Source: Psammoneis japonica
Taxonomy: Eukaryota
Reading direction: 5' to 3'
Length of the DNA: 57,696 bases
NCBI GenBank assembly: GCA_008632985.1
Contig: QPGO01000157.1
Location: 124,001 to 181,696, forward strand
In this document: in pieces, positions 1 to 57,696 of the stretch
How positions within the stretch are numbered: the stretch's first letter is position 1
Layout: every line of letters begins with the position of its first letter
Notes under the pieces: model-generated
The model's input: the letters and a program-made list of their open reading frames with translations, nothing else
Told to the model about the DNA's origin: nothing
Databases searched by the model: none
Made by a program: the position numbers and the translations under genes

Positions 1-808
1 ACGTGTGCAAAGGTTGATCTACATACATGACAGGCTTGTTGAGATGCTTGGAGAGCAAGTCCGCGACGTCAGAATCCTTTATCGCAGCTGGTCCAGTCAA
101 GGTGTACTCCTTATTCTTGTGAGCGTGGGGCTCTAGAAGAGTTCTTACTGCCACCTCCGCCACATCATTAGGACTGACGTAATTGGTTCCCTTGTCGGCT
201 GACGCACCGTAAAAAGTTGCAGGAGTCTTAGTCCCCTGAAGCGTGTTTCTCTGGTACACGAGAGGGTTGGACATTAGATGTGTGGCTCCAAGAATAGTGT
301 AGGACATACCGGAGCTCATGAGATACTCGTCGCACTTTCCGTGCCATCTTACCAGGGGCACCTTTTGAAATATGTCGTCCTTCTTTCGCGCGTGGTAAAA
401 CGACAGCTTGACGACATGCTTCACGCCGGCATTTTTGCAGGCATGAACAAAGGCAGGAAATTTCCGTTCCCATCCCTTGGTATAAGGAGCGGAACAAAAC
501 ACAGATTTGACTCCCACGAGTGACTTAGCGTAGGTGTCTTCTCGTTCCCAGTCAAAGTCGGCGACTTCTGCACCGAGCTTGTTGAGATCTTCAGCCTTTT
601 TGGGATCATGGACTCCGAGACGTAGAGCAGGGTATCCGGCACGCAAGAGACGCAAAGCAATACGATTACCCACTACTCCAGTTCCTCCCGTAACGAAAAT
701 AGTACCCGACGATGGATCCAAATCAAGCCCGAGTGCTTCTCCAACCTGCATCAATGTCCTGCCTGCAGTCGCAACAGCCTTTTCGGCCGTTTCCACAGGA
801 TTTATCAT
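1..808 (-). CDS. NmrA-like / atypical SDR NAD(P)-binding protein (3' part runs off the window)
   Basis: Manual translation from ATG 808: MINPVETAEK...GTIFVTGGTGVVGNRIALRLLRAG...EVADFDWEREDTYAKSLVGVKSVF...ACKNAGVKHVVKLS. Rossmann TGxxGxxG motif and NmrA-type 'AGVKHVVKLS'. Absent from the ORF track because no stop lies in the window. Confidence 0.85.
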   Translation of the reverse strand, partial: MINPVETAEKAVATAGRTLMQVGEALGLDLDPSSGTIFVTGGTGVVGNRIALRLLRAGYPALRLGVHDPKKAEDLNKLGAEVADFDWEREDTYAKSLVGVKSVFCSAPYTKGWERKFPAFVHACKNAGVKHVVKLSFYHARKKDDIFQKVPLVRWHGKCDEYLMSSGMSYTILGATHLMSNPLVYQRNTLQGTKTPATFYGASADKGTNYVSPNDVAEVAVRTLLEPHAHKNKEYTLTGPAAIKDSDVADLLSKHLNKPVMYVDQPLHT

Positions 809-1241
809 TCTTCAAGCGGTCTGTGGCTTCGATTTCCGGATATTTGGTGTTGTAGATGTCTCGATTTTTGTAGTGTTAAAAGCAAGTGTTGAGTTTTTGG
901 CAGCAACTTTCCCCTTCGCAGCAATAATGCGATATGCGATGCCAGGAGCAAAAGAAGAGAGAGAGGATAGAAAGGTGAGCAATGAGCAAAAAAAACCACA
1001 AAGAATGAAAAAAAGTGACGCGAGGGTTCTCATTCGAGCTTTCGCTCTTCAAAATTCGATACACATGAAAATGTGTCCGTTGAATCACATAAACTTAACG
1101 GTCTTCTTCCAAGTATATTTATATTACTACAGGTATTGCTAGTAAATAATAATTTTGAAAGAAAGCCGTTGAAACATACCGTGGCGAGCGCAACGCAAAA
1201 AAAACAACACTGAAAACGCAGATGAACGAACCGTCTTGACC

Positions 1242-3365
1242 ATGGCGCTTCCTTCCGCGTCCTGGGGCAGACATGCTCCCTCTCTTTCTAACCAGATCCC
1301 TGAAGAGCACTCGGATAATTCGTATCCAGAAGAACTTGATAACAACGGCTGTCCTAGCGAGGCTCAGTTAGTGTTGCTATGCTTAGACTACTTACGGGGC
1401 TTGAGACGAGCTTACTCCTCAGAAGATTTGTTCGAGGCAGAAGGTATTGACGCTGAATATCTCAGTCTCGCTGTATATGCTCTTTCGCGATCATTTACGA
1501 GGATCCCTTTGTCTTTGAAGAATGATCCGCATTTTTCAATCGATCTTTCTCGGAAACAGAAACAAGAGCACCTCGAAGAAGAAGGACTCTCGCCTCCTCC
1601 ACCAGAAGAGCCTCGTCTAGACGGACTGGTCATCCCTCATCTCGAAGAAATTCAACAAGAAATCATGTACATGAAGAACCCGAACGAGCCGTTGCAAAAC
1701 GACGGGGTGAACGACGAATCCAAGCAACCCCAGGAGGAAGAGGATCAGTGGAGTTGGTACCCGTACGACGATGATCACGTTAGCAATAGCCACCGCTTTT
1801 ACCCACTCAATGGTCTTGCAGCGGGCCCTTCGATAGCGGGACCTTTGACTTTGGGAGAGCTAGTTGCTGCTGGTCTGTCTGAATTTGGTGCCCGATCACG
1901 CTGTGATGCTGAAGAGGAAATGGTGCAGTCCCCGCTGTTTGATCAATTTTTCCACGCTGTTGAAGCCAAAGGTTTCTTTCGTGACTTGGATAAGGAGGAG
2001 GAAGCTATCAATGCAGCATACGACGACGAACAAACAAAGAGGGATCTCTCCACTCTTTTGTACGAGGAACGCTATGCAAAGGTCGCGAACAAGTTTCGTA
2101 CCAAGTTGGTCGCCCAAGCAACATCCGGGCAGGGAGATCTTCACATGCATGGCAGGCACGGGTCTGAAATAATGAATCATCAAGGTTTTGCTCCCGCGCG
2201 CCAAGATGCCCGGAGAAAGATGCGAGCTGACCAGGTGCGGCGGCAGCGCTTCAGAGAAATGCCATCGCAGACGCAGGGAACGTACCCTGATGACTTCACT
2301 GTTGAAGCAATATCCGTCTCCAATCACAAGGCTTTCCCTTCGGAGTCTCGTCCAGCGAACGAGGTCGAAGCAGAAAAATTCAAAACGCGAGGAAACTCTT
2401 ATATGCAAGCCAAAAAGTACGATAAGGCTGTTGAAATGTACACTTCGGCTCTGACTCTCAGCCCCGCTGGTCCCAGTTCCCACGTTTTCTTGAGCAACCG
2501 GGCGGCTGCTCACCTGAGTCAAAGAAAGATCAAGGAGGCCATGCTGGATTCGGAACGCAGTTTAGAACTCAAACCCGACTATGCCAAGGCTCATGCTAGA
2601 CTGGGTTTATCACATTTCTTGATGGGAAACTACGCTGAATCTATCTTGGCTTACACGACGAGCCTCAAATATGATCCAAACAACGAAAGCAGCAAGAAGT
2701 ACCTAGAAAAGGCCACAAAGCGCGTTTCAGACCAACAAGCTGAAGTTGGCGCCGCGCATGCTAGACGGGACGACGATGTTGCATTGCAGCTGGCAGTAAG
2801 TGTAACTCCGAAAAAGTCGCACGAAGAACGCCAAGCAGAGAAACACAAGAATGATGGCAATTCGTACATGGCCGCGGCCAAGTATCAAGATGCATTCTCT
2901 GCTTACTCGGAAGCGATTCAATTGTGCCCGGATGGACGGCATTCCCATGTATATTATTCCAACCGGGCTGCCGCTCTCTGTTACTTGGAACGTTACGTGG
3001 ATGCGGAGAGGGATTCCTTGAAAAGTCTAACTCTAAAGCCCACCTACGGCAAAGCCTACGCACGGCTGGGCTTGTCACGATTCTTTTTGGAAGATTACCA
3101 AGGTGCGGTTGAAGCTTACACATCGGCTTTGCGCTTCGACCCCGACAACGCCGCTTCAAAATCGTATCTTGCCAAAGCGAAAGACCGCTTGAAGGGACAG
3201 CAAGAAAACAAAGGAAGGAAAACGAAGAAAGAGGGCGCCTTTTCACCACGCAACGGCGATATCCAGAAACACAGTGATGGTTTCAGTTATCGCTCAACGC
3301 AAAAGGCGGCATCCCAAAAAACGTGGCGTCAAGGAACGACTCTTGGCACAACCGTGAAAACCTGA
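1242..3365 (+). CDS. SGTA/Sgt2-like TPR co-chaperone with two TPR triplets
   Basis: Intact ~707 aa ORF. Two copies of 'AEKxKxxGNSYM..KY..A...Y...NRAAA...Y.KA.ARLGLS.F....Y...L..DP.N..SK.YL.KA'. N-terminal 'LVLLCLDYL...DAEYLSLAVYALSRSF' resembles the SGTA dimerisation helices. Confidence 0.85.
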   Translation: MALPSASWGRHAPSLSNQIPEEHSDNSYPEELDNNGCPSEAQLVLLCLDYLRGLRRAYSSEDLFEAEGIDAEYLSLAVYALSRSFTRIPLSLKNDPHFSIDLSRKQKQEHLEEEGLSPPPPEEPRLDGLVIPHLEEIQQEIMYMKNPNEPLQNDGVNDESKQPQEEEDQWSWYPYDDDHVSNSHRFYPLNGLAAGPSIAGPLTLGELVAAGLSEFGARSRCDAEEEMVQSPLFDQFFHAVEAKGFFRDLDKEEEAINAAYDDEQTKRDLSTLLYEERYAKVANKFRTKLVAQATSGQGDLHMHGRHGSEIMNHQGFAPARQDARRKMRADQVRRQRFREMPSQTQGTYPDDFTVEAISVSNHKAFPSESRPANEVEAEKFKTRGNSYMQAKKYDKAVEMYTSALTLSPAGPSSHVFLSNRAAAHLSQRKIKEAMLDSERSLELKPDYAKAHARLGLSHFLMGNYAESILAYTTSLKYDPNNESSKKYLEKATKRVSDQQAEVGAAHARRDDDVALQLAVSVTPKKSHEERQAEKHKNDGNSYMAAAKYQDAFSAYSEAIQLCPDGRHSHVYYSNRAAALCYLERYVDAERDSLKSLTLKPTYGKAYARLGLSRFFLEDYQGAVEAYTSALRFDPDNAASKSYLAKAKDRLKGQQENKGRKTKKEGAFSPRNGDIQKHSDGFSYRSTQKAASQKTWRQGTTLGTTVKT

Positions 3366-3722
3366 CGACTGTAACAAGAAACACCGACACCTAGCTTGTG
3401 GTGGTGGTGGTGGTGGTTGCTGCGGAACGATCGGCAGGGGAGCTCAAGAGGCAAGCCGATCGTATAAATGTACAATAATTAAGAGAGAGAAATAACTGGG
3501 ACGTCGCGTTCTCGTTTCTCCTGTTACAGTTAACAGCTTTCGCCCAGTTCTTGTTGTTCTTGCTTCTCAAACGACTGCACTCGACATCTGATCCAGGTCC
3601 TCTCCGAGTACGCTTTTCTATCATGTCGCGCCTGATGCTTTCTCTCTATTTTAAATTTTCTAGGTACTCTATGCCTACCACCTCCCGAAACGCAAAGCGT
3701 ACCAGTCATACAAAATGAAGTG

Positions 3723-5458
3723 CTACCCTTGACGATCCATCCACTGGCTAGGAAAGTCTTCAATATGTATCTCATGGCGAAATGCGTTCTCGAGATGCTG
3801 GTCCGTGGTATAAATCTTGTCTGAAAACCTAATTGCTTGCCGCGGCACCTTTGTGACAATATGCATCTCACCCATTGGAACCCGTTCCTCTAGAGTGAGA
3901 CCGTAACGATTTCGAATCAAGACTGTGAACAGATACGTAGTCCTTTTCCACTTTGAACCTCGTCACGGGCTAAGACTGAACAGGGCCTTAGATTACGGAG
4001 TTCAAATATTCGAGGTGAAAATGTCCATTCAAATACCGAGGCTTCTCCAGCTGTACCCACCACGACCTTATCCCTTCTCTCACTGTATCGATAAAAGCAG
4101 GACGTAAAAAGATTTTCAGGGTATGGATGAGTCGCCTGTTCATGTTGTGTACGTAGCCGACTTGCCACAACATCTTCCATTACGTGAGCAGTTGTGTACA
4201 AGTCTGCGTCTTCGAGAGGCTGCCAAGATGCAACATGACGATCCCACGCTTCTTGCCAAGCCTTTCCATAGTCGATGAAGACTTCTTGTCCCGGGGCTAT
4301 ATCCTGCGTAGCAACAAGTTCCAGCAAGAGACTCGTCTTATTAGATAAACGAATCTCTGCTAAGGTCTTGTCAATCCAACCGTTGTCTATGGAATGCTGA
4401 GACCATTGTAGCTTGGCATTGTAGTTTTGTCTGTCATTGTTGACTAGGTTGACCAATGGCGAATACGGATAAAGGAGGAGGGAAGAATTGGAATGACCAA
4501 GACAATAATTGAGCAGGAGCTGGTAACCATCAACGACAACATCGGAGTCGTCGTCTAGCTGTAGCTTCTCCGCCCTGGTTCTGGGCCTTGTTCGCGTGGA
4601 GAGGAAAAGGCTGGAACGTGAATCAATCACAGCCACGGGTACGGGGGCAATTACCGATCCCTTCTTTAAGAGCCTTGTCGCAAAGGCGCCCCGCCCAACA
4701 TCTCCTTTTTCCGAAGTACCCGGTTTCAAATTATCGAGGCACCAAGCATTCTCCTTCAACCATTCGACTGATCTTTTGGTTGTCTGCTCGTCTATCCCGT
4801 TCAAGCTTGAACTGCGTTCTTGAAACCAGTCTCTGCCGTAATTCGCAAACACTTCTCCACCCTCTGGAATGGTCCGTTGTATAAAGAACGTGTAGTTGTG
4901 ATAGTGCGTGATTGCTCCTGCACCTGGCGAGCTTGTTCGAAAGAGATCGCCTTCACTCACCTGGGGGACAAAGGGCAAAATGTTTGGTCCAGAAGCGCCG
5001 CCGAGACCGTTTGCTAGCATACCCATCCCAGGTATCACAGAAAAGACCTTCCTGCCTTCATAGAAGCCACCCGTTTCTTGGCTGTCCCAGGCATAATCTT
5101 GGAGTAGCCGACGTAGTCCGTGTGCATAAGTCGCGTTGATATCTGCAACTTGAATCACGACGTCACCGAAAGAAACAGGAACGCCTCGAGGTTTTTCCGC
5201 CATGACAAAGACACCCCAGCCACTGTTGGGAATAGATGATTCGGCCATGACGAGACGACATGAGTGTGGGACTCGGTCGAAGGAACGGGTCGTCTCATCT
5301 GCTTCACAGGTTCTCTCAGGAGATGCACTCGTGCACGAAAAAGTATTTTTGTTTTCGTGGACAGAATAAACAGTAGGTGCTACTTCTTGGAAGATGCTGG
5401 AAGCAACCAGTATCACTTTGGTAAAAAGGCTTACGGGTTTCCTCCTTAAGCCTCTCAT
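3723..5458 (-). CDS. Signal-peptide-bearing tandem SET-domain protein (diatom-type); one frameshift near 3945
   Basis: Hydrophobic N-terminus. Two SET-like units: 'ESSIPNSGWGVF...GMLANG...GGEVFANYG' and 'GRGAFATRLLKKG...NLVNN...ATQDIAPGQEVFIDYG'. The C-terminus continues in ORF 3723-3920 (TTYLFTVLIRNRYG...TDQHLENAFRHEI) after a 1-nt shift at an A-run. Confidence 0.75.
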
Positions 5459-6929
5459 CACTGTCTCTCGTGGTGGCCGAAACTTCGATCATCAGGGCGA
5501 CGCCATTGTAAATAAGCTGCGACTGACAACGGTCGGACGCCCAAACGAGGTTCTTTTATTTCGCGCAGGCGCCCGTGCCCAACCGACGCAAAGAAGAAAA
5601 GCGACAAGAATGGTCACCTTTCTAGTCTATCTATCGCATCGATCCAGCGAGCCAAATCTTTTTGAATTTTCGAAAATCGCGGATCCCTCAACCAAAAATC
5701 CCAAAGGGCTTTTTCTCGGCTGCAGCTTTTTCATGCTTTGTGCTTTCCTCTTTTCTCTCGGTGTTTTGATCCACCACCTCTCGACCCAGCCATGCTGGCT
5801 GCACCCCACACAGGCAGGGCCTGGAGCATCTTGGTGCTCATGGAAACTGGAGCTTCTTTTTCACCTCGTTTGCTCTGCTTCATTTCATTGTTCATGACCA
5901 AGCTGCAGCACAACCTCAGAGTGGCTGGCCAAACCTCAAATGCCGCCGTTGTCAACAATTGTCTCGTCGCTCTCTTGTCCAGGGTTCTTTTTTTGCTTTT
6001 GTCATGCCCCCCTGCTGTCATGGATCTCAACAACATGGGCTTTCCCCATTTTAGCAACTTGGGCTCCTCACCAATGTCAACAGCAGCCATGCGGCAGACT
6101 CTGCCAATGCAGAGACACAGACCGCCCCCCTGTGTGGTGCTCCAGCTGCTCTCTCGCTCTCTCTCTGCCTGACAGCACAATGTGCTCATTGTCCACTCTT
6201 GCTCATGTCAGCTTGCTTTTGTTGGGTCTCTCTCACTTTTGCCATGTGTTTGGTCTCCTTGCCCATCAAATCAAAAAGCCACAAGATCAGTCAGTTGGGC
6301 ACTGTCTGGTGGACACATTGTTGTCTGTGATGCTGCTGTTGTGCTCTGCTCAATGTTTTTCAGCTCACCCTCAAATCACTCATCTTTGGCAGCTGCTAGA
6401 TTGGCCCACTTGTCAATGACCCAGTCTTTGTTGCCATGTGTGCTGCCATTGTTTTCTTCCCCAAGACCAGTGCTTTTTGTTGGAGTTGTTCAGCTGCTCA
6501 AAATGAAAAAGTGCAAGTGCACTCAGGTGTGCATGTGTGCCACAACATTGGCTCAAATGACCGGTGTTTCCTGGCCCAGTGACTCCTCACATGGCTGAAC
6601 ACAGCAATCCTTCAGTCAACAGCCAAGGTGTCCCTCTGCTCCTGGTGAACAGTCTGCAGCCACTGCCCCCTCCTGGCTTTGTGCAATTTTTGAAATGGCA
6701 CTTTGTGCCCATGCACTTTGATTTCAAGGTGTGCGTTTCTCCTCACATGGTTGACCACCCAAGCCCCTGTTTCTTCCAGCTGACAATGCTGCAAACTTCA
6801 ACACCAAACAACACCTGAGAAGATGCCAAACTTTTGAAGACAAGGGAAAAGCTTGCACGCCCCTTTTGAGCTTTGATCAAAGAGCGGCACTTGACTCAAT
6901 CCTGCTTTTTCACATGGCCATCACAGCAC

Positions 6930-9900
6930 CCACTCCATTTGTCCTGGTGTCATCCCAGGCACTTCTGCTTTCTTGGCACTGCTCACTTGTGATGCTTGCA
7001 AGAGGCCACCCACCATGACAACTGCTTCTTCCTTTTCAAAAATCACGTCACATTGCCGCTGAAAGCTTTGCAGCAGCAAACCAGTGTTTTGAGCTGCTGC
7101 TTGTTTCTTCTCTGTCACAGAGACTGGCTCCCCTCTGAGCAACACAGTGGCCATCAATGCTGGCAGTTTTGCAGAGAAATGGAGAGGAGTGTTTTGACAG
7201 TTTGGCTCAAGAAGTGGTGCTGAGAGGTTCTCTCATCATTCTTGACTGAACCCAGCAGCACATTTCCAGACATTTTTGAGCAGGACTCTGGATGCTGAGA
7301 TCTTGGCACAGAGTTCAAAAAGAGGGAGCACAAAACCACCAGATGGATGCATGACATTCAACTGACAGTGCACCCTTTGTTGGGTCCTTCTTTTCAGCAC
7401 CAGCAAACATCTTCTGCATGGCCCCATCATGCTCAGGTTCTGCATTTGTGCCCCATGTATGTACTGGCCCTAGGCGCTGAAAAAGAAGATGTGTTACGAC
7501 TTTGTCGTTGTGAAAATTATGAGCTAGTTTAGAGTAGAGAAAATGGGATCGTGCGAATAGGGGATCTTGCCAAATCCCTATTCGTTCGCATTTGGATCGT
7601 ATTAAATCGATCGTGTGTTCGCATCATGGATCGTGCGAATCAAGCCATCACGCGCCATGCACGAGTGATGTCATCGTGTGGAATCACGCTACCATCGTGG
7701 GCCAGACGACGGGCCAGTGTGCTTCACACGGATGCTCTCTTAGCATCCTTCTGGAATTGCCTAAGACCTAGAGCCACGCCCTCCTGTGGTCGTGCTTCCC
7801 AGGTGCGTGTTAACAACACTACGTTGCCACGCACAAGAGGCTTGTGCACGGTCTCGCCGTGTTGTCCAGCAGCGAGGCATGCTGCATTTGCTCTTTGCGG
7901 TCAAAGCTTTTGTTTTGTCCAGCAATGCCCTGCATGGCAGCAAATGATCACAGCTGTCATGACATTGACAACAGCCCTGCATCCTTGTGTGAGACCTTTA
8001 CAGGGTTTTTTTGCAGCAGCCTGCTTGGGCCAGTCTCATGTGGCCATGTGACTTTTTCCTTGCTCTCCCATGACCTGCTCTTGTGGCAACATTCTTGGGC
8101 TGATTTGCTCTCATCATGACATTCTTGGGCCAAAAATTCCATGCCATCCTTGCAGTTGCAAGCCCCCCTTGCAGTTGCAAGCCCTCAAATCCAGGTTGAG
8201 CCAGCTCACAAAAACAATCTTTCTTGCAGCTGTCTTGGGAATGATGTGCCACAAAAATCAAGAATGATCCAAGTGCATTGTGTGATTGTGCACATGTTGC
8301 AAAGGTTGGTTCAGAAGACAACTGTCAAATTTTGCATGCAAATGTGACAAGCAACAAAAATGTGTGCAAACTTTGCTCACAAGTCAGCAAAAGAAAATGA
8401 AGAAAAGCCATTTGTGTTTTCAAGATCTGGCATCACAAAGTTCATTCAAAGACTTTGGCTCTGTGAAGGTTCATTCATCTGCATGTTTTGAAATGATGGT
8501 GGTGTGAACAAATGTGGTGGTGGACAATGTGCTCAGAAACCTGCAGCATGCCATCAACAGGAGTGTTGAGGAAGAACTGCGTGCACACTCTGCACACATT
8601 TTTTCCAATCAAATGCATTTCTGACATGCCAGAAGAAGAGCAGGACATGCAAACAACTCAGTGAAAATGATGGGTTGTGTCATGTGACTCCTGAAAAATC
8701 AACCCAATGTCATTGTGTGTGAGGAGAAGAGCCACACACACTTTTCTGAGTTGCTTGGGTGAGAAGACAATCAATCAAGCAAAATGCTGTCTGCAGCACG
8801 TTTGTGCTCTCAATGAGAAGATCAGTTGACAAGAAACAAAATTCCACACCTGCAATGTTGTGCCCTCCACAGGTGTCAAATTTTTTCAAAAATCAATTGA
8901 GGTGGTCACTGCAGCTGCAGCTCTGAAAACAATTTTGACATTGCCAAAATTGTCATTTCCAAAGAGTGATGTTTGGCTCAACAATGCCTTTTCACATTGT
9001 TGTCATCACAGGCACTTCCACTCTCCTGGCACTGCACACTTCTTGTGCTGCTCATTGCTCATTGCAGGAGGTCACCCATGATGACAACTGCTTTTTCCTC
9101 ATCAAGAGCCACATTGCTGCTGAAAGTTTTGAGCCAGTCCCCAGTGTCTTCAAGTGCTGCTTGCCCCTTCTTTGTCACAGAAGCTGACTCCCCTCTGAGC
9201 AACACAATGGCCGTCAATGAACGTTGGTGCTTTCTCAGAAAAACAGAGAGATTGTCAACAATTTGACTCAAGAAGCAGCAGTGGGAGGGTCTCTCATTGC
9301 TCTTGCCTGAACCCAGCCGTGCAGCTGCAGACACATTTGGGCAGAACTCTGGATGCTGAGATTCTGTCAGAGCTCAAGACGAGAGAGCACAAAACCACCA
9401 GATGGAGGGCATGGCATTCAACTGACAGCACACCCTCCATTTGGCATTGCTTTTCAGTGCACCAGCAAACATCTTGTTCTCTCTGGGCACCCTGACATGC
9501 TCAAGTTTCACACTTGCTTGTTCCATCTAACAACACCCTGTCTGGTGGCAAACAATGACAGTTGTTGTGACATCATCAACAAAACAGCCCTGTCAACATT
9601 GTGTGAGACCTTGGCAGGTTTCTTTGTGCAGCCCTGCTTGGGCCAGTCTCATGTGGCCATGCAGCCTTTTCCTTGCTTTCCCATGACCTGCATTGTTTGT
9701 TGCAACATTCTTGGGCTGGTTTGCTCTTGTGACAACATTCTTGGGCCCAAAGTCCCAAGCCATCCTTGCTTGTGCAAGCCCCCACTGCACTTGCAAGCCC
9801 TCAAATCAAGGTTGAGACAGCTCACAAAATTGCTGTTTCTTGCTGCTGTCTTGAGGATGATGCACCATCAAAAATCAAGAAGAACACAAGTGCATTGTGT

Positions 9901-10015
9901 GATTGTGCACATGTTGCAAAGGTTGATTTAGAAGATGAAATGTCAAATTGTGCATGCCCAGTTTCTGCAAATGCAACAACAGTGTGTGCAAAATTTGCTC
10001 ACAAGTCAGCAAACA
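6930..10015 (+). repeat. Older direct duplication: ~6930-8395 vs ~8990-10015
   Basis: Shared colinear anchors, e.g. 'gagcacaaaaccaccagatgga' (~7326/~9385), 'gggccagtctcatgtggccatg' (~8027/~9640), 'caagtgcattgtgtgattgtgcacatgttgcaaaggttg' (~8270/~9887). Confidence 0.85.
7450..7900. other. ~450-bp insertion with normal TpA/CpG content inside the mutated block
   Basis: Abundant TA and CG. Absent from the paralogous copy near 9510-9530. Contains the hairpin 'cgaataggggat-cttgccaa-atccctattcg' (~7554-7584). Confidence 0.7.
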
Positions 10016-10030
10016 AGTCTGTGGCATTCT

Positions 10031-13000
10031 AAGCCAGAGCCCCATCTGCAACATGTTTTTGCTGTCAATGAGAAGATCAGTTGACAAGAAACACAATTTC
10101 TGTGCCTGTGATTGTGCTCTGCACAGGTGTCACTGCAGCTCTGAGAACAATGTTCAGATGCTGGCCCATTCATTTTCAGCCACAAATCTGGCATTGCCAA
10201 AGTTGACATTTGGGTTGACAGCCAATTTTTCCAATGGCCATGGATTTGCAATGTGTTTTGTTTTGTGGCCCAGCACCTTGCTCAGATTTGATTTATTTGT
10301 TTGAAGAGGAGCTGCCGCTTGGTTGCCCGTTGAATCTTCTTTTCAGCATTTCTGCTGCATTTGTCTCTTGCACGACAATGGTGCAACCCTGTTGCAACTC
10401 ACTGTGTGACCTCATTGCATGTCTGACAAAAATGGAAAAAAATTGTTGAACCAGCCCCTTTTTGATGACAGTGCAGCACAAACTTGAATCCTCCCCTTCT
10501 GTCAAATGTCAATTTGCACTCTGGAGTTAAGCTCACAATGTCTGAGGTGCAGCCCCCACAATGGCCATGTTGTCACTTGCTCCCCTGCCATCATGAATGC
10601 TTGCCAACTGGTTTCACCTTGTCATGACATCCCAATTTGACAAACCCCAATGTCAACCCAGATTGCAGCATGTGTCAATCTACACTTCACGCAAAGTCAA
10701 TTTGAAGCTGTCGGTTGACAACAAATGTGCCACACAAGCACTTTTTTGAGCACCAAGTTGTCAGGGGGGCTGACATGGCTGTGATTTGATTTGGTGTTTT
10801 GTGTTGGTCCATGCTTGCACAGTGCACTCTGTTTTGGATGTGACAGCACAGATTTCACACCAAACATGTCCGCTGTCTGCACAGCTCTTTTTTGTTTTTG
10901 TCTCTTGCAGAAGATTGCAGAGGGTTGTTTGGATGCCATGCTTGTCAAAGTGAAGGCACCAATTTTGCTTGTTGTTGGAGAGAAGCAAGGGCGAGCATTC
11001 TCTGCACACCCAACTCCAGGCCCAGACTCACAAGTGACAGCAACCAAGGCTTTGATGATGGAAAACTCATTTGATGTTGAGACTTTGTGCAAAGGTCAGC
11101 AGCATGAACAACGATTGGCGCCACATTGCAACAACTGTGTCGTCAATGAGAATGGCCACAAAAACCCACTCAACAACTTTCATGGCAGGAAAGCTTGACA
11201 AGAAGCCTCCAAAAATTGTGTGGCACACAACAAACAAAGCTCAACTTCACATTTTGGCTCACATCTCAACCAATCCTTCCATGAGATTTGTTCTTGCTTG
11301 AGCTCTAGATCAGGATAAAATGGAAGATGACTGGCCCAGCTGCAGCAGGTTTTCTTTCCTTCCAACAAAGAGAAAATGGTTTCAAAAATCAGGCACCTCT
11401 GAAAATTTCTCTGCTCTCCTCAACAAGCCCCCATTTTGCCACTGCAAAACAACTCCATGTCTCTGGCATTCCCAGCATGTTGCATTTTGAAGTTTTGCTC
11501 ACACCTGCTGTTAAACTCAGCAGTTGAGCCTTTGAATGAGTCACTCTGGAGTTTGGAAATTCAACTCTGCTGCTGTTGCAGACAAGGTGACATGGGGCCA
11601 CAATGCCTCAAGATCAACCTTGCAATGCCCAACCACATTTTTCAAATCTCTCCTGGAGTCTGCCAAGCACTGGCAATGCCCCTCTGGCTGCTTGCAGTTG
11701 TCAGGTTGGTTGGCACTGTCATGGGATCCTTGCACTCTGGAGTTGGGAAAAAAGCAAAGTCGGCTGTGGTTGGGGACAAGATGACATGGGGCCACAACAC
11801 AAGAACAAGATCAACCTTGCAATGCTCAGCTGCAGTTCTCAAAGTCTTGCCCGGGGCCCACCAGAAACCACCAGTGTCCTCAGCTTGCTGTTGTCAGGTT
11901 GGTTGGCACCATCATGGGGTCCTTTCACTCTGGGGGCTTGGAAGCTCATGTTTGCTTCTGTTGGGGACAACACAACATGGGCGGGCCAGCTGCAATGCCA
12001 CAAAAGTCAACCTTCTTGCAATGCTCAGTCACAGCTCTTCAAGTGTTGCCTGGGGTCCATCAGAGACCACCAGCACCTCAGCTTGCTGTTTTGTGAGGCT
12101 GGTTGGCACCATCATGGGGCCCTTTCTTTCACCCTTGAGCTCAGAAACTCATGTCTGCTTTTGTTGGGGACAAGGTGAAACAGGGCCACAACACTGCAAG
12201 ATTGACCTTGTGGTTCTTGAATCACACCTGGGGCCACTGGACACTGCCAATGCACTCAGCTTGCAGCTGTCAGGTTGGCTGGTGTCATCATACAGTCCTC
12301 TCACTCTGGGTTTGGCAGCTCAAGTCTGCTGCCATTGAGGACAAGGTGACATCATGGGGCCACAACACCACAAGATCAATCTTGCAATGCCCAACAACAG
12401 CTCTCAGAGTGTCACCTGGAGGGTCTGTCAGATGCCACCAGTGTCCTCAGCTTGCAGCTGTTTTGTGTTGACTGGCACCACCATGTTGCCCTTTTGCTGC
12501 AGAGTTGGGAAGCTGAAGTCTGTTTCTCCTGCTGGGACAAAAGGCGATGCAGGGGGGCACAAGTGCACAACAGGCATCGCACTGCTCAACCATGGTTGTT
12601 GTGGACAGTGTCTCCTGGGATCCACAAGAGACCACCAATGTCCTTGGCTTGTGCAGTTGTCTGGTTGGCACCATCCTCAGGCAGTCCTTTCACTCTGGAG
12701 TTGGGACTTTGAAGTTTGAGCTGTGATGTTTCTGGGTGAAAGGGTGCAACAAGGCACCACAGTTGCACAATGCTGGTCTTGCACTGCTCAGCGCTTGCAG
12801 CGCCACAGTTCTTGGAGTGTTGCCTGGGGTCTGAAAAGGACCACCCATTGTTGTGCCCCCAGCCTGCTGTTGTTGCTTGTTGGGTTGGTGGGTGCTGCCA
12901 TCATGGGGCCACTTCACTCTGAAGCTGAAGAGCTCAAGTCTTTGCCAACCTGCTGGGCACAGCTTGGTGTCTGCAGCCACTTGCACAACCAACTCTGTGA

Positions 13001-15750
13001 CTTGAGATGGGTGCATGTGTGACATTGATTGGTGCTTTGCATTGTCATTTTCACAATGAAGAAAAGCTCTTTACTTTCAAGATCCAGCATCACAAGGTTC
13101 ATTCAAAGATGTTGACTGTTTGAAATTTCAGGGGTGAAAGTGGTGGAAAATGTGTTCAGAAGCATGCACCATGCCATCAATGGAAGTGTTGAGCATGCTG
13201 TGTTTGCACTCTCCACACACTGTTTCCAACCAAATGCATTTCTTGCATGCCAGAAGAAGAGCAGGACAGACAGCAGATGACTCAATGTGAATGATGGGTT
13301 GTCACATCACTGAAAAGGTGACTCAATGATGTCATTGTGTGTGTCAAGAGCAGCAGATCCAAGCGTGCTTCTCTGAGTCAGGTGAAAAGACAGTTGATCA
13401 AGCAGAGCCCCATCTGCAACATGTTTTTTTGCTGTCAATGAGAAGATCAGTTGACAAGAAACACAATTTCTGTGCCTGTGATTGTGATCTGAAGAGGTGT
13501 CGCACAACATTTTGAAAAAATTGATGAAGGTGGTCACTGCAGCTGCAGCTTTGAGAACAACATTTTGATGCTGGCCAATTTTCAGCCACAAATCTGGCAT
13601 TGCCAAAGTTGACATTTGGGTTGACAGCCAATTTTTCCAATGGCCATGGATTTGCAATGTGTTTTGTTTTGTGGCCCAGCACCTTGCTCAGATTTGATTT
13701 GTTTGTTTGAAGAGGAGCTGCCGCTTGATTGCCCGTTGAATCTTCTTTTCAGCATTTCTGCTGCATTTGTCTCTTGCATGACAATGGTGCAACCCTGTTG
13801 CAACTCACTGTGACCTCATTGCATGTCTGACAAAAATGGAAAAAAATTGTTGAACCAACCCCTTTTCAATGACAGTGCAGCACAAACTTGAATCCTTCCC
13901 TTCTGTCAAATGTCAGTTTGCACTCTAGAGTTGAGCTCACAACGTCTGAGGTGCAGCCCCCACAATGGCCATGTTGTCACTTGCTCCCCTGCCATCATGA
14001 ATGCTTGCCAACTGGTTTCACCTTGTCATGACATCCCAATTTGACAAACCCCAATGTCAGCCCAGATTGCAGCATGTGTCAATCTGCACTTCACGCAAAG
14101 TCAATTTGAAGCTGTCGGTTGACAACAAATGTGCCACACAAGCACTTTTTTGAGCACCAAGTTGTCAGGGGGGCTGACATGGCTGTGATTTGATTTGGTG
14201 TTTTGTGTTGGTCCATGCTTGCACAGTGCACTCTGTTTTGGATGTGACAACACAGATTTCACACCAAACATGTCCACTGTCTGCACAGCTCTTTTTTGTT
14301 TTTGTCTCTTGCAGAAGATTGCAGAGGGTTGTTTGGATGCCATGCTTGTCAAAGTGAAGGCACCAATTTTGCTTGTTGTTGGAGAGAAGCAAGGGCAAGC
14401 ATTCTCTGTGCACCCAACTCCAGGCCCAGACTCATGAGTGACAGCAACCACCAAGGCTTTGATGATGGAAAACTCATTTGATGTTGAGACTTTGTGCAAA
14501 GGTCAGCAGCATGAACAACGATTGGTGCCACATTGCAACAACTGTGTCATCAATGAGAATGGCCATAAAAACCCACTCAACAACTTTCATGGCAGGAAAG
14601 CTTGACAAGAAGCCTCCAAAAATTGTGTGACACACAACAAACAAAGCTCAATTTCACATTTTGGCTTGCATCTCAACCAACCCTTCCATGAGATTTGTTC
14701 TTGCTTGAGCTCTAGATCAGGATAAAATGGAAGATGACTGGCCCAGTTGCAGTGGGTTTTCTGTTTTCTTTCCTTCCAACAAAGAGAAAATGGTTTCAAA
14801 AATCAGGTGTCTCTGAAAATTTCTCTGCTCTCCTCAACAAGCCCCCATTTTGCCACTGCAAAACAACTCCATGTCTCTGGCATTCCCAGCATGTTGCATT
14901 TTGAAGTTTTGTTCACCTGCTGTTGCACCCAGCAATCATGCCTTTGAATGGGTCACTCTGGAGTTTGGAAACTCAACTCTGCTGCTGTTGCAGACAAGAT
15001 GACATGGGGCCACAATGCCTCAAGATCAACCTTGCAATGCCCAACCGGCTGCAACACCACAAGATCAATCTTGCAATGCCCAACAACAGCTCTCAGAGTG
15101 TCGCCTGGGGGTCTGTCAGATGCCACCAGGCCCAGTGTCCTTGGCTTGCAGCTGTTTTGTGTTGACTGGCACCACCATGTTGCCCTTTTGCTGCAGAGTT
15201 GGGAAGCTAAAGTCTGTTTCTCCTGTCAGGACAAAAGGTGGTGCAGGGGGCCACAAGCACACACAACAGGCATCACACTGCTCAGCCATGGTTGTTGTGG
15301 ACAGCGTCATCTCCTGGGATCCACAAGAGACCGCCAATGTCCTTGGCTTGCAGTTGTCTGGTTGGCACCATCCTCAGGCAGTCCTTTCACTCTGGAGTTG
15401 GGGCTTTGAAGTTTGAGCTGCGATGTTTCTGGGTGAAAGGGTGCAACAAGGCACCACAGTTGCACAATGCTGGTCTTGCACTGCTCAGTGCTTGCAACCA
15501 CAGTTCTTGGAGTGTTGGCTCTGGGGTCTGAAAAGGACCGCCAGTTGTCATGCTCCCAGCCTGTTGTTGCTTGTTGGGTTGGTGGGTGCTGCCGTCATGG
15601 GGCCACTTCACTCTAAGCTGAAGAACTCAAGTCTTTGCCAACCTGCTGGGCACAGCTTGATGTTTGCAGCCACTTGCACAACCAACTCTGTGACTTGAGA
15701 TGGGTGCCTGTGTGACATTGATTTGCACTTTGCATTGTCATTTTCACAAT
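10031..15750 (+). repeat. Recent direct duplication: ~10031-13057 vs ~13400-15750 (second copy lacks ~11625-12362)
   Basis: Long near-identical stretches (ORFs 10697-11092 and 14101-14499 are nearly the same). The segment 'caatgagaagatcagttgacaagaaac' occurs three times (~8811, ~10066, ~13436). 13060-13400 also resembles 8395-8790. Confidence 0.92.
11530..12960 (+). repeat. Degenerate tandem array of ~7 units of ~195 bp
   Basis: Anchor 'g(g/a)ggacaag..gacat.gggccacaa...agatcaa.cttgcaatgc...gtcaggttggttggcac...cactctgg' recurs at ~11580, 11772, 11963, 12166, 12337, 12533 and 12733. Confidence 0.8.
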
Positions 15751-18700
15751 TGTGACATTGCGGGAAGGCACTGACAAGACCCAGGACTCAGCACTCACCA
15801 ATGACAAAGAAAAGCTGCCAGAACAAAGGCAAGAGAGGAGGTCAGATTTGTGACACAGGAGCAAGCAGCTTGTTGCAGGAAACAACAACCTGGCATTTTG
15901 TGCTTCCTTGCTTTGTTTCTTGAAACTCCACACAAGTTGTTAAAAACAGCTGAGGATGAGAAACAAAGTGCTGCAACACTGCACACAGGTGAGCAGGAAT
16001 GGCAGCATTGTGGCTGTGATCACAAAAAAAGCACCAAACGGACAACTTCTCTGCTGTTTTTTCCTGGGGATTGGCATCATGTCTCACAATGAAAAGCTGT
16101 CACACAAAAACTGGCTCTCTTTGAAACACAAAAGAGTCAAACATGATGCAATGCCAGCACAGCCAACAACACCAAGATTCAAGACAGATGACTGCAAGAG
16201 ACAATGGGGCAGACAATGAGATGACAGCTTGAATCACAGAGGGGGCAAAAACAATGAACATGGGACAAGAGCATGTGTCACATGTCAAATGTCACCAGGC
16301 TTGAAAGCAACCAGCATTGCTGAAAACCAAAATTAAAAAATGTGCGCCAGTTGACAAACAATGAACAAATGCAATTGCTGGCTTGCTCCAGCCAATGAAT
16401 GACAATGGTTGAAGAGATCAACTCAGGCATGTGCACAGAAAAAAATGAACCAGCACCTTTCACACTGTTGTTCCCCATCACTTTGCCAGCTCAGTCAACA
16501 GTTGACACTCTGACATTCACAATTGTTGCACTGTGGTTGACTTCAAAACAAATCTTGTCAAGAGCCCATGTGCACTGTGACAACAAATTTCCCTGAGCCT
16601 GGTTTCTTCCCACCATGCTGATTTGGCCAATTGTGGCTAAAAAGCCACTCATTCACAGCGAAGGAGCATTTGACCAGAGCACAAACTTCTCATCAAGCAA
16701 ATTTCAACTCTGAACAAAAACAACTTTGTTTTTCAGATGGCGGAGGTGAAAAGAAACTCCTGCAGGCTTGCCTCCCTTGGTTCTCAATGCAGCTTTGCAG
16801 CCAGCACCAGTCTTTGATTTGAAAAACCAAAAGGTTCTGACTGTTGTCATCAAGCACATTGCTTGCTTTCATTTTTGGCAATCCTTCAGATGTGAGGCCT
16901 GTGCAGTTAGGTTGCAAGCTTTGGAAGAGGCACCTTGAGCCTGGAGAGTCATGCCTTCTTAAATGCTGGGCTTCTCCAGCCCCTGTCATGGTCTGTGGCA
17001 AGGAGCAATGCATCCCAGACATTGTGAACAGCTCACATTTGACAAATTGCTTTTGATCCTCACTCATTTGCTTCAACCAACACAGGCACAACATCGTCAA
17101 TTTTTTTTGGCTGGAGGAGAGTCACCAGCCACTGCAAATTGTCAGACTGCTCAGATTGATCATGAGCAGGAAGAAGCGGAGCTGCACATTGCATTTTGGT
17201 GTTTTGGTGAGATTGAGCCTCACAAAGATCACTCTCGAAATGACTTCACACACAAGCCCAAATGTCACAAAGAGGACAATGCCGCCAATGGTTTCCAAGA
17301 GAAAGCTGTGCAACGACAAGGCCCTGTTTGTCTGTTTGTCACACATCAGCCAGACACACATCCAAACAAAAGCCAAAAGCAGCCATCAAGCATCTCACTT
17401 TTTGCAATGGTTGCCAGGCCAACTCAAAGTCAGAGTTGTGGGGTGCTGCAATTTAGTTTTGTGGGTTGTGACTGCCCTTGCCATTCAGCAACATGAAAAA
17501 ATCAAAGAGGTGCGCACTTTCTCTCTGACCAGTTGTGTTCTGCACACAGTTGCAAGGGCTGCTTCCAGTGCCATGCAATGCTTGCAGCTCCAGTGGCTTT
17601 TCACAATTGATGCACTGTCTTTGAAGGTGGCATGTGCTGGCACTCTGCTTGGGCTGATGCTTCTCTCTGTTCTTGACACAGCTGGGGTTGATGTGGGCAA
17701 CAAAATCAAGACATCTGCTTCCAAGCATTTCTCCATTCTGCCACAAGAGCAGAGCAAGCATGCAAGTTCAATGATCCCTGTGGCTGATGGGCACACTCAC
17801 CACCTTCTCCATTGCGGGGGAGCAACAGCCAAAACAAAACCTCCAAGTGCAGCAGCCTCCTCTCCCAAAGCTCAAGACTTTGGATGTTTTTTCAGGGATG
17901 AGCAACATTTTTTGTTGTTGGGTGAATGGCTTGGGTTTTGCCAACAGATCAGATGCAGTCGCTGTGCATGAGTCTTTTGCTTGAGGAGCAATTTTGGAGT
18001 GGTGGCATCAAAAAGCAAATGTTTCAAACCACATCTCTTTCTTTTCTGAGATCTTTGAAACCATGCACCAGCAACTGTCACACAGAGTTTTTGCTGCTGG
18101 GGTTGTCATTGGCAGAGGATCCATTTGACTGGCTTGTCCTGCAGTGGTGCCAACAGGCTTGTCAGGTTTTGCTGATGAGGCCATGGCATGGGTGGCAAAA
18201 ACCCACCCATTGTGCATGGTTTCAGATTTCAGGTTCATGACAGTGGCCACACATTTCAAGAATGCAAGACCAAGATGAGCTTTGGAGCTGGACGGCAGTC
18301 ACAAGAACAGCATTGGTGGAGAGAGTGTGCAATGCACAAGGAGACCAGTTCTGTGCACTGTGGTGCAATGTCACGAAAAAATCTGTCTGCCCCCATTTGT
18401 TCAAGTGCCCCAAAATGCAGACAATGTGAATGTTGGGCCTGGCTGTGTGCACCAGGATTGGAGTCCAACAAGATTGGGCTGGCCACTTGCACTCAATGTC
18501 AATGTGATTGGTGCTGTGTGAAAGAAGCGCAGTGTGTGAGAAGACTCATCCATTGTCAGGAGCTGCATCCTCCATTGACAATGAGCACAAATGCAGCACC
18601 AGCAAAAGAGAAAGAGATGCTGTGCTGCCTTGCCAAGAATGACTTTGGCAGTTCATCACAAGGCCCAAGTTTTGCCTGCAAGCATGCTTGCATGATGCCA

Positions 18701-19742
18701 CCACAGTGCTCATTGAAAAAAAGCTGGGACGTGTCCAAAGAAAAGCCGCTGTTGTGTGCAACATCTGGCCCTCTTTTTGTGCATCCACAATGAGGGATTG
18801 TTGTGCTGTTGGTGCCAACTCAGGGGCCATCACCTCTTGAATGCACAGCCCTCATCCAAAACAACCACATCTCTCTTGCAACAGAAGGAATTGCTGTCAC
18901 AGCAGACAGCGCAATTGCAGATGTCTCATCATGTTGAATGGGCTGCTCAGGAGGCACAGACTGTGGCAATGGAGCAAAGTGGAGACAGGCTTCAGCCAAC
19001 AGTCAATGAGCAAAGTGGGAATGATTGTCAGCATGGGCAACATGACATGACTTGTTGCTCTCTGACTTCTCCTGTTGGGGCTGGAGAGCTGAGGTCAAGG
19101 CCAACGCTCACTGCTTCAGTGTCATCATGAATGATTGGATGTTGTTTCTGAGGATGCAGCACTTGGTTCAAGGAGTAAAAGGTGTTTACAAAACAACATC
19201 CACCCAAGCAATCCTGTGCCACCAAGTGCTTCACAAAGCACAAGGAATGACCAGGTTTGGAGTGCGGGTTCACTCGACCTTTCCTTGGGGCTTGACTGGG
19301 GTAGATTGGCTGTATCTCATTTTTGTTTGTTTGTTTGTTTGTTTGTACCTCATGGATGTGATTGATTGTGAAAGCATCGTGAATTGTGTGGTCTTTCGAT
19401 TCGCTGCGATTTTGTTTGAAACTAGCAACAAGGTTGCTTTTCGTGGCTGCGCATTTATCGTAGAAACCTTCAAGGATGTCGCACATAATTTTTTAATCAG
19501 TATGTCGGATCGCCAAGTTATGGCAACCAATCCAAAAAGCGAGAAACTGATCTCAAAATACGGTGGGACTTCACCTCTAGAGATTATGTAGTGCCTCGAG
19601 TCCCTACCGGTAGTCATAAGCGGCAAACGAGGAGCACAGCACAACAACAGCATAATTGAAACAAACTACTACATGTGTGCTTACTACTCCATGCCTGAAA
19701 AGGTGATTGTAAGTTGCAATGTTGAGCTTTTCGATCTTCCTC

Positions 19743-21014
19743 CTACGTTTTCGTGTCTTGCGCTTCCTTCACAGGAACGTGCTCAGCGACAGCGTCGACA
19801 CTCACAATTTTCTTTTGTGGTAAGATGATACCCGTCAATTGATTGCCATACACAGCGCCCGTATCAAGCCCAATGGCCCAGTCACCAGCATACCGCTGAA
19901 AGCCACGTTTGGCGTCGTGACCAAAGATCACACGCTGGGGTCCCTTCCAGGTTGGAGCCCATGGCAGCGGATGAGGGTCGCCTTCGGTATTGCGTTCTCG
20001 TTTAGAAGCCCGATAGGGAGCATAGGTGCGAGTCACTTTTAGTTGCTTGCCGTCCGTGTCGCCTCCACCTTGGGTGCTGTACACTTCTACTACCTCTCGT
20101 AAATGAATCATATTCGGTACATCCTGATCCTCCACAGGAACACCTGGTATGAATCCGGCGTGTACAACCACTGTGTCTACAGTTTCTTCGTCTCCAAACA
20201 TGGACGCAGGTATTGTAATGGTATAAGGCAAATCACTCATCCACATGACGTCCTTGTCAGACAACACAATCTTGTCAGACGTTTCTGTTGCGTTTCTGTT
20301 TTCTCCCTCTTGCACCCAGTCGTACTTTGGATGTTTTCGTCTGTATTCATTTCCGAGTGCTGCACCTAACGCAGCATTGTCATGATTGCCTCGTACCGCT
20401 AACCAGTTGGGTTCTTGTCGTACAAACCGAATAACTCGAGCCGGAAACGGACCCTTGTTGCACAAGTCACCCACCAAAATGACAAACCGAAAGTCCATAC
20501 CGTCGTTCTCCTCGACGGCCTCCTTGTGGAGGAGCTGCAATTCTTCAAAACAACCGTGCACGTCTCCAATAACTAGAATACCTTTTCGGTCTGGGGAATT
20601 GATTTGATCGTCCGAGTCTTTGAGTACCTTGTGCGTCGTCTTTGGCAGAGGCAACCATCCGTACTTTTGAAAGTAGAAATCCAAAGGAGTCAGGCGTAGC
20701 CGAATGTTTTCATCGTCTTGGACCTCATTGCCTTTTTCCATACCGTTTCTAGGTTGCTGATTTGTTTCAGTTCTTTCCGTCGTAAAGCCATCTTTCTGCT
20801 GCTGCTGCTGTTCGCAAAGCGCAACATTTCGTCGGACTACACCTGCAAAGATACTGCCATGCTGACGGCATGCCGAAAAGTCCCCCGCTCGCCGGTTGGA
20901 CGGACTATTGGTAATGTAGCGATTCAAGAAAAGCGTCTGCCCCAGAACGAGAAACGCTGCGGCAGACGATGCAATTCGACAAGTCAGGAGGGACGAAAGC
21001 AAATGCCTCCTCAT
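19743..21014 (-). CDS. Calcineurin-like metallophosphoesterase, ApaH/PrpE/Ppn2-like, with probable organelle-targeting presequence
   Basis: Motifs GDVHG, GDLCNKGP, RGNHD, VHAG, FGHD and GLDTGAVYGNQLTG. N-terminus MRRHLLSSLLTCRIASSAAAF-LV resembles a signal peptide + AF motif. Confidence 0.88.
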   Translation of the reverse strand: MRRHLLSSLLTCRIASSAAAFLVLGQTLFLNRYITNSPSNRRAGDFSACRQHGSIFAGVVRRNVALCEQQQQQKDGFTTERTETNQQPRNGMEKGNEVQDDENIRLRLTPLDFYFQKYGWLPLPKTTHKVLKDSDDQINSPDRKGILVIGDVHGCFEELQLLHKEAVEENDGMDFRFVILVGDLCNKGPFPARVIRFVRQEPNWLAVRGNHDNAALGAALGNEYRRKHPKYDWVQEGENRNATETSDKIVLSDKDVMWMSDLPYTITIPASMFGDEETVDTVVVHAGFIPGVPVEDQDVPNMIHLREVVEVYSTQGGGDTDGKQLKVTRTYAPYRASKRERNTEGDPHPLPWAPTWKGPQRVIFGHDAKRGFQRYAGDWAIGLDTGAVYGNQLTGIILPQKKIVSVDAVAEHVPVKEAQDTKT

Positions 21015-21281
21015 TCTCTTCAATCGTTTCGCAGTCGCGCACGCTTTTGTAATGATTTGATTCCGCGCCTTATCAACTCAAGCTGCAGTAGTAAAAATGA
21101 ATGCTCGAGCATGTGAACGATCAAATACACGATTCTATGCTCGCATTTGTTTCCCTTTTGTTGCTGTTGGCAAAAACAAACAAGAGTGAAGAGGAAGAAT
21201 ACTGTAAAAGAAAAAAAAATGAGGTGCGGATTGAGTTGCCGCCGCTGACGTACGAGCGAAAGAAAAAAATGAGAAGGACGA

Positions 21282-21370
21282 TGACGTCATGGATTTTAAC
21301 AAAACTAAAAAATGTTGCAAAAAATTGAAAATCGAAAAAGGTAGCTGATGTTTGGGATGACGTCACCAAT
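21282..21370. promoter_or_regulatory. Two TGACGTCA (CRE/bZIP-type) palindromes plus CCAAT in a divergent promoter
   Basis: TGACGTCA at 21282-21289 and 21358-21365, the second followed directly by CCAAT. They lie between the divergent genes starting at 21014 and 21494. Confidence 0.5.
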
Positions 21371-21493
21371 TGAAAAAAGCTGAAAATGAAAAATCGCGAA
21401 ATTGCACCAAAAGCAGAAGATACAATATCATATCTTCAAAACGGGCCAAAGTCAAAGTCAAACACAAAGATACCATCACGTTACCTTACGAAG

Positions 21494-22214
21494 ATGATGA
21501 AGAGAATGCGAATGACATTGACGACGGACATTCTTGTCCTTTCAGCCATCGCCACTGCCTGTTGGTATTTCCTCAGGCGACAACAACGTAAAGCACAAAA
21601 AGAATTATCGACAGAACAACAAGTGCAATTCTCACGGGATGAGTGGGTGTTCGAGTTCCCGTGCTTGACGCATTTCTTTGGCGACTCGTCACCGCGATTT
21701 GTGGGGCTTTTCTTCGCTGCATCCTGGTGTGACGATTGTTGGGAAGTTGTTCCTGTGCTTGAAAAACTGGTTGTCAATGATCAAGACGGCTTGTTTTCAA
21801 TCGTCTATGTCAGCAGCGACACGTCTGCTGAAGAAATGAAGAACTGTACGTCTACCGTATGTTATATTGACTGAAGATGAGGAGTCAGTAATCCTTGTCA
21901 CTCTTAACCAAATCGTATCATTCTCAACTCTGCGTGCCATTGAATTTATTTCCTACGTAGATGTTCCTTCTGTCTTCGACTACATTCCGTTCAATGCAGT
22001 CGAGGAAAGATCAAATCTGAAAAGGTTGTTCAAGACGTGCGCGAAGAAGGAACTGGATGCTCTCGGTATGACGGATCGCTTGCATGGCACCCCCACCTTG
22101 ATTGTAATAGATAAGTTATCTGGTCGAGTTCTAACGGTGAATGGCGTGGATGATATCATGAAGGAAGGTGCCACGCCAGGCACGGTTGCTGACGAATGGA
22201 AGTTGCTGTGCTGA
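21494..22214 (+). CDS. Nucleoredoxin/tryparedoxin-like thioredoxin-fold protein, 2 exons, N-terminal hydrophobic anchor
   Basis: GLFFAASWCDDC active site, IVYVSSD and GTPTLIVID. GT-AG intron 21846-21960 joins the exons in frame (K-N-Y-V-P). Confidence 0.85.
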
Positions 22215-22558
22215 ATTCATACCCAAACGATTTCCTCTGGGCTCTGGCTCTTTTGCTAGATCTATTCATCTTGACTACCACACAATGCTATCCCTTTTGA
22301 CTGGGTAAAGCGCAAGCGAATGTTGTGGTACTTTTGTATGGAGTCAAGAGCACAAGTCGCCACAATAGCTTACCATACACCTACCAAATCCTGAGATAGA
22401 AATTATTAAAAGCCTACTGTACTACTTAGAAGCATACCGATGAAGAGTACCAATCGCTACAAATGCAAATGGTTACTCTGAAGCTTGGCGTTCTTCTCTC
22501 CCGTACCGTACAATTCATGCTGGATCCGAATGCCATTCTCAAACCGAAACCCAGCTTG

Positions 22559-22957
22559 CTACTGCTTTTTGACAGCCTGAAAACTCGCTTCGAATTCTTG
22601 ACATGATTTTCGAAAGCTTTCGCTCTTTGCCTCGACTTCTTTTAACTTTAGTGTCAATTCTTTGCATTCGTGCATGGCCGCGCTTTCCTTCTCAGTGATT
22701 TGCTTCGTAAACTGCTCAATCGCAGCCTCTTGCTTTTGATGTTGTTGCTGTATCTTTTTCAACGATTCTTTCAGCTCTTGCTCATTTTTTTGTGACGATT
22801 CCTTCAACTGGTTGCGAACCTCCATCTCCAACTCATCCCATTGCTTGTTGGCTTGCTCAACGACCCGCTTCACCTGCGCATCTGCGGCGTTTCTCTCCCT
22901 TTCCAGCAGTTGGTTTGCATGCTCTTCTAGCGACACTGACGATTCTTCGGTCGACAT
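22559..22957 (-). CDS. Short coiled-coil ORF (132 aa), possibly a truncated gene
   Basis: E/K/Q-rich heptad-like sequence from an ATG. TGACGTCA lies ~130 bp upstream. Confidence 0.5.
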   Translation of the reverse strand: MSTEESSVSLEEHANQLLERERNAADAQVKRVVEQANKQWDELEMEVRNQLKESSQKNEQELKESLKKIQQQHQKQEAAIEQFTKQITEKESAAMHECKELTLKLKEVEAKSESFRKSCQEFEASFQAVKKQ

Positions 22958-23363
22958 ATCTTGTTCACTTGACTTACACAGTCTCCCGTTTTGTTGTTAC
23001 ACAGTTACACAACGCATTATTAGCTACAGTATCTTTCTTCCGCCTTTGTTGTTGTTGTTGTTGAGTTGGATGCAATTATCAACCACTGACGTCATTTAAC
23101 CAATCAAAGGCGGCTGCCCGGCCTTCGGCTTCTTCATCTTCAACGTCACAACTTCAACTCCCTCCACTAGTTTCGAAATTTGTGACCGACTGCATGCTCT
23201 AGCCGCTGACTACTGAAACCATGGCGTCGTGAGCGTCACTCTGAACTCTGGCACCCTTGCGTTAAAGGTAAGGTATCGTCCGGTCGCAAGGTAAGAAAAT
23301 CAACCTCCGCTCAATAATCAACAATTTTATCCCATCCAGTCTCCATCGTACGGTACGAGAATT

Positions 23364-24441
23364 TTGAGTAACTTTTTGATCTCGGAATCTAGAGTGGTCG
23401 AGGACGCGACGAAGATTGATTATTCATATCGGGGAAAGAAACGAAGCGTCACCCGGATGGGTATTTTTGCTGCCGTGTTCGGTTCCGGACTCGTTTCGAG
23501 TTTTGTCACCGATGCACGGCATGTAAAGTCATACAAAAGCTGGAAGGCGGAGTACTCTCTACTAGACATGTTCGCAGTTTCGAATCGCCAGGACATTTTC
23601 GTTTTTAGGGATGAGTCGGATGTAATAATATTTTGCATGCAGCCCGAGCCCTACCTGGTACGTCAGGGACAGTGAAAGTTTCAGTGATTCTAGTAGATTC
23701 GCTCGTGTATAGCGTGCAGCAACCAGGTCCCTCGGTTACTGAGCAGCTTCGGAGGCTGCTACAAAAGAAGATTGCGTCAATTGCAATCAACGCTTTGTTA
23801 TCCGTTTTGACCTAGAACCCACTCTCTACAATTGAATGACAGCAGATTTGCAGTTTGTGAAGGGCTTCGAGGATAAGTGGGGTGACCTTTACGATTCCCG
23901 GACCGCGACGCAAGATCATAGGGATCGAGCATACGAATTTCCTATTTCCGTGAACGACCCATTGATGGTGCTGGTCTACTTCAAAATTTATGTGGATCTA
24001 CATTTTTCACCTCTTGCATGAGGCGACACAACACGAAATGACCCCCACTAAGCTCATCAGCTCTTGTGCAAGTTTTGCTGAGAACGACGCGGGCGATCTA
24101 GACTTTGATGCTGATGAAGGGAGACGGACTGCATTGTCTCGTATATGCGACCACTTCAACCAAATCACTCGTCGCCACAGCGGGATGCGCTGATCGACTG
24201 TCCCATATATGTTTGGTTTTGTTTCTACCGGCTTTCACAGGACCCTTTGCTTCGGGAAGTGACCATCGGCGAAGGTGTGTCGAACGACAGGAAGTCTGGG
24301 GCCTTGTCAGAGGCTATGCTTGCTTTGAAGAAGGCGCGTCCTCCGGCTTTTTGGTGCTCACTGGCATTCGTCTTAGTCGTCTCTCGGGGGAGGCGTTTGC
24401 TATTGACGTATAATTGGGAACCGTCAAGGCTGAAGCAGTGA
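23364..24441 (+). pseudogene. Fragmented coding-like sequence, unknown family
   Basis: Successive short protein-like ORFs in different frames (23364-23675, 23836-24021, 23990-24193, 24145-24441). No recognised motif. Confidence 0.3.
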
Positions 24442-24563
24442 GTGATAGTAACTTATTTCCCGTCTGCCGTGTTGTCGGGTCCATGTCCGTAAGACAATGC
24501 GGGTCTGAATGAAAAGAAAGATACAATCATGGACAAACTCTTCCTCCTGCAATAGCAAAAAAC

Positions 24564-25480
24564 TCAGCCCCAGTCAAAACACTCATTACAAATCAGGATC
24601 AGGATCCTCCTCCAAGTAGGAATCAACTGTCTGTCTCTCGCTCCCATCCATACATCGAATGTCGTAGTACGCCACGAGATCATCATCGAAGTAACGTTTA
24701 AAACTTTTGCCATAACACGAGTGTTGTCGCGACAGTAAAGCACATCCTGCCCTTTACTGTACTTGGACGTTGGTGTTTTCGGGGCGGGAAACAGATTCTT
24801 TTCAACCGTCTGTCGCTCTCTGCCATTGGAGAAGAGGATGGTGTAGTACGGAGTTTCGTCGTCAAGGTGAATGCTGATGATTTCAGCAGAAGCAATGTCG
24901 TTCGTATTACTGTTTGTGTACATGACTCTCTCACCGACTTGGTGCTGATACTTTGGAGGGCTCGGCTTGGGAGGCGAAACGTTGACGTCGTCATTTTCTG
25001 ATTCCGAATCGACCGACGGTGGGGACTTGTACTTTGAAGACGGCTCGTGAGCAGCACCACTGTCGGAACCAATGCCATGAGTAGAGCTGAACGCAAGAAA
25101 AAGAACATCAAAGAAAGAATGTGACATTAGAAACAAGCGTTTATATAACAGGCCGTACAGCAACAGCCACAAAAACTTACGAAACAAATGGCTCATTGAC
25201 GTTGTAACGATGCGTCTTGCCTTGCGCCTCCATGAAGTTGCTGTTCATATGCATCGCGTCCTGACCGGCTTTGTAGTTGTGCTTTGGAGGGCTGGGCTTG
25301 GGATACGAAGCTTTGACCCAGTCGTTTTCTGATTTCGATTCGACCGACGGAGGGGACTTGAAGAAGGCTCGTGAGCAGCGCCACATTCGGAACCAATGCC
25401 GTGAGTAGAGCTGAACGTAAGAAAGGAATATCAAAGAAAGAAGATGATGAAAGAAATCGTGTAGGAATGACAAGACAAGT
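24564..25480 (-). pseudogene. Fragment with repeated Tudor/SH3-like modules and a tandemly duplicated intron-exon unit
   Basis: 'KYQHQVGERVMY...AEIISIHLDDETPYYTILFSNGRERQT' is followed by a frameshifted second copy 'KYSKGQDVLY...AKVLNV/DDDLVAYYDIRCMDGSERQT'. 24920-25160 is repeated at ~25250-25490. Confidence 0.6.
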
Positions 25481-25599
25481 AGGCCATAGAGCTGTCGATA
25501 AGTAAACGCGGCAGTTTCTATCTTTATCTACTAGTTACGCGCATCCGAAAAATGCAGAAAGCATCTCTGTCTAGAGTGTAGAATATCATTTTGAGGACA

Positions 25600-28520
25600 C
25601 CAACCGAGGATCCTTTTCATTCACTCCCTTAGAGGCAGCCTTTCGAGCCATGTTGACAGCCGCTTCTGTCCCCTTTATGATTGTGAACTGTGATCTCCTG
25701 GAGATATGCCGCCTTCAACTTCTCCCTTAGTCTACATTTTGTACGTTACAGCTGCCTTTTCCGAGTGTCAAAAACTACTCCAATGCATCTTGACTTCCCC
25801 GCATAGTACAGTTGTGCTTGCTGTGAAAAGAGAAATCGAAGACACAACTCCCAGGTGAGTCAAGAGCACAGTATCACACAACGAGGGCCAAAATGAACAC
25901 TTACCAATTTTCCAGACGGCCGCATCGTTACAGCTCGAAGAATTGCAGTCATCAATGCCGCAACTATATCGTTCTTACACCCATTTGCTCGTTTAACAGC
26001 ATTGATTGTAGCTGCCGTTTTTTGATGGTACACCGGTTCGTTCGCTCCTGCCTTTGGTCGTCGCTTGGAAGCCTTGGCGGGCGACCTTCGTTGCTTCTTA
26101 ACCAGAGAAGTGGAAGATTTGCCCTCTCCAGATCTCTTGGTCGCTATTGTGCTCTTGGCTTTTGTATTCTTTAGAGGGTTCTTTGCTGGAGGGTGTTGAC
26201 TCGTGTACGTTGGCATGTGATGAGTTGGAGGATAGTGCCCGTAATGAAGAATTGGCATTCCACCCATCTGCGGTGGAGGTTCTCAGTCTGCATGGTGTAA
26301 GGAGGGGGGCGATGGCGTGAATTCGTGTAACTCTCCGTGTGCGGTGATACCGGCGCTCTTGAGGCCGGAGGCGGTCCACCGACAACGACTCTCTAGCCTT
26401 CCCGCCTGGAAAGCAGGCATCGTTCCAGGCATAGGATAGCATATTTGGATCTGCTGGAACACTGGGATGAAGGTATGGCATTTGAGATCCCACTGGAGAG
26501 TACGGATTTGTCGAATTTGCCTATGGTGCCGTCTTCTTCCCCGTTTTCTGCTTCTTGCTCGGGGTTTCTCGGGCTTGTCCCGGCTCGTCCTGCGCTTCAA
26601 TCTTTGGAGCAACAGCCACTAACCTTTTGCTCCGGCTTCGTAGCTTTTCGATGCAGCAGCCTTCTCGTCCTCTCCTCCTCTATGCCCCAAACAGATCTCC
26701 TTTGAAGCACCAGATGAGCTTGATCTAATTAATTGGAAGAGGCAGCGGTGTGGAATCATTCACAGAAAATCGGCGGGCTCTCTAAAGGCTGTCGTTCGAT
26801 CCAACTTTGCCTTGTAACCAGGGCTTTTCTGACCCCCAATGATTGGCCGCTACAATCATCCAAGTTCTCGTCCGTATTTTCGTACCTCCGACCTTCCCCA
26901 AAGAGAATTGCGCCTTGTTGTCCCCGCGTGCTTCAGTGTGACGCCAGCTGTAGCAAGACGCTCAAGTCCTCGTCCTCCATCAAACATCGTTCCACCATGT
27001 GAGCCGAATCAAGGCTCGGTCTGCCACGATTCTTCGAATCCTTGGCAGGCATCTTGCCGGCATTCCGGAGCTATCCCGTGGCAAAGGAGAGACGGGATGA
27101 CGAGAAGACATCATTGCATTCTTGCATCGGCGTGTCGACCGAAGCCCGCACCACCTTGTTCTAGAGCTCCACTCTATTACGGTTTGCAAGAGGTGGTATA
27201 CAAATCATGCTGGAGAGTTGTCCTTGTTGTGATGCGGGTCACTTTTCCTCTCACTTGGGAGAGGTGAATTTTCCATTTCTTTGGCAGACTCGCCTAGTCG
27301 GAAAAGGACATGCTAACGGTGGGTGTACGCGGTGTGTGAGGTGCAGCGAACATTCGCGGAGCGTTACCAGTCGATCCCAATTCACCACCCGGTGAAAAAG
27401 GCCGTGGGCAGTTGGCGATGGAAGCCACGCAAGGACTGTAACAGGGACGAAAAGTAGAGGCAGCCAGCAAGTAGCATGACGACAGCGAGCGAGTGGATAA
27501 AGATAATAAAATGAAGTCAACTCACCATTGGATGTATCAAATGACGACGGCAATTCATGTCCCTTTCCAAAGTCTAGCATAAAGTCCGTCGTTCCCGCTC
27601 CTGGCCCACGTTCCGGGAGTTTCTCCACCGTCGTGGTGACGAACAACAGGGTAACAAAAAGAGTCCTCCGAGGGATTGCAATTTGGCATCATTAAGGAGG
27701 GCAAAAATCGAACGGCCGGTGATTTGATAGGAGAAATTCTCGGTGTTGCCTCGGTTGCCTTTGGAGAAAAGGCAACATTCCTTCGACAACTTAAAGCCTT
27801 CACTGCTCTTTTTCTTTTGGGGCAGGTTCGGTGGTTTTTAATTTTGGTTTTCTAGATGCGGCAGAAGGAGAACCATCGTGTGGAGCTAGCGGACTTGCGG
27901 ATGCAATCATGGATGGACCATCAGTAATGGACGTTGGTCTCCCCTTTTGCTCTGCCGTTGTAGCTGCACCTGGCCGCACCACCTCACTTCGTGGGACTGT
28001 AAATGTGATGAATCCGACAAGGTCGCGATATCGTTCTTGATTGTAACCTTGTTCTCAGTTCCTTTTTCAGCTTGAGACTTTGCAAAGTGGTCCCTTTTGG
28101 GCCTGCTCGGGTGAGCTTGAGTTCTATAAACCACCGCCATTCGACGACGTCAGAGAATGCACTGTACTATCATTATCGTCGTTTTTCGATTGTTCCTCGG
28201 TGTGGTAAGCCATACTGAATACCTGCCGCCCCGGCGTGACACTAGTCCGCGCTTATTGCTTCCACCACTGGCCATGGAGGATGCCGAAAATACTGTTTCA
28301 TCTCGTTCACCACTGTCAAACCGCACCTGCTTATTGGGTGCTGGTTCATCATCACTCTGTAGCGAAGCTTCAGTCGGTGTTAAGGTATTGTTGCGTTTCG
28401 GAGTCTCAGACGACGGCTCGTTTGCGGATGATTCTACAGGCTACTCAGATTCTCGATCCGGAGTAGCAAAGGTTGGAGCTGCAGCAGCTGCTGGAGTCAG
28501 GCCTGTCAAACGCAGAGCGG
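25600..28520 (-). pseudogene. Decayed AP2/ERF-domain transcription factor gene
   Basis: 'AALMTAILRAVTMRPSGK' (ORF 25860-26267), then an intron, then 'QAQLYYAGKSRCIGVVFDT' (~25820-25765) match the diatom AP2 consensus RGVTMRPSGKWQAQLYYAGKSRYIGVFDT. The upstream low-complexity P/S/H-rich pieces are broken by stops and frameshifts. The 5' extent is uncertain. Confidence 0.75.
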
Positions 28521-28599
28521 TCTGATACTAACAGCGTGGGGTGAATGATAGAGAATACCGCGAATTTAAATGTAAGCGACTCGGATATGACATAAGACA

Positions 28600-29281
28600 A
28601 TGTCGGTTTCTTGTACAAGGCGGTAAGTCGAGCAAAAGAGGAGCGAAAGTGGCTGAAACACCTCCGGTAGCGGTTGAAAACGTCGTGCATTGCAAATATG
28701 AATGATGCTCTATGCTCTCCCCCATACAGAAAAGATACGAACTGCTCCATCTTCACATCCTGCAGCAACAAGATTACAGCATGTCTTATACTCGTCGTTG
28801 TTTTCGGCGTGATTGCAGAGACTCGCCAAGCACTGCACACCACCTCCCCCAGAGGAAACAACTCTACGGGACACACCCTGCTCCCAATCCAACACAGACA
28901 AGGTACCATCTGACGAAGCACCAACAAGAGTGTTGTTGTTATTGTTCGAACAACGAGTCCAGACCATGGTGTTGATTGGACGATTCGACTGACCGTGAAT
29001 GGTTGACAGCGTGCGCCATTTCTGAGACGGACTTTTTAATTCCACGTCCCCGTTGCCCCGACTAAATGCGACCTCGTCTTCTTCCAATAATACGTTATCG
29101 CTACTCCAATCGGGGTAGGCTTGTACTCCAAACAGCGAACACGATGAACCGCAACATTTACTTCGTGATCTTGGATCTGTGGCTCGGGATCATCATGACG
29201 AGGTTTCTCAGACTTGTTGGATCGCTTTGAAGACTTTTTCTTTTTCTTCTTCTTTTCACTAGACGACTCTGTTAACGGCAT
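28600..29281 (-). pseudogene. UTP4: 5' fragment of UTP4/cirhin-like WD40 gene
   Basis: 'VHRVRCLEYKPTPI...VAFSRGNGDVEL...LVGASSDGTLSVLDW...GGGVQCL...VAAGCEDGAVRIF' matches the UTP4 N-terminal WD repeats. Frameshift near 29085, and the reading frame ends after a few repeats. Confidence 0.7.
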
Positions 29282-29879
29282 GATGCTTATATAGAGGGAG
29301 AAATAGGAGATGGTTGATGGTTAGTAGTTGCAAAGAAGCGATGGTTGTATGAAATGAATAGCGTGATTTTGATGATCGATTTTCGTTCCAGATTCCCAAA
29401 CCATATACCGTCCGTCCTTCTCCTGTGTCATGACGTCATTGGAAAAGGAAAAGGAACCCGGATCTAACCTTTTCCTTGTTGCGTATGCATGAGCGAGCGA
29501 GCGCGACATACCGCACAGCGATGATTGACGGGACTCATTCAGTCACGTGTGAACACATTTCCTCAAAACAAAAAACAACACCCACCATGAGAATCGGAAA
29601 TCGGAGCTGCATTTTAGACTATTGGCAATCCTTTCAACAATATCAATGCTATCTACTATTCATTACTATCATATAGAATCAATTTATGTTGCTTGTTTGG
29701 AGGTGATCAGCCAATTGTAAGATGAAAACATGGATTTTGTAATTGCACCACGATTCGATACTCATTTTCGATCTCTGTCGCGATCGAATCGTATTGCGCT
29801 TNCCCAAACATTCACAACTCAAACTGGCCCGAATGATGATGTGGAAGGAGTTACCAGACGACATTCCTCGCCACGATTA

Positions 29880-32800
29880 CATATTTTCCACGATGTGGTC
29901 CTCTGAGTATGCTCCTGTTGACGCGGAATTCGTTTCGGAACCCAAAAAGCAGGTGGACTTCTCAACCACCATCCACGAGCACATCGAAAGAAGTTGATTT
30001 CTGCACCCATGTTTTCTTTCGTGGACGAGCGTGACCAGTCGTCGGAATGTCAGGGCAAATCTACGGGGAAGAAGCGAGCTGGAAGAAAGAAAAGGCCGCT
30101 CGTGTCGTCGGCTGGCAACAAAGAATAAGCCCCAGGTACAGTCTGCTTGGGCATCGCCCGAGCAAAAAGCCAGTGAAAAGTAAAGAATACTGTAGGTAGC
30201 AAGCAGCCTGTATGTCTTTTGGGAGCTCACACTAATTTGTCGATATGGCACCATATGACAGTACTCTCTAGAGTCAGCATCAGGTATGTCCTGCACCAAC
30301 TTCTTGTGGAACGATAATTGAGTTTCTTCTGAGTATCCCAGTGAGTGAGCGTGTCTGGGCTCTTTTATCTCCTCGTCGATGCTTTCTATTTCTATCCTTC
30401 TTTCACCCAGCATCAAAACAAGACCCTTTAGCTGGGAAACATCCTGTCCGTAGCGCCTAAGTCCGCCACAACCTTGACGGCGAGGAGGTTCAAATCGAAA
30501 GTATTGTACAGTTCCACTGGGGCAAGAGCGCTCGCTGCACCGCTCCACCTTCAAAGACAGAAATGCATCAACCCCGGAATGGTTCTCAATTGCGTACGGC
30601 AGGGTGGTAGTCAGAGAGCGTGTCGAACTCAATACCTTCTCTCTTGCTTTTGGTGAAATCTTTTCTGCCGTACCATCAGCGGAAGCCAAGGAAAAGACTG
30701 ACCACATGCGATTTGCAGCGCCAGTGCCATCAAGGAATTGCTCTGAGAACGACACGTGACACGGGAAAGATTCGATGTCCACAGTAGTGGACATTCTTTG
30801 AGAGTTAAATCTCCGACTGACGCCTCGAGCGCTGTTCATTGTGATTTCCCACGGTTTCACCAAAAGTTGTTGCCACATATTCGTGGAAGTAATAGTCTGC
30901 TAGAACGGATGTATTGACATGACACTCAAAGGTAACTTGGTGTGTGAATCTAGCCTGAGGAACCACGCCGCTCCTGACCTTAGCACAGGCCACAAAGTTC
31001 CTAGCTTTTGTTCTGAACAGGGCTTCATCCATACCTTGAAGATCATTCATGAAGGCTATCGTTGTTTCTGGCATGGTCATATTTTACGTCCAAACTTAGC
31101 AAAGCCGTAGTCTTTCGGGAACCGGGCGATGTCACCGAAGACAACGCCACCGCAGACTGCTGAGTATGCAACACCTTCCTGTCACTCGAAGCTTCGATGC
31201 CAGCATTAGATTCAAGTTGTAGCGCCAGTCGTTCAATTCGTGATGCCTCTTGCTCGCTGATGTGGACAACTTGCTCGTCTTCGGCTTCCGACCCGAGAGA
31301 TTGTGAAAACCCGGTGTGCTGTTGTGCTGTCCCTGCGCCGATTGGTGGAAGTTCCACGTCGATAGCCATTGCGATCGGCGTTTCTACCATCGCCCTTCCA
31401 GCCTTATCTTGCAGCGACACCTCTGAAAGCGAGAGACTTGCGGCTGAAGAGCACCCGGACCAGGAGGAGAATGGTACCGTACGTTGAGGTCTCCAGCGTG
31501 GACGGTAAGGTGTTCTGGAGAGTAAGCGGTTGTGGTGGAATAAGGTCGGCGCCGATGGCTCTTATGGCAAAAAAAATCCCCCCCCCCCCCACTTACAGAA
31601 CTAGCAATCTCAATCGCAGCATCTTTTGCCAATGAAGCAGCTTCCGCAAAAAGCGCGCTCAAAATGCCTTCCGTAACATGTTCAACCAGCGTCAATACCT
31701 GCGAATGTATAGACCAGTCTCATGGGTGATAGGTTGATCTTCGCGCAAGCGTCGCAGGTATCGACACCCTCGTCCTGAAGTGACAATGATATGATTGCTT
31801 GACGCCCTATGCTGTATTGAACAGAGAGCAATCTAGTTGACTGGTGCGGGGCGAGTCCAAGAAGAGTTTTGTACGATTGCCGCGTTTTCCCATTAGTGAG
31901 TGCCTCTTTTCGAACATCCCCAAGCTCAAGCGAGGCCTTCGTATTGCTCTGCTCGTCGTTCTCTGAGGAATGAAAACTCACTTTTGCGTCGGATATTATA
32001 TTGTCATCTCAAAAAGCGGTAGATCGTCTATGACAGAATTCAAGGATATCTCGAAGTGCCTTATCTCGGCCTTCAAAACAAAGTGCCGAGCTTTCGCCTT
32101 CGAGATCGAAAACTCATCAGACTCGAAGCTTTTTATGAGAGATTTCTCGTCGAGGCAAAGGTAATGGTGACTCAATCGCAGACAGCCGCGGCGACACCTC
32201 GGCGAGCGACAGGCGCTTCTGTGGCAGAGAGAATTTTGACCGTACCGCTGTCACTGCCTGGATTGCTTTTGGATTCCACTGAACATATAAACTCGAAAAT
32301 GTAGCATCGATAAAATTAAGTGCCACGGTTTCATTCTCTTTCCGAAATTGTGCCGCCAGTGGATCAAGCAACTCGATTGAATCAGAAAAGCTTCTTCCGG
32401 GCATTATAAAAGTAATGTTAACAAATTCAGTAGAGCCAGAGAAACTGTCATCAAAGGTACCAAGCTTCTCTAATTCCGCAAGAACATTGTACTCGTCATT
32501 TTCCGCAAATGACGCTGCTGGTTTTGGGAGGTTTGAATGAGCCCGCAGTCGCTGCTCCCATGGAAAGTCACTCGATAACCGGTCCAAAGTCCAAAACCAT
32601 CCCGTTCTCAGGCGGCAAGAAGCACCTCGATCGCCCGTCAAAGACGCAGACGATGCCGTCATCAGTGACGGCACATATTGATAGCAGGTGCAACGCGATA
32701 GCGAAGTGCAGAACAATAAGGTCGTAGAGACCACCTTCAAGTCCTGTGGTTTTCACTCATGGTTGCTGCTTTCGAAGTGTCTTGAAACCAGCAGACGACC

Positions 32801-34330
32801 TTTTCAATATAGAGCTTGTCACTGATGTTGAACTCGCATCGCGGCCTCCGTCATGTTCGACCTCATCGAGAATGGACATACATCTCGCCATGTACTGAGC
32901 AAAGATGCGGTTCTTTTGACCTGAGTTGGAGATATACGAAGCGAAACCGTAGGTAGAACGCCAAACGTACAGATACGGGGGCGCTCGTCATTGGGAGCTG
33001 TTTCTACCCCCATTTTGAGATTGAGTGATTATGTCATAGAGTCATCCCATTTCAACTGACCCGTTTTCCCTGTAACAAACATGAGATAAGACACCACTAG
33101 TTCGCTATAATCCTTGAGAGGATCCGGTTTCGTAGTGTTTCGCTTTGGTTGACTTGAGAACAATTCCATAACACTTTGCGGCGGCTCAATCTTGCCGTAT
33201 TTCAAGCTGAAGTGCCCCAAATCAAAGACAAGTACATCGGTAGTCGGCTCAACACAACTTTTTTGAAGGATGATGATGGGGGGCGAAGACGTCACAAATA
33301 AATCATCCAGGTAGTTTTCTTCTTCGTTTTACTTTTCCAGGCATCTGCAAATAATGCAGTAGATAGCTGGTCCGACACTGCAGCACTGGCTGCCCTCGCG
33401 GCTGCGGCGGTTTCGTCAACAATGTCCACCGCCCCAGCCTCCATAGTGTGTGACCGGCGTCATAAAAGAGATCAACCGAACCACTCAGACATTTCTAAGA
33501 GTGGGTTCTGACAAAATTGTTGCGACGCGGATACCGATACGGTATTGGAAAGCAAGAAGAAGGCTTTTACATCCTTCAAAAGTACCGATGAGGCCACCAT
33601 CGGAAAGAATCAATTGTTGGTCACCGGTGTTCGACTATTCCAAGTGAACGTTGAAAGCACCAGTGGTTGAAGCCCCCTCCTTCTGTGACGAGTACCGCAA
33701 GCTACGTATGACAGTAGGGAACAAGTTCTTGAGGGTAGCCTTGTCGTGAACCATGAGGCTTGAGAGACAAAGCTGCATCAAATGTGGTTCTCACCGCGCC
33801 CATATCCAATGACGCCAAAGGTCTCATCCCACGTGTTATCAAGTCGAAGGCACCCAGGGTAAACTTGATTTCGTAAATCTTTGAATTTGTTAAGACTTCC
33901 GATTCAGAGGTTTGCTCGAGACTAAATGCTTCGAGCTCTTTCATTTCTTCTACTGCCAAGAATATTGGAGGATCTTCCTCGTCCGGTGACACATCTTCGC
34001 CCTTTGACGCCCCGAAAAACGACGGCAGATACGACTTTTTGGCGCCCTATTCTGAAACCTTATTCGTTGACTCTTGTTTTTTTCTTTTCTCGTTCGACTT
34101 GTGCATCACCAATGTTCCGCCATGTCATTGCCTTCCACAGAGATAGCCCGAACTTGTTCTGTGGTAATCACGGTCTCCACTTCTTCTATCGACAAAAGGC
34201 TTCAACCAAGGACAAGTCTCATTATGAGCATGGCGCTTGTAAAGGGGTATATACTTCTTGCGTTTTTGAAATGCTGTGTGAAACTCGACCCAAGAGCGCC
34301 TACCTTATGCTATAACGTATGATATTCCGT
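29880..34330 (-). pseudogene. VPS13: Internal fragment of VPS13-family lipid transfer protein, many stops/frameshifts
   Basis: Pieces 'RRSWVEF..FQKRKKYIPLYKR' (~34290-34235), 'IKFTLGAFDL', 'SPPIIILQKSC...LVFDLGHF' and 'FIDATFSSLYVQWNPKAI' resemble VPS13 N-terminal and repeat-region motifs. No start or C-terminal domains seen. Confidence 0.65.
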
Positions 34331-34438
34331 TGAGAATAGACGACAAAGTACTACCTCAGAGACGATCGTATTGTTGAAATCGGCGAAACGCCATTGTCCA
34401 TCCGTGATCCGTGATGAAGTAAAGAGTAAAGTACAGTA

Positions 34439-34467
34439 AAGACTGGCCAGATAGAAAGGCACACCCG
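34439..34467 (+). repeat. Left terminal inverted repeat (29 bp)
   Basis: aagactggccagatagaaaggcacacccg, the exact reverse complement of 39920-39948. Confidence 0.95.
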
Positions 34468-34593
34468 CGCGCTCTCGAGCTCTCAAACTTTGTTTCGAGA
34501 AAAACGCGTTGAAAAGAATTTTGACCAAATATAAACATTTCAAGTACGGACATATAAGATATTATAAATTATTCTGATACTTTATAGACAGCA

Positions 34594-36746
34594 TTACGTA
34601 ATGTTCGTATTCCTGTCTGTAAGAGGCCCACTTGCTTCGGCAGTTTTCTTTTTCTTAGCGTTCCGTGCCTTCTGCTCGTCGCTCTCCGACTGCTTTTGCT
34701 TCCGCTTCTCTCTCTTGCTTTTTGCAACTCGATTGAGCACGTCGTCTCCAGGATGAGGACACATCTCGTCTTTGTCTTCCTTGTCCAGAAGCGGCCGATG
34801 CTTCGTGTAAAGCTCCACCTTCTTGACATCCTTGATCCCTGGAGCTGTTGAGGCATGTGGTCTTGTTGTTTGAAGTCTTGCTTTCCTGTCATCCATTGAT
34901 TCACTCTTCCTCTTTTTGAGATCCTCACTAACTTCTGGCTCGCCGTCCGCTGCTTTCATTGTTGCTGCTGTAGGATTCGAAGAGTCTTTCACTTCAAAGC
35001 AGTGGTGCTTCGCAACTGCACTGTGCTTCTTGCAGCTCTGATCAAAATGAGCTCCACATCCCAAAAAATCCTCCTCCTTTGCTTCAACAACAGTGACACA
35101 CTCAGAAGTGTCCAATGCTTTCAACAGTTTGCTGAAGGTGCCAATGTTCTTGTCACGGTGAGTTTGCTTCAGACTGTTGAAGAGTCTGTCACATGCATTC
35201 TTGGTGTGCCCTTTCACTGAAAATGTGATGCAAACTTCTTTGTAGCATCCTTGTTCCACCAGGCAGGAAGCGAGTCTCAAAACAGCATTGTTCTTGTTTT
35301 GCCCGATGCAGTTGTCAAAAATCAGTGCAAGCTTTCCGCCCGGACCCTTTTCAATGTCCAACAACCCACCATCGTGTGAGTGTTTCATCATGAGGGGATG
35401 CAACATTGTCACCTCCCTTTTTGGCCAGTGCCCTCGTGGCAGACGTGCGCGTGCAATGAATCCTTGCACTCACTTTCCGTCTCCTTTTTCCCCGCAGGAT
35501 CCGCCATTCCAAAGCAATTGACAGTCAAAGGTGAGGAGCAGTGCGTCTCCCCTGGCTGGTCGGCTCCAAAATGAGGCAACCCCCCATTTTGACAACAGCC
35601 ACCGATCCTCACTCGAGTCCGCTGACCGTGTGGCGTGTTTGCAATTGCGTGTTGCATTGCTTCCACAATGCACTTGCTGACTAGTTTTCGTTGCTTTTGA
35701 GCCCACTCGACATGTTCAGCCGCTTCCAGCATCTCTTTTTCCTGGGCCTCAATCTCTGCCATGTGCTCCTCATTGTCATCTTCATCGTCGTCATCATTGT
35801 TGTCTTCATCGTCACTCTCACCACCCTCATTTTCTTTCTCCTTTCTCGCTTTCATTTTGAAGCCATTCGCGAATTTGTGACAGTCATCGCAGATGTCCCG
35901 AGTTGGTCTTCTCACAACAATGTTGGGACACTTGTCCTTCCAAAAAGTGCAAAACTGTGCCCAGGAGCATGTCTTTTGTTGGGTTTTACCTGCAATTGGT
36001 GCGGGTTTGAGAAATTTGCTGCGGTCGTTTGACTTGAGCCTCCATCCATTGTCTTCTCCGCATCGTTTGTGCAATCCGCGCTTTTTCATGGTGGGAGGTA
36101 AATCGAACGTGTCTTCATCTCTTAAGCCGACTCCTGTTTCTTCTCCAACCAGTCTTGTTGCACGTGGTTCTGAAAGCTCTTTCATTTCCTCAAAGAACGA
36201 ATGCATCGCCGTGTAAATTTCGGGTGCTAACGTCTTGTTGGCAGATTGACCTTTCCTGCCTTTAAGACCATGTGATGGAAGCATGTCATTCTCTGCATGA
36301 GACTTCGCTCTCTTCCAAAACTCACAGTTTTTGCCGAGTGATGCGAGGAGAGCATGGGAGCAGATGAGACTGTTCTCGACAGTCACTGCGTTCTCATTGT
36401 CAGATTGCAACAGCGGCAACACAAAACAGCAACAGTCACCACTGTTTTTCTTGACAAAACAAGAACACTTGATCCAGGATGATAAAGCAGTGTAAGTTTC
36501 TTCGTAGCTTGGCCTTTCAAAGTGCACCAGGCAGTTGCCAAGCATCTTTGCGGTTCGGACGTCGTTGCTCTCCATCAACTGTGATCTTGGCTTCTTTGGA
36601 CACTCGCATTTCGATGGTTTCTTTTTGTTCACATCAATGCAATGCTCATGAAATGTTGGTGAATCATTGGGACTTGAAAGCCAATCGTAGAACTTTTCCA
36701 CAGCTTCATCGTCCTTGATGTCTTTCGTTGGTTTCGGCCGATTCAT
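34594..36746 (-). pseudogene. Sola-like DDD transposase (mutated; frameshifts at ~35395-35420)
   Basis: Motifs PTRDICDDC, (D>G)CCQNGGLPHFG..QPGET..SPL, HEG..KGGDNVAS (restored by removing two 1-nt insertions), IFDNCIGQNKNN and F.VKGHTKNACDRLF. These match the DNCxxQNKN / GHT...D.xF signature of Sola-type transposases. Confidence 0.8.
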
Positions 36747-36921
36747 CTCGCTGCGCCATTTTTTGTCGGATTTTTTCGAAAGAGAGATGGCAAAGGATTT
36801 CAAAATTGAATTGAGAACGAAGGCATTAAGAAAGAACATGCTTTTGTGTTTAATTAAGATGCAAACACATGATTGAACACAGCTGCATGATTTTCCCCGT
36901 GCACAAATTCCCGCCAAGCTT

Positions 36922-36961
36922 CAACGGTCAAAACCATTGCAACAAAATTGTTTGACCGTTG
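36922..36961. repeat. 11-bp perfect inverted repeat with 18-bp spacer between the two transposon genes
   Basis: caacggtcaaa (36922-36932) ... tttgaccgttg (36951-36961). Confidence 0.85.
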
Positions 36962-37438
36962 TTTTTGTCAATGGCTTGCAATTCGTTTAGAAAGCATTGT
37001 TGGCTTGCGTTGAACACATCATGCGAAAGCGGAGATCAAGAGCTTTCGGTCGCGCTGCACCGGTTGACAGGAACAACCACCGCTGATTGGGGGGCGCGCT
37101 TCCCCCTGACGTCACGGGTTGACCGCGCCAACCGGGGGGAGTCCTCAGTGGTTCCTGCCCGCAGGAGGCCGGCGCCGGAACCACCCCCGGAGCCGGTTCC
37201 CGGACAGGCCTGTGGTTGGTGAAGATGAGAACCTTCAGAACAGGACAAGACATAAAATCCACTTGTCGAAATGTTCTTTCTTCCCACTCGAATGTCAACA
37301 TGATTCGAAACGACTCCACTTGTCGAACGCCATGAGTGAGCGTTTGATTTCAAAAACCTCTTTTCTTTTGACAGTGAGGTGGGTGCACCCCAAAAGACGA
37401 TCCCTCGAGGCTATCATGATGAGCAGAACAGACCCAAG

Positions 37439-39490
37439 ATGGCGTCTCAGGTCTCCATGGGAGACTTGTTGGCCCAAACCATCACACCACCCAAGGTGGA
37501 TGGCACTTGTGTCACTGAGTGGAATGCATGCAAAAGGTGGGTGGATGAATCGCCGGCTCTGTCGGGGCCGCCTTACTTGACGCGAGACCAGGTCGACCGG
37601 CACTTCTTGGAGGCAGTGTCGAAACGAGACGTCACGCCAAAGTCGGCCAAGCGTGTCATTTGGTCACTGCAGCATCACTCATCTTGGGAGGAGCACAAAC
37701 CTCCCAATCCAAAATTCGTTGTGAGATCAGAGGCAGTTGACGTCGCTCTGGTGGCACACAAGGAGCGATGCGCCCAAAATTTGCTCACTGCGTTTGCATC
37801 AGCTCATGACAAGCTGCCTGCGGATGCTCTGTCTCGTGTTGCTGAGGATGAGACATTGAATTACATCATTCAATCTGCTGCTTGGAAGAACTTGGCAGTG
37901 TCATGGACCAGCTGCAGCCAGACCATGATGCGAGGCGATCAGCTCCGACTTGCACGCTATGCGGATGTTCACTGTGACGAAACTCACGGCCCCGGCAACC
38001 CAAACGAATCGGTCGCACGTCCAATGACAGCTCTGATTGAGCAACGGTTTGCAGGCAAACGAGGTTCCCACAAAAAAAGAGTTGCAGGCATGTGGCGGCA
38101 CCGCGACTGGAAGCGATGCGGAACCGGTGTGAACGCCGCCGTCGCCGCCTGCAGGTTTCACAGCGATGCGGAAATCCACTTCATGCATCAACATGACGGT
38201 TTCCCGGACTGGCACAAGCATGAACCAGTGGGTTGGAAAACATTAGACACGCACCGCAAGGCACACCAACGGGTGTACAGGGCAACAAAGACGTCGTGGG
38301 CAAAGTGCACTCACCTTCGCACCGCCGGCATCGATTCTAGCAACATGGGCGGGGCGACCAAGCAAAATGTTGAGCAGCAGACGAAACATGGAAAAGATTC
38401 ACTTGACGTCTCACACTTGCCTGAGATCCCTCCACAAGTGCAGTTGATTGCCGCCGGGTTCTCTAAGCTGCATGGGGAGAAGGTTTGCTACGTCCCTCGT
38501 ACCAACATGTCCTTCGGCGAACTAGTTCCCGGAAAACCAAACGTTGCTGACACTGAGTTGGCAGAGATGACATGGCCAAGACTGCCTGCATGGAAACAGC
38601 AACACAATGTTGGTCGTAAGTGGCCATGCGGTACAAACTTTTTGTGTGGGACCTTGCCTTTTTTCGCTCGCGTCCTGTGCCAAGACGGTGTCCACTGGGT
38701 CACGGAGTGTCCGCAGCACGAAGCATCCCGTCTGTTGGTTCGTGTTTTTGGCGGCAGGTGCATTGAGTGGGCAAGGGACAGGCTTCAAGAGTTGGCTGAT
38801 ATGGACACTGCAGAAGAAGACGAGATTCAAAATCTGAACATTGCTGCGCAGACAGCTTTCTCCTCGGTTCGTACCGATGCACAGGTTCTGGTTGGGAAAA
38901 TGGATCGACTGTCAGCAGAAGTTCAAAATTTCACTGACATTGTTCTGAGGCAAAACCAGCAGCAACAACAGCAGCAACGTGAGCAGATGCAGAGCATCAG
39001 AATGGCTGTGAGTAGTCGGAATGCGATTCAGACACGTACCGTATTGGATTCGAATCCAACTCGCTCGCGCATCGTTCAGCATCTGCCTCCGCCGCCGTCA
39101 GGTGCTGCTCAACCATGCTTTCCAAAAGAAATGCCAAAGACAATGACCAAATTGTTGGAGGAGCACCTGGAGTTTCAGTTGGAACAGTACAAAGGAGTGA
39201 GCAAAAAGAATTGGCAGGGTGGGGTCACTATGCAGCTCAGTCGTCGTTCATACCTGTATGGCTTGATTCTGAAACGGTCTGAGCGAGTGCGTGGTTTTTC
39301 AGACCGTGCCGCTGCACTCCAGGAATCTGCAAGGCTGATTGACGAGGAGAGAGGTACTATGTCACTCAGACAATTGTATGATACTTCCAAGGCTCAATCT
39401 AGTGATACCAAGCGCCGTAAGGTCGACCGCTCCCAAGGACCGAAGAAAAGATCGCGTCGCATCCAACCTCTCCCATCGGAAGATGTGTGA
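37439..39490 (+). CDS. Crypton-type (CryptonF/Ndc10-like) tyrosine recombinase with GCR1_C-like C-terminal domain; probable catalytic Tyr->His
   Basis: Open 683-aa frame. MMRGD (catalytic R), G.WRHRDWKRCGTG, THLR (H-x-R), TKH...SHLPEIP...AAGF (Crypton consensus Y-L-x-x-L-P...AGF). C-terminal 'PKTMTKLLEEH...W....SRRSYLY' resembles GCR1_C. Confidence 0.8.
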   Translation: MASQVSMGDLLAQTITPPKVDGTCVTEWNACKRWVDESPALSGPPYLTRDQVDRHFLEAVSKRDVTPKSAKRVIWSLQHHSSWEEHKPPNPKFVVRSEAVDVALVAHKERCAQNLLTAFASAHDKLPADALSRVAEDETLNYIIQSAAWKNLAVSWTSCSQTMMRGDQLRLARYADVHCDETHGPGNPNESVARPMTALIEQRFAGKRGSHKKRVAGMWRHRDWKRCGTGVNAAVAACRFHSDAEIHFMHQHDGFPDWHKHEPVGWKTLDTHRKAHQRVYRATKTSWAKCTHLRTAGIDSSNMGGATKQNVEQQTKHGKDSLDVSHLPEIPPQVQLIAAGFSKLHGEKVCYVPRTNMSFGELVPGKPNVADTELAEMTWPRLPAWKQQHNVGRKWPCGTNFLCGTLPFFARVLCQDGVHWVTECPQHEASRLLVRVFGGRCIEWARDRLQELADMDTAEEDEIQNLNIAAQTAFSSVRTDAQVLVGKMDRLSAEVQNFTDIVLRQNQQQQQQQREQMQSIRMAVSSRNAIQTRTVLDSNPTRSRIVQHLPPPPSGAAQPCFPKEMPKTMTKLLEEHLEFQLEQYKGVSKKNWQGGVTMQLSRRSYLYGLILKRSERVRGFSDRAAALQESARLIDEERGTMSLRQLYDTSKAQSSDTKRRKVDRSQGPKKRSRRIQPLPSEDV

Positions 39491-39919
39491 GGTTGAAGGA
39501 GGTCGAGTGTTTTTTGTGTTTTTGTAACTCTATAGCCCCTGCATTTTTTGTTTTCAATTTTTTCCATCCTCCCGTGTAGACCCCCAGTGAAAAATGTACC
39601 AGAAGAAAGGCTAAAAGCCGGTCAAGCCGCTGCTTTTGTTGTCTCACAACATTTAACGACGCGTCATCGGATCACTTAAGTGTCAGGGGTCACGTGAAAC
39701 TGTCGGACATTTTTTGATCGTGACTGAAAAGTCATCAATAAATGTTCTTTCATCGTCTATAATTGAATGATGTCCTGCCCCTAAGTAGAAAGGGCCTGCG
39801 TAGGTTTTGGTACTGATGTACGCGGTAACCGGCGCTCACCGAGGCCCTAACCCCCAGGCTCCAGAGAGCCTGATCGGTGTCCATACCTCAAAATCGACCA
39901 TACGAGCTATTTCGAGCTC

Positions 39920-39948
39920 CGGGTGTGCCTTTCTATCTGGCCAGTCTT
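39920..39948 (-). repeat. Right terminal inverted repeat (29 bp)
   Basis: cgggtgtgcctttctatctggccagtctt. Confidence 0.95.
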
Positions 39949-40217
39949 ATAGGGCCTAACGATGGGTCGAAGTAGTCGTAGGATGGAAGAGATAGGATGG
40001 ACAGACAGAACCTGCGCGCCATAATTGACAATGACATCCTCCTGACGTTTTGTTGACAGTTTTTCCATGGAATCGATGTGACGTGTTATTATTCATACAG
40101 CCCACATCGGAGGCGGAATGTTGGCTTCAACTTCCCGCACTCGTGCTACGTTGCTCGTTTTATTGATTGGGTGTTGTTCAATGTGCATCAAAACAAACAC
40201 GCTTGTACGTGGAGGAC

Positions 40218-41447
40218 ATGACTATCAAGAAAACGGGGCTCATTTTTTTCTTATCCATCACTGCTGCGAGATCTTCATTCCAACTTTCGACTACTCCTCA
40301 TCCACTAGAATCATCTCGTCGTGTATCACCCAATCTGCAACAAATGAAAATGACGAGCGACGACAACCAAAGAAACATCAAGGAGAAAGTTTATCCCCCG
40401 TCTCGTTTCGTTATCGACGATGATAACAAGAAATGGCGTCTCTGTGCCGGATGCGCAGTTCTCAACTCGAACAATGAATTGTTGGTCGGTGAACGTGTCA
40501 CGGTCAAGGATGCATGGCAGGCGCCTCAGGGAGGTGTGGATGATGCGTCAGAGTACGAAGATAGAGAAACAGTGTTTGAGGCAGCGTGTCGAGAGTTGTA
40601 CGAAGAAATGGGCTTGATCAGTGGCACTCATGCTGTTCCAGTAGACTTGCACGTCAAACCTGTTAGATACGAGACAGAGGGAACGTCAAGCTGGCTGACC
40701 AAGGCTGGTTTCGCTGGACAAGAGCTGCATTGGAACGTCTTTCGTTGTATCGATGGACCGGGTGACAGTGACCCGCGCCTCATGTGTTCTTTGAGCGGCG
40801 AGAATGGAGAAGAAGCTGAATTTTCAAACGTGAAATGGGCGTCGTTGGATTGGGTAGTTGAAAACATGTGGCCAAACAAACGTGCCGCCTACGAAAGACT
40901 CCGGGATACGCTGGAACCCACAATTCTAGAGTGGAACCGTAGATGCGCCTCGCTGGATTTTTCAGGGAAATGGGCCCGTGACTCGTCACAGTGTACGGGA
41001 GTAGCGGAAGCTTTAGTAGCAAGGGGATTGTCTCATGATGATGCGCAGGACGCTGCAAAGAACCCATACATTCAATCATTTTCAAGAGAATCAGCAGAAT
41101 CGACAACTTGGAAAATTACATCCTTTCATGTGGACGGTATATCGATACGTCGAGTACTAGAGTATCAAGTTGGGTCCTGGAAAGAACCTTTTCCTGCTGG
41201 ATCTGTGATATTAGGAAGCAACCCCCGCCCAGCTATGATCAATCGTCGAACGGCCTTTGTGGCAGAACCCCGAGCAGACAGTGGTATTGCACATTCAACT
41301 GTGTCCCATGTTCCAAATGGAATCGAGGAGTCAAGGAGATTCCTCAAGAACGGAAGCTTAATACTTGAACGAATATTCTGGCCCGTTGACACCGGCTTGC
41401 CGGTAGTGTCGACGGAGGTATTTCTTCGGTATGATCACATTATTTAG
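40218..41447 (+). CDS. Nudix hydrolase (RppH/Ap4A-hydrolase-like) with N-terminal signal and extra C-terminal domain
   Basis: 'WQAPQGGVDD...ETVFEAACRELYEEMGL' Nudix box, plus 'AGFAGQELHW' and 'EFSNVKW...KRAAYE' typical of RppH-like enzymes. Confidence 0.88.
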   Translation: MTIKKTGLIFFLSITAARSSFQLSTTPHPLESSRRVSPNLQQMKMTSDDNQRNIKEKVYPPSRFVIDDDNKKWRLCAGCAVLNSNNELLVGERVTVKDAWQAPQGGVDDASEYEDRETVFEAACRELYEEMGLISGTHAVPVDLHVKPVRYETEGTSSWLTKAGFAGQELHWNVFRCIDGPGDSDPRLMCSLSGENGEEAEFSNVKWASLDWVVENMWPNKRAAYERLRDTLEPTILEWNRRCASLDFSGKWARDSSQCTGVAEALVARGLSHDDAQDAAKNPYIQSFSRESAESTTWKITSFHVDGISIRRVLEYQVGSWKEPFPAGSVILGSNPRPAMINRRTAFVAEPRADSGIAHSTVSHVPNGIEESRRFLKNGSLILERIFWPVDTGLPVVSTEVFLRYDHII

Positions 41448-41505
41448 AGACTAATACTAGATGCTACTAGAAAGAAGAACTTAGTATAATCAATGCAATC
41501 TGTAA

Positions 41506-42990
41506 TCAAATGGAGAGCATTCCATCTTGTCCACCCTTGTCGTATACGTCAAGTCTCGTGACTGGTGAAATCTGATCCATCGTTTCTAACAAGTCTTGTC
41601 CTTTGTCGTACATTCCGAGGGAGCCGCCTGTATGCCAAAAGAGAATATTCTTTCCGCGAAAGGATTCGTCCAAGACTTGCGTCATGAAGTGAAACATGGC
41701 TTTTCCACTGTAGACGGGATCCAACACAATGCCGGTTTCGAGAGCAAATCGCGTGCAAAAGTTCAGTTCTTCCGCCGTGCTTGAAGCATATCCAAGGCCC
41801 TTGCCTTGATGGACAGTCATGTGTTGGCGAATAAAGCTCACAGCCGACATTGATGAGTGCTTGAATCCCATGTCGTTGGCGATTTCTGCAACGTAATTGT
41901 AAAAGTAATCCGGGTCGTCGCAGACGCCAACAGCATGAGCATGTGGCGCTTCTTTGACATCATCTCCCTTTTTAGAAAGACCAAGTCCGAGGGCTATTCC
42001 CGCTGCTGTACCCCCACTACCGCAAGCAAAGACAACATGATCGAGCGACTTTGTTTCTTCACTATTCCACTGCGTCATGAGTTCTTCAACGCCGTTGATG
42101 TATCCCCAACTGCCGAGACCATTGGAACCTCCCACAGGAATCGGATATGGATTCTGTTTTTCTCCTTTTTCAATTTGTTGCACAATCTTTCAACAAGACC
42201 CTTTGATCCGACCCTTCCGTACTAGTATAATGTGTAGGTATTTTCCAGGAAGCAATGTAAGAAAGAAAAGAGAAAGGTATGAACAGTAGTTAGAACCCAC
42301 GTTGCTTCCGAATGAACCATGTACAATGGTAAACACCTATCAACATACCTCCCCTGGTGTACAGGTATAAATCTGGCTTCCCACCATGCGATCAAATAAA
42401 ATGTTGCCTGTGAAGCCAAAGTTCTCCTCTTCACCAGTACAAACTGAATTGGCCCGTTTCGTTCGAAGAATCAAGTGTGGCTCGAGTCCCACCATGCGGC
42501 AGGCTGCAGCTGTAGCACGGCAGTGATTTGATTGCTCGCCACCAATGGTAACCACAGAGTCCGCGTTCTTTTCCAAAGCATGTGCCAGTAGAAACTCCAA
42601 TTTTCGAATCTTGTTCCCGCCCAATTCAACACCTCCCGTCATGTCGTCTCGTTTGATAAAGAGCGACACGTTCAAATCCACAAGTCCCTGCAGTATTGAC
42701 GGCTCGTCGTTCTTGTCTGTTATTTGTGGCGATGGTTTTACTTCATAAAGAGGCGTGGGGAGATTTGCCAAACTCAGTCTGCGCTGAGGGACATTTAACA
42801 AGACGTCCTTGGCCCATTTGGGTGCTTTGTATGTACGAGTGGTGGTTGGAACGGAGGCGAGTGCCTGAATGGTTTTCTGACTTCCGGAGCTCATCATGAC
42901 GATTAGTAAATTCCACAGCAATAGTACTGTAGGCTGTAATATGTTTGTGAGAGAGTTCAGTGATGTGCTAGGCCGCTGAAATACCGTCAT
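41506..42990 (-). CDS. D-cysteine desulfhydrase / ACC deaminase family PLP enzyme, 2 exons
   Basis: [57 protein letters not shown] and FWHTGG. Intron 42222-42348. A 1-nt frameshift lies in an A-run near 42160. Confidence 0.9.
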
Positions 42991-43149
42991 CGACGTCGTT
43001 CTAGTTACTGTAGAGAACGTTCATCTATAGCTATTTGCCTCTACTCTTCACTCTTCCGCCGACATCAGCGACTGTCGGTCTGTCGTCCCTGCCACATCCA
43101 GCTCGATCCAAAGCAATGCCACAAAAATGGCACTGCGCAGTGCCTCCTC

Positions 43150-45890
43150 TATAAAGAGTTTGTTGGCAGCTCTTCAGCCCACACCCAACAAGCTCATCTC
43201 ACAGCTGGGGTGACTCCTGTGTGTGTCTTTGACAAGGCAAGGCATCCAATGAAGAAGAGAGTGTTGTGCAGCGAGGAGCGTGGGGGGACCACGACCACAG
43301 GGGCAGAAAGGCAGAGCAGGCAACCTCTCATTTCTGGAGCTGGCCAACTCAACTCCAGCCATTGCAAAGAGCAAGAGAGACCTGTGTGCAAAAATCCTGT
43401 CCCAAATGTTGTTGCTTGCTTCTTGTGCTGCAAAAGAGTGGGGGTGCTTCTTGGCAACAGAGTGTCTGTGCTTTGAATGTGCTCAATTTGAGGCTCAGTG
43501 CCAGCTCATGTCAAGTTGACGACAGACAGCTGCAGACAAGGCCAGAGAGGCAAAGAAAAGTGATCCAAGTTGGATGGCAATGAACAAAAATCTCTGCACT
43601 TGCAGTTCTTGATTGTTGAGCAGCATGTGAGTGAGCCGTGAGAGCAGTGCTGTCTGCTTTTTGACAAGTGCCACGACATTCATGGAGAGGGGATGATGTG
43701 TGGGCTCTCTTGCACGTGCCTCCTCTCATGGCACCACAGGACATCAGGTGCAAGCAACATGCTCATGGGAAGTTGGGCATGCATTCAAGCATTTGGGTGT
43801 TTGCGCTGCCACCAAAATCTGCATCATCCAAGGAGGGCACTTTTTCTTGAGAGCAACTCCTCAAACTGCAGCTGAGTGCAGACAAGAACCCTCTTTTCTT
43901 GCCACTGAGCTTGAGATTTTGCGGCTCCTTTTGTCAGAGGATTTTTTTTGCTCTTTAGACCAAGAAAATCTGCAGCCTGAAGGATGAGACATGGGCTCAA
44001 TTTGCTCAGCTGCACTGAAAAGCTGGCAGCCCTGCAGTCAGTCCAGCACAGCGCAAAGGAGGGGAAGGAAGAGGAGGGCTGCCCAGACAATTGTCTGTTC
44101 AGGGCACTGAGCATGGGAGGGATGTTGCACAACAGGGTTGGAGAAATTTTTTGAGACTCCAAGTTGCAGCGCCAAACTGGCAGCACAGCTCAAGAAGCAC
44201 CGCTGCCCCCTCTTTCTGGCATGAGGAGACTGACAAGAGCTGTGCACTTGTGGGAGTGGGAGACAACGACACAAGGCGAGCATCATCTCTGCAGTCAAGC
44301 ATTGCTGTTTTTTGATGTTGTCATGACATTGAATGGCTTTGGACTGCTGCCCATCTAATTTGTTTTGATGAGCTTTTCCAGATGATGAGCTGGCAGACAG
44401 ACAATGTCTGTTTTGGGATCCCCTGTCCTCCTTCCTCAACAACAAACACACTTGGTGACAGGACAGTTGTTGGCACAGATGCAGACCATCCTTTTGGGGT
44501 CATTGTGCCAAAGGCCTCCATGATGTCTTCTCCTCAACAGACTGACTCTCCTGACAGTTGAACCCACAAATTCAATGCAAGCATTGCACCCCCAAACTTT
44601 TCTCAAATGTTCATTGAGCTGTTCAAGATTGTGCTGTGAGACATCTGCAGCACCAAGAGCACATCAACCAGTTTGTGGCAAAGAGAGAGGAGCCTGAACA
44701 AAAACAGGTTGTCAGAGTCTTGCTCTTTTTAGTCAAAGAAGCCAAGGCCCTTGTGATGAGCAAGTTGTGACTTTCCCATGATGAACAGAGCAATTTTGGT
44801 CAAACAGCAGACAGCAGTTGATGGCAAAGCTTTCAGAGGCAGCATGTTGCCAATTTTGCCTGTGATTGAGTGCTCAAAAACAAACTTGAAAAACTCAAGA
44901 ACATGGTCAACAAACCAATTCTTGCCCCGCTGGTCCTGTTCAAAGATCCCCCCAGGAGTCGTGTTGTTTGTGTTCTCATTGCTGAAGAAGTGGGTGGAAG
45001 ATTGCAAAACTTCAGTGCATGTGAGCATTGAGTGGCATGTTTCAAAGTGCATGCCTCTGACACACATCACAGTGATGGGGTCTTCTTTGCTCTCATTGCT
45101 CACGACAACAGGCACGCTGTCCTTTTGCAAATTCCTTCAAGGAGCTTGCTGACATCAAGTGGAGTTGTGTGTTTGAGATGAGCCCATCAATGCAAGAAGA
45201 CAAAAACATGTCTTGATCTGTGTCAAGGTTCAGTGCATGAAGGGTGGAACTAATGCAACACCACAGGCAGCAAAGTTTTGCTTGGGTGTCTAAAGAAAAA
45301 ACTGTGTGAGAGGCCTCAAAAAGCTGTGGGGAGAACTTCAGAACATTTGCCATGTGTTGGAGCAACAAAAGAAGAAGCTCACATTTCTTGTGATCTTCTT
45401 GCTGTGCTTTGGCTTGTGTGGTGCTCAAGAAAACATTCCAGAAACATTTCAGCTCTCCTCCACAGCAGCTGAGCAGTGGCGAAGAGCACCCCCTTTGCCT
45501 CTCCCTGCTTTTTGGAGTGTTTTTGGCAGCACTGTTTTGTCTCATTTGCACTGTGGCAGAGGACAAGGAAAAGGCAAGAAGAGTTCACCACATCTTGCAT
45601 GGGCACACCACCATGGCCCTTTTTCAAAACAAAGTGCCCATGATCTTGCAAGCAGCTGGCAGCTCAAAGAGGAGGCACAAAGGGGTCACTCTCCTGGCAG
45701 CCTGGCTTGCGCAGAAAAGTTGCCTCTGGCTGGGCAGAGGAGGAGACACCAGCCCCTGCAACTTTGTTGCTTCTTGCTGCCACAAAGCTGGCAGTGGAGA
45801 GAGACAGAGTGCAAAGAGACAGTGGAACAATGCCCACATGTCGAGGAAGCATGCATGTGTTGGGAGTTGGCAACGGCCACGGAAAAGAAT
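43150..45890. mobile_element. Second TpA/CpG-depleted degenerate repeat block
   Basis: Same composition as 5640-19300 (very few TA or CG; Cys/His-rich spurious ORFs). Family not identifiable. Confidence 0.6.
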
Positions 45891-46016
45891 GGCTCATTAC
45901 CCGAATAAAGCGGAGGCCGAGTCGTCGTCATTATTCATGCTGTACATGCGATGGCGAGCGGCGAGCGGCGAGCGTTCTTAAGGAAGTGAACGACGTGCAG
46001 CGAAAACAGCAGCGAC

Positions 46017-46627
46017 ATGGCGACAGGGTTGAGTTTCCCCTTGTTGAGACGGTGTTGCTTTCCATTAGTGCTGCAACTTGTCTTGTTGGCGCTGGGCACG
46101 TCATTCACATTTAGACAGCACATCCACCACTGCCTCCAAATTCAATTCACGACTTCCAACAATCTCGTCTGTTTTCTTCTCAAATCGACTACCTTGTTGA
46201 TGTACGAGGCGCTGTTCAAGACGCTGGTTTTGAGAAGGAATGGAAAGAGTCAGCTGCTTTGCTTTCGGAATCGCTTGGTCTTGAATTGGATGCAGCTGAG
46301 GCATGCTTAGCTGAAACATGGAAGTGGAAGAGCTTGGCCATCTGCAAGTCAAAGATCGCGAAGAAGTTCATCAAAACAATCGCTCCTGATAGCAAAGCCG
46401 TGCAGCAAGCCTTAGAATGGCTGAAAAACGGACCGTTGGCTCTGACCAATGAACAAGTAAAGGATTCTATTGCCGACAACCCTGAAGCTTATCTTCTGAA
46501 CCCCGAAAAGACCTACCATGAAGCGCTGAAAGCCGCACCAGAGGAATATTCAAGTCCTGACAAGTTCCGTGATTTGTTGCTGGAAAGATCCATCGGTACT
46601 AGCATGTACATACAATTGCATCGATGA
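46017..46627 (+). pseudogene. Helical protein fragment of unknown function
   Basis: Protein-like ORF 46259-46627 (…QALEWLKNGPLALTNEQVKDSIADNPEAYLLNPEKTY…) with no clean 5' end. It lies next to the mutated block. Confidence 0.35.
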
Positions 46628-47232
46628 TGGATGTGCGTCAGAGTGCGGCAATTGCTGGGTCTCGTACAAGAATCGTGTCTAGAGTCTAGACTGTGCAGCG
46701 CTCCGGAGGATCAAACGTGTCAACTACTGTCTAGAAAACGAAGTAGTCTAGTGCACTCTCAAGGGAGTCAGTCACATTAATTTTGCCTGTGATATGGATC
46801 TACCGGCACTATACTTATCACATACTGTAGCTTTAAAAAGACAGAATCAGCTTGGAAAACAAAAAATAGCTATGCTGTTCCAGACTTTGTGAGCAGCGTC
46901 AAACCTGGAGAAGTAAATAGTTACACAAAACTGCTAAAATTCACGTGTTCATATCTATGATTACCGTCATTGCATTGGATTGCTTCGGTAGGAACAGAAC
47001 CAGGGTCGGCTTGGCATCGAAGAATGAATTATTGTATTATATCAGTGAACGAATATATTTTCATGATGCTCATTTTTTTCTCTGTCATCTTCCAAAACTG
47101 CGCAGCGCCACAACGAAGACACCTTATTATTATGTTTACGATTGAGCATTGAGACCGACATTAGGTACGTTAGAAGCAGCAGCAACAGCCAAAAAGAGCG
47201 GCGACGGTGATACCATAGATTTTTCACCAGTC

Positions 47233-48087
47233 ATGCGCAGCAGAAAGGATCGCTTGGATCGTCCATCAGGTGCGGTGCTACCGCTGCTGTTGCGTGACAA
47301 GTTGAAGCAGCAACTACCGGAAACGGGAACAACAGCAGCGGCAAGTGCTCACAATGAGAAGATGCAGCTGGTGCCTCCTAGGAATGATGAAAAAGATGTG
47401 GTCTTCACGGCGGTTGAGTTGGAGGAGCGGTTGAATCAGGCTTCTTCTGCAATCATGGACATTCAGCGGCAATTGACTAAAGGAGAAGAATTGTATTACG
47501 AAGAAACGAATCATCACGGGAATTTGTTTCGGGGCTGGGATGCCTTTGTCGATGCAAAGGACACGGGATCACACAATAGTGGAATGCCAGGCGTGACCAA
47601 TCATCATCGTCGTATTCCTGTTGATAACCGATGGTTCTCTTCGAGCTGCACCAGTGCAATCAAGACGAAACCACTGCTTCAGTCGTTGTCAAGCCGTTGC
47701 ACAAGCAAGGGAATCTTGTCAACAACGGTGCCTTTGCCTCTGCCTCAGACCGATACGGGTAGGCCTCCACTTCCAAGTGATGCTGCAAGTTCTGCAGTCA
47801 TATCTGACGCTCCGACATCCACCCCGGTTTCCGATGAGGTGGTTGCAGCTATAGAAAGTACAGAGACAGAACCAAAAAAGGAAGAAGGTCTTCAACAGAA
47901 AAGTAAGGAATCTAACGAGAAGTCGCTACCGACAGATACGGAAAGAGTAACACCTGCCACCGAAAGCGATACCGGCGGGGGAAAGAATGTGAAAGGAGAC
48001 GCCATACCGGTACCCAGTGACTCCAAACCACCAGGCCTCACACCACCTGCTAGAAGAACAACTCGTAAACGCAAAGCTGGGGATTGA
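47233..48087 (+). CDS. EAF6: NuA4 histone acetyltransferase subunit Eaf6/MEAF6-like
   Basis: 'IQRQLTKGEELYYEETNHHGNLFRGWDAF...DNRWFSSS' matches the Eaf6 motif E..YLEET...GN..RGW....R.FS.SS. Basic NLS-like tail (RRTTRKRK). Confidence 0.8.
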   Translation: MRSRKDRLDRPSGAVLPLLLRDKLKQQLPETGTTAAASAHNEKMQLVPPRNDEKDVVFTAVELEERLNQASSAIMDIQRQLTKGEELYYEETNHHGNLFRGWDAFVDAKDTGSHNSGMPGVTNHHRRIPVDNRWFSSSCTSAIKTKPLLQSLSSRCTSKGILSTTVPLPLPQTDTGRPPLPSDAASSAVISDAPTSTPVSDEVVAAIESTETEPKKEEGLQQKSKESNEKSLPTDTERVTPATESDTGGGKNVKGDAIPVPSDSKPPGLTPPARRTTRKRKAGD

Positions 48088-48777
48088 ATAGAGCAGGGCT
48101 GTGTAGCGTTTTATCTACCCCGCGAAGAATTGTCTCGCTTGTGGGGTTTATAAAATTGAGATCCGCATTTTGTGATATAATGGCAAATCTGCAAGAGAAG
48201 GGTGCTATTGAGTCCTATTCGGGTATGAGTACGCCTTCCCTGTGCTAGAAGTAGCCCTGTATGACGTAGTTGGTGTGTGAGTTCGCTTATGTGATTGCAT
48301 CCCAGGCTGTCAATCGCCCTAAAGCATCTGGCTTTTCGTGCTGGCTTTATCAAGTGAGAGGCAGGTTCACATCTCACATCCAACCTTGGACACTGTATCA
48401 TACTATTGAATCTGCCTCTGATAGGGTCCTAGCTTGCTCAGACTCTTTACCCCTACAGTACGAGTGCAGCTCTACCAGCAATAAAGGCTATGCGAATGCT
48501 ATCTCGCTCTACCGGTATCTAGGGCCCTACTCGACTCTCTAGGGCCTACTCTCTCTCTAGAGCTACCTAGCTAGGCCGTCGATCCGTCCGTCGACTGTGC
48601 ACTGATTGCTGACGGACAAAAAAGAAATGAGAACCCTGGTGACGTGTGATCCCAAATCACATCAACACGATCAGATCTTTCTCTCAAGAGTCAAGAGGAA
48701 GGTGACACCAACACAATGTTCGTTGCAGCTGTTATTACATTACTGTATTTCCCATCCCCATAAACAACCATACAACC

Positions 48778-49528
48778 ATGATTTGTGTCTACTTGCTTCT
48801 CGCGATGACTCCGGCTTTGGTGCAATCGGCTGCGTTTGTCAGCCCAACTCATCAATGCCGCTCCAGCATAGGAAGCACCCTGCTTGCTGCCAGCGAAGCT
48901 GAAGAGCATCTGAAGGACATGTCCAAGGCATGGCCGACCTCCAGAAGAAAGAAAAGGAAATCGAACGCTCTCCCGACGAAGTAAGTTGCATTAACTATTC
49001 CCACTTTTGAAGTTCAAGATGTCGCCCCCCTGTACGTAAAAAGTACCCTCATACCTATTTACTGGGTTTTGGATTTTGCAGAACGCAGCCTATGAGTTGG
49101 CCGAGGAGATGCTCGAGACTGCGATTGAGTTTACTCACACCAAAGAAGTGATCGAAAAGGAGCATGCAGCGTCTGCTCACGAACTCCTCGAAAAAACTAT
49201 GAAGCAAGAGGCGGCTCTTGAAGATATCGAGATGGAGGCACATCATGATGCAGAAGATGCGGATCAGATATTGGACAACTACAAGCAGGTTCAAATTCCC
49301 GAAGACTTGGAGAAGCGCCGTGAAATGGCTGTGGCTGACCTTTCTCACAACATTGAGAATTATGTTGAGTCTCGACTCCAGCAGGCCAAAGAGGTGGAAC
49401 AGCACGCGAGGGAAGAAGAACAAGAAGCACAAAGTACCCTGAAGGATTTAGAAACGAAGGAAGCCGCGTTGAAGGCTACACTCGATGAACTCAAGACGCT
49501 CAAACCCAAAGCGCACCTGGAGGAGTGA
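48778..49528 (+). CDS. Putative plastid-targeted coiled-coil protein, 2 exons
   Basis: MICVYLLLAMTPALVQSAAF-VSP bipartite-type presequence. GT-AG intron 48981-49081. One missing G near 48933 would restore W-ADLQKKEKEIERSPDE/NAAYELAEE. Confidence 0.7.
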
Positions 49529-49760
49529 GTCAGCTCGATGCTATATACATATTTTAGCCTTTAAATTAAGCTAATGAAGGAACGTGAGTTCCAAGTTGGT
49601 CCATAACTTGTGGTTCGCTCATCCCGCAACCCGCAATACCTCGGACTGTATTGTTGATTACCTCTAGAGGACTGTGCTATAATAGTGCCAGCTGCGATTT
49701 TGCATCGATATCGCAACTTGGAACACCAGATGACTCATCCGCTGTGAGTCGCTAGCTTTT

Positions 49761-50519
49761 TCAGTTCGATTTCTTGCTGTTTGAATTCTGCGGTGGCACA
49801 AAGATGATCCCAGCCTTTTCCACAATTCGTCGCGTATCACTGTACACCCCGAGAATCGAAATGAGCGTAATGACGAATGCCATGACTCTTATTCGGTCTG
49901 GACACTTGGATGTGACCATGATAACAACCTGCACAAGGAACGAGTACATGGAGAAGAGAAATGTCTGGAAGCCGCGGTATCGCTCTTCTGCTGTGCTCTT
50001 GAAGAACTGAGCAAAAGCCTCATCGTTACCGAGACCTACTGCTGTTCTTCCGTACATTGTCATGAGTGAAAACAAGAGAGTCGAGTGAATTCCTGACACG
50101 GTTCCTATTGTGCCGGCAACAAGAAAGACAATAATACCAAAAAGCTCCACGTATGAACCTGTCCGCCAGAGCTCTTCAAAGTCACGGTGGGTAAAGACGT
50201 CGAAGCATGCAATAGACGTGGCAATCGTCAATGCTGATACGACTGCATAAACTTCAATTCCATCGAGACGGACAGTGGTGCGGTCAATTCCCAAGTTTTC
50301 TTCGCCCTGTCCGTGCTCCCTAATCTGTGCTTCGACGAGCTTTTCAATAGAGTCATTAAGCTGAACAAGAGACTCCCGAGTCGTCTCTTGATTCTCTTTC
50401 AAGCTGACACTTAGAGATTTCAATGCGCTTGCTAGAGACTCTTCATTACTTGAACAACCTTTGGTATCGTTATTGTGAAACATGTTGCGGTCGTCGCCCA
50501 TCATGGGGTGGCTACGCAT
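49761..50519 (-). CDS. Multi-pass (about 4 TM) membrane protein of unknown function
   Basis: Intact 252-aa ORF with an N-terminal coiled segment followed by four hydrophobic stretches. Confidence 0.75.
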   Translation of the reverse strand: MRSHPMMGDDRNMFHNNDTKGCSSNEESLASALKSLSVSLKENQETTRESLVQLNDSIEKLVEAQIREHGQGEENLGIDRTTVRLDGIEVYAVVSALTIATSIACFDVFTHRDFEELWRTGSYVELFGIIVFLVAGTIGTVSGIHSTLLFSLMTMYGRTAVGLGNDEAFAQFFKSTAEERYRGFQTFLFSMYSFLVQVVIMVTSKCPDRIRVMAFVITLISILGVYSDTRRIVEKAGIIFVPPQNSNSKKSN

Positions 50520-50892
50520 GGTATGTTCGGTTGGCGAGTGCGGCGAGAGAGCAACGAAGGCGTTGTTGGGTTTTGTGGCAAAAGACTGACGTCACCAAAC
50601 CTGGAATCCGGAATCGGCAAGTTGACAATTTGGTTATTTTCAGGTCGCAGGGACGGGATTGTTGCTCTTTTATCTCTCTGGACACGCACAATATTTTTCA
50701 CACATTCACAATGAAACTGAGTCGCGTATCACCGCCGTCGATTCCTTATACAAGGTAAGTTACTCATAAGATTGTCTGTATTTGTATGCGTGATACACAC
50801 CCATTTGCTCTGTCTCGACAAGTGCTCACAATTTAACTCTCCACTGCCTTTTCTGTTCTACTTGTTTCAATTCAGATTTTCTCGTGTCCAAT

Positions 50893-51580
50893 ACAGTACC
50901 TCAAGTCACACGGTACCTCAAGACACACAGTACATCAAGAGATACCACCATGTTTTCTTTAATTTTTGTTTCTTGTTGCCTTCTAATCTGCAAAGGAGGT
51001 TTGAGACACGACCTGAATAATTTTGGGTCGTTGTCGGGAACGACTTGTACCTTAACAATCTGGGGTTGTCGTCAGAAGACCGTATGCTTTGCAGTGACGA
51101 GGTGTCAACGAGTTTTGCAAACTTAAGACATACAGTACAGCGCCTCAAGAAATACAGCACCTCAAGACACCATCACGGAACAAAGCACATTGTACCTCAA
51201 GAATCACCACCATTCATTTCGTTTGTTGACGATGATGCACTGGTATGTGGTATGACCTCTTATGTTCGGTCATGGTACAAGACAGACATATCTCAATAAG
51301 CACTCGAGAAAATGTAGTTCTCTGAATCTTTCGTCATGCAAGTGACAGGAAGGAGCGCTTTCGTCTCATTTCTTGTCAAGTGGTGCATGACTGTCCTCTC
51401 TGTACTGCATTAAGGTTGCGGTATGCGCTGGATGAGTTTAGACGGAAACTCTAACAACGTACCTCAAAAGTCACCTCAAGACGTACCTAAAGATATGCTT
51501 CAAGACCTTGTGCACTTTTTTGTTTCGCTGGTTGATTTCGAGCCTCTTGCATCCACCTCAAGACATGTGGAGCACATCAA
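50893..51580 (+). repeat. Clusters of short (G/C)ACCTCAAG-core repeats, including 3 x 17-bp tandem units
   Basis: acagtacctcaagtcac / acggtacctcaagacac / acagtacatcaagagat (50893-50943). Further cores at ~51143, 51160, 51195, 51474 and 51556. Confidence 0.7.
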
Positions 51581-53854
51581 GAAGTTTCATTTCTCTGAGT
51601 ACCACCAGTTGCTCACATGCCTGTGGTTTATCAACGCACTCGTCCAGGGCATTAATCTTTCCATACAGACAGTATAATATGTCACTCCCAGCCATGATGG
51701 CATGCCAGTTGCCAGCCGTCGAAATTGGCAAGGATACGAACTCATCCTCTTCTGCTATTAGAAGGAGCTCTATTGATAGGGTTCTACATGATGCTCTTGG
51801 GAGCTTGGCATTTCCGTGCATCGAGCAGCAAAATAAACAGGGAACAACACGAGACACGAGCTCCTCGATTATCTTGAGAATCTTGATGAGTTGATGGGGA
51901 ATCTACTTTGCGGTGAACTAGCCTGGGAGAGTCTCAACAAGAAATCCTAGGACGTATACTCCGCAGATCTGGCACTCTATACAAAGGAATCTCCGGAAAA
52001 GTACCCTCCAAAATGCATCCATTTTGAAGCGTGCAACGAAACTGTTCAAGTCCCCAACTTGTAACTTGTAATATCTATGATGCAGGACGGAGAAACACAC
52101 TTTTTCCATTGTACAATCCCCGAAACTGGAGTGGTGCAATTATCTTTTCTTTTCGGTGGTTTATCTCGCAACGAATTCAACAGCTGGGATGGACGAAAAC
52201 CTATGATCGATTTATCATATCAAGGAGTGACCACTATTATCGATTTCGATAGGAGTCCCATGGTGCCTCTGGGTTCCTGAAGGCCTCGACTTGCATCGCA
52301 TTGCCGATCGACACTTGGTAGTCAACGACAGCTCAGTATTGCCGGCTTTCCCTTTTCTCTTTTCTGTGGTAGCGTCTATGAGCCACAAGCACGGCATGAC
52401 GACGATGACAAAGCTCCGGATTGAGATCATCACGGATCACAGTCGACGACAGGATGCATTGGCGTGTTGTTTGTGTCGCTTATCGATTGATATTGTGTTA
52501 CCGACGAAGAAATTGAAAAGGGGACCTTTTCATGGTACGTTGAGTGTTATTGGTTGTTGAGCTTCTCAGAAAAAGCGTTCGATTAATACAGCAATGTATG
52601 CTTTGCTCTGACGCATACTTCCAATTCTATTTTTGCCTGTTTTTGTTCATACAGTGCTTCCAATCCACTCGTGTCGGTTTGTGTACCATGTCAGGTACTT
52701 GAATCGAGGTCCGGGTACTCACTTTTCGGGGAGCATTTCCGCGAAATTTATCTATATGCTTTCTTAGCCTACCTCTGGCCAAGTACATGTCGTCGACACT
52801 TGGAATGACTGCATAACAAGTCCTATTCCAAAAAGTCAAAAAGAACTCGTGGTCGATTCGGATTCAAGCATCTTGTTGATTTTGCTCGTGACACTCCGTT
52901 GCTAACGTGGACGTCGTACGTGCGCTGGATTTGCTGGACTATTATGGAAATGCCTACAACAACACGGCTACTGGCTGTCCAGCCCGTGGATAACTTTTTT
53001 CATGGCATCAATGGAGCCATTCATTCCTTTAATTTCGGAAAACGATCTGTTTTGTTTTGCGTAAAGATCCACGAGGAGAAGGGCGAATACGGTGAATGGG
53101 CTTGGGGTGGCGGCCGTGACAGTGCGAGTGCTTATTGAAATTGATTTAAGTGACTGCTGTGTCTTGGAGAATGCACCGGGTCGACTGCTCGCAACGCAGA
53201 ACCGCTTTTACATAAATTGGATGGTGCGATTGGGCCGCATTCTCGATTATCTACCGCTATCTACTTTCAAACAAAGTAACCACCAAGGCTCAGGGAGTCG
53301 CGTCATTTGTTGATGCGAAGGTGAATCAACCATCATCACTATTTGACATCAACGCGTGGAATTGGGGAGGCCTCATAACTGCATCAACTACTGTACAGTA
53401 CGAAAATCTATCGTTTTGTATTAGAGCTCTCTGCGGAGCTCTCCATGAAAAGTAACTGGACAATCAGACGCGGCGGACGTAAAACGAATGCCTCATCGTG
53501 GACCCCAGGCAAGGAAAGCATACTAACGAGAAAAAATCTGAAAGAAAGAGAGCGGTGTGGTACGAAAACAGAAACGATGGCATCAAAGTATGCAACAATA
53601 TCGCAAGCGGTACGACCGCCATCGTAGTCCAGTGACATACGCACGGAATAAATTACACGCAAATATAGATTGCTATCTGGTACTTTTAGTCTTTCTACTT
53701 CTCTATTGTAAAGGTTCAGAGTGTGTTTCGAATATTTGAAACACGCCAACATCAAAAGTTGATAGAAATCGGTCGCGTAGGATAACATTGCCTCAAGAGC
53801 ACCATCAAAAGATGGAGCTCAAGCTTTTTCCTATTTTNNNNNNNNNNNNNNNNN

Positions 53855-56750
53855 AGGCCATTGTCGTGTTTTTGTTGAGGATGCAGTGGGTGGTGTCCAA
53901 CGCAGCTCTTCCGCAGAAATCATGTGCGACGTGTGCAGCGCTGGAGAAATCACCAAAGGCTCACTTTCTACCAGATGTTCAGTGCATGTGCGCAAGGAGC
54001 TGGACCTGGCACTGGTGGAAAAGAAAGCAACGAGGACGAGGACTGGCTGTGTCACTGAGAAACATGGAATGCAAAGAACCATTTTGCGAGCCCATGTTTC
54101 TCCCGTTTTTCCAATCGCCCCTGAGCCACTGGGTGCATTTGGCAGCTCCGCCGTTGTGCCCTCAAGCTGATTTGATTGCTTTTCGACTTGCTGGGCTCAA
54201 TCAATGCCTCACTGTTGATGCACAGGGTGTCTGTCACACTTGCGGCTGGGCTCGGAAACCAGAACATGAGCCACTGGGTGACGGACGAAGCAGAATCCCA
54301 TCGTCAAAGCCACGAAGAGGATCTAATCGACGAAGGTGGATTTGTAGATCAGCAAGAGCTTCCACGCTTTCGCATTGCACCTTGCATTCCACGTGCACCA
54401 ACAAAGTTGCCCGGAAATGGTCGTCTGTCTCTCCCACCTGTGGCGCTCTGAAAGACATTGTTTGCCAATTGTTCCCTTTCGCATGATTGCTTTGTCAAGG
54501 AGGGCTGTTTTGGTGTGCACTTGACACCCCCAACACCAGCTCTTGGGAGGGAGAGTTCTTTGGCAGCAAGTTGGTGAAAAAAATTTTGTGGCTGTTGTGA
54601 CTGCAAAAGTGAAAAGAGAAGAAATGAAGAGACCTCTTTGGTGTGTGGGAAGGAGGAGCAAAAGAGAGCATGTGCCAAGAAACCCAACAAGGGCACAATG
54701 CAGCAGCACTGGTGGCTTTTCTGCTGGATGCAAAGAGAAGCCCCACAAACACAGCCCAGCCTTCAGTGCCATTGCCCTGAGGAACACCCCCCAGTGCCAC
54801 CAGTGGCATGCAAGGCTTGCTCTCAGAAGTGCACAACAAGCAAGCTTCTGCAAACAATGCATGCAGGCAAGTCATTGCCACTTCCAAGCCACAGACAGTG
54901 GGAGCAGCAAGCATCTGTTTCTTTGCAACATTGTTTGCTTTTTGTCAGTGTGGTGTGCTGTGCAGCCCATGGCTCACTTTCCAAGATGCTCTCTCACAGT
55001 CACTTGAGAGGCCTCTTTTTTGGACTTGAAAGATTGTTGCCCAGCCATCATGCAACTGAGGATTTCATGTTCTTGTGGGGACAGGTGGTTTGCAGGTTTC
55101 ACAGGTCAGACATGCTGACAGCGGTGCATCAGCGGCATTGATCAGGGCTTGTGCACAGTGGCTCAGAAGCAGGTCTTGCGGAGGCCTGAGTCTCAAGTGG
55201 GTGCCAATGCTCATGGTGTCATTTGAGAATGTGGCAGTTTGTTGTGCTGGCAACAGCTTTTGCAACAGCACAGAAATGTCGCGGAGGTGATTTGACCCAT
55301 GGAGGGTGTGTTTGCCAAATGCACCAGTGCTCTGGGGAAACAAGGAGACTGCAAGTTTTGTGGTTTGTCTGGCAATTGCACCCAAATGTGGTGTGGCCCA
55401 TCTGGGGCATTGATCTTGATGAAATGGACATGCCCACAACAAGGGTCAGCACAGACCACTTGAGAGAGGAGGTGTCTTTTTTTAGGGCTTGACACCCCAG
55501 CTGTGTGGCTTCTGAAGGAAAAAGGCACAGCACAGTGCACCCTGATTGAGGGCAGGCTGGTTGCAACAGGAGCAGTCTGCTGTGTGGCCCAAGCTTGATG
55601 ATCACCCATGGTTTTGGGAGATGGCACACCCAGCTGTGTGTNNNNNNNNNNNNNNNNNNNNNNNNNNNNNNNNNNNNNNNNNNNNNNNNNNNNNNNNNNN
55701 NNNNNNNNNNNNNNNNNNNNNNNNNNNNNNNNNNNNNNNNNNNNNNNNNNNNNNNNNNNNNNNNNNNNNNNNNNNNNNNNNNNNNNNNNNNNNNNNNNNN
55801 NNNNNNNNNNNNNNNNNNNNNNNNNNNNNNNNNNNNNNNNNNNNNNNNNNNNNNNNNNNNNNNNNNNNNNNNNNNNNNNNNNNNNNNNNNNNNNNNNNNN
55901 NNNNNNNNNNNNNNNNNNNNNNNNNNNNNNNNNNNNNNNNNNNNNNNNNNNNNNNNNNNNNNNNNNNNNNNNNNNNNNNNNNNNNNNNNNNNNNNNNNNN
56001 NNNNNNNNNNNNNNNNNNNNNNNNNNNNNNNNNNNNNNNNNNNNNNNNNNNNNNNNNNNNNNNNNNNNNNNNNNNNNNNNNNNNNNNNNNNNNNNNNNNN
56101 NNNNNNNNNNNNNNNNNNNNNNNNNNNNNNNNNNNNNNNNNNAGCGGCACTTGTTGGTGGGTGTGCTGGCATGGTGGGGGTGACTGCAGCATGGGATGGA
56201 AGAGATGCTTCCATGATGTTCAGCATGCTGCAAGTTTGCAATGTGGAGAGCTGTCAAGCAGCCGCCAAGAAGAGGGTTGCTGGGGGGTGTGTCCGTTGTG
56301 AGAGAGCAGTGTTGAGGGGAGCATGATCGATTGTTTGCACTGGATTGCATTGAAACTCTGTGCACACAGAAAGCATGTGACATCCATGTCCATGACTGGG
56401 GGCTCTTCTTGCCTGTCAGGTGACAGACTGCTCTTTGTCATCACGACATGTGTCGCTTGGACCACTCACATTGGTCGAATTTTTAAAAAATGGGGTGGTG
56501 TGCCGCGTGGGGAATCATCCAATTCAAGAGGCAAATCAATCTCAAGCACAAGCAACACGCAACTGACTGGAGACTGGACTCCTCGATGAGATGATGCTCC
56601 TTTTTCTTCTTCTTGTTGCTTGGTCATTGTCCTTCCGACTGTTGAAGGACAAACATCAATGCGAACATCAATGCGATCGCGGTGATCGACGATGGACGAC
56701 GTTTTCAGTTTTTTTTTGGCGCGCAGCGACGAAGCAGGACGAGATCTTGA
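53855..56750. mobile_element. Third TpA-depleted degenerate block (CpG also lost in the core ~54500-56280), with assembly gaps
   Basis: Composition as in the other blocks. N-runs at 53838-53854 and 55642-56142. Confidence 0.55.
55642..56142. other. Assembly gap (N-run)
   Basis: 501 consecutive N. Confidence 0.99.
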
Positions 56751-57696
56751 AACTACAGAGTACTTTTCTGGAATTTTGGAAGCACACAGCATCACAGCAC
56801 ACTCCAAACTCTAGAAGTGCGGCACTGTCTACTTCTACACACCGCAACACCAAGTAGCACAAAGAAAACTCGCAGCAACACAAGCTATCTCTCCCATCAT
56901 GTCCCGTCGAAGCTCTCGCACTCCTCTACTTACGAAGACAGTGATGTAAGCGAGGACGACGTAAGCCCTGCACGAGTCGTCAACATGTCTGAAGACGAGG
57001 AGGAAGAGAAGACCCCAGAAACAATGCTGTTTACTCTCAGGTACAGTTCACGCAGCAAGAGCCAGAGCGTCTCAGCCCATGTTCCCATCAAGACGTCAAG
57101 CGCAATAAGTGGAACAATAGCACAGCGACACCAAGACAAGCTCGTCACTGACTTGACTCGTTATTCTCTTCAAGGGCGTCGCTGGAAGTCTATTGACAAG
57201 CGTAAGTGTGCCAAGGAGGCTCTGGGTGACTATGCCAGTGAACGTATTACCGAGTCTGCGTTGAAGAAGCCGCCACTCGTCTCCATAACATCTTTGGATT
57301 CGAGTTACGCCGAGCTCCGGATATATGGATACCGGTAACCAAAAGGGAGGTCTGCCCACCAAGTACAAGGACAGACTCTTTCTCATCAATGGCCTCGAGG
57401 ATGAGGAGGGCGCGGTCACTCCAAGGCGATTCACTCGGTTCATTCCAAGAAATCCATGGCCAAGGGGCTGCTCATGCTAGTCTTGGCATTTTGCTATTGC
57501 AAGGGCGAGCGACGTAACGACGATCGAGGTGGATCCGAGATGTGGATTGTATGTACTCTTGAACGGACTGGACGAAAACATTCCGCGAACCACCGGTACC
57601 GTCGTCGCGTAAGCAAGACAAGAGAAACGGTACGCCGGAAACGATCTGAGACCCAACGTCGACGACACTTCTGGACAAGTTTGTTCACCAAGACTA

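Follow-up and report, generated by a model that had tools for sequence, protein, structure and literature searches.

Near-complete loss of TpA from a transposon and four degenerate tracts of a diatom-like genome, with a probable TpA-confined mutational process

A transposon and four degenerate tracts

The window, the whole stretch of 57,696 nucleotides that we analysed, contains five tracts (A to E) almost devoid of the dinucleotide TpA. The named relatives of the host gene are diatoms only. One tract is the interior of an identifiable mobile element. Element C (34439..39948) is a 5.5-kb DNA transposon bounded by perfect 29-nt terminal inverted repeats (TIRs; 34439-34467 and 39920-39948). It is multi-copy, and its insertion here is apparently hemizygous. 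In the contigs of a public sequencing run (X1) the element has a depth of 230-1633 compared to 57.9 in its flanks, and a joint from 34438 to 39957 is present at depth 24.8. Copies of element C were found at 99% identity or more in 157 of 417 aligned X1 contigs. Another run, X3, gave no aligned contigs.

Element C carries two genes. On the minus strand (34594..36917) lies a DUF7869-family transposase, read as two overlapping ORFs (34594-35469 and 35409-36917). The split stems from a 1-nt difference at 35418, a base that is left out in other copies (depth 219/256). ORF 34594-35469 matches Pfam DUF7869 (PF25273) with an E-value of 1.3e-18 and 67.7 bits against a cut-off of 26; the full-length relatives P0123 and P0124 match the same family, and tblastn with full-length relatives spans both ORFs. 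On the plus strand (37379..39490) an open but heavily mutated ORF of 703 amino acids encodes a putative Crypton/NDC10_II-like tyrosine recombinase with 407 relatives at E≤1e-3. The ORF itself does not match NDC10_II (PF16787), even at E≤1; its relatives P0001, P0134 and P0138 do, with 27.6-45.2 bits against a cut-off of 26.3. The family assignment rests on homology (41% identity to P0001). NDC10_II is related to Crypton. A metagenome scan found one relative locus (L001) and two scans of viral contigs found no relative. The TpA observed/expected ratio (o/e) of L001 is 0.73, and tyrosine makes up 1.4% of residues in the window ORF compared to a median of 3.3% in 152 relatives. Hence, the family of element C is not intrinsically poor in TpA.

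The other four tracts are degenerate DNA. Tract A (5633..7457) is TpA-free and CpG-poor (TpA o/e 0.02 in 5651-7250, CpG 0.21); the last flanking TpA is at 5632 and the next at 7458. The original prediction treated 5.6-19.3 kb as one region, but an island of normal composition (7458..7898) separates tract A from tract B: TpA is at background density in 7458-7820, CpG in 7475-7898, and TpA o/e is 0.48 over 7251-7850, which spans the island. Tract B (7899..19300) comprises 11.4 kb of TpA-free, CpG-poor, repeat-bearing DNA (TpA o/e 0.03 in 7851-19300, CpG 0.10, CpA 1.89, TpG 1.86). Inside it lies a direct duplication on the plus strand (10031..15750), in which 10031-11634 pairs with 13400-15046 and 12363-13057 with 15052-15750 (95.5% identity over 1512 nt and 92.1% over 708 nt, blastn). 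Most conversion in tract B is older than this duplication. Tract D (43153..45897; TpA o/e 0.04 in 43151-45900, CpG 0.14) is TpA-free, CpG-poor and single copy: it lies together with its flanking genes on one X1 contig of 10,568 nt at depth 57.9, and only 17 letters differ between window and contig over 39957-47000. Tract E (53855..56753) is interrupted by a gap of 501 Ns (55642-56142). It is TpA-free on both sides of the gap (o/e 0.04 in 53855-55641 and 0.03 in 56143-56750; CpG 0.30 and 0.67) and CpG-poor in its core only. CpG is near normal in 53865-54286 and normal from about 56444, and TpA resumes at 56754.

All tracts consist of complex sequence and not of microsatellites; Tandem Repeats Finder reports only two short arrays in 5600-19400. 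There is no credible Pfam match in tracts A, B, D and E (147 of 153 stop-to-stop ORFs of at least 70 amino acids), and none at all for the ORFs of tract A. Four sub-threshold matches (E 0.0036-0.0082, all below the gathering score) we take as chance. Reading 15700-19300 through its stops (as X) in three of the six frames also yields no family, and a protein atlas search with two tract B ORFs is uninformative (best scores 0.78). In tblastn, 13 relatives of the transposase and recombinase match the window in element C alone; hence, tracts A, B, D and E are not old copies of element C. Since these tracts contain no recognisable transposon or viral protein, it is from composition and internal duplication only that we infer their foreign origin.

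Replacement of TpA by TpG and CpA

Together the tracts cover 22,477 bp and contain 74 TpA where 924 would be expected at background density (Poisson P about 6e-290). Background TpA o/e is 0.58-0.63 in four blocks of the window, and both the adjoining host genes and the adjoining host intergenic DNA are normal. The hand counts behind the original prediction are exactly right: 25 TpA in 2401-3000, one in 35041-35640 and none in 8401-9000. Its four repeat regions nearly devoid of TpA with normal neighbours also stand, except that there are five. The depletion does not extend beyond inserted or degenerate DNA, and its borders are abrupt: TpA changes density within tens of bp (near 5633, 7458/7820, near 19300, 43152, 45898, 53832/53969 and 56754).

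What is lost as TpA reappears as TpG and CpA. In the tracts the o/e of CpA and TpG is 1.38-1.89, compared to 1.01-1.23 in the background, while the density of pyrimidine-purine (YpR) dinucleotides stays constant (225-242/kb compared to 237.5/kb). The combined deficit of TpA and CpG is 87.9/kb in tracts A and B, 85.6/kb in D and 69.3/kb in E; the corresponding excess of TpG and CpA is 90.0/kb, 72.8/kb and 74.1/kb. In the interior of element C the two values are 38.3/kb and 37.4/kb. TpG and CpA counts are about equal in A and B (1500/1515), C and D, and less even in E (281/234). AA, AT and TT are not depleted (AA o/e 1.04-1.45), and the GC fraction of the tracts is 0.47-0.52 (background 0.46-0.49). 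TpA loss is 80-95% complete, whereas other substitutions are modest. The erasure of TpA with a matching gain of CpA and TpG in five tracts is thus confirmed and very strong.

The depletion that was reported for 34.7-39.0 kb holds for the transposon interior (34651..39000). TpA has dropped there to 8.3/kb from a background of 41.1/kb (o/e 0.13 in 34851-39000), and CpG is largely kept (49.9/kb compared to 55.3/kb). The noncoding spacer between the genes (36918-37378) is also depleted (o/e 0.08), and the codons ATA, GTA, TTA and CTA are nearly absent from the ORFs. The terminal 212 bp and 458 bp of the element keep their TpA (o/e 0.85 and 0.69). A process that blankets an insertion evenly would not leave such ends. 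Either they are kept by selection because transposition needs them, or the process is aimed at the transcribed interior.

The direction of change can be read from conserved tyrosines, whose codons begin with TA. We looked at the 13 recombinase columns in which half or more of 35 relatives have tyrosine. At these positions the window copy has three tyrosines, four cysteines, five histidines and one leucine, and each relative has 7-12 tyrosines and 0-2 cysteines or histidines. Tyrosine retention is 0.23 compared to 0.54-0.92 in relatives, which makes it the only outlier of the 19 amino acids whose conserved columns are numerous enough for a test; tryptophan (12/12) and histidine (7/8), for example, are retained. 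At 13 conserved tyrosine columns of the transposase the window copy has one tyrosine, six cysteines, four histidines and two other residues, compared to at most one cysteine or histidine in any of ten relatives. Pooled over both proteins, 19 of the 26 columns read cysteine or histidine and four read tyrosine. All six motifs on which the directional argument was originally built, among them ETHCSSPL, HAHVCHEG and DKCPNI in the transposase and GVHW and SHLPE in the recombinase, lie in the ORFs to which they were assigned. These columns, rather than a nucleotide-level polarised spectrum, show that the change runs from TpA to TpG or CpA, as had been proposed. The proposed context specificity is supported by the intact AA, AT and TT and by tyrosine as the only outlying residue. 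Two observations lead us to reject GC-biased gene conversion: AA, AT and TT persist, and the CpG-poor tracts show no rise in GC.

Differences between copies have the same character. Across five duplicate pairs inside the window, 35 of 80 adjacent double differences are CA<->TG exchanges (every other type occurs at most four times), 12 of them in the two tract B pairs, although such doublets can also derive from an ancestral CG and in CpG-poor tracts do not isolate the TpA process. Between the window and the X1 contigs, which represent one sample, 285 positions differ, of which 40 were listed. All 15 listed differences between element C and its other copies fall in YpR dinucleotides; they include four TG<->CA doublets and three sites where other copies keep TpA. 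Hits therefore struck the copies independently after they diverged.

CpG is a different matter. The original prediction overlooked its loss, but four of the five tracts have lost it (o/e 0.10-0.30 in A, B, D and E, 0.78 in 34851-39000), and TpA-free and CpG-poor zones nearly coincide. In element C about 80% of TpA is gone but only about 10% of CpG. Hence, TpA loss is a faster and separable process, per site at least about 15-fold faster in element C (ln 0.2/ln 0.9).

The TpA that survive are not a random sample. Of the 74, 40 are in the context YTAR compared to 205 of 1299 in the background, and six are in RTAY compared to 427 of 1299 (chi2 73.6, P 1e-16 for survivor context against background). 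This bias points to a sequence-specific agent, although part of it may stem from TpA that arose anew instead of escaping loss. The products in element C are asymmetric as well: RCAR and YTGY have gained 14.0/kb, RTGR and YCAY 6.4/kb. If element C once had a host-like composition, this tentatively suggests a preference for A followed by a pyrimidine (TAY).

How TpA might be lost

We consider it probable that insertions in this genome are hit by two in vivo processes, an enzymatic A:T to G:C transition confined to TpA and a slower deamination of methylated CpG. On this view the tracts would be what is left of transposons or foreign DNA that inserted into the nuclear genome of a diatom-like host and were then eroded by two separate mutational processes, both of them acting on palindromic YpR dinucleotides. 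In the faster one, A to G on one strand would yield TpG and A to G on the opposite strand CpA. The likeliest chemistry would be enzyme-driven deamination of adenine to hypoxanthine in the DNA of silenced or foreign chromatin, striking each strand independently and preferring TAY. The slower process would be ordinary 5-methyl-CpG deamination of methylated transposons; in diatoms, CpG methylation of transposons by DNMT5a has been described (PMC9998398). Changing TpA to TpG or CpA turns no sense codon into a stop and destroys TAA and TAG. Hence, a hypermutated element keeps long ORFs in which many tyrosines have become cysteine or histidine. What the sequence establishes is the skewed composition, its direction and context, the abrupt borders, the separate hits on different copies and the independence from CpG loss; the enzymatic deamination of adenine, a role in defence and the way tracts are selected we infer.

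Targeting by repetition, part of the original prediction, is not supported. Element C is multi-copy, but tract D lies on a single-copy contig, and for the similar process in Bigelowiella natans the authors describe a main target present in one copy only (Mettrop et al., bioRxiv 10.64898/2026.01.13.699255).

Could the same pattern arise without a TpA-specific deaminase? One could argue that silenced DNA carries a heritable base modification at TpA, either 5-hydroxymethyl- or 5-formyl-uracil made by a TET/JBP-type enzyme or N6-methyladenine, which mispairs or decays to give T to C or A to G, analogous to the decay of 5-methylcytosine. Oxidised thymines mispair with G, and dinoflagellate 5-hydroxymethyluracil favours TpA. 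TpA and CpG, both self-complementary YpR dinucleotides, are lost strand-symmetrically in the same tracts, whose TpA-free and CpG-poor zones nearly coincide. Element C, however, loses TpA while keeping most of its CpG, which would require separate deposition of the two marks. The episodic hypermutation in B. natans (11 of 15 lines; Mettrop et al.) fits an enzyme that is switched on better than a mark that decays steadily. We regard such a mark as unlikely. It is more unlikely still that a lesion or repair bias, that is, TpA damage such as a UV-induced TA photoproduct or Pol eta-type synthesis, goes uncorrected in heterochromatin. The depleted tracts are probably silenced and the WA hotspot of Pol eta includes TA, but AA is undepleted, contrary to a WA motif. 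Adjoining host intergenic DNA keeps its TpA right up to the sharp edges, and such a bias does not sit well with 80-95% TpA loss beside modest numbers of other substitutions.

To inherited or selected TpA avoidance in the element families or a donor genome, rather than mutation in the present host, we give very little credence. Most TpG and CpA states are common to the duplicates in the window (95.5% identity) and to the copies of element C; therefore, much of the change predates the latest copying. With its perfect TIRs element C also still seems mobile. Yet its relatives have normal tyrosine content and one has normal TpA, the noncoding spacer is as depleted as the ORFs, and conserved tyrosines, likely including catalytic residues, have been replaced. 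Furthermore, copies differ by CA<->TG and by TpA against TpG or CpA, and unrelated tracts carry the same signature. Least credible of all is a sequencing, base-calling or assembly artefact in modified or repetitive DNA. Some platforms miscall systematically at methylated motifs and the scaffold contains N gaps, but public run contigs reproduce tract D and element C, and the changes obey codon logic. Run X1 may derive from the assembly's own culture and is hence weak as independent confirmation, but it argues against an assembly artefact. Mutation-accumulation lines sequenced with Illumina technology validate the same signature in B. natans (Mettrop et al.). A TpA-confined enzymatic process therefore remains our preferred reading.

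Comparison with known systems

If that reading is correct, annotators will meet long open "genes" in dead transposons, without tyrosine and with an excess of cysteine and histidine. We know of no natural process specifically erasing TpA from DNA that was described before a preprint of 2026. The process was originally thought to be undescribed. This is no longer true in general, because Mettrop et al. (bioRxiv 10.64898/2026.01.13.699255) report TpA-restricted hypermutation of integrated viral DNA in the chlorarachniophyte B. natans; for diatoms it still appears to be true in the literature available to us. Two viral insertions gained 231 mutations in mutation-accumulation lines, of which 230 are A to G or T to C, and according to the authors all these GC-biased mutations fall on TpA. 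A further mark of the B. natans type is a mutation rate that, within the tracts, rises episodically and by orders of magnitude as the lines are followed. The B. natans genome contains 124 clusters poor in TpA and rich in CpA and TpG. Most of our 600-bp tract bins pass the cut-offs of the preprint (Rho_TA ≤0.43, Rho_CA+TG ≥1.52).

The B. natans case rests on a single chlorarachniophyte. Ours is a near-saturated signature on a bona fide DNA transposon and would extend TpA hypermutation to a second major algal lineage, whose model species offer knockouts and methylomes. With these genetic tools, the enzyme and the targeting rule would be directly testable. Separability from CpG loss, the extended context (YTAR resistant, TAY favoured) and ORF preservation provide new handles. 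TpA hypermutation may be a widespread means of wearing down foreign DNA. We can only tentatively entertain the stronger idea of an ancient defence conserved across SAR algae (stramenopiles and rhizarians). Such a system would recognise silenced foreign DNA and use either a DNA adenine deaminase with sequence specificity or a base mark at TpA to clear this dinucleotide from both strands, far more quickly than the CpG methylation beside which it operates. If this idea were true, long ORFs with tyrosine changed to cysteine or histidine could feed novel or domesticated proteins.

The process we propose would be the one caught in real time in B. natans; here it is read from its traces in the sequence. 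In both, A:T to G:C changes occur at TpA only, give TpG or CpA depending on the strand and spare neighbouring host DNA. The B. natans clusters are enriched for transposon and viral domains; element C has TIRs, DUF7869 and an NDC10_II-like ORF. The host here is a diatom-like stramenopile and not a rhizarian. Of the targets only element C can be identified, and as a TIR DNA transposon it is neither giant virus nor virophage. TpA is almost exhausted in our tracts (o/e 0.02-0.13), whereas the NCLDV region of B. natans has a Rho of 0.45. Four of our tracts have lost CpG, a term that occurs zero times in the available text of the preprint, and the YTAR bias among survivors has no counterpart in what that text reports.

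Older systems resemble the pattern less. Fungal RIP changes C to T mainly at CpA; TpA thereby becomes commoner, GC falls and stop codons appear. As here, its transitions are dinucleotide-specific, hit transposon and repeat DNA with sharp borders and are read as genome defence. Here, however, TpA vanishes and CpA accumulates, with GC at or slightly above its background level and no sense codon becoming a stop. Deamination of 5-methylcytosine shares the strand-symmetric gain of TpG and CpA and would explain the CpG losses of A, B, D and E, but it cannot remove TpA, of which element C has lost about 80% against about 10% of its CpG. The original view that neither methylcytosine decay nor RIP is responsible for the TpA loss therefore stands. 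ADAR and APOBEC editing likewise riddles parasitic nucleic acid with transitions that cluster and depend on sequence context, and the Discussion of the preprint notes that ADAR's 5' U preference matches T-A (bioRxiv 10.64898/2026.01.13.699255). Yet these enzymes act on RNA or single-stranded replication intermediates. The changes described here have become part of the genomic DNA and affect its two strands alike, and element C is a cut-and-paste TIR transposon without an RNA intermediate.

TpA and CpG in the depleted tracts

The window contains five TpA-poor stretches: tracts A (5633–7457), B (7899–19300), D (43153–45897) and E (53855–56753, including a 501-N gap), and the interior (34651 to about 39000) of element C, a DNA transposon with terminal inverted repeats. 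The original prediction, that these regions have lost TpA and gained TpG and CpA, is confirmed by observed/expected ratios (o/e) and by a Poisson test: the tracts (22,477 bp in all) hold 74 TpA, against an expectation of 924 (P ~6e-290). In 600-bp bins across the window, TpA drops from about 17–37 to 0–3 inside the blocks, and TG+CA o/e rises from about 1.1 to 1.8–2.0 in TpA-poor blocks. Per tract, TpA o/e is 0.02–0.13 compared with 0.58–0.63 in four host blocks, and CA and TG o/e are 1.38–1.89 compared with 1.01–1.23. The borders are sharp (tens of bp), the DNA is complex sequence and not microsatellite, and AA, AT and TT are unaffected. The three TA hand counts and six peptide motifs behind the prediction were recovered exactly.

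The first region is TpA-depleted as claimed, but it is not continuous. A 440-bp island with normal TpA and CpG and sharp edges (7458–7898) divides tracts A and B. The island has no Pfam match; it may be host DNA left between two insertions, or itself an insertion of later date.

TpA is also not the only dinucleotide that is lost. CpG o/e is 0.10–0.30 in four of the five tracts, and falls only to 0.78 in 34851–39000. YpR density nevertheless stays constant, at 225–242 per kb in tracts and 237.5 per kb in the background. Together, TA and CG fall short by about as much as TG and CA are in excess: 87.9 and 90.0 per kb in A and B together, 38.3 and 37.4 in C, 85.6 and 72.8 in D, and 69.3 and 74.1 in E. 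TG and CA are about equally frequent in A and B, C and D, and less even in E (281 TG, 234 CA). Such a balance is expected if TA and CG undergo simple transitions.

The two losses do not go hand in hand. About 80% of TpA and about 10% of CpG are gone from element C, about 95% and 55% from tract E, and about 95% and 85–88% from tracts A, B and D. Hence, TpA loss is a separate and faster process. Diatom transposons are methylated (PMC9998398), and the CpG loss would fit ordinary decay of 5mC. The TA-free zone extends past the CG-poor zone on both sides of tract E and, to a small extent, on the left side of tract A. At the edges of tract E (53855–54300 and 56444–56753) TpA is absent while CpG is near normal. 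There, the TpA process either spreads further or acts sooner.

Between the tracts lie unremarkable eukaryotic host genes: TPR, SET, NUDIX and metallophosphatase genes, one for a NuA4 subunit and one for a PLP enzyme. The best matches of the metallophosphatase ORF reach at most 54% identity, and among the 120 matches listed all eight with an organism name point to diatoms (Nitzschia, Phaeodactylum, Seminavis and Craspedostauros are named completely; the other four carry truncated MMETSP names). The genome is therefore diatom-like and not that of Bigelowiella. Host DNA of normal composition also contains a local direct repeat of about 190 bp (24930–25119 and 25261–25442) whose units are 81.7% identical.

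For tracts A, B, D and E, an ORF domain search, and a read-through scan of part of tract B (three of six frames of 15700–19300), found no credible protein domain. We rejected the idea that they are old copies of element C, since 13 transposase and recombinase relatives match only element C in the window. Tract B contains internal duplications of 75–95% identity. Tract D and its flanking genes lie within one 10.5-kb single-copy contig of the public sequencing run X1.

Direction and sequence context of the change

That TA changed to TG or CA can be read from the two proteins of element C. We aligned the recombinase ORF (37379–39490) with 35 near-full-length relatives and scored 13 columns with a Tyr majority, relatives being scored leave-one-out. 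The window copy has Tyr in three of these columns, Cys in four, His in five and Leu in one; each relative has 7–12 Tyr and 0–2 Cys or His. In the transposase (34594–36917) the 13 Tyr columns hold one Tyr, six Cys, four His and two other residues, and none of the 10 relatives has more than one Cys or His. With both proteins pooled, conserved Tyr codons (TAY) have become TGY or CAY in 19 of 26 columns, which bears out the direction originally proposed.

Tyr is the sole outlier among 19 testable amino acids, with a retention of 0.23 compared with 0.54–0.92 in relatives; Trp (12/12), His (7/8), Gly (9/9) and Arg (16/18) are retained. Tyr makes up 1.4% of the recombinase ORF; among 152 relatives the median is 3.3%. 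TpA is at a normal level (o/e 0.73) in one relative of metagenomic origin. The codons ATA, GTA, TTA and CTA are nearly missing from the ORFs of element C. Selection on codons is not the cause, because the non-coding DNA that separates the two ORFs is just as TpA-poor (o/e 0.08). Taken together, the data support a mutator that is specific for TpA, directional and confined to insertions.

Four fragmentary recombinase relatives from public protein sets (P0167, P0137, P0222 and P0276) are Tyr-poor too (0.6–1.3%) and rich in Cys or His. In a weak fragment alignment, one conserved Tyr column reads His in P0222 and Cys in the window. Judging from these sequences, related elements elsewhere may have been hit by the same process.

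The TpA that survive are biased by context (chi2 73.6, P ~1e-16), and the bias is present in every tract. YTAR accounts for 40 of the 74 survivors and 205 of 1299 background sites (apparent survival 27%), the mixed contexts RTAR and YTAY for 28 and 667 (5.9%), and RTAY for six and 427 (2.0%). Such a sequence preference points to an enzyme and not to diffuse damage. In element C, mixed-context TA has become RCAR or YTGY at about 2:1, which tentatively suggests that an A with a pyrimidine on its 3' side is the preferred substrate.

Copies, spared ends and reading frames

Duplicated sequences record independent hits. Five duplicate pairs within the window differ at two adjacent bases in 80 places; 35 of these are exchanges between CA and TG, and no other type occurs more than four times. 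These doublets are the footprint of a single ancestral palindromic YpR that was resolved differently in each copy. When element C is compared with its other copies, all 15 listed differences fall in YpR dinucleotides: they comprise four TG/CA doublets, three sites where other copies retain TA, three with TG in the window and CG elsewhere, and one with CG in the window and CA elsewhere. TG and CA states are mostly common to the copies, hence much of the conversion is older than the latest copying. Hypermutation and amplification are interleaved.

Element C is bounded by perfect 29-nt inverted repeats (34439–34467 and 39920–39948). On the plus strand it encodes a 703-aa putative recombinase with 407 relatives; several of these meet the NDC10_II gathering threshold, which the window copy misses. 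A transposase gene of the DUF7869 family, on the minus strand, is split into two overlapping ORFs. Base 35418 is absent from most other copies (depth 219/256), and we read the split as a +1 frameshift private to the window copy. In X1 contigs the element has a depth of 230–1633 compared with 57.9 in single-copy flanks, and we read it as a multi-copy family. In one X1 contig (depth 24.8), 34438 is followed by 15 other letters and then by 39957. The window insertion thus seems to be hemizygous or polymorphic, in which case element C was recently mobile despite its hypermutated ORFs.

Run X2, whose kind is not on record, covers 37671–39538, leaving the transposase half uncovered, and shows intron-like joints within 38224–39252 and 42221–42349. 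One is a 127-nt CT..AC skip within the minus-strand PLP-enzyme gene. Another, of 87 nt (39164–39252, also CT..AC), lies within the plus-strand recombinase ORF and would be a spliced antisense transcript across the transposon.

Depletion is limited to the interior of the element. Its ends keep normal TpA (o/e 0.85 in the left 212 bp, 0.69 in the right 458 bp), and TpA is at an intermediate level (0.48) over the final 490 bp of the recombinase ORF. Copies with mutated ends may no longer transpose, hence recent insertions would have intact ends. Alternatively, targeting may follow the transcribed interior of the element.

By the genetic code, a change from TA to TG or CA never makes a stop from a sense codon, and it removes TAA and TAG. 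Over all frames these two stops fall from 17.0 per kb to 1.7–5.2 per kb in tracts. This is why ORFs of 703, 502 and 291 aa survive heavy mutation in element C. In the CpG-poor tracts, where CGA to TGA operates too, the frames are broken up.

Relation to known systems

Our literature search found no publication joining TpA, CpA and TpG with a diatom, and one directly relevant study (Mettrop et al., bioRxiv 10.64898/2026.01.13.699255). In mutation-accumulation lines of B. natans, two viral insertions took 231 of 302 nuclear mutations, 230 of them A to G or T to C, and according to the authors all GC-biased mutations fell on TpA. Mutations there arose about 1000 times faster than in the background, and not every line was affected (11 of 15 showed hypermutation). 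The genome has 124 clusters that are TpA-poor and rich in CpA and TpG, and the authors propose an ADAT2-like deaminase. The preprint makes no mention of CpG, diatoms or wider sequence context.

RIP can be rejected, because its direction is opposite; a dependence on duplication is unsupported, tract D and the NCLDV target in B. natans both being single copy. Overall, the original observation is confirmed and its interpretation partly supported: the evidence favours a directional, TpA-specific mutator confined to insertions, and leaves the "repeat-induced" part unsupported and the enzyme a candidate.

The process in the window is of the same kind as TpA hypermutation in B. natans, a kind described only in this 2026 preprint. 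The window differs in that its host belongs to a different supergroup lineage and its target is a DNA transposon instead of viral insertions. Furthermore, its depletion is near saturation, its TpA loss is coupled with CpG decay, and its surviving TpA show a context bias.

Follow-up and report, generated by a model that had tools for sequence, protein, structure and literature searches.

In Fusarium oxysporum, the element MarCry-1_FO combines a Mariner transposase with 16-bp terminal inverted repeats (TIRs) and TA duplications, and the more than 97% likeness among its four copies shows that the whole is mobile as one unit (Kojima and Jurka 2011, PMC3212892). The same survey reports that Tec1 and Tec2 of Euplotes pair a DDE transposase with a tyrosine recombinase; both precedents had been correctly cited in a first-pass annotation of the DNA analyzed here. 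In that survey, Cryptons are described as lacking TIRs and bearing short direct repeats (4-6 bp) at their ends. Members of CryptonS, whose hosts are oomycetes and a diatom, have terminal direct repeats of 5-6 bp, mostly TATGG, and the NDC10_II domain is linked to CryptonF-derived genes (PMC3212892).

We studied a 57.7-kb stretch of DNA from a diatom-like organism (hereafter the window), which contains a mobile element of 5.5 kb with two divergent coding regions between its TIRs. As in the published description of MarCry-1_FO, genes for a Crypton-type recombinase and a DDE/D transposase lie in one TIR pair, and the mobile unit is defined by the transposase together with the TIRs. The two systems differ in that the transposase is here of the DUF7869 type, the composite was seen only once, there are copies lacking the recombinase, and both genes are inactivated (see below). 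The 29-nt TIRs are 100% complementary, i.e., as perfect as first annotated, and when up to 3 mismatches were allowed they matched these two places only in the window; BLASTn extended the pair to 36 nt at 94% identity. The start codons, at 36746 on the minus and 37439 on the plus strand, are separated by a spacer of 692 bp, and the subterminal DNA, TIRs included, is as short as had been noted, with 155 bp at the left end and 458 bp at the right end. No second copy of the element was found within the window. The two-gene unit occupies intergenic DNA on the upstream side of a NUDIX gene.

Table 1 Features of the element and its flanks (positions in the window)
Feature	Position	Strand	Remarks
GTA, candidate 3-bp target-site duplication (left copy)	34436..34438		Suggested by one contig at one site
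Left TIR, 29 nt	34439..34467	+	Two matches reached in 0/100 shuffles
DUF7869 DDD transposase gene (predicted)	34594..36746	-	Broken in the assembly by extra bases at 35394 and 35418
Tract of near-total TpA loss, across both genes	35001..39000		Observed/expected 0.03-0.21 per 500 bp
Transposase upstream (promoter/5' UTR) region	36747..37052	-	Runs straight into 39877-39948 in recombinase-less copies
TCG direct repeat, left edge of nested unit	37050..37052		Partner at 39874-39876
Recombinase unit, 2824 bp, read as a nested Crypton-like element	37053..39876	+	Stretch skipped by two contig variants
Tyrosine-recombinase-like gene	37439..39490	+	Open frame from 37379
Right subterminal DNA of outer transposon, from nested unit to right TIR	39877..39919		Joints resume at 39880
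Right TIR, 29 nt	39920..39948	-	Complementary to left TIR

The transposase is represented in the assembly by two overlapping ORFs (35409-36917 and 34594-35469), parted by two 1-base frameshifts in homopolymer runs within a conserved motif. Both extra bases are missing from the read contigs, and once they are removed the ORF encodes 716 aa and can be aligned over its full length with proteins P0164 and P0003. These homopolymer differences between assembly and read contigs, together with a best run that has only 0.59 of the stretch's sampled words, would fit an assembly artefact in which unrelated repeats were misjoined and the TIRs belonged to something else. We find that account hardly credible, given that all 30 bins of the stretch are covered by read contigs, that a 10.5-kb contig carries on from 39957 into the right flank, 1 of 1044 bases being different, that the TIRs are symmetric at both ends and that a contig of the empty site starts exactly at the left TIR edge.

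The putative catalytic triad of P0003 consists of D430 and D528, invariant in 15/15 sequences, and D571, present in 14/15; in the structure model the first of these residues is on strand 1, the second comes after strand 4 and the third opens the helix that follows strand 5. The codon for the first catalytic Asp (35598-35600) encodes Gly in the window transposase. Alignments with VIA-align matched the core to integrase cores (Z 9.5, rmsd 2.8, 128 aligned) and to Mos1/Metnase (Z 8.3-8.5); Foldseek alone gave nothing for this model at E ≤ 1e-3. The minus-strand protein is a member of the DUF7869 family, whose core is RNase H-like and resembles those of integrases and transposases, with a predicted D-D-D triad. 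Pfam DUF7869 would accordingly be assigned a likely role, forming part of the catalytic core in a DDD transposase of TIR elements. The predicted DDD triad, the TIRs and a single large transposase, one without a Pfam family before DUF7869, resemble the Sola superfamily, compared here by description only. Sola elements reportedly make 4-bp target-site duplications, whereas 2-3 bp are suggested by one site here. The possible 3-bp duplication (GTA/ATA) is a likeness to Zator, whose transposase, like that of bacterial TP36, is said to be related to Pfam PF07592. This domain was present on 11% of the members in one Atlas cluster of DUF7869 proteins; neither it nor ISAzo13 was detected at E ≤ 10 among 10 proteins searched against Pfam and 11 against NCBIfam.

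The plus-strand gene encodes a protein of 703 aa (residues numbered from the open frame at 37379). Its structure model, with a mean pLDDT of 76.8, matched six chains in Foldseek at E ≤ 1e-3, all Ndc10 or Cre-type, including Ndc10 4aco (E 4.4e-5) and Cre 5u91/5crx (E 5e-4 to 1e-3). On this model, the assignment of a tyrosine-recombinase fold, nearest to Ndc10 and Cre, holds up. The fold is that of the Ndc10/Cbf2 N-terminal domain and of Cre/Flp (PDB 4aco, 6gys, 5u91, 5crx, 1m6x), with a sequence identity to the Ndc10/Cre structures of only 9-13%. Among the relatives covering each column, the family residue set was conserved as follows: R185 in 96/102, H312 in 116/117, R314 in 111/117, H337 in 116/116 and Y346 in 111/112. 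The R, H, R, H and Y set is thus retained in the family, whereas Ndc10 has been domesticated and is not catalytic. Between the first His and the second Arg lie two residues in Cre, Flp and XerD (H-x-x-R) but one in this family (H-x-R). In the window copy the codon of the nucleophile, 346 (38414-38416), is CAC, i.e., His.

Relatives of this protein amount to 407 representatives at E ≤ 1e-3 (65 at E ≤ 1e-30), and the full-length ones are mostly ~700 aa and stand alone; the Ndc10-like tyrosine recombinases are thereby documented as a large lineage, unusual in its H-x-R spacing. They share a conserved C-terminal block (residues ~580-680). Pfam NDC10_II was matched by 14 of 20 family members, and the window protein itself gave one chance-level Pfam match at E ≤ 1 and nothing else. 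The C-terminal GCR1_C DNA-binding domain of CryptonF was missing from all 20 at E ≤ 0.01. The lack of GCR1_C, the conserved C-terminal region and the stramenopile/diatom-like host group are shared with CryptonS as published; the likeness is one of description, not of sequence, and the NDC10_II matches set the family apart from that group. The gene identities proposed in the first-pass annotation stood in kind: HMM and structure searches recovered an Ndc10/Cre fold for the Crypton-type recombinase, without GCR1_C, and an integrase-like core with a predicted DDD triad in a DUF7869 protein.

Transposase copies without the recombinase exist, since read contigs join 37048 (with 7 additional letters) or 37052 (with 3) directly to 39880. 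The two joint variants differ by two transitions, and the recombinase-less form exists therefore in at least two sequence versions. Each joint corresponds to one short contig whose shorter side has only 21-27 letters; reads were placed at 85% likeness and all come from one sample, so that the boundaries of the recombinase unit are those given by two short contigs only. The unit delimited in this way has exactly one gene, with 386 bp before the ATG, a 2052-bp CDS and 386 bp after it, and a GC content of 0.527 versus 0.463 in the transposase part and outer element. What remains of the element without this unit is a canonical single-gene TIR element of 2686 bp, with non-coding ends of 155 bp and 378 bp. 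We found no inverted repeat at the ends of 37053-39876. The junctions read GGTCG followed by CGCTG on the left and GATCG followed by GTGTC on the right, so the TCG repeat grows to 5 bp (GGTCG/GATCG) if one transition is allowed. Short direct repeats at these putative ends and the absence of own TIRs would agree with the published CryptonS elements; the repeat sequence differs, and TATGG was found at neither edge.

The best reading of these data, and in our judgment a somewhat probable one, is that a Crypton-like element is nested in a DDD TIR transposon. The outer element would be a 2.69-kb cut-and-paste transposon with 29-bp TIRs and one DUF7869-family transposase gene. A Crypton-like element of 2.82 kb would have entered the non-coding stretch that separates the transposase start codon from the right TIR, probably through recombination at a short site containing TCG, which now borders the nested unit. 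The nested pair would occupy a site apparently empty on another chromosome copy in the sequenced sample, and hypermutation of TpA to TpG/CpA would have struck the interior after the nesting or have already done so before. With the recombinase part most likely a second transposon and both genes dead, the locus would be an ordinary nested transposon. The result is mainly a correction, i.e., the apparent new class of two-enzyme transposon is better explained as a transposon within a transposon. Insertion is the direction that we infer, but a deletion between TCG microhomologies in a true composite would produce the same junction, and the direction of the event is therefore unproven. The 3-bp TCG repeat, below the 4-6 bp reported for Cryptons (PMC3212892), also speaks against nesting. 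For a recombinase segment with ends of its own in other places there are only hints, and the unit was not seen at a second locus with separate flanks.

One contig lacks the entire 5.5-kb unit, joining 34438 to 39957 with 15 letters between the sides, the first five of which equal window positions 39952-39956; the left edge of this contig coincides exactly with the outer end of the TIR. The insertion looks polymorphic on account of this contig. The TIRs are flanked by AGTA on the left and ATAG on the right, with no target-site duplication of 4 bp or 8 bp. The right partner of the putative GTA duplication would be ATA (39949-39951), the alternative being TA and one base more. Comparison with this one empty site points to a duplication of 2-3 bp, not 4 bp.

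Since the joint 34438 to 39957 begins where the TIR ends on its outer side, it is the TIR-bounded unit whose presence varies at this locus; this counts against nesting in that it is compatible with a pair that moved as one. The TIRs are also perfect in spite of the heavily mutated interior, the TpA erosion is a single tract continuous over both genes, which likewise counts against nesting, and MarCry-1_FO offers a precedent (PMC3212892). These points would suit a true composite of the MarCry-1_FO type, in which an ancestral nesting became fixed and the pair was moved by the DDD transposase acting on the TIRs, the recombinase being a passenger or helper and the recombinase-less copies internal-deletion derivatives. 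We regard such a history as possible but rather unlikely. No second composite copy was seen in the window or in the other scanned windows, and the recombinase-less form is found in two sequence variants and is in itself a complete canonical element. Furthermore, TBLASTn (E ≤ 1e-3) with eight queries, i.e., six DUF7869 transposases and the two window transposase ORFs, found the transposase near recombinase relatives at none of eight metagenome loci, among which the upstream DNA spanned 7.9 kb (L002), 2.0 kb (L007) and 1.4 kb (L003). An outer element that came first and a Crypton that came later account equally well for the presence and absence observed here. The further proposition of a working composite, in which a diatom DDD (DUF7869) transposon has taken up a Crypton and moves it from locus to locus within the one pair of TIRs, is doubtful too; the whole-unit presence and absence at the site give hints in that direction. 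If true, only MarCry-1_FO would precede it as a DDE-plus-Crypton composite, and none from outside the fungi, so that the precedent would be widened to another transposase family and eukaryotic kingdom. Intact copies might then move by an additional route that relies on the recombinase, or employ this enzyme to resolve the products of transposition.

The first-pass annotation had gone further and proposed a new transposon family in which the recombinase resolves cointegrates, as TnpI does in Tn4430, or excises or circularizes the element. The divergent layout within one TIR pair is real, and Tec1/Tec2 present a comparable pairing of enzymes (PMC3212892), but we consider this cooperation very improbable. 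The change of the nucleophile Tyr to His and of the first transposase Asp to Gly means that nothing in this copy could act, and the transposase core resembles those of cut-and-paste enzymes and integrases. The same annotation had named recombinase-less copies, together with a recombinase segment elsewhere that has its own Crypton-type ends, as evidence against its proposal, and the former are precisely those in which contigs skip the whole recombinase gene, joining the transposase upstream region to the right subterminal DNA. A joint recurrence of the two ORFs, which it had suggested looking for, was not found in the searches made, i.e., at the eight metagenome loci and in the other scanned windows, where no composite look-alike was seen. 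As for the circular forms it envisaged, no circle junction (a joint turning back on itself) was listed among the read-contig joints, although contigs show these poorly.

Both genes lie in the tract of TpA depletion, while the element ends and flanks retain an observed/expected TpA ratio of 0.4-0.8. A similar conversion of TpA into TpG/CpA, limited to DNA that is foreign or repeated, is described for Bigelowiella natans, where TpA-restricted hypermutation affects integrated viral DNA (Mettrop et al., bioRxiv 10.64898/2026.01.13.699255). The cases differ in the organism, here diatom-like, in the target, a transposon and not viral DNA, and in the data, which are here sequence alone and not mutation accumulation. 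Among the 18 conserved Tyr columns, 15 are now Cys or His, and the window transposase has lost every conserved Tyr. As the TpA-to-TpG/CpA process destroys Tyr codons and makes no stops, the recombinase frame is open though its nucleophile is gone. Judged from these codons, both genes are mutationally dead and both enzymes would be inactive in this copy. The claim of two genes is therefore right insofar as both coding regions are present; the transposase is split by two frameshifts and carries the Asp-to-Gly change, and the recombinase is open with its Tyr replaced by His. Open reading frames are a poor sign of function in this genome.

The element ends in perfect terminal inverted repeats (TIRs) of 29 nt (100% complementarity), as the first-pass annotation had stated; with up to three mismatches allowed, the TIR motif was found at these two sites only in the window, and none of 100 dinucleotide-preserving shuffles reached two matches. 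Measured by blastn, the inverted repeat was 36 nt long at 94%. The layout of two divergent genes was also borne out: the spacer between their ATGs (36746 and 37439, chosen as the first ATGs consistent with the homologues) is 692 bp, and the subterminal DNA amounts to 155 bp and 458 bp, counting the TIRs. Searches of the window by tblastn and blastn found neither gene a second time and no further copy of the whole element, only self-matches plus two matches at chance level (E 0.041 and 0.36). The element is surrounded by ordinary genes of eukaryotic type (TPR, SET, metallophosphoesterase, NuA4 and NUDIX), the NUDIX gene beginning some 220 bp rightward of it. In the left flank (33700-34438) the read contigs differed from the assembly at many positions, loose contig ends lay at 34352-34399, and the summed depth was 170-270 versus 58 over the right flank; the element seems to have inserted next to, or inside, another repeat on this side.

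Features of the element and of its recombinase unit
Feature	Coordinates	Strand	Basis
Left TIR	34439-34467		Inverted repeat
Minus-strand coding region	34594-36917	-	ORF reading
Recombinase unit (2824 bp)	37053-39876		Read-contig junction
Imperfect repeats (19-21 nt)	37058-37078, 37113-37135		Direct and inverted register
7-nt unit, extra in other copies	37198-37205		CCCGGAC / CCCGGAT
Perfect direct repeat (13 nt)	37258-37270, 37315-37327		57 bp apart
Recombinase ORF (703 aa)	37379-39490	+	ORF reading
Right TIR	39920-39948		Inverted repeat

In the assembly the minus-strand gene is split into a 502-aa ORF and an overlapping one of 291 aa, and the latter matched Pfam DUF7869 (E 1.3e-18). Its relatives (11 matches in one search, 18 in another) are undivided proteins of 700-850 aa, nearly all with DUF7869, and relative to them a conserved motif passes in order through all three frames of the window, indicating two 1-base shifts in homopolymer runs. 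A single base was absent from read contigs at each of two positions, 35394 (2 contigs, with 207.9 of 207.9 of the summed depth) and 35418 (2 contigs, with 219.1 of 256.2); an intron was ruled out by the order of the motif across the frames and by the omission of exactly two bases. Without these bases the frame is continuous for 716 aa and aligns end to end with the relatives P0164 (39% over 712 positions) and P0003 (35% over 745). An uninterrupted transposase frame is therefore present in the sample, either in the window copy, the assembly being in error, or in other copies.

The structure was approached through the AlphaFold model of P0003, the closest full-length relative (mean pLDDT 73.8; 15 sequences). 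Foldseek gave no match to this model at E <= 1e-3, and all of its top rows were RNase H-like nucleases or transposases. Alignment of that list with VIA-align placed retroviral integrase cores first (Z 9.5, rmsd 2.8, 128 residues), followed by Mos1 and Metnase (Z 8.3-8.5) and IstA (Z 8.2); these matches all cover residues 387-603, with scores that are middling and uniform in kind. Three aspartates occupy the places of the DDE/D triad in the modelled fold: D430 and D528, kept in 15 of 15 sequences, and D571, kept in 14 of 15. The RNase H-like fold and these three near-invariant residues support the earlier reading of the minus-strand gene as a DDD transposase.

The superfamily had been given as Sola-like. 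Sola elements produce target-site duplications of 4 bp, which the single target site of this element does not match: its flanks read AGTA ... ATAG, with neither a 4-bp nor an 8-bp duplication. Comparison of the filled site with an empty-site contig (see below) placed GTA to the left of the element and ATA to its right, a hint only, from one site and one contig, of a 3-bp duplication carrying a single mismatch or of TA plus one base. Relaxed Pfam and NCBIfam scans (E <= 10) found nothing apart from DUF7869. In one Atlas cluster of DUF7869 proteins 11% of the members carry PF07592, a faint pointer to Zator/TP36 rather than Sola. The term Sola1-3 does not occur in two supplementary files of Majorek et al.

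The plus-strand protein is a Crypton-type tyrosine recombinase, in agreement with the first-pass annotation. The window protein had no Pfam match of its own; among 20 aligned family members NDC10_II was present in 14 (best E 2.4e-16) and GCR1_C in none. An exhaustive search collected 407 representatives of the family at E <= 1e-3 (189 at 1e-10 and 65 at 1e-30), many of them full-length proteins of about 700 aa. A sequence search of the PDB with the recombinase gave no match at E <= 10, and its structural model (mean pLDDT 76.8) matched the N-terminal domain of Ndc10 best (4aco, E 4.4e-5), then Cre-type recombinases (E 5.5e-4 to 1e-3); Flp, IntI and XerH ranked lower. The family retains R185, H312, R314, H337 and Y346, and this set together with the Ndc10/Cre fold carries the assignment. 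H337 and Y346 stand nine residues apart, the same distance as from the second His/Trp to the nucleophile of Cre, XerD and lambda Int. The H-x-x-R spacing of Cre, Flp, XerD and lambda Int, in contrast, is replaced in this family by a conserved K-x-x-H-x-R block (residues 309-314 of the window protein), in which His and Arg are one residue closer. CryptonS elements are described as lacking GCR1_C and having a conserved C-terminal block and, mostly, TATGG ends (PMC3212892). The family shares the first two features, whereas the TATGG ends are missing from the recombinase unit; by domain content the recombinase is closer to CryptonS, as described there, than to CryptonF. Just 5' of the recombinase ATG lies the perfect 13-nt direct repeat, and this repeat and the imperfect ones upstream could be candidate promoter or recombinase-binding sites. 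The extra 7-nt unit of other copies means that a tandem repeat in the GC-rich upstream DNA of the gene varies slightly in length.

Other copies were sought in the contigs of three read runs from the only public sample containing this DNA, placed on 33500-41000 of the window; no RNA data set was listed as containing the stretch. One run, X1, contributed 491 contigs to this stretch, with 156, 132, 115 and 88 in the identity bands of 99% and above, 95-99%, 90-95% and below 90%; this number and spread indicate that the element belongs to a multicopy, diverged family. Summed word depth, which is not copy number, was 1300-2174 over the recombinase part, 250-930 over the transposase part and 58 over the right flank. 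The contrast hints likewise at a multicopy and diverged family; since word depth is no copy number, free Crypton copies were not inferred from the depth of the recombinase part.

Each of the joints described here was seen in one contig, with 21-30 letters on the shorter side. Two contigs join 37048 (plus 7 letters) and 37052 (plus 3 letters) to 39880, omitting 2831 and 2827 bases; they represent one junction in two versions, two transitions apart. Copies thus exist in which the region upstream of the transposase runs into the right subterminal DNA and the whole recombinase gene is absent, an outcome that does not support the earlier proposal of a new two-enzyme family. The segment so delimited, the recombinase unit, has TCG at both edges (GGTCG / GATCG), and the recombinase gene is all that it holds, its coding sequence being preceded and followed by 386 bp each; its ends showed no convincing terminal inverted repeats or core site. 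Without it the element measures 2686 bp and is a textbook single-gene TIR transposon. In a further contig 34438, which immediately precedes the left TIR, is connected to 39957 across 15 letters; the first five are identical to window 39952-39956, and the remaining ten resemble a short indel distinguishing haplotypes. This contig represents an allele or site from which the whole 5.5 kb is missing. At 24.8, its word depth comes to roughly half the 57.9 of the 10.5-kb right-flank contig, as expected for a hemizygous insertion, contig depth being a rough guide only.

We consider it fairly probable, and the best reading, that a Crypton-like element is nested in a DDD TIR transposon at a polymorphic site, with a TpA-eroded interior. 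The Crypton-like element would have entered the non-coding DNA between the transposase start codon and the right TIR, and the nested pair would occupy a site that is polymorphic within the sample. In the main alternative, possible but on balance doubtful, the nested pair has turned into a composite which now moves as a unit, the recombinase-less copies being deletion derivatives. Their junction would look identical under nesting or deletion, and presence or absence of the whole unit fits a composite as well as nesting. The precedent is MarCry-1_FO, which has four copies, 16-bp TIRs and TA duplications and moves as a unit (PMC3212892). That the arrangement is an artefact of assembly is very unlikely. 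Within the recombinase gene, other contigs omit 1010 bases (38460-39471) and 289 bases (38080-38370), so the sample also has copies of the recombinase unit with internal deletions. Three contigs match rightwards from 36676 and carry unrelated letters leftwards; they come from a rearranged or truncated copy, broken at a point 70 nt into the coding region of the transposase.

Outside the window the two enzymes were not found together. Metagenome searches confirmed at least eight distant relatives of the recombinase (22-30% identity), the contigs of its closest relatives (P0001 and P0002) not being among them, and tblastn found a DUF7869 transposase at 0 of 8 loci; on the side expected for the transposase, three of these loci offered 7.9 kb (L002), 2.0 kb (L007) and 1.4 kb (L003) of DNA. 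Viral contigs gave no relative by the recombinase or the transposase alignment. In prokaryote genome contigs the transposase alignment found one locus, at the start of a bacterial-labelled MAG contig (L009:1-177): a 58-aa fragment 72% identical to the eukaryotic DUF7869 transposase P0008, beyond which the match does not extend, and with no recombinase match in the 3.2 kb covered. It is possibly a eukaryotic contaminant or chimera and is uninformative on the pairing. Literature searches turned up no DDE-plus-Crypton composite except MarCry-1_FO and ciliate Tec elements, none from diatoms, and no mention of DUF7869 in the papers searched; the literature drawn on was PMC3212892, PMC5751038, PMC4455052, PMC11071193, PMC3985635, 10.1101/2021.09.26.461848 and 10.64898/2026.01.13.699255. 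The missing pairing at these loci and the lack of a second copy in the window, like the recombinase-less junctions, speak against a new family. The mechanism proposed with it, with the recombinase acting to resolve cointegrates or to circularise the element, has the layout alone in its favour and is very improbable; no circle (self-returning) joint was among the joints listed, a result not counted as evidence, contigs being poor at showing these.

The two genes lie inside the TIRs as annotated, but they are not intact: besides the frameshifts of the transposase in the assembly, its first catalytic Asp is Gly in the window (GGC, 35598-35600), and recombinase column 346, Tyr in 19 of 19 aligned and 111 of 112 covering relatives, is His (CAC, 38414-38416). 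The window copy is dead. Among conserved columns (the same residue in at least 70% of relatives), those with Tyr were altered in 7 of 9 cases in the recombinase (4 Cys, 3 His) versus 29 of 126 others (Fisher p = 0.0014), and in 9 of 9 in the transposase (5 Cys, 3 His, 1 Gly) versus 28 of 156 (p = 6e-7). Cys and His are the replacements expected for Tyr when TA->TG and TA->CA changes occur in TAY codons. The observed/expected ratio of TpA was 0.03-0.21 in every 500-bp step of 35001-39000, 0.5-0.8 at both element ends and 0.4-0.8 in the flanking genes: the element shows repeat-confined TpA erosion, as tested for the element only. CpG decay was discarded as the principal explanation of the TG/CA differences that separate the copies (element CpG 0.72-0.85, TpA 0.14-0.30). 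The same TpA process is described for viral inserts of Bigelowiella natans in a 2026 preprint (10.64898/2026.01.13.699255). On the nested reading, TpA hypermutation would have eroded the interior of the pair. Long open frames survive such erosion because TAA and TAG cannot arise by it, and the open 703-aa frame is therefore no evidence of function. The element is thus best read as a nested transposon of ordinary kind, and hypermutation of repeats in its genome gives dead genes the appearance of live ones. Elsewhere in the window, 43501-45000 had TpA of 0.03 and CpG of 0.08-0.20 (observed/expected per 500 bp), far beyond the surrounding genes, and is probably another eroded repeat; 1-29800 had TpA of 0.34 overall versus 0.5-0.6 for 30000-33700 and 41448-53800, and parts of it may be further eroded repeats.
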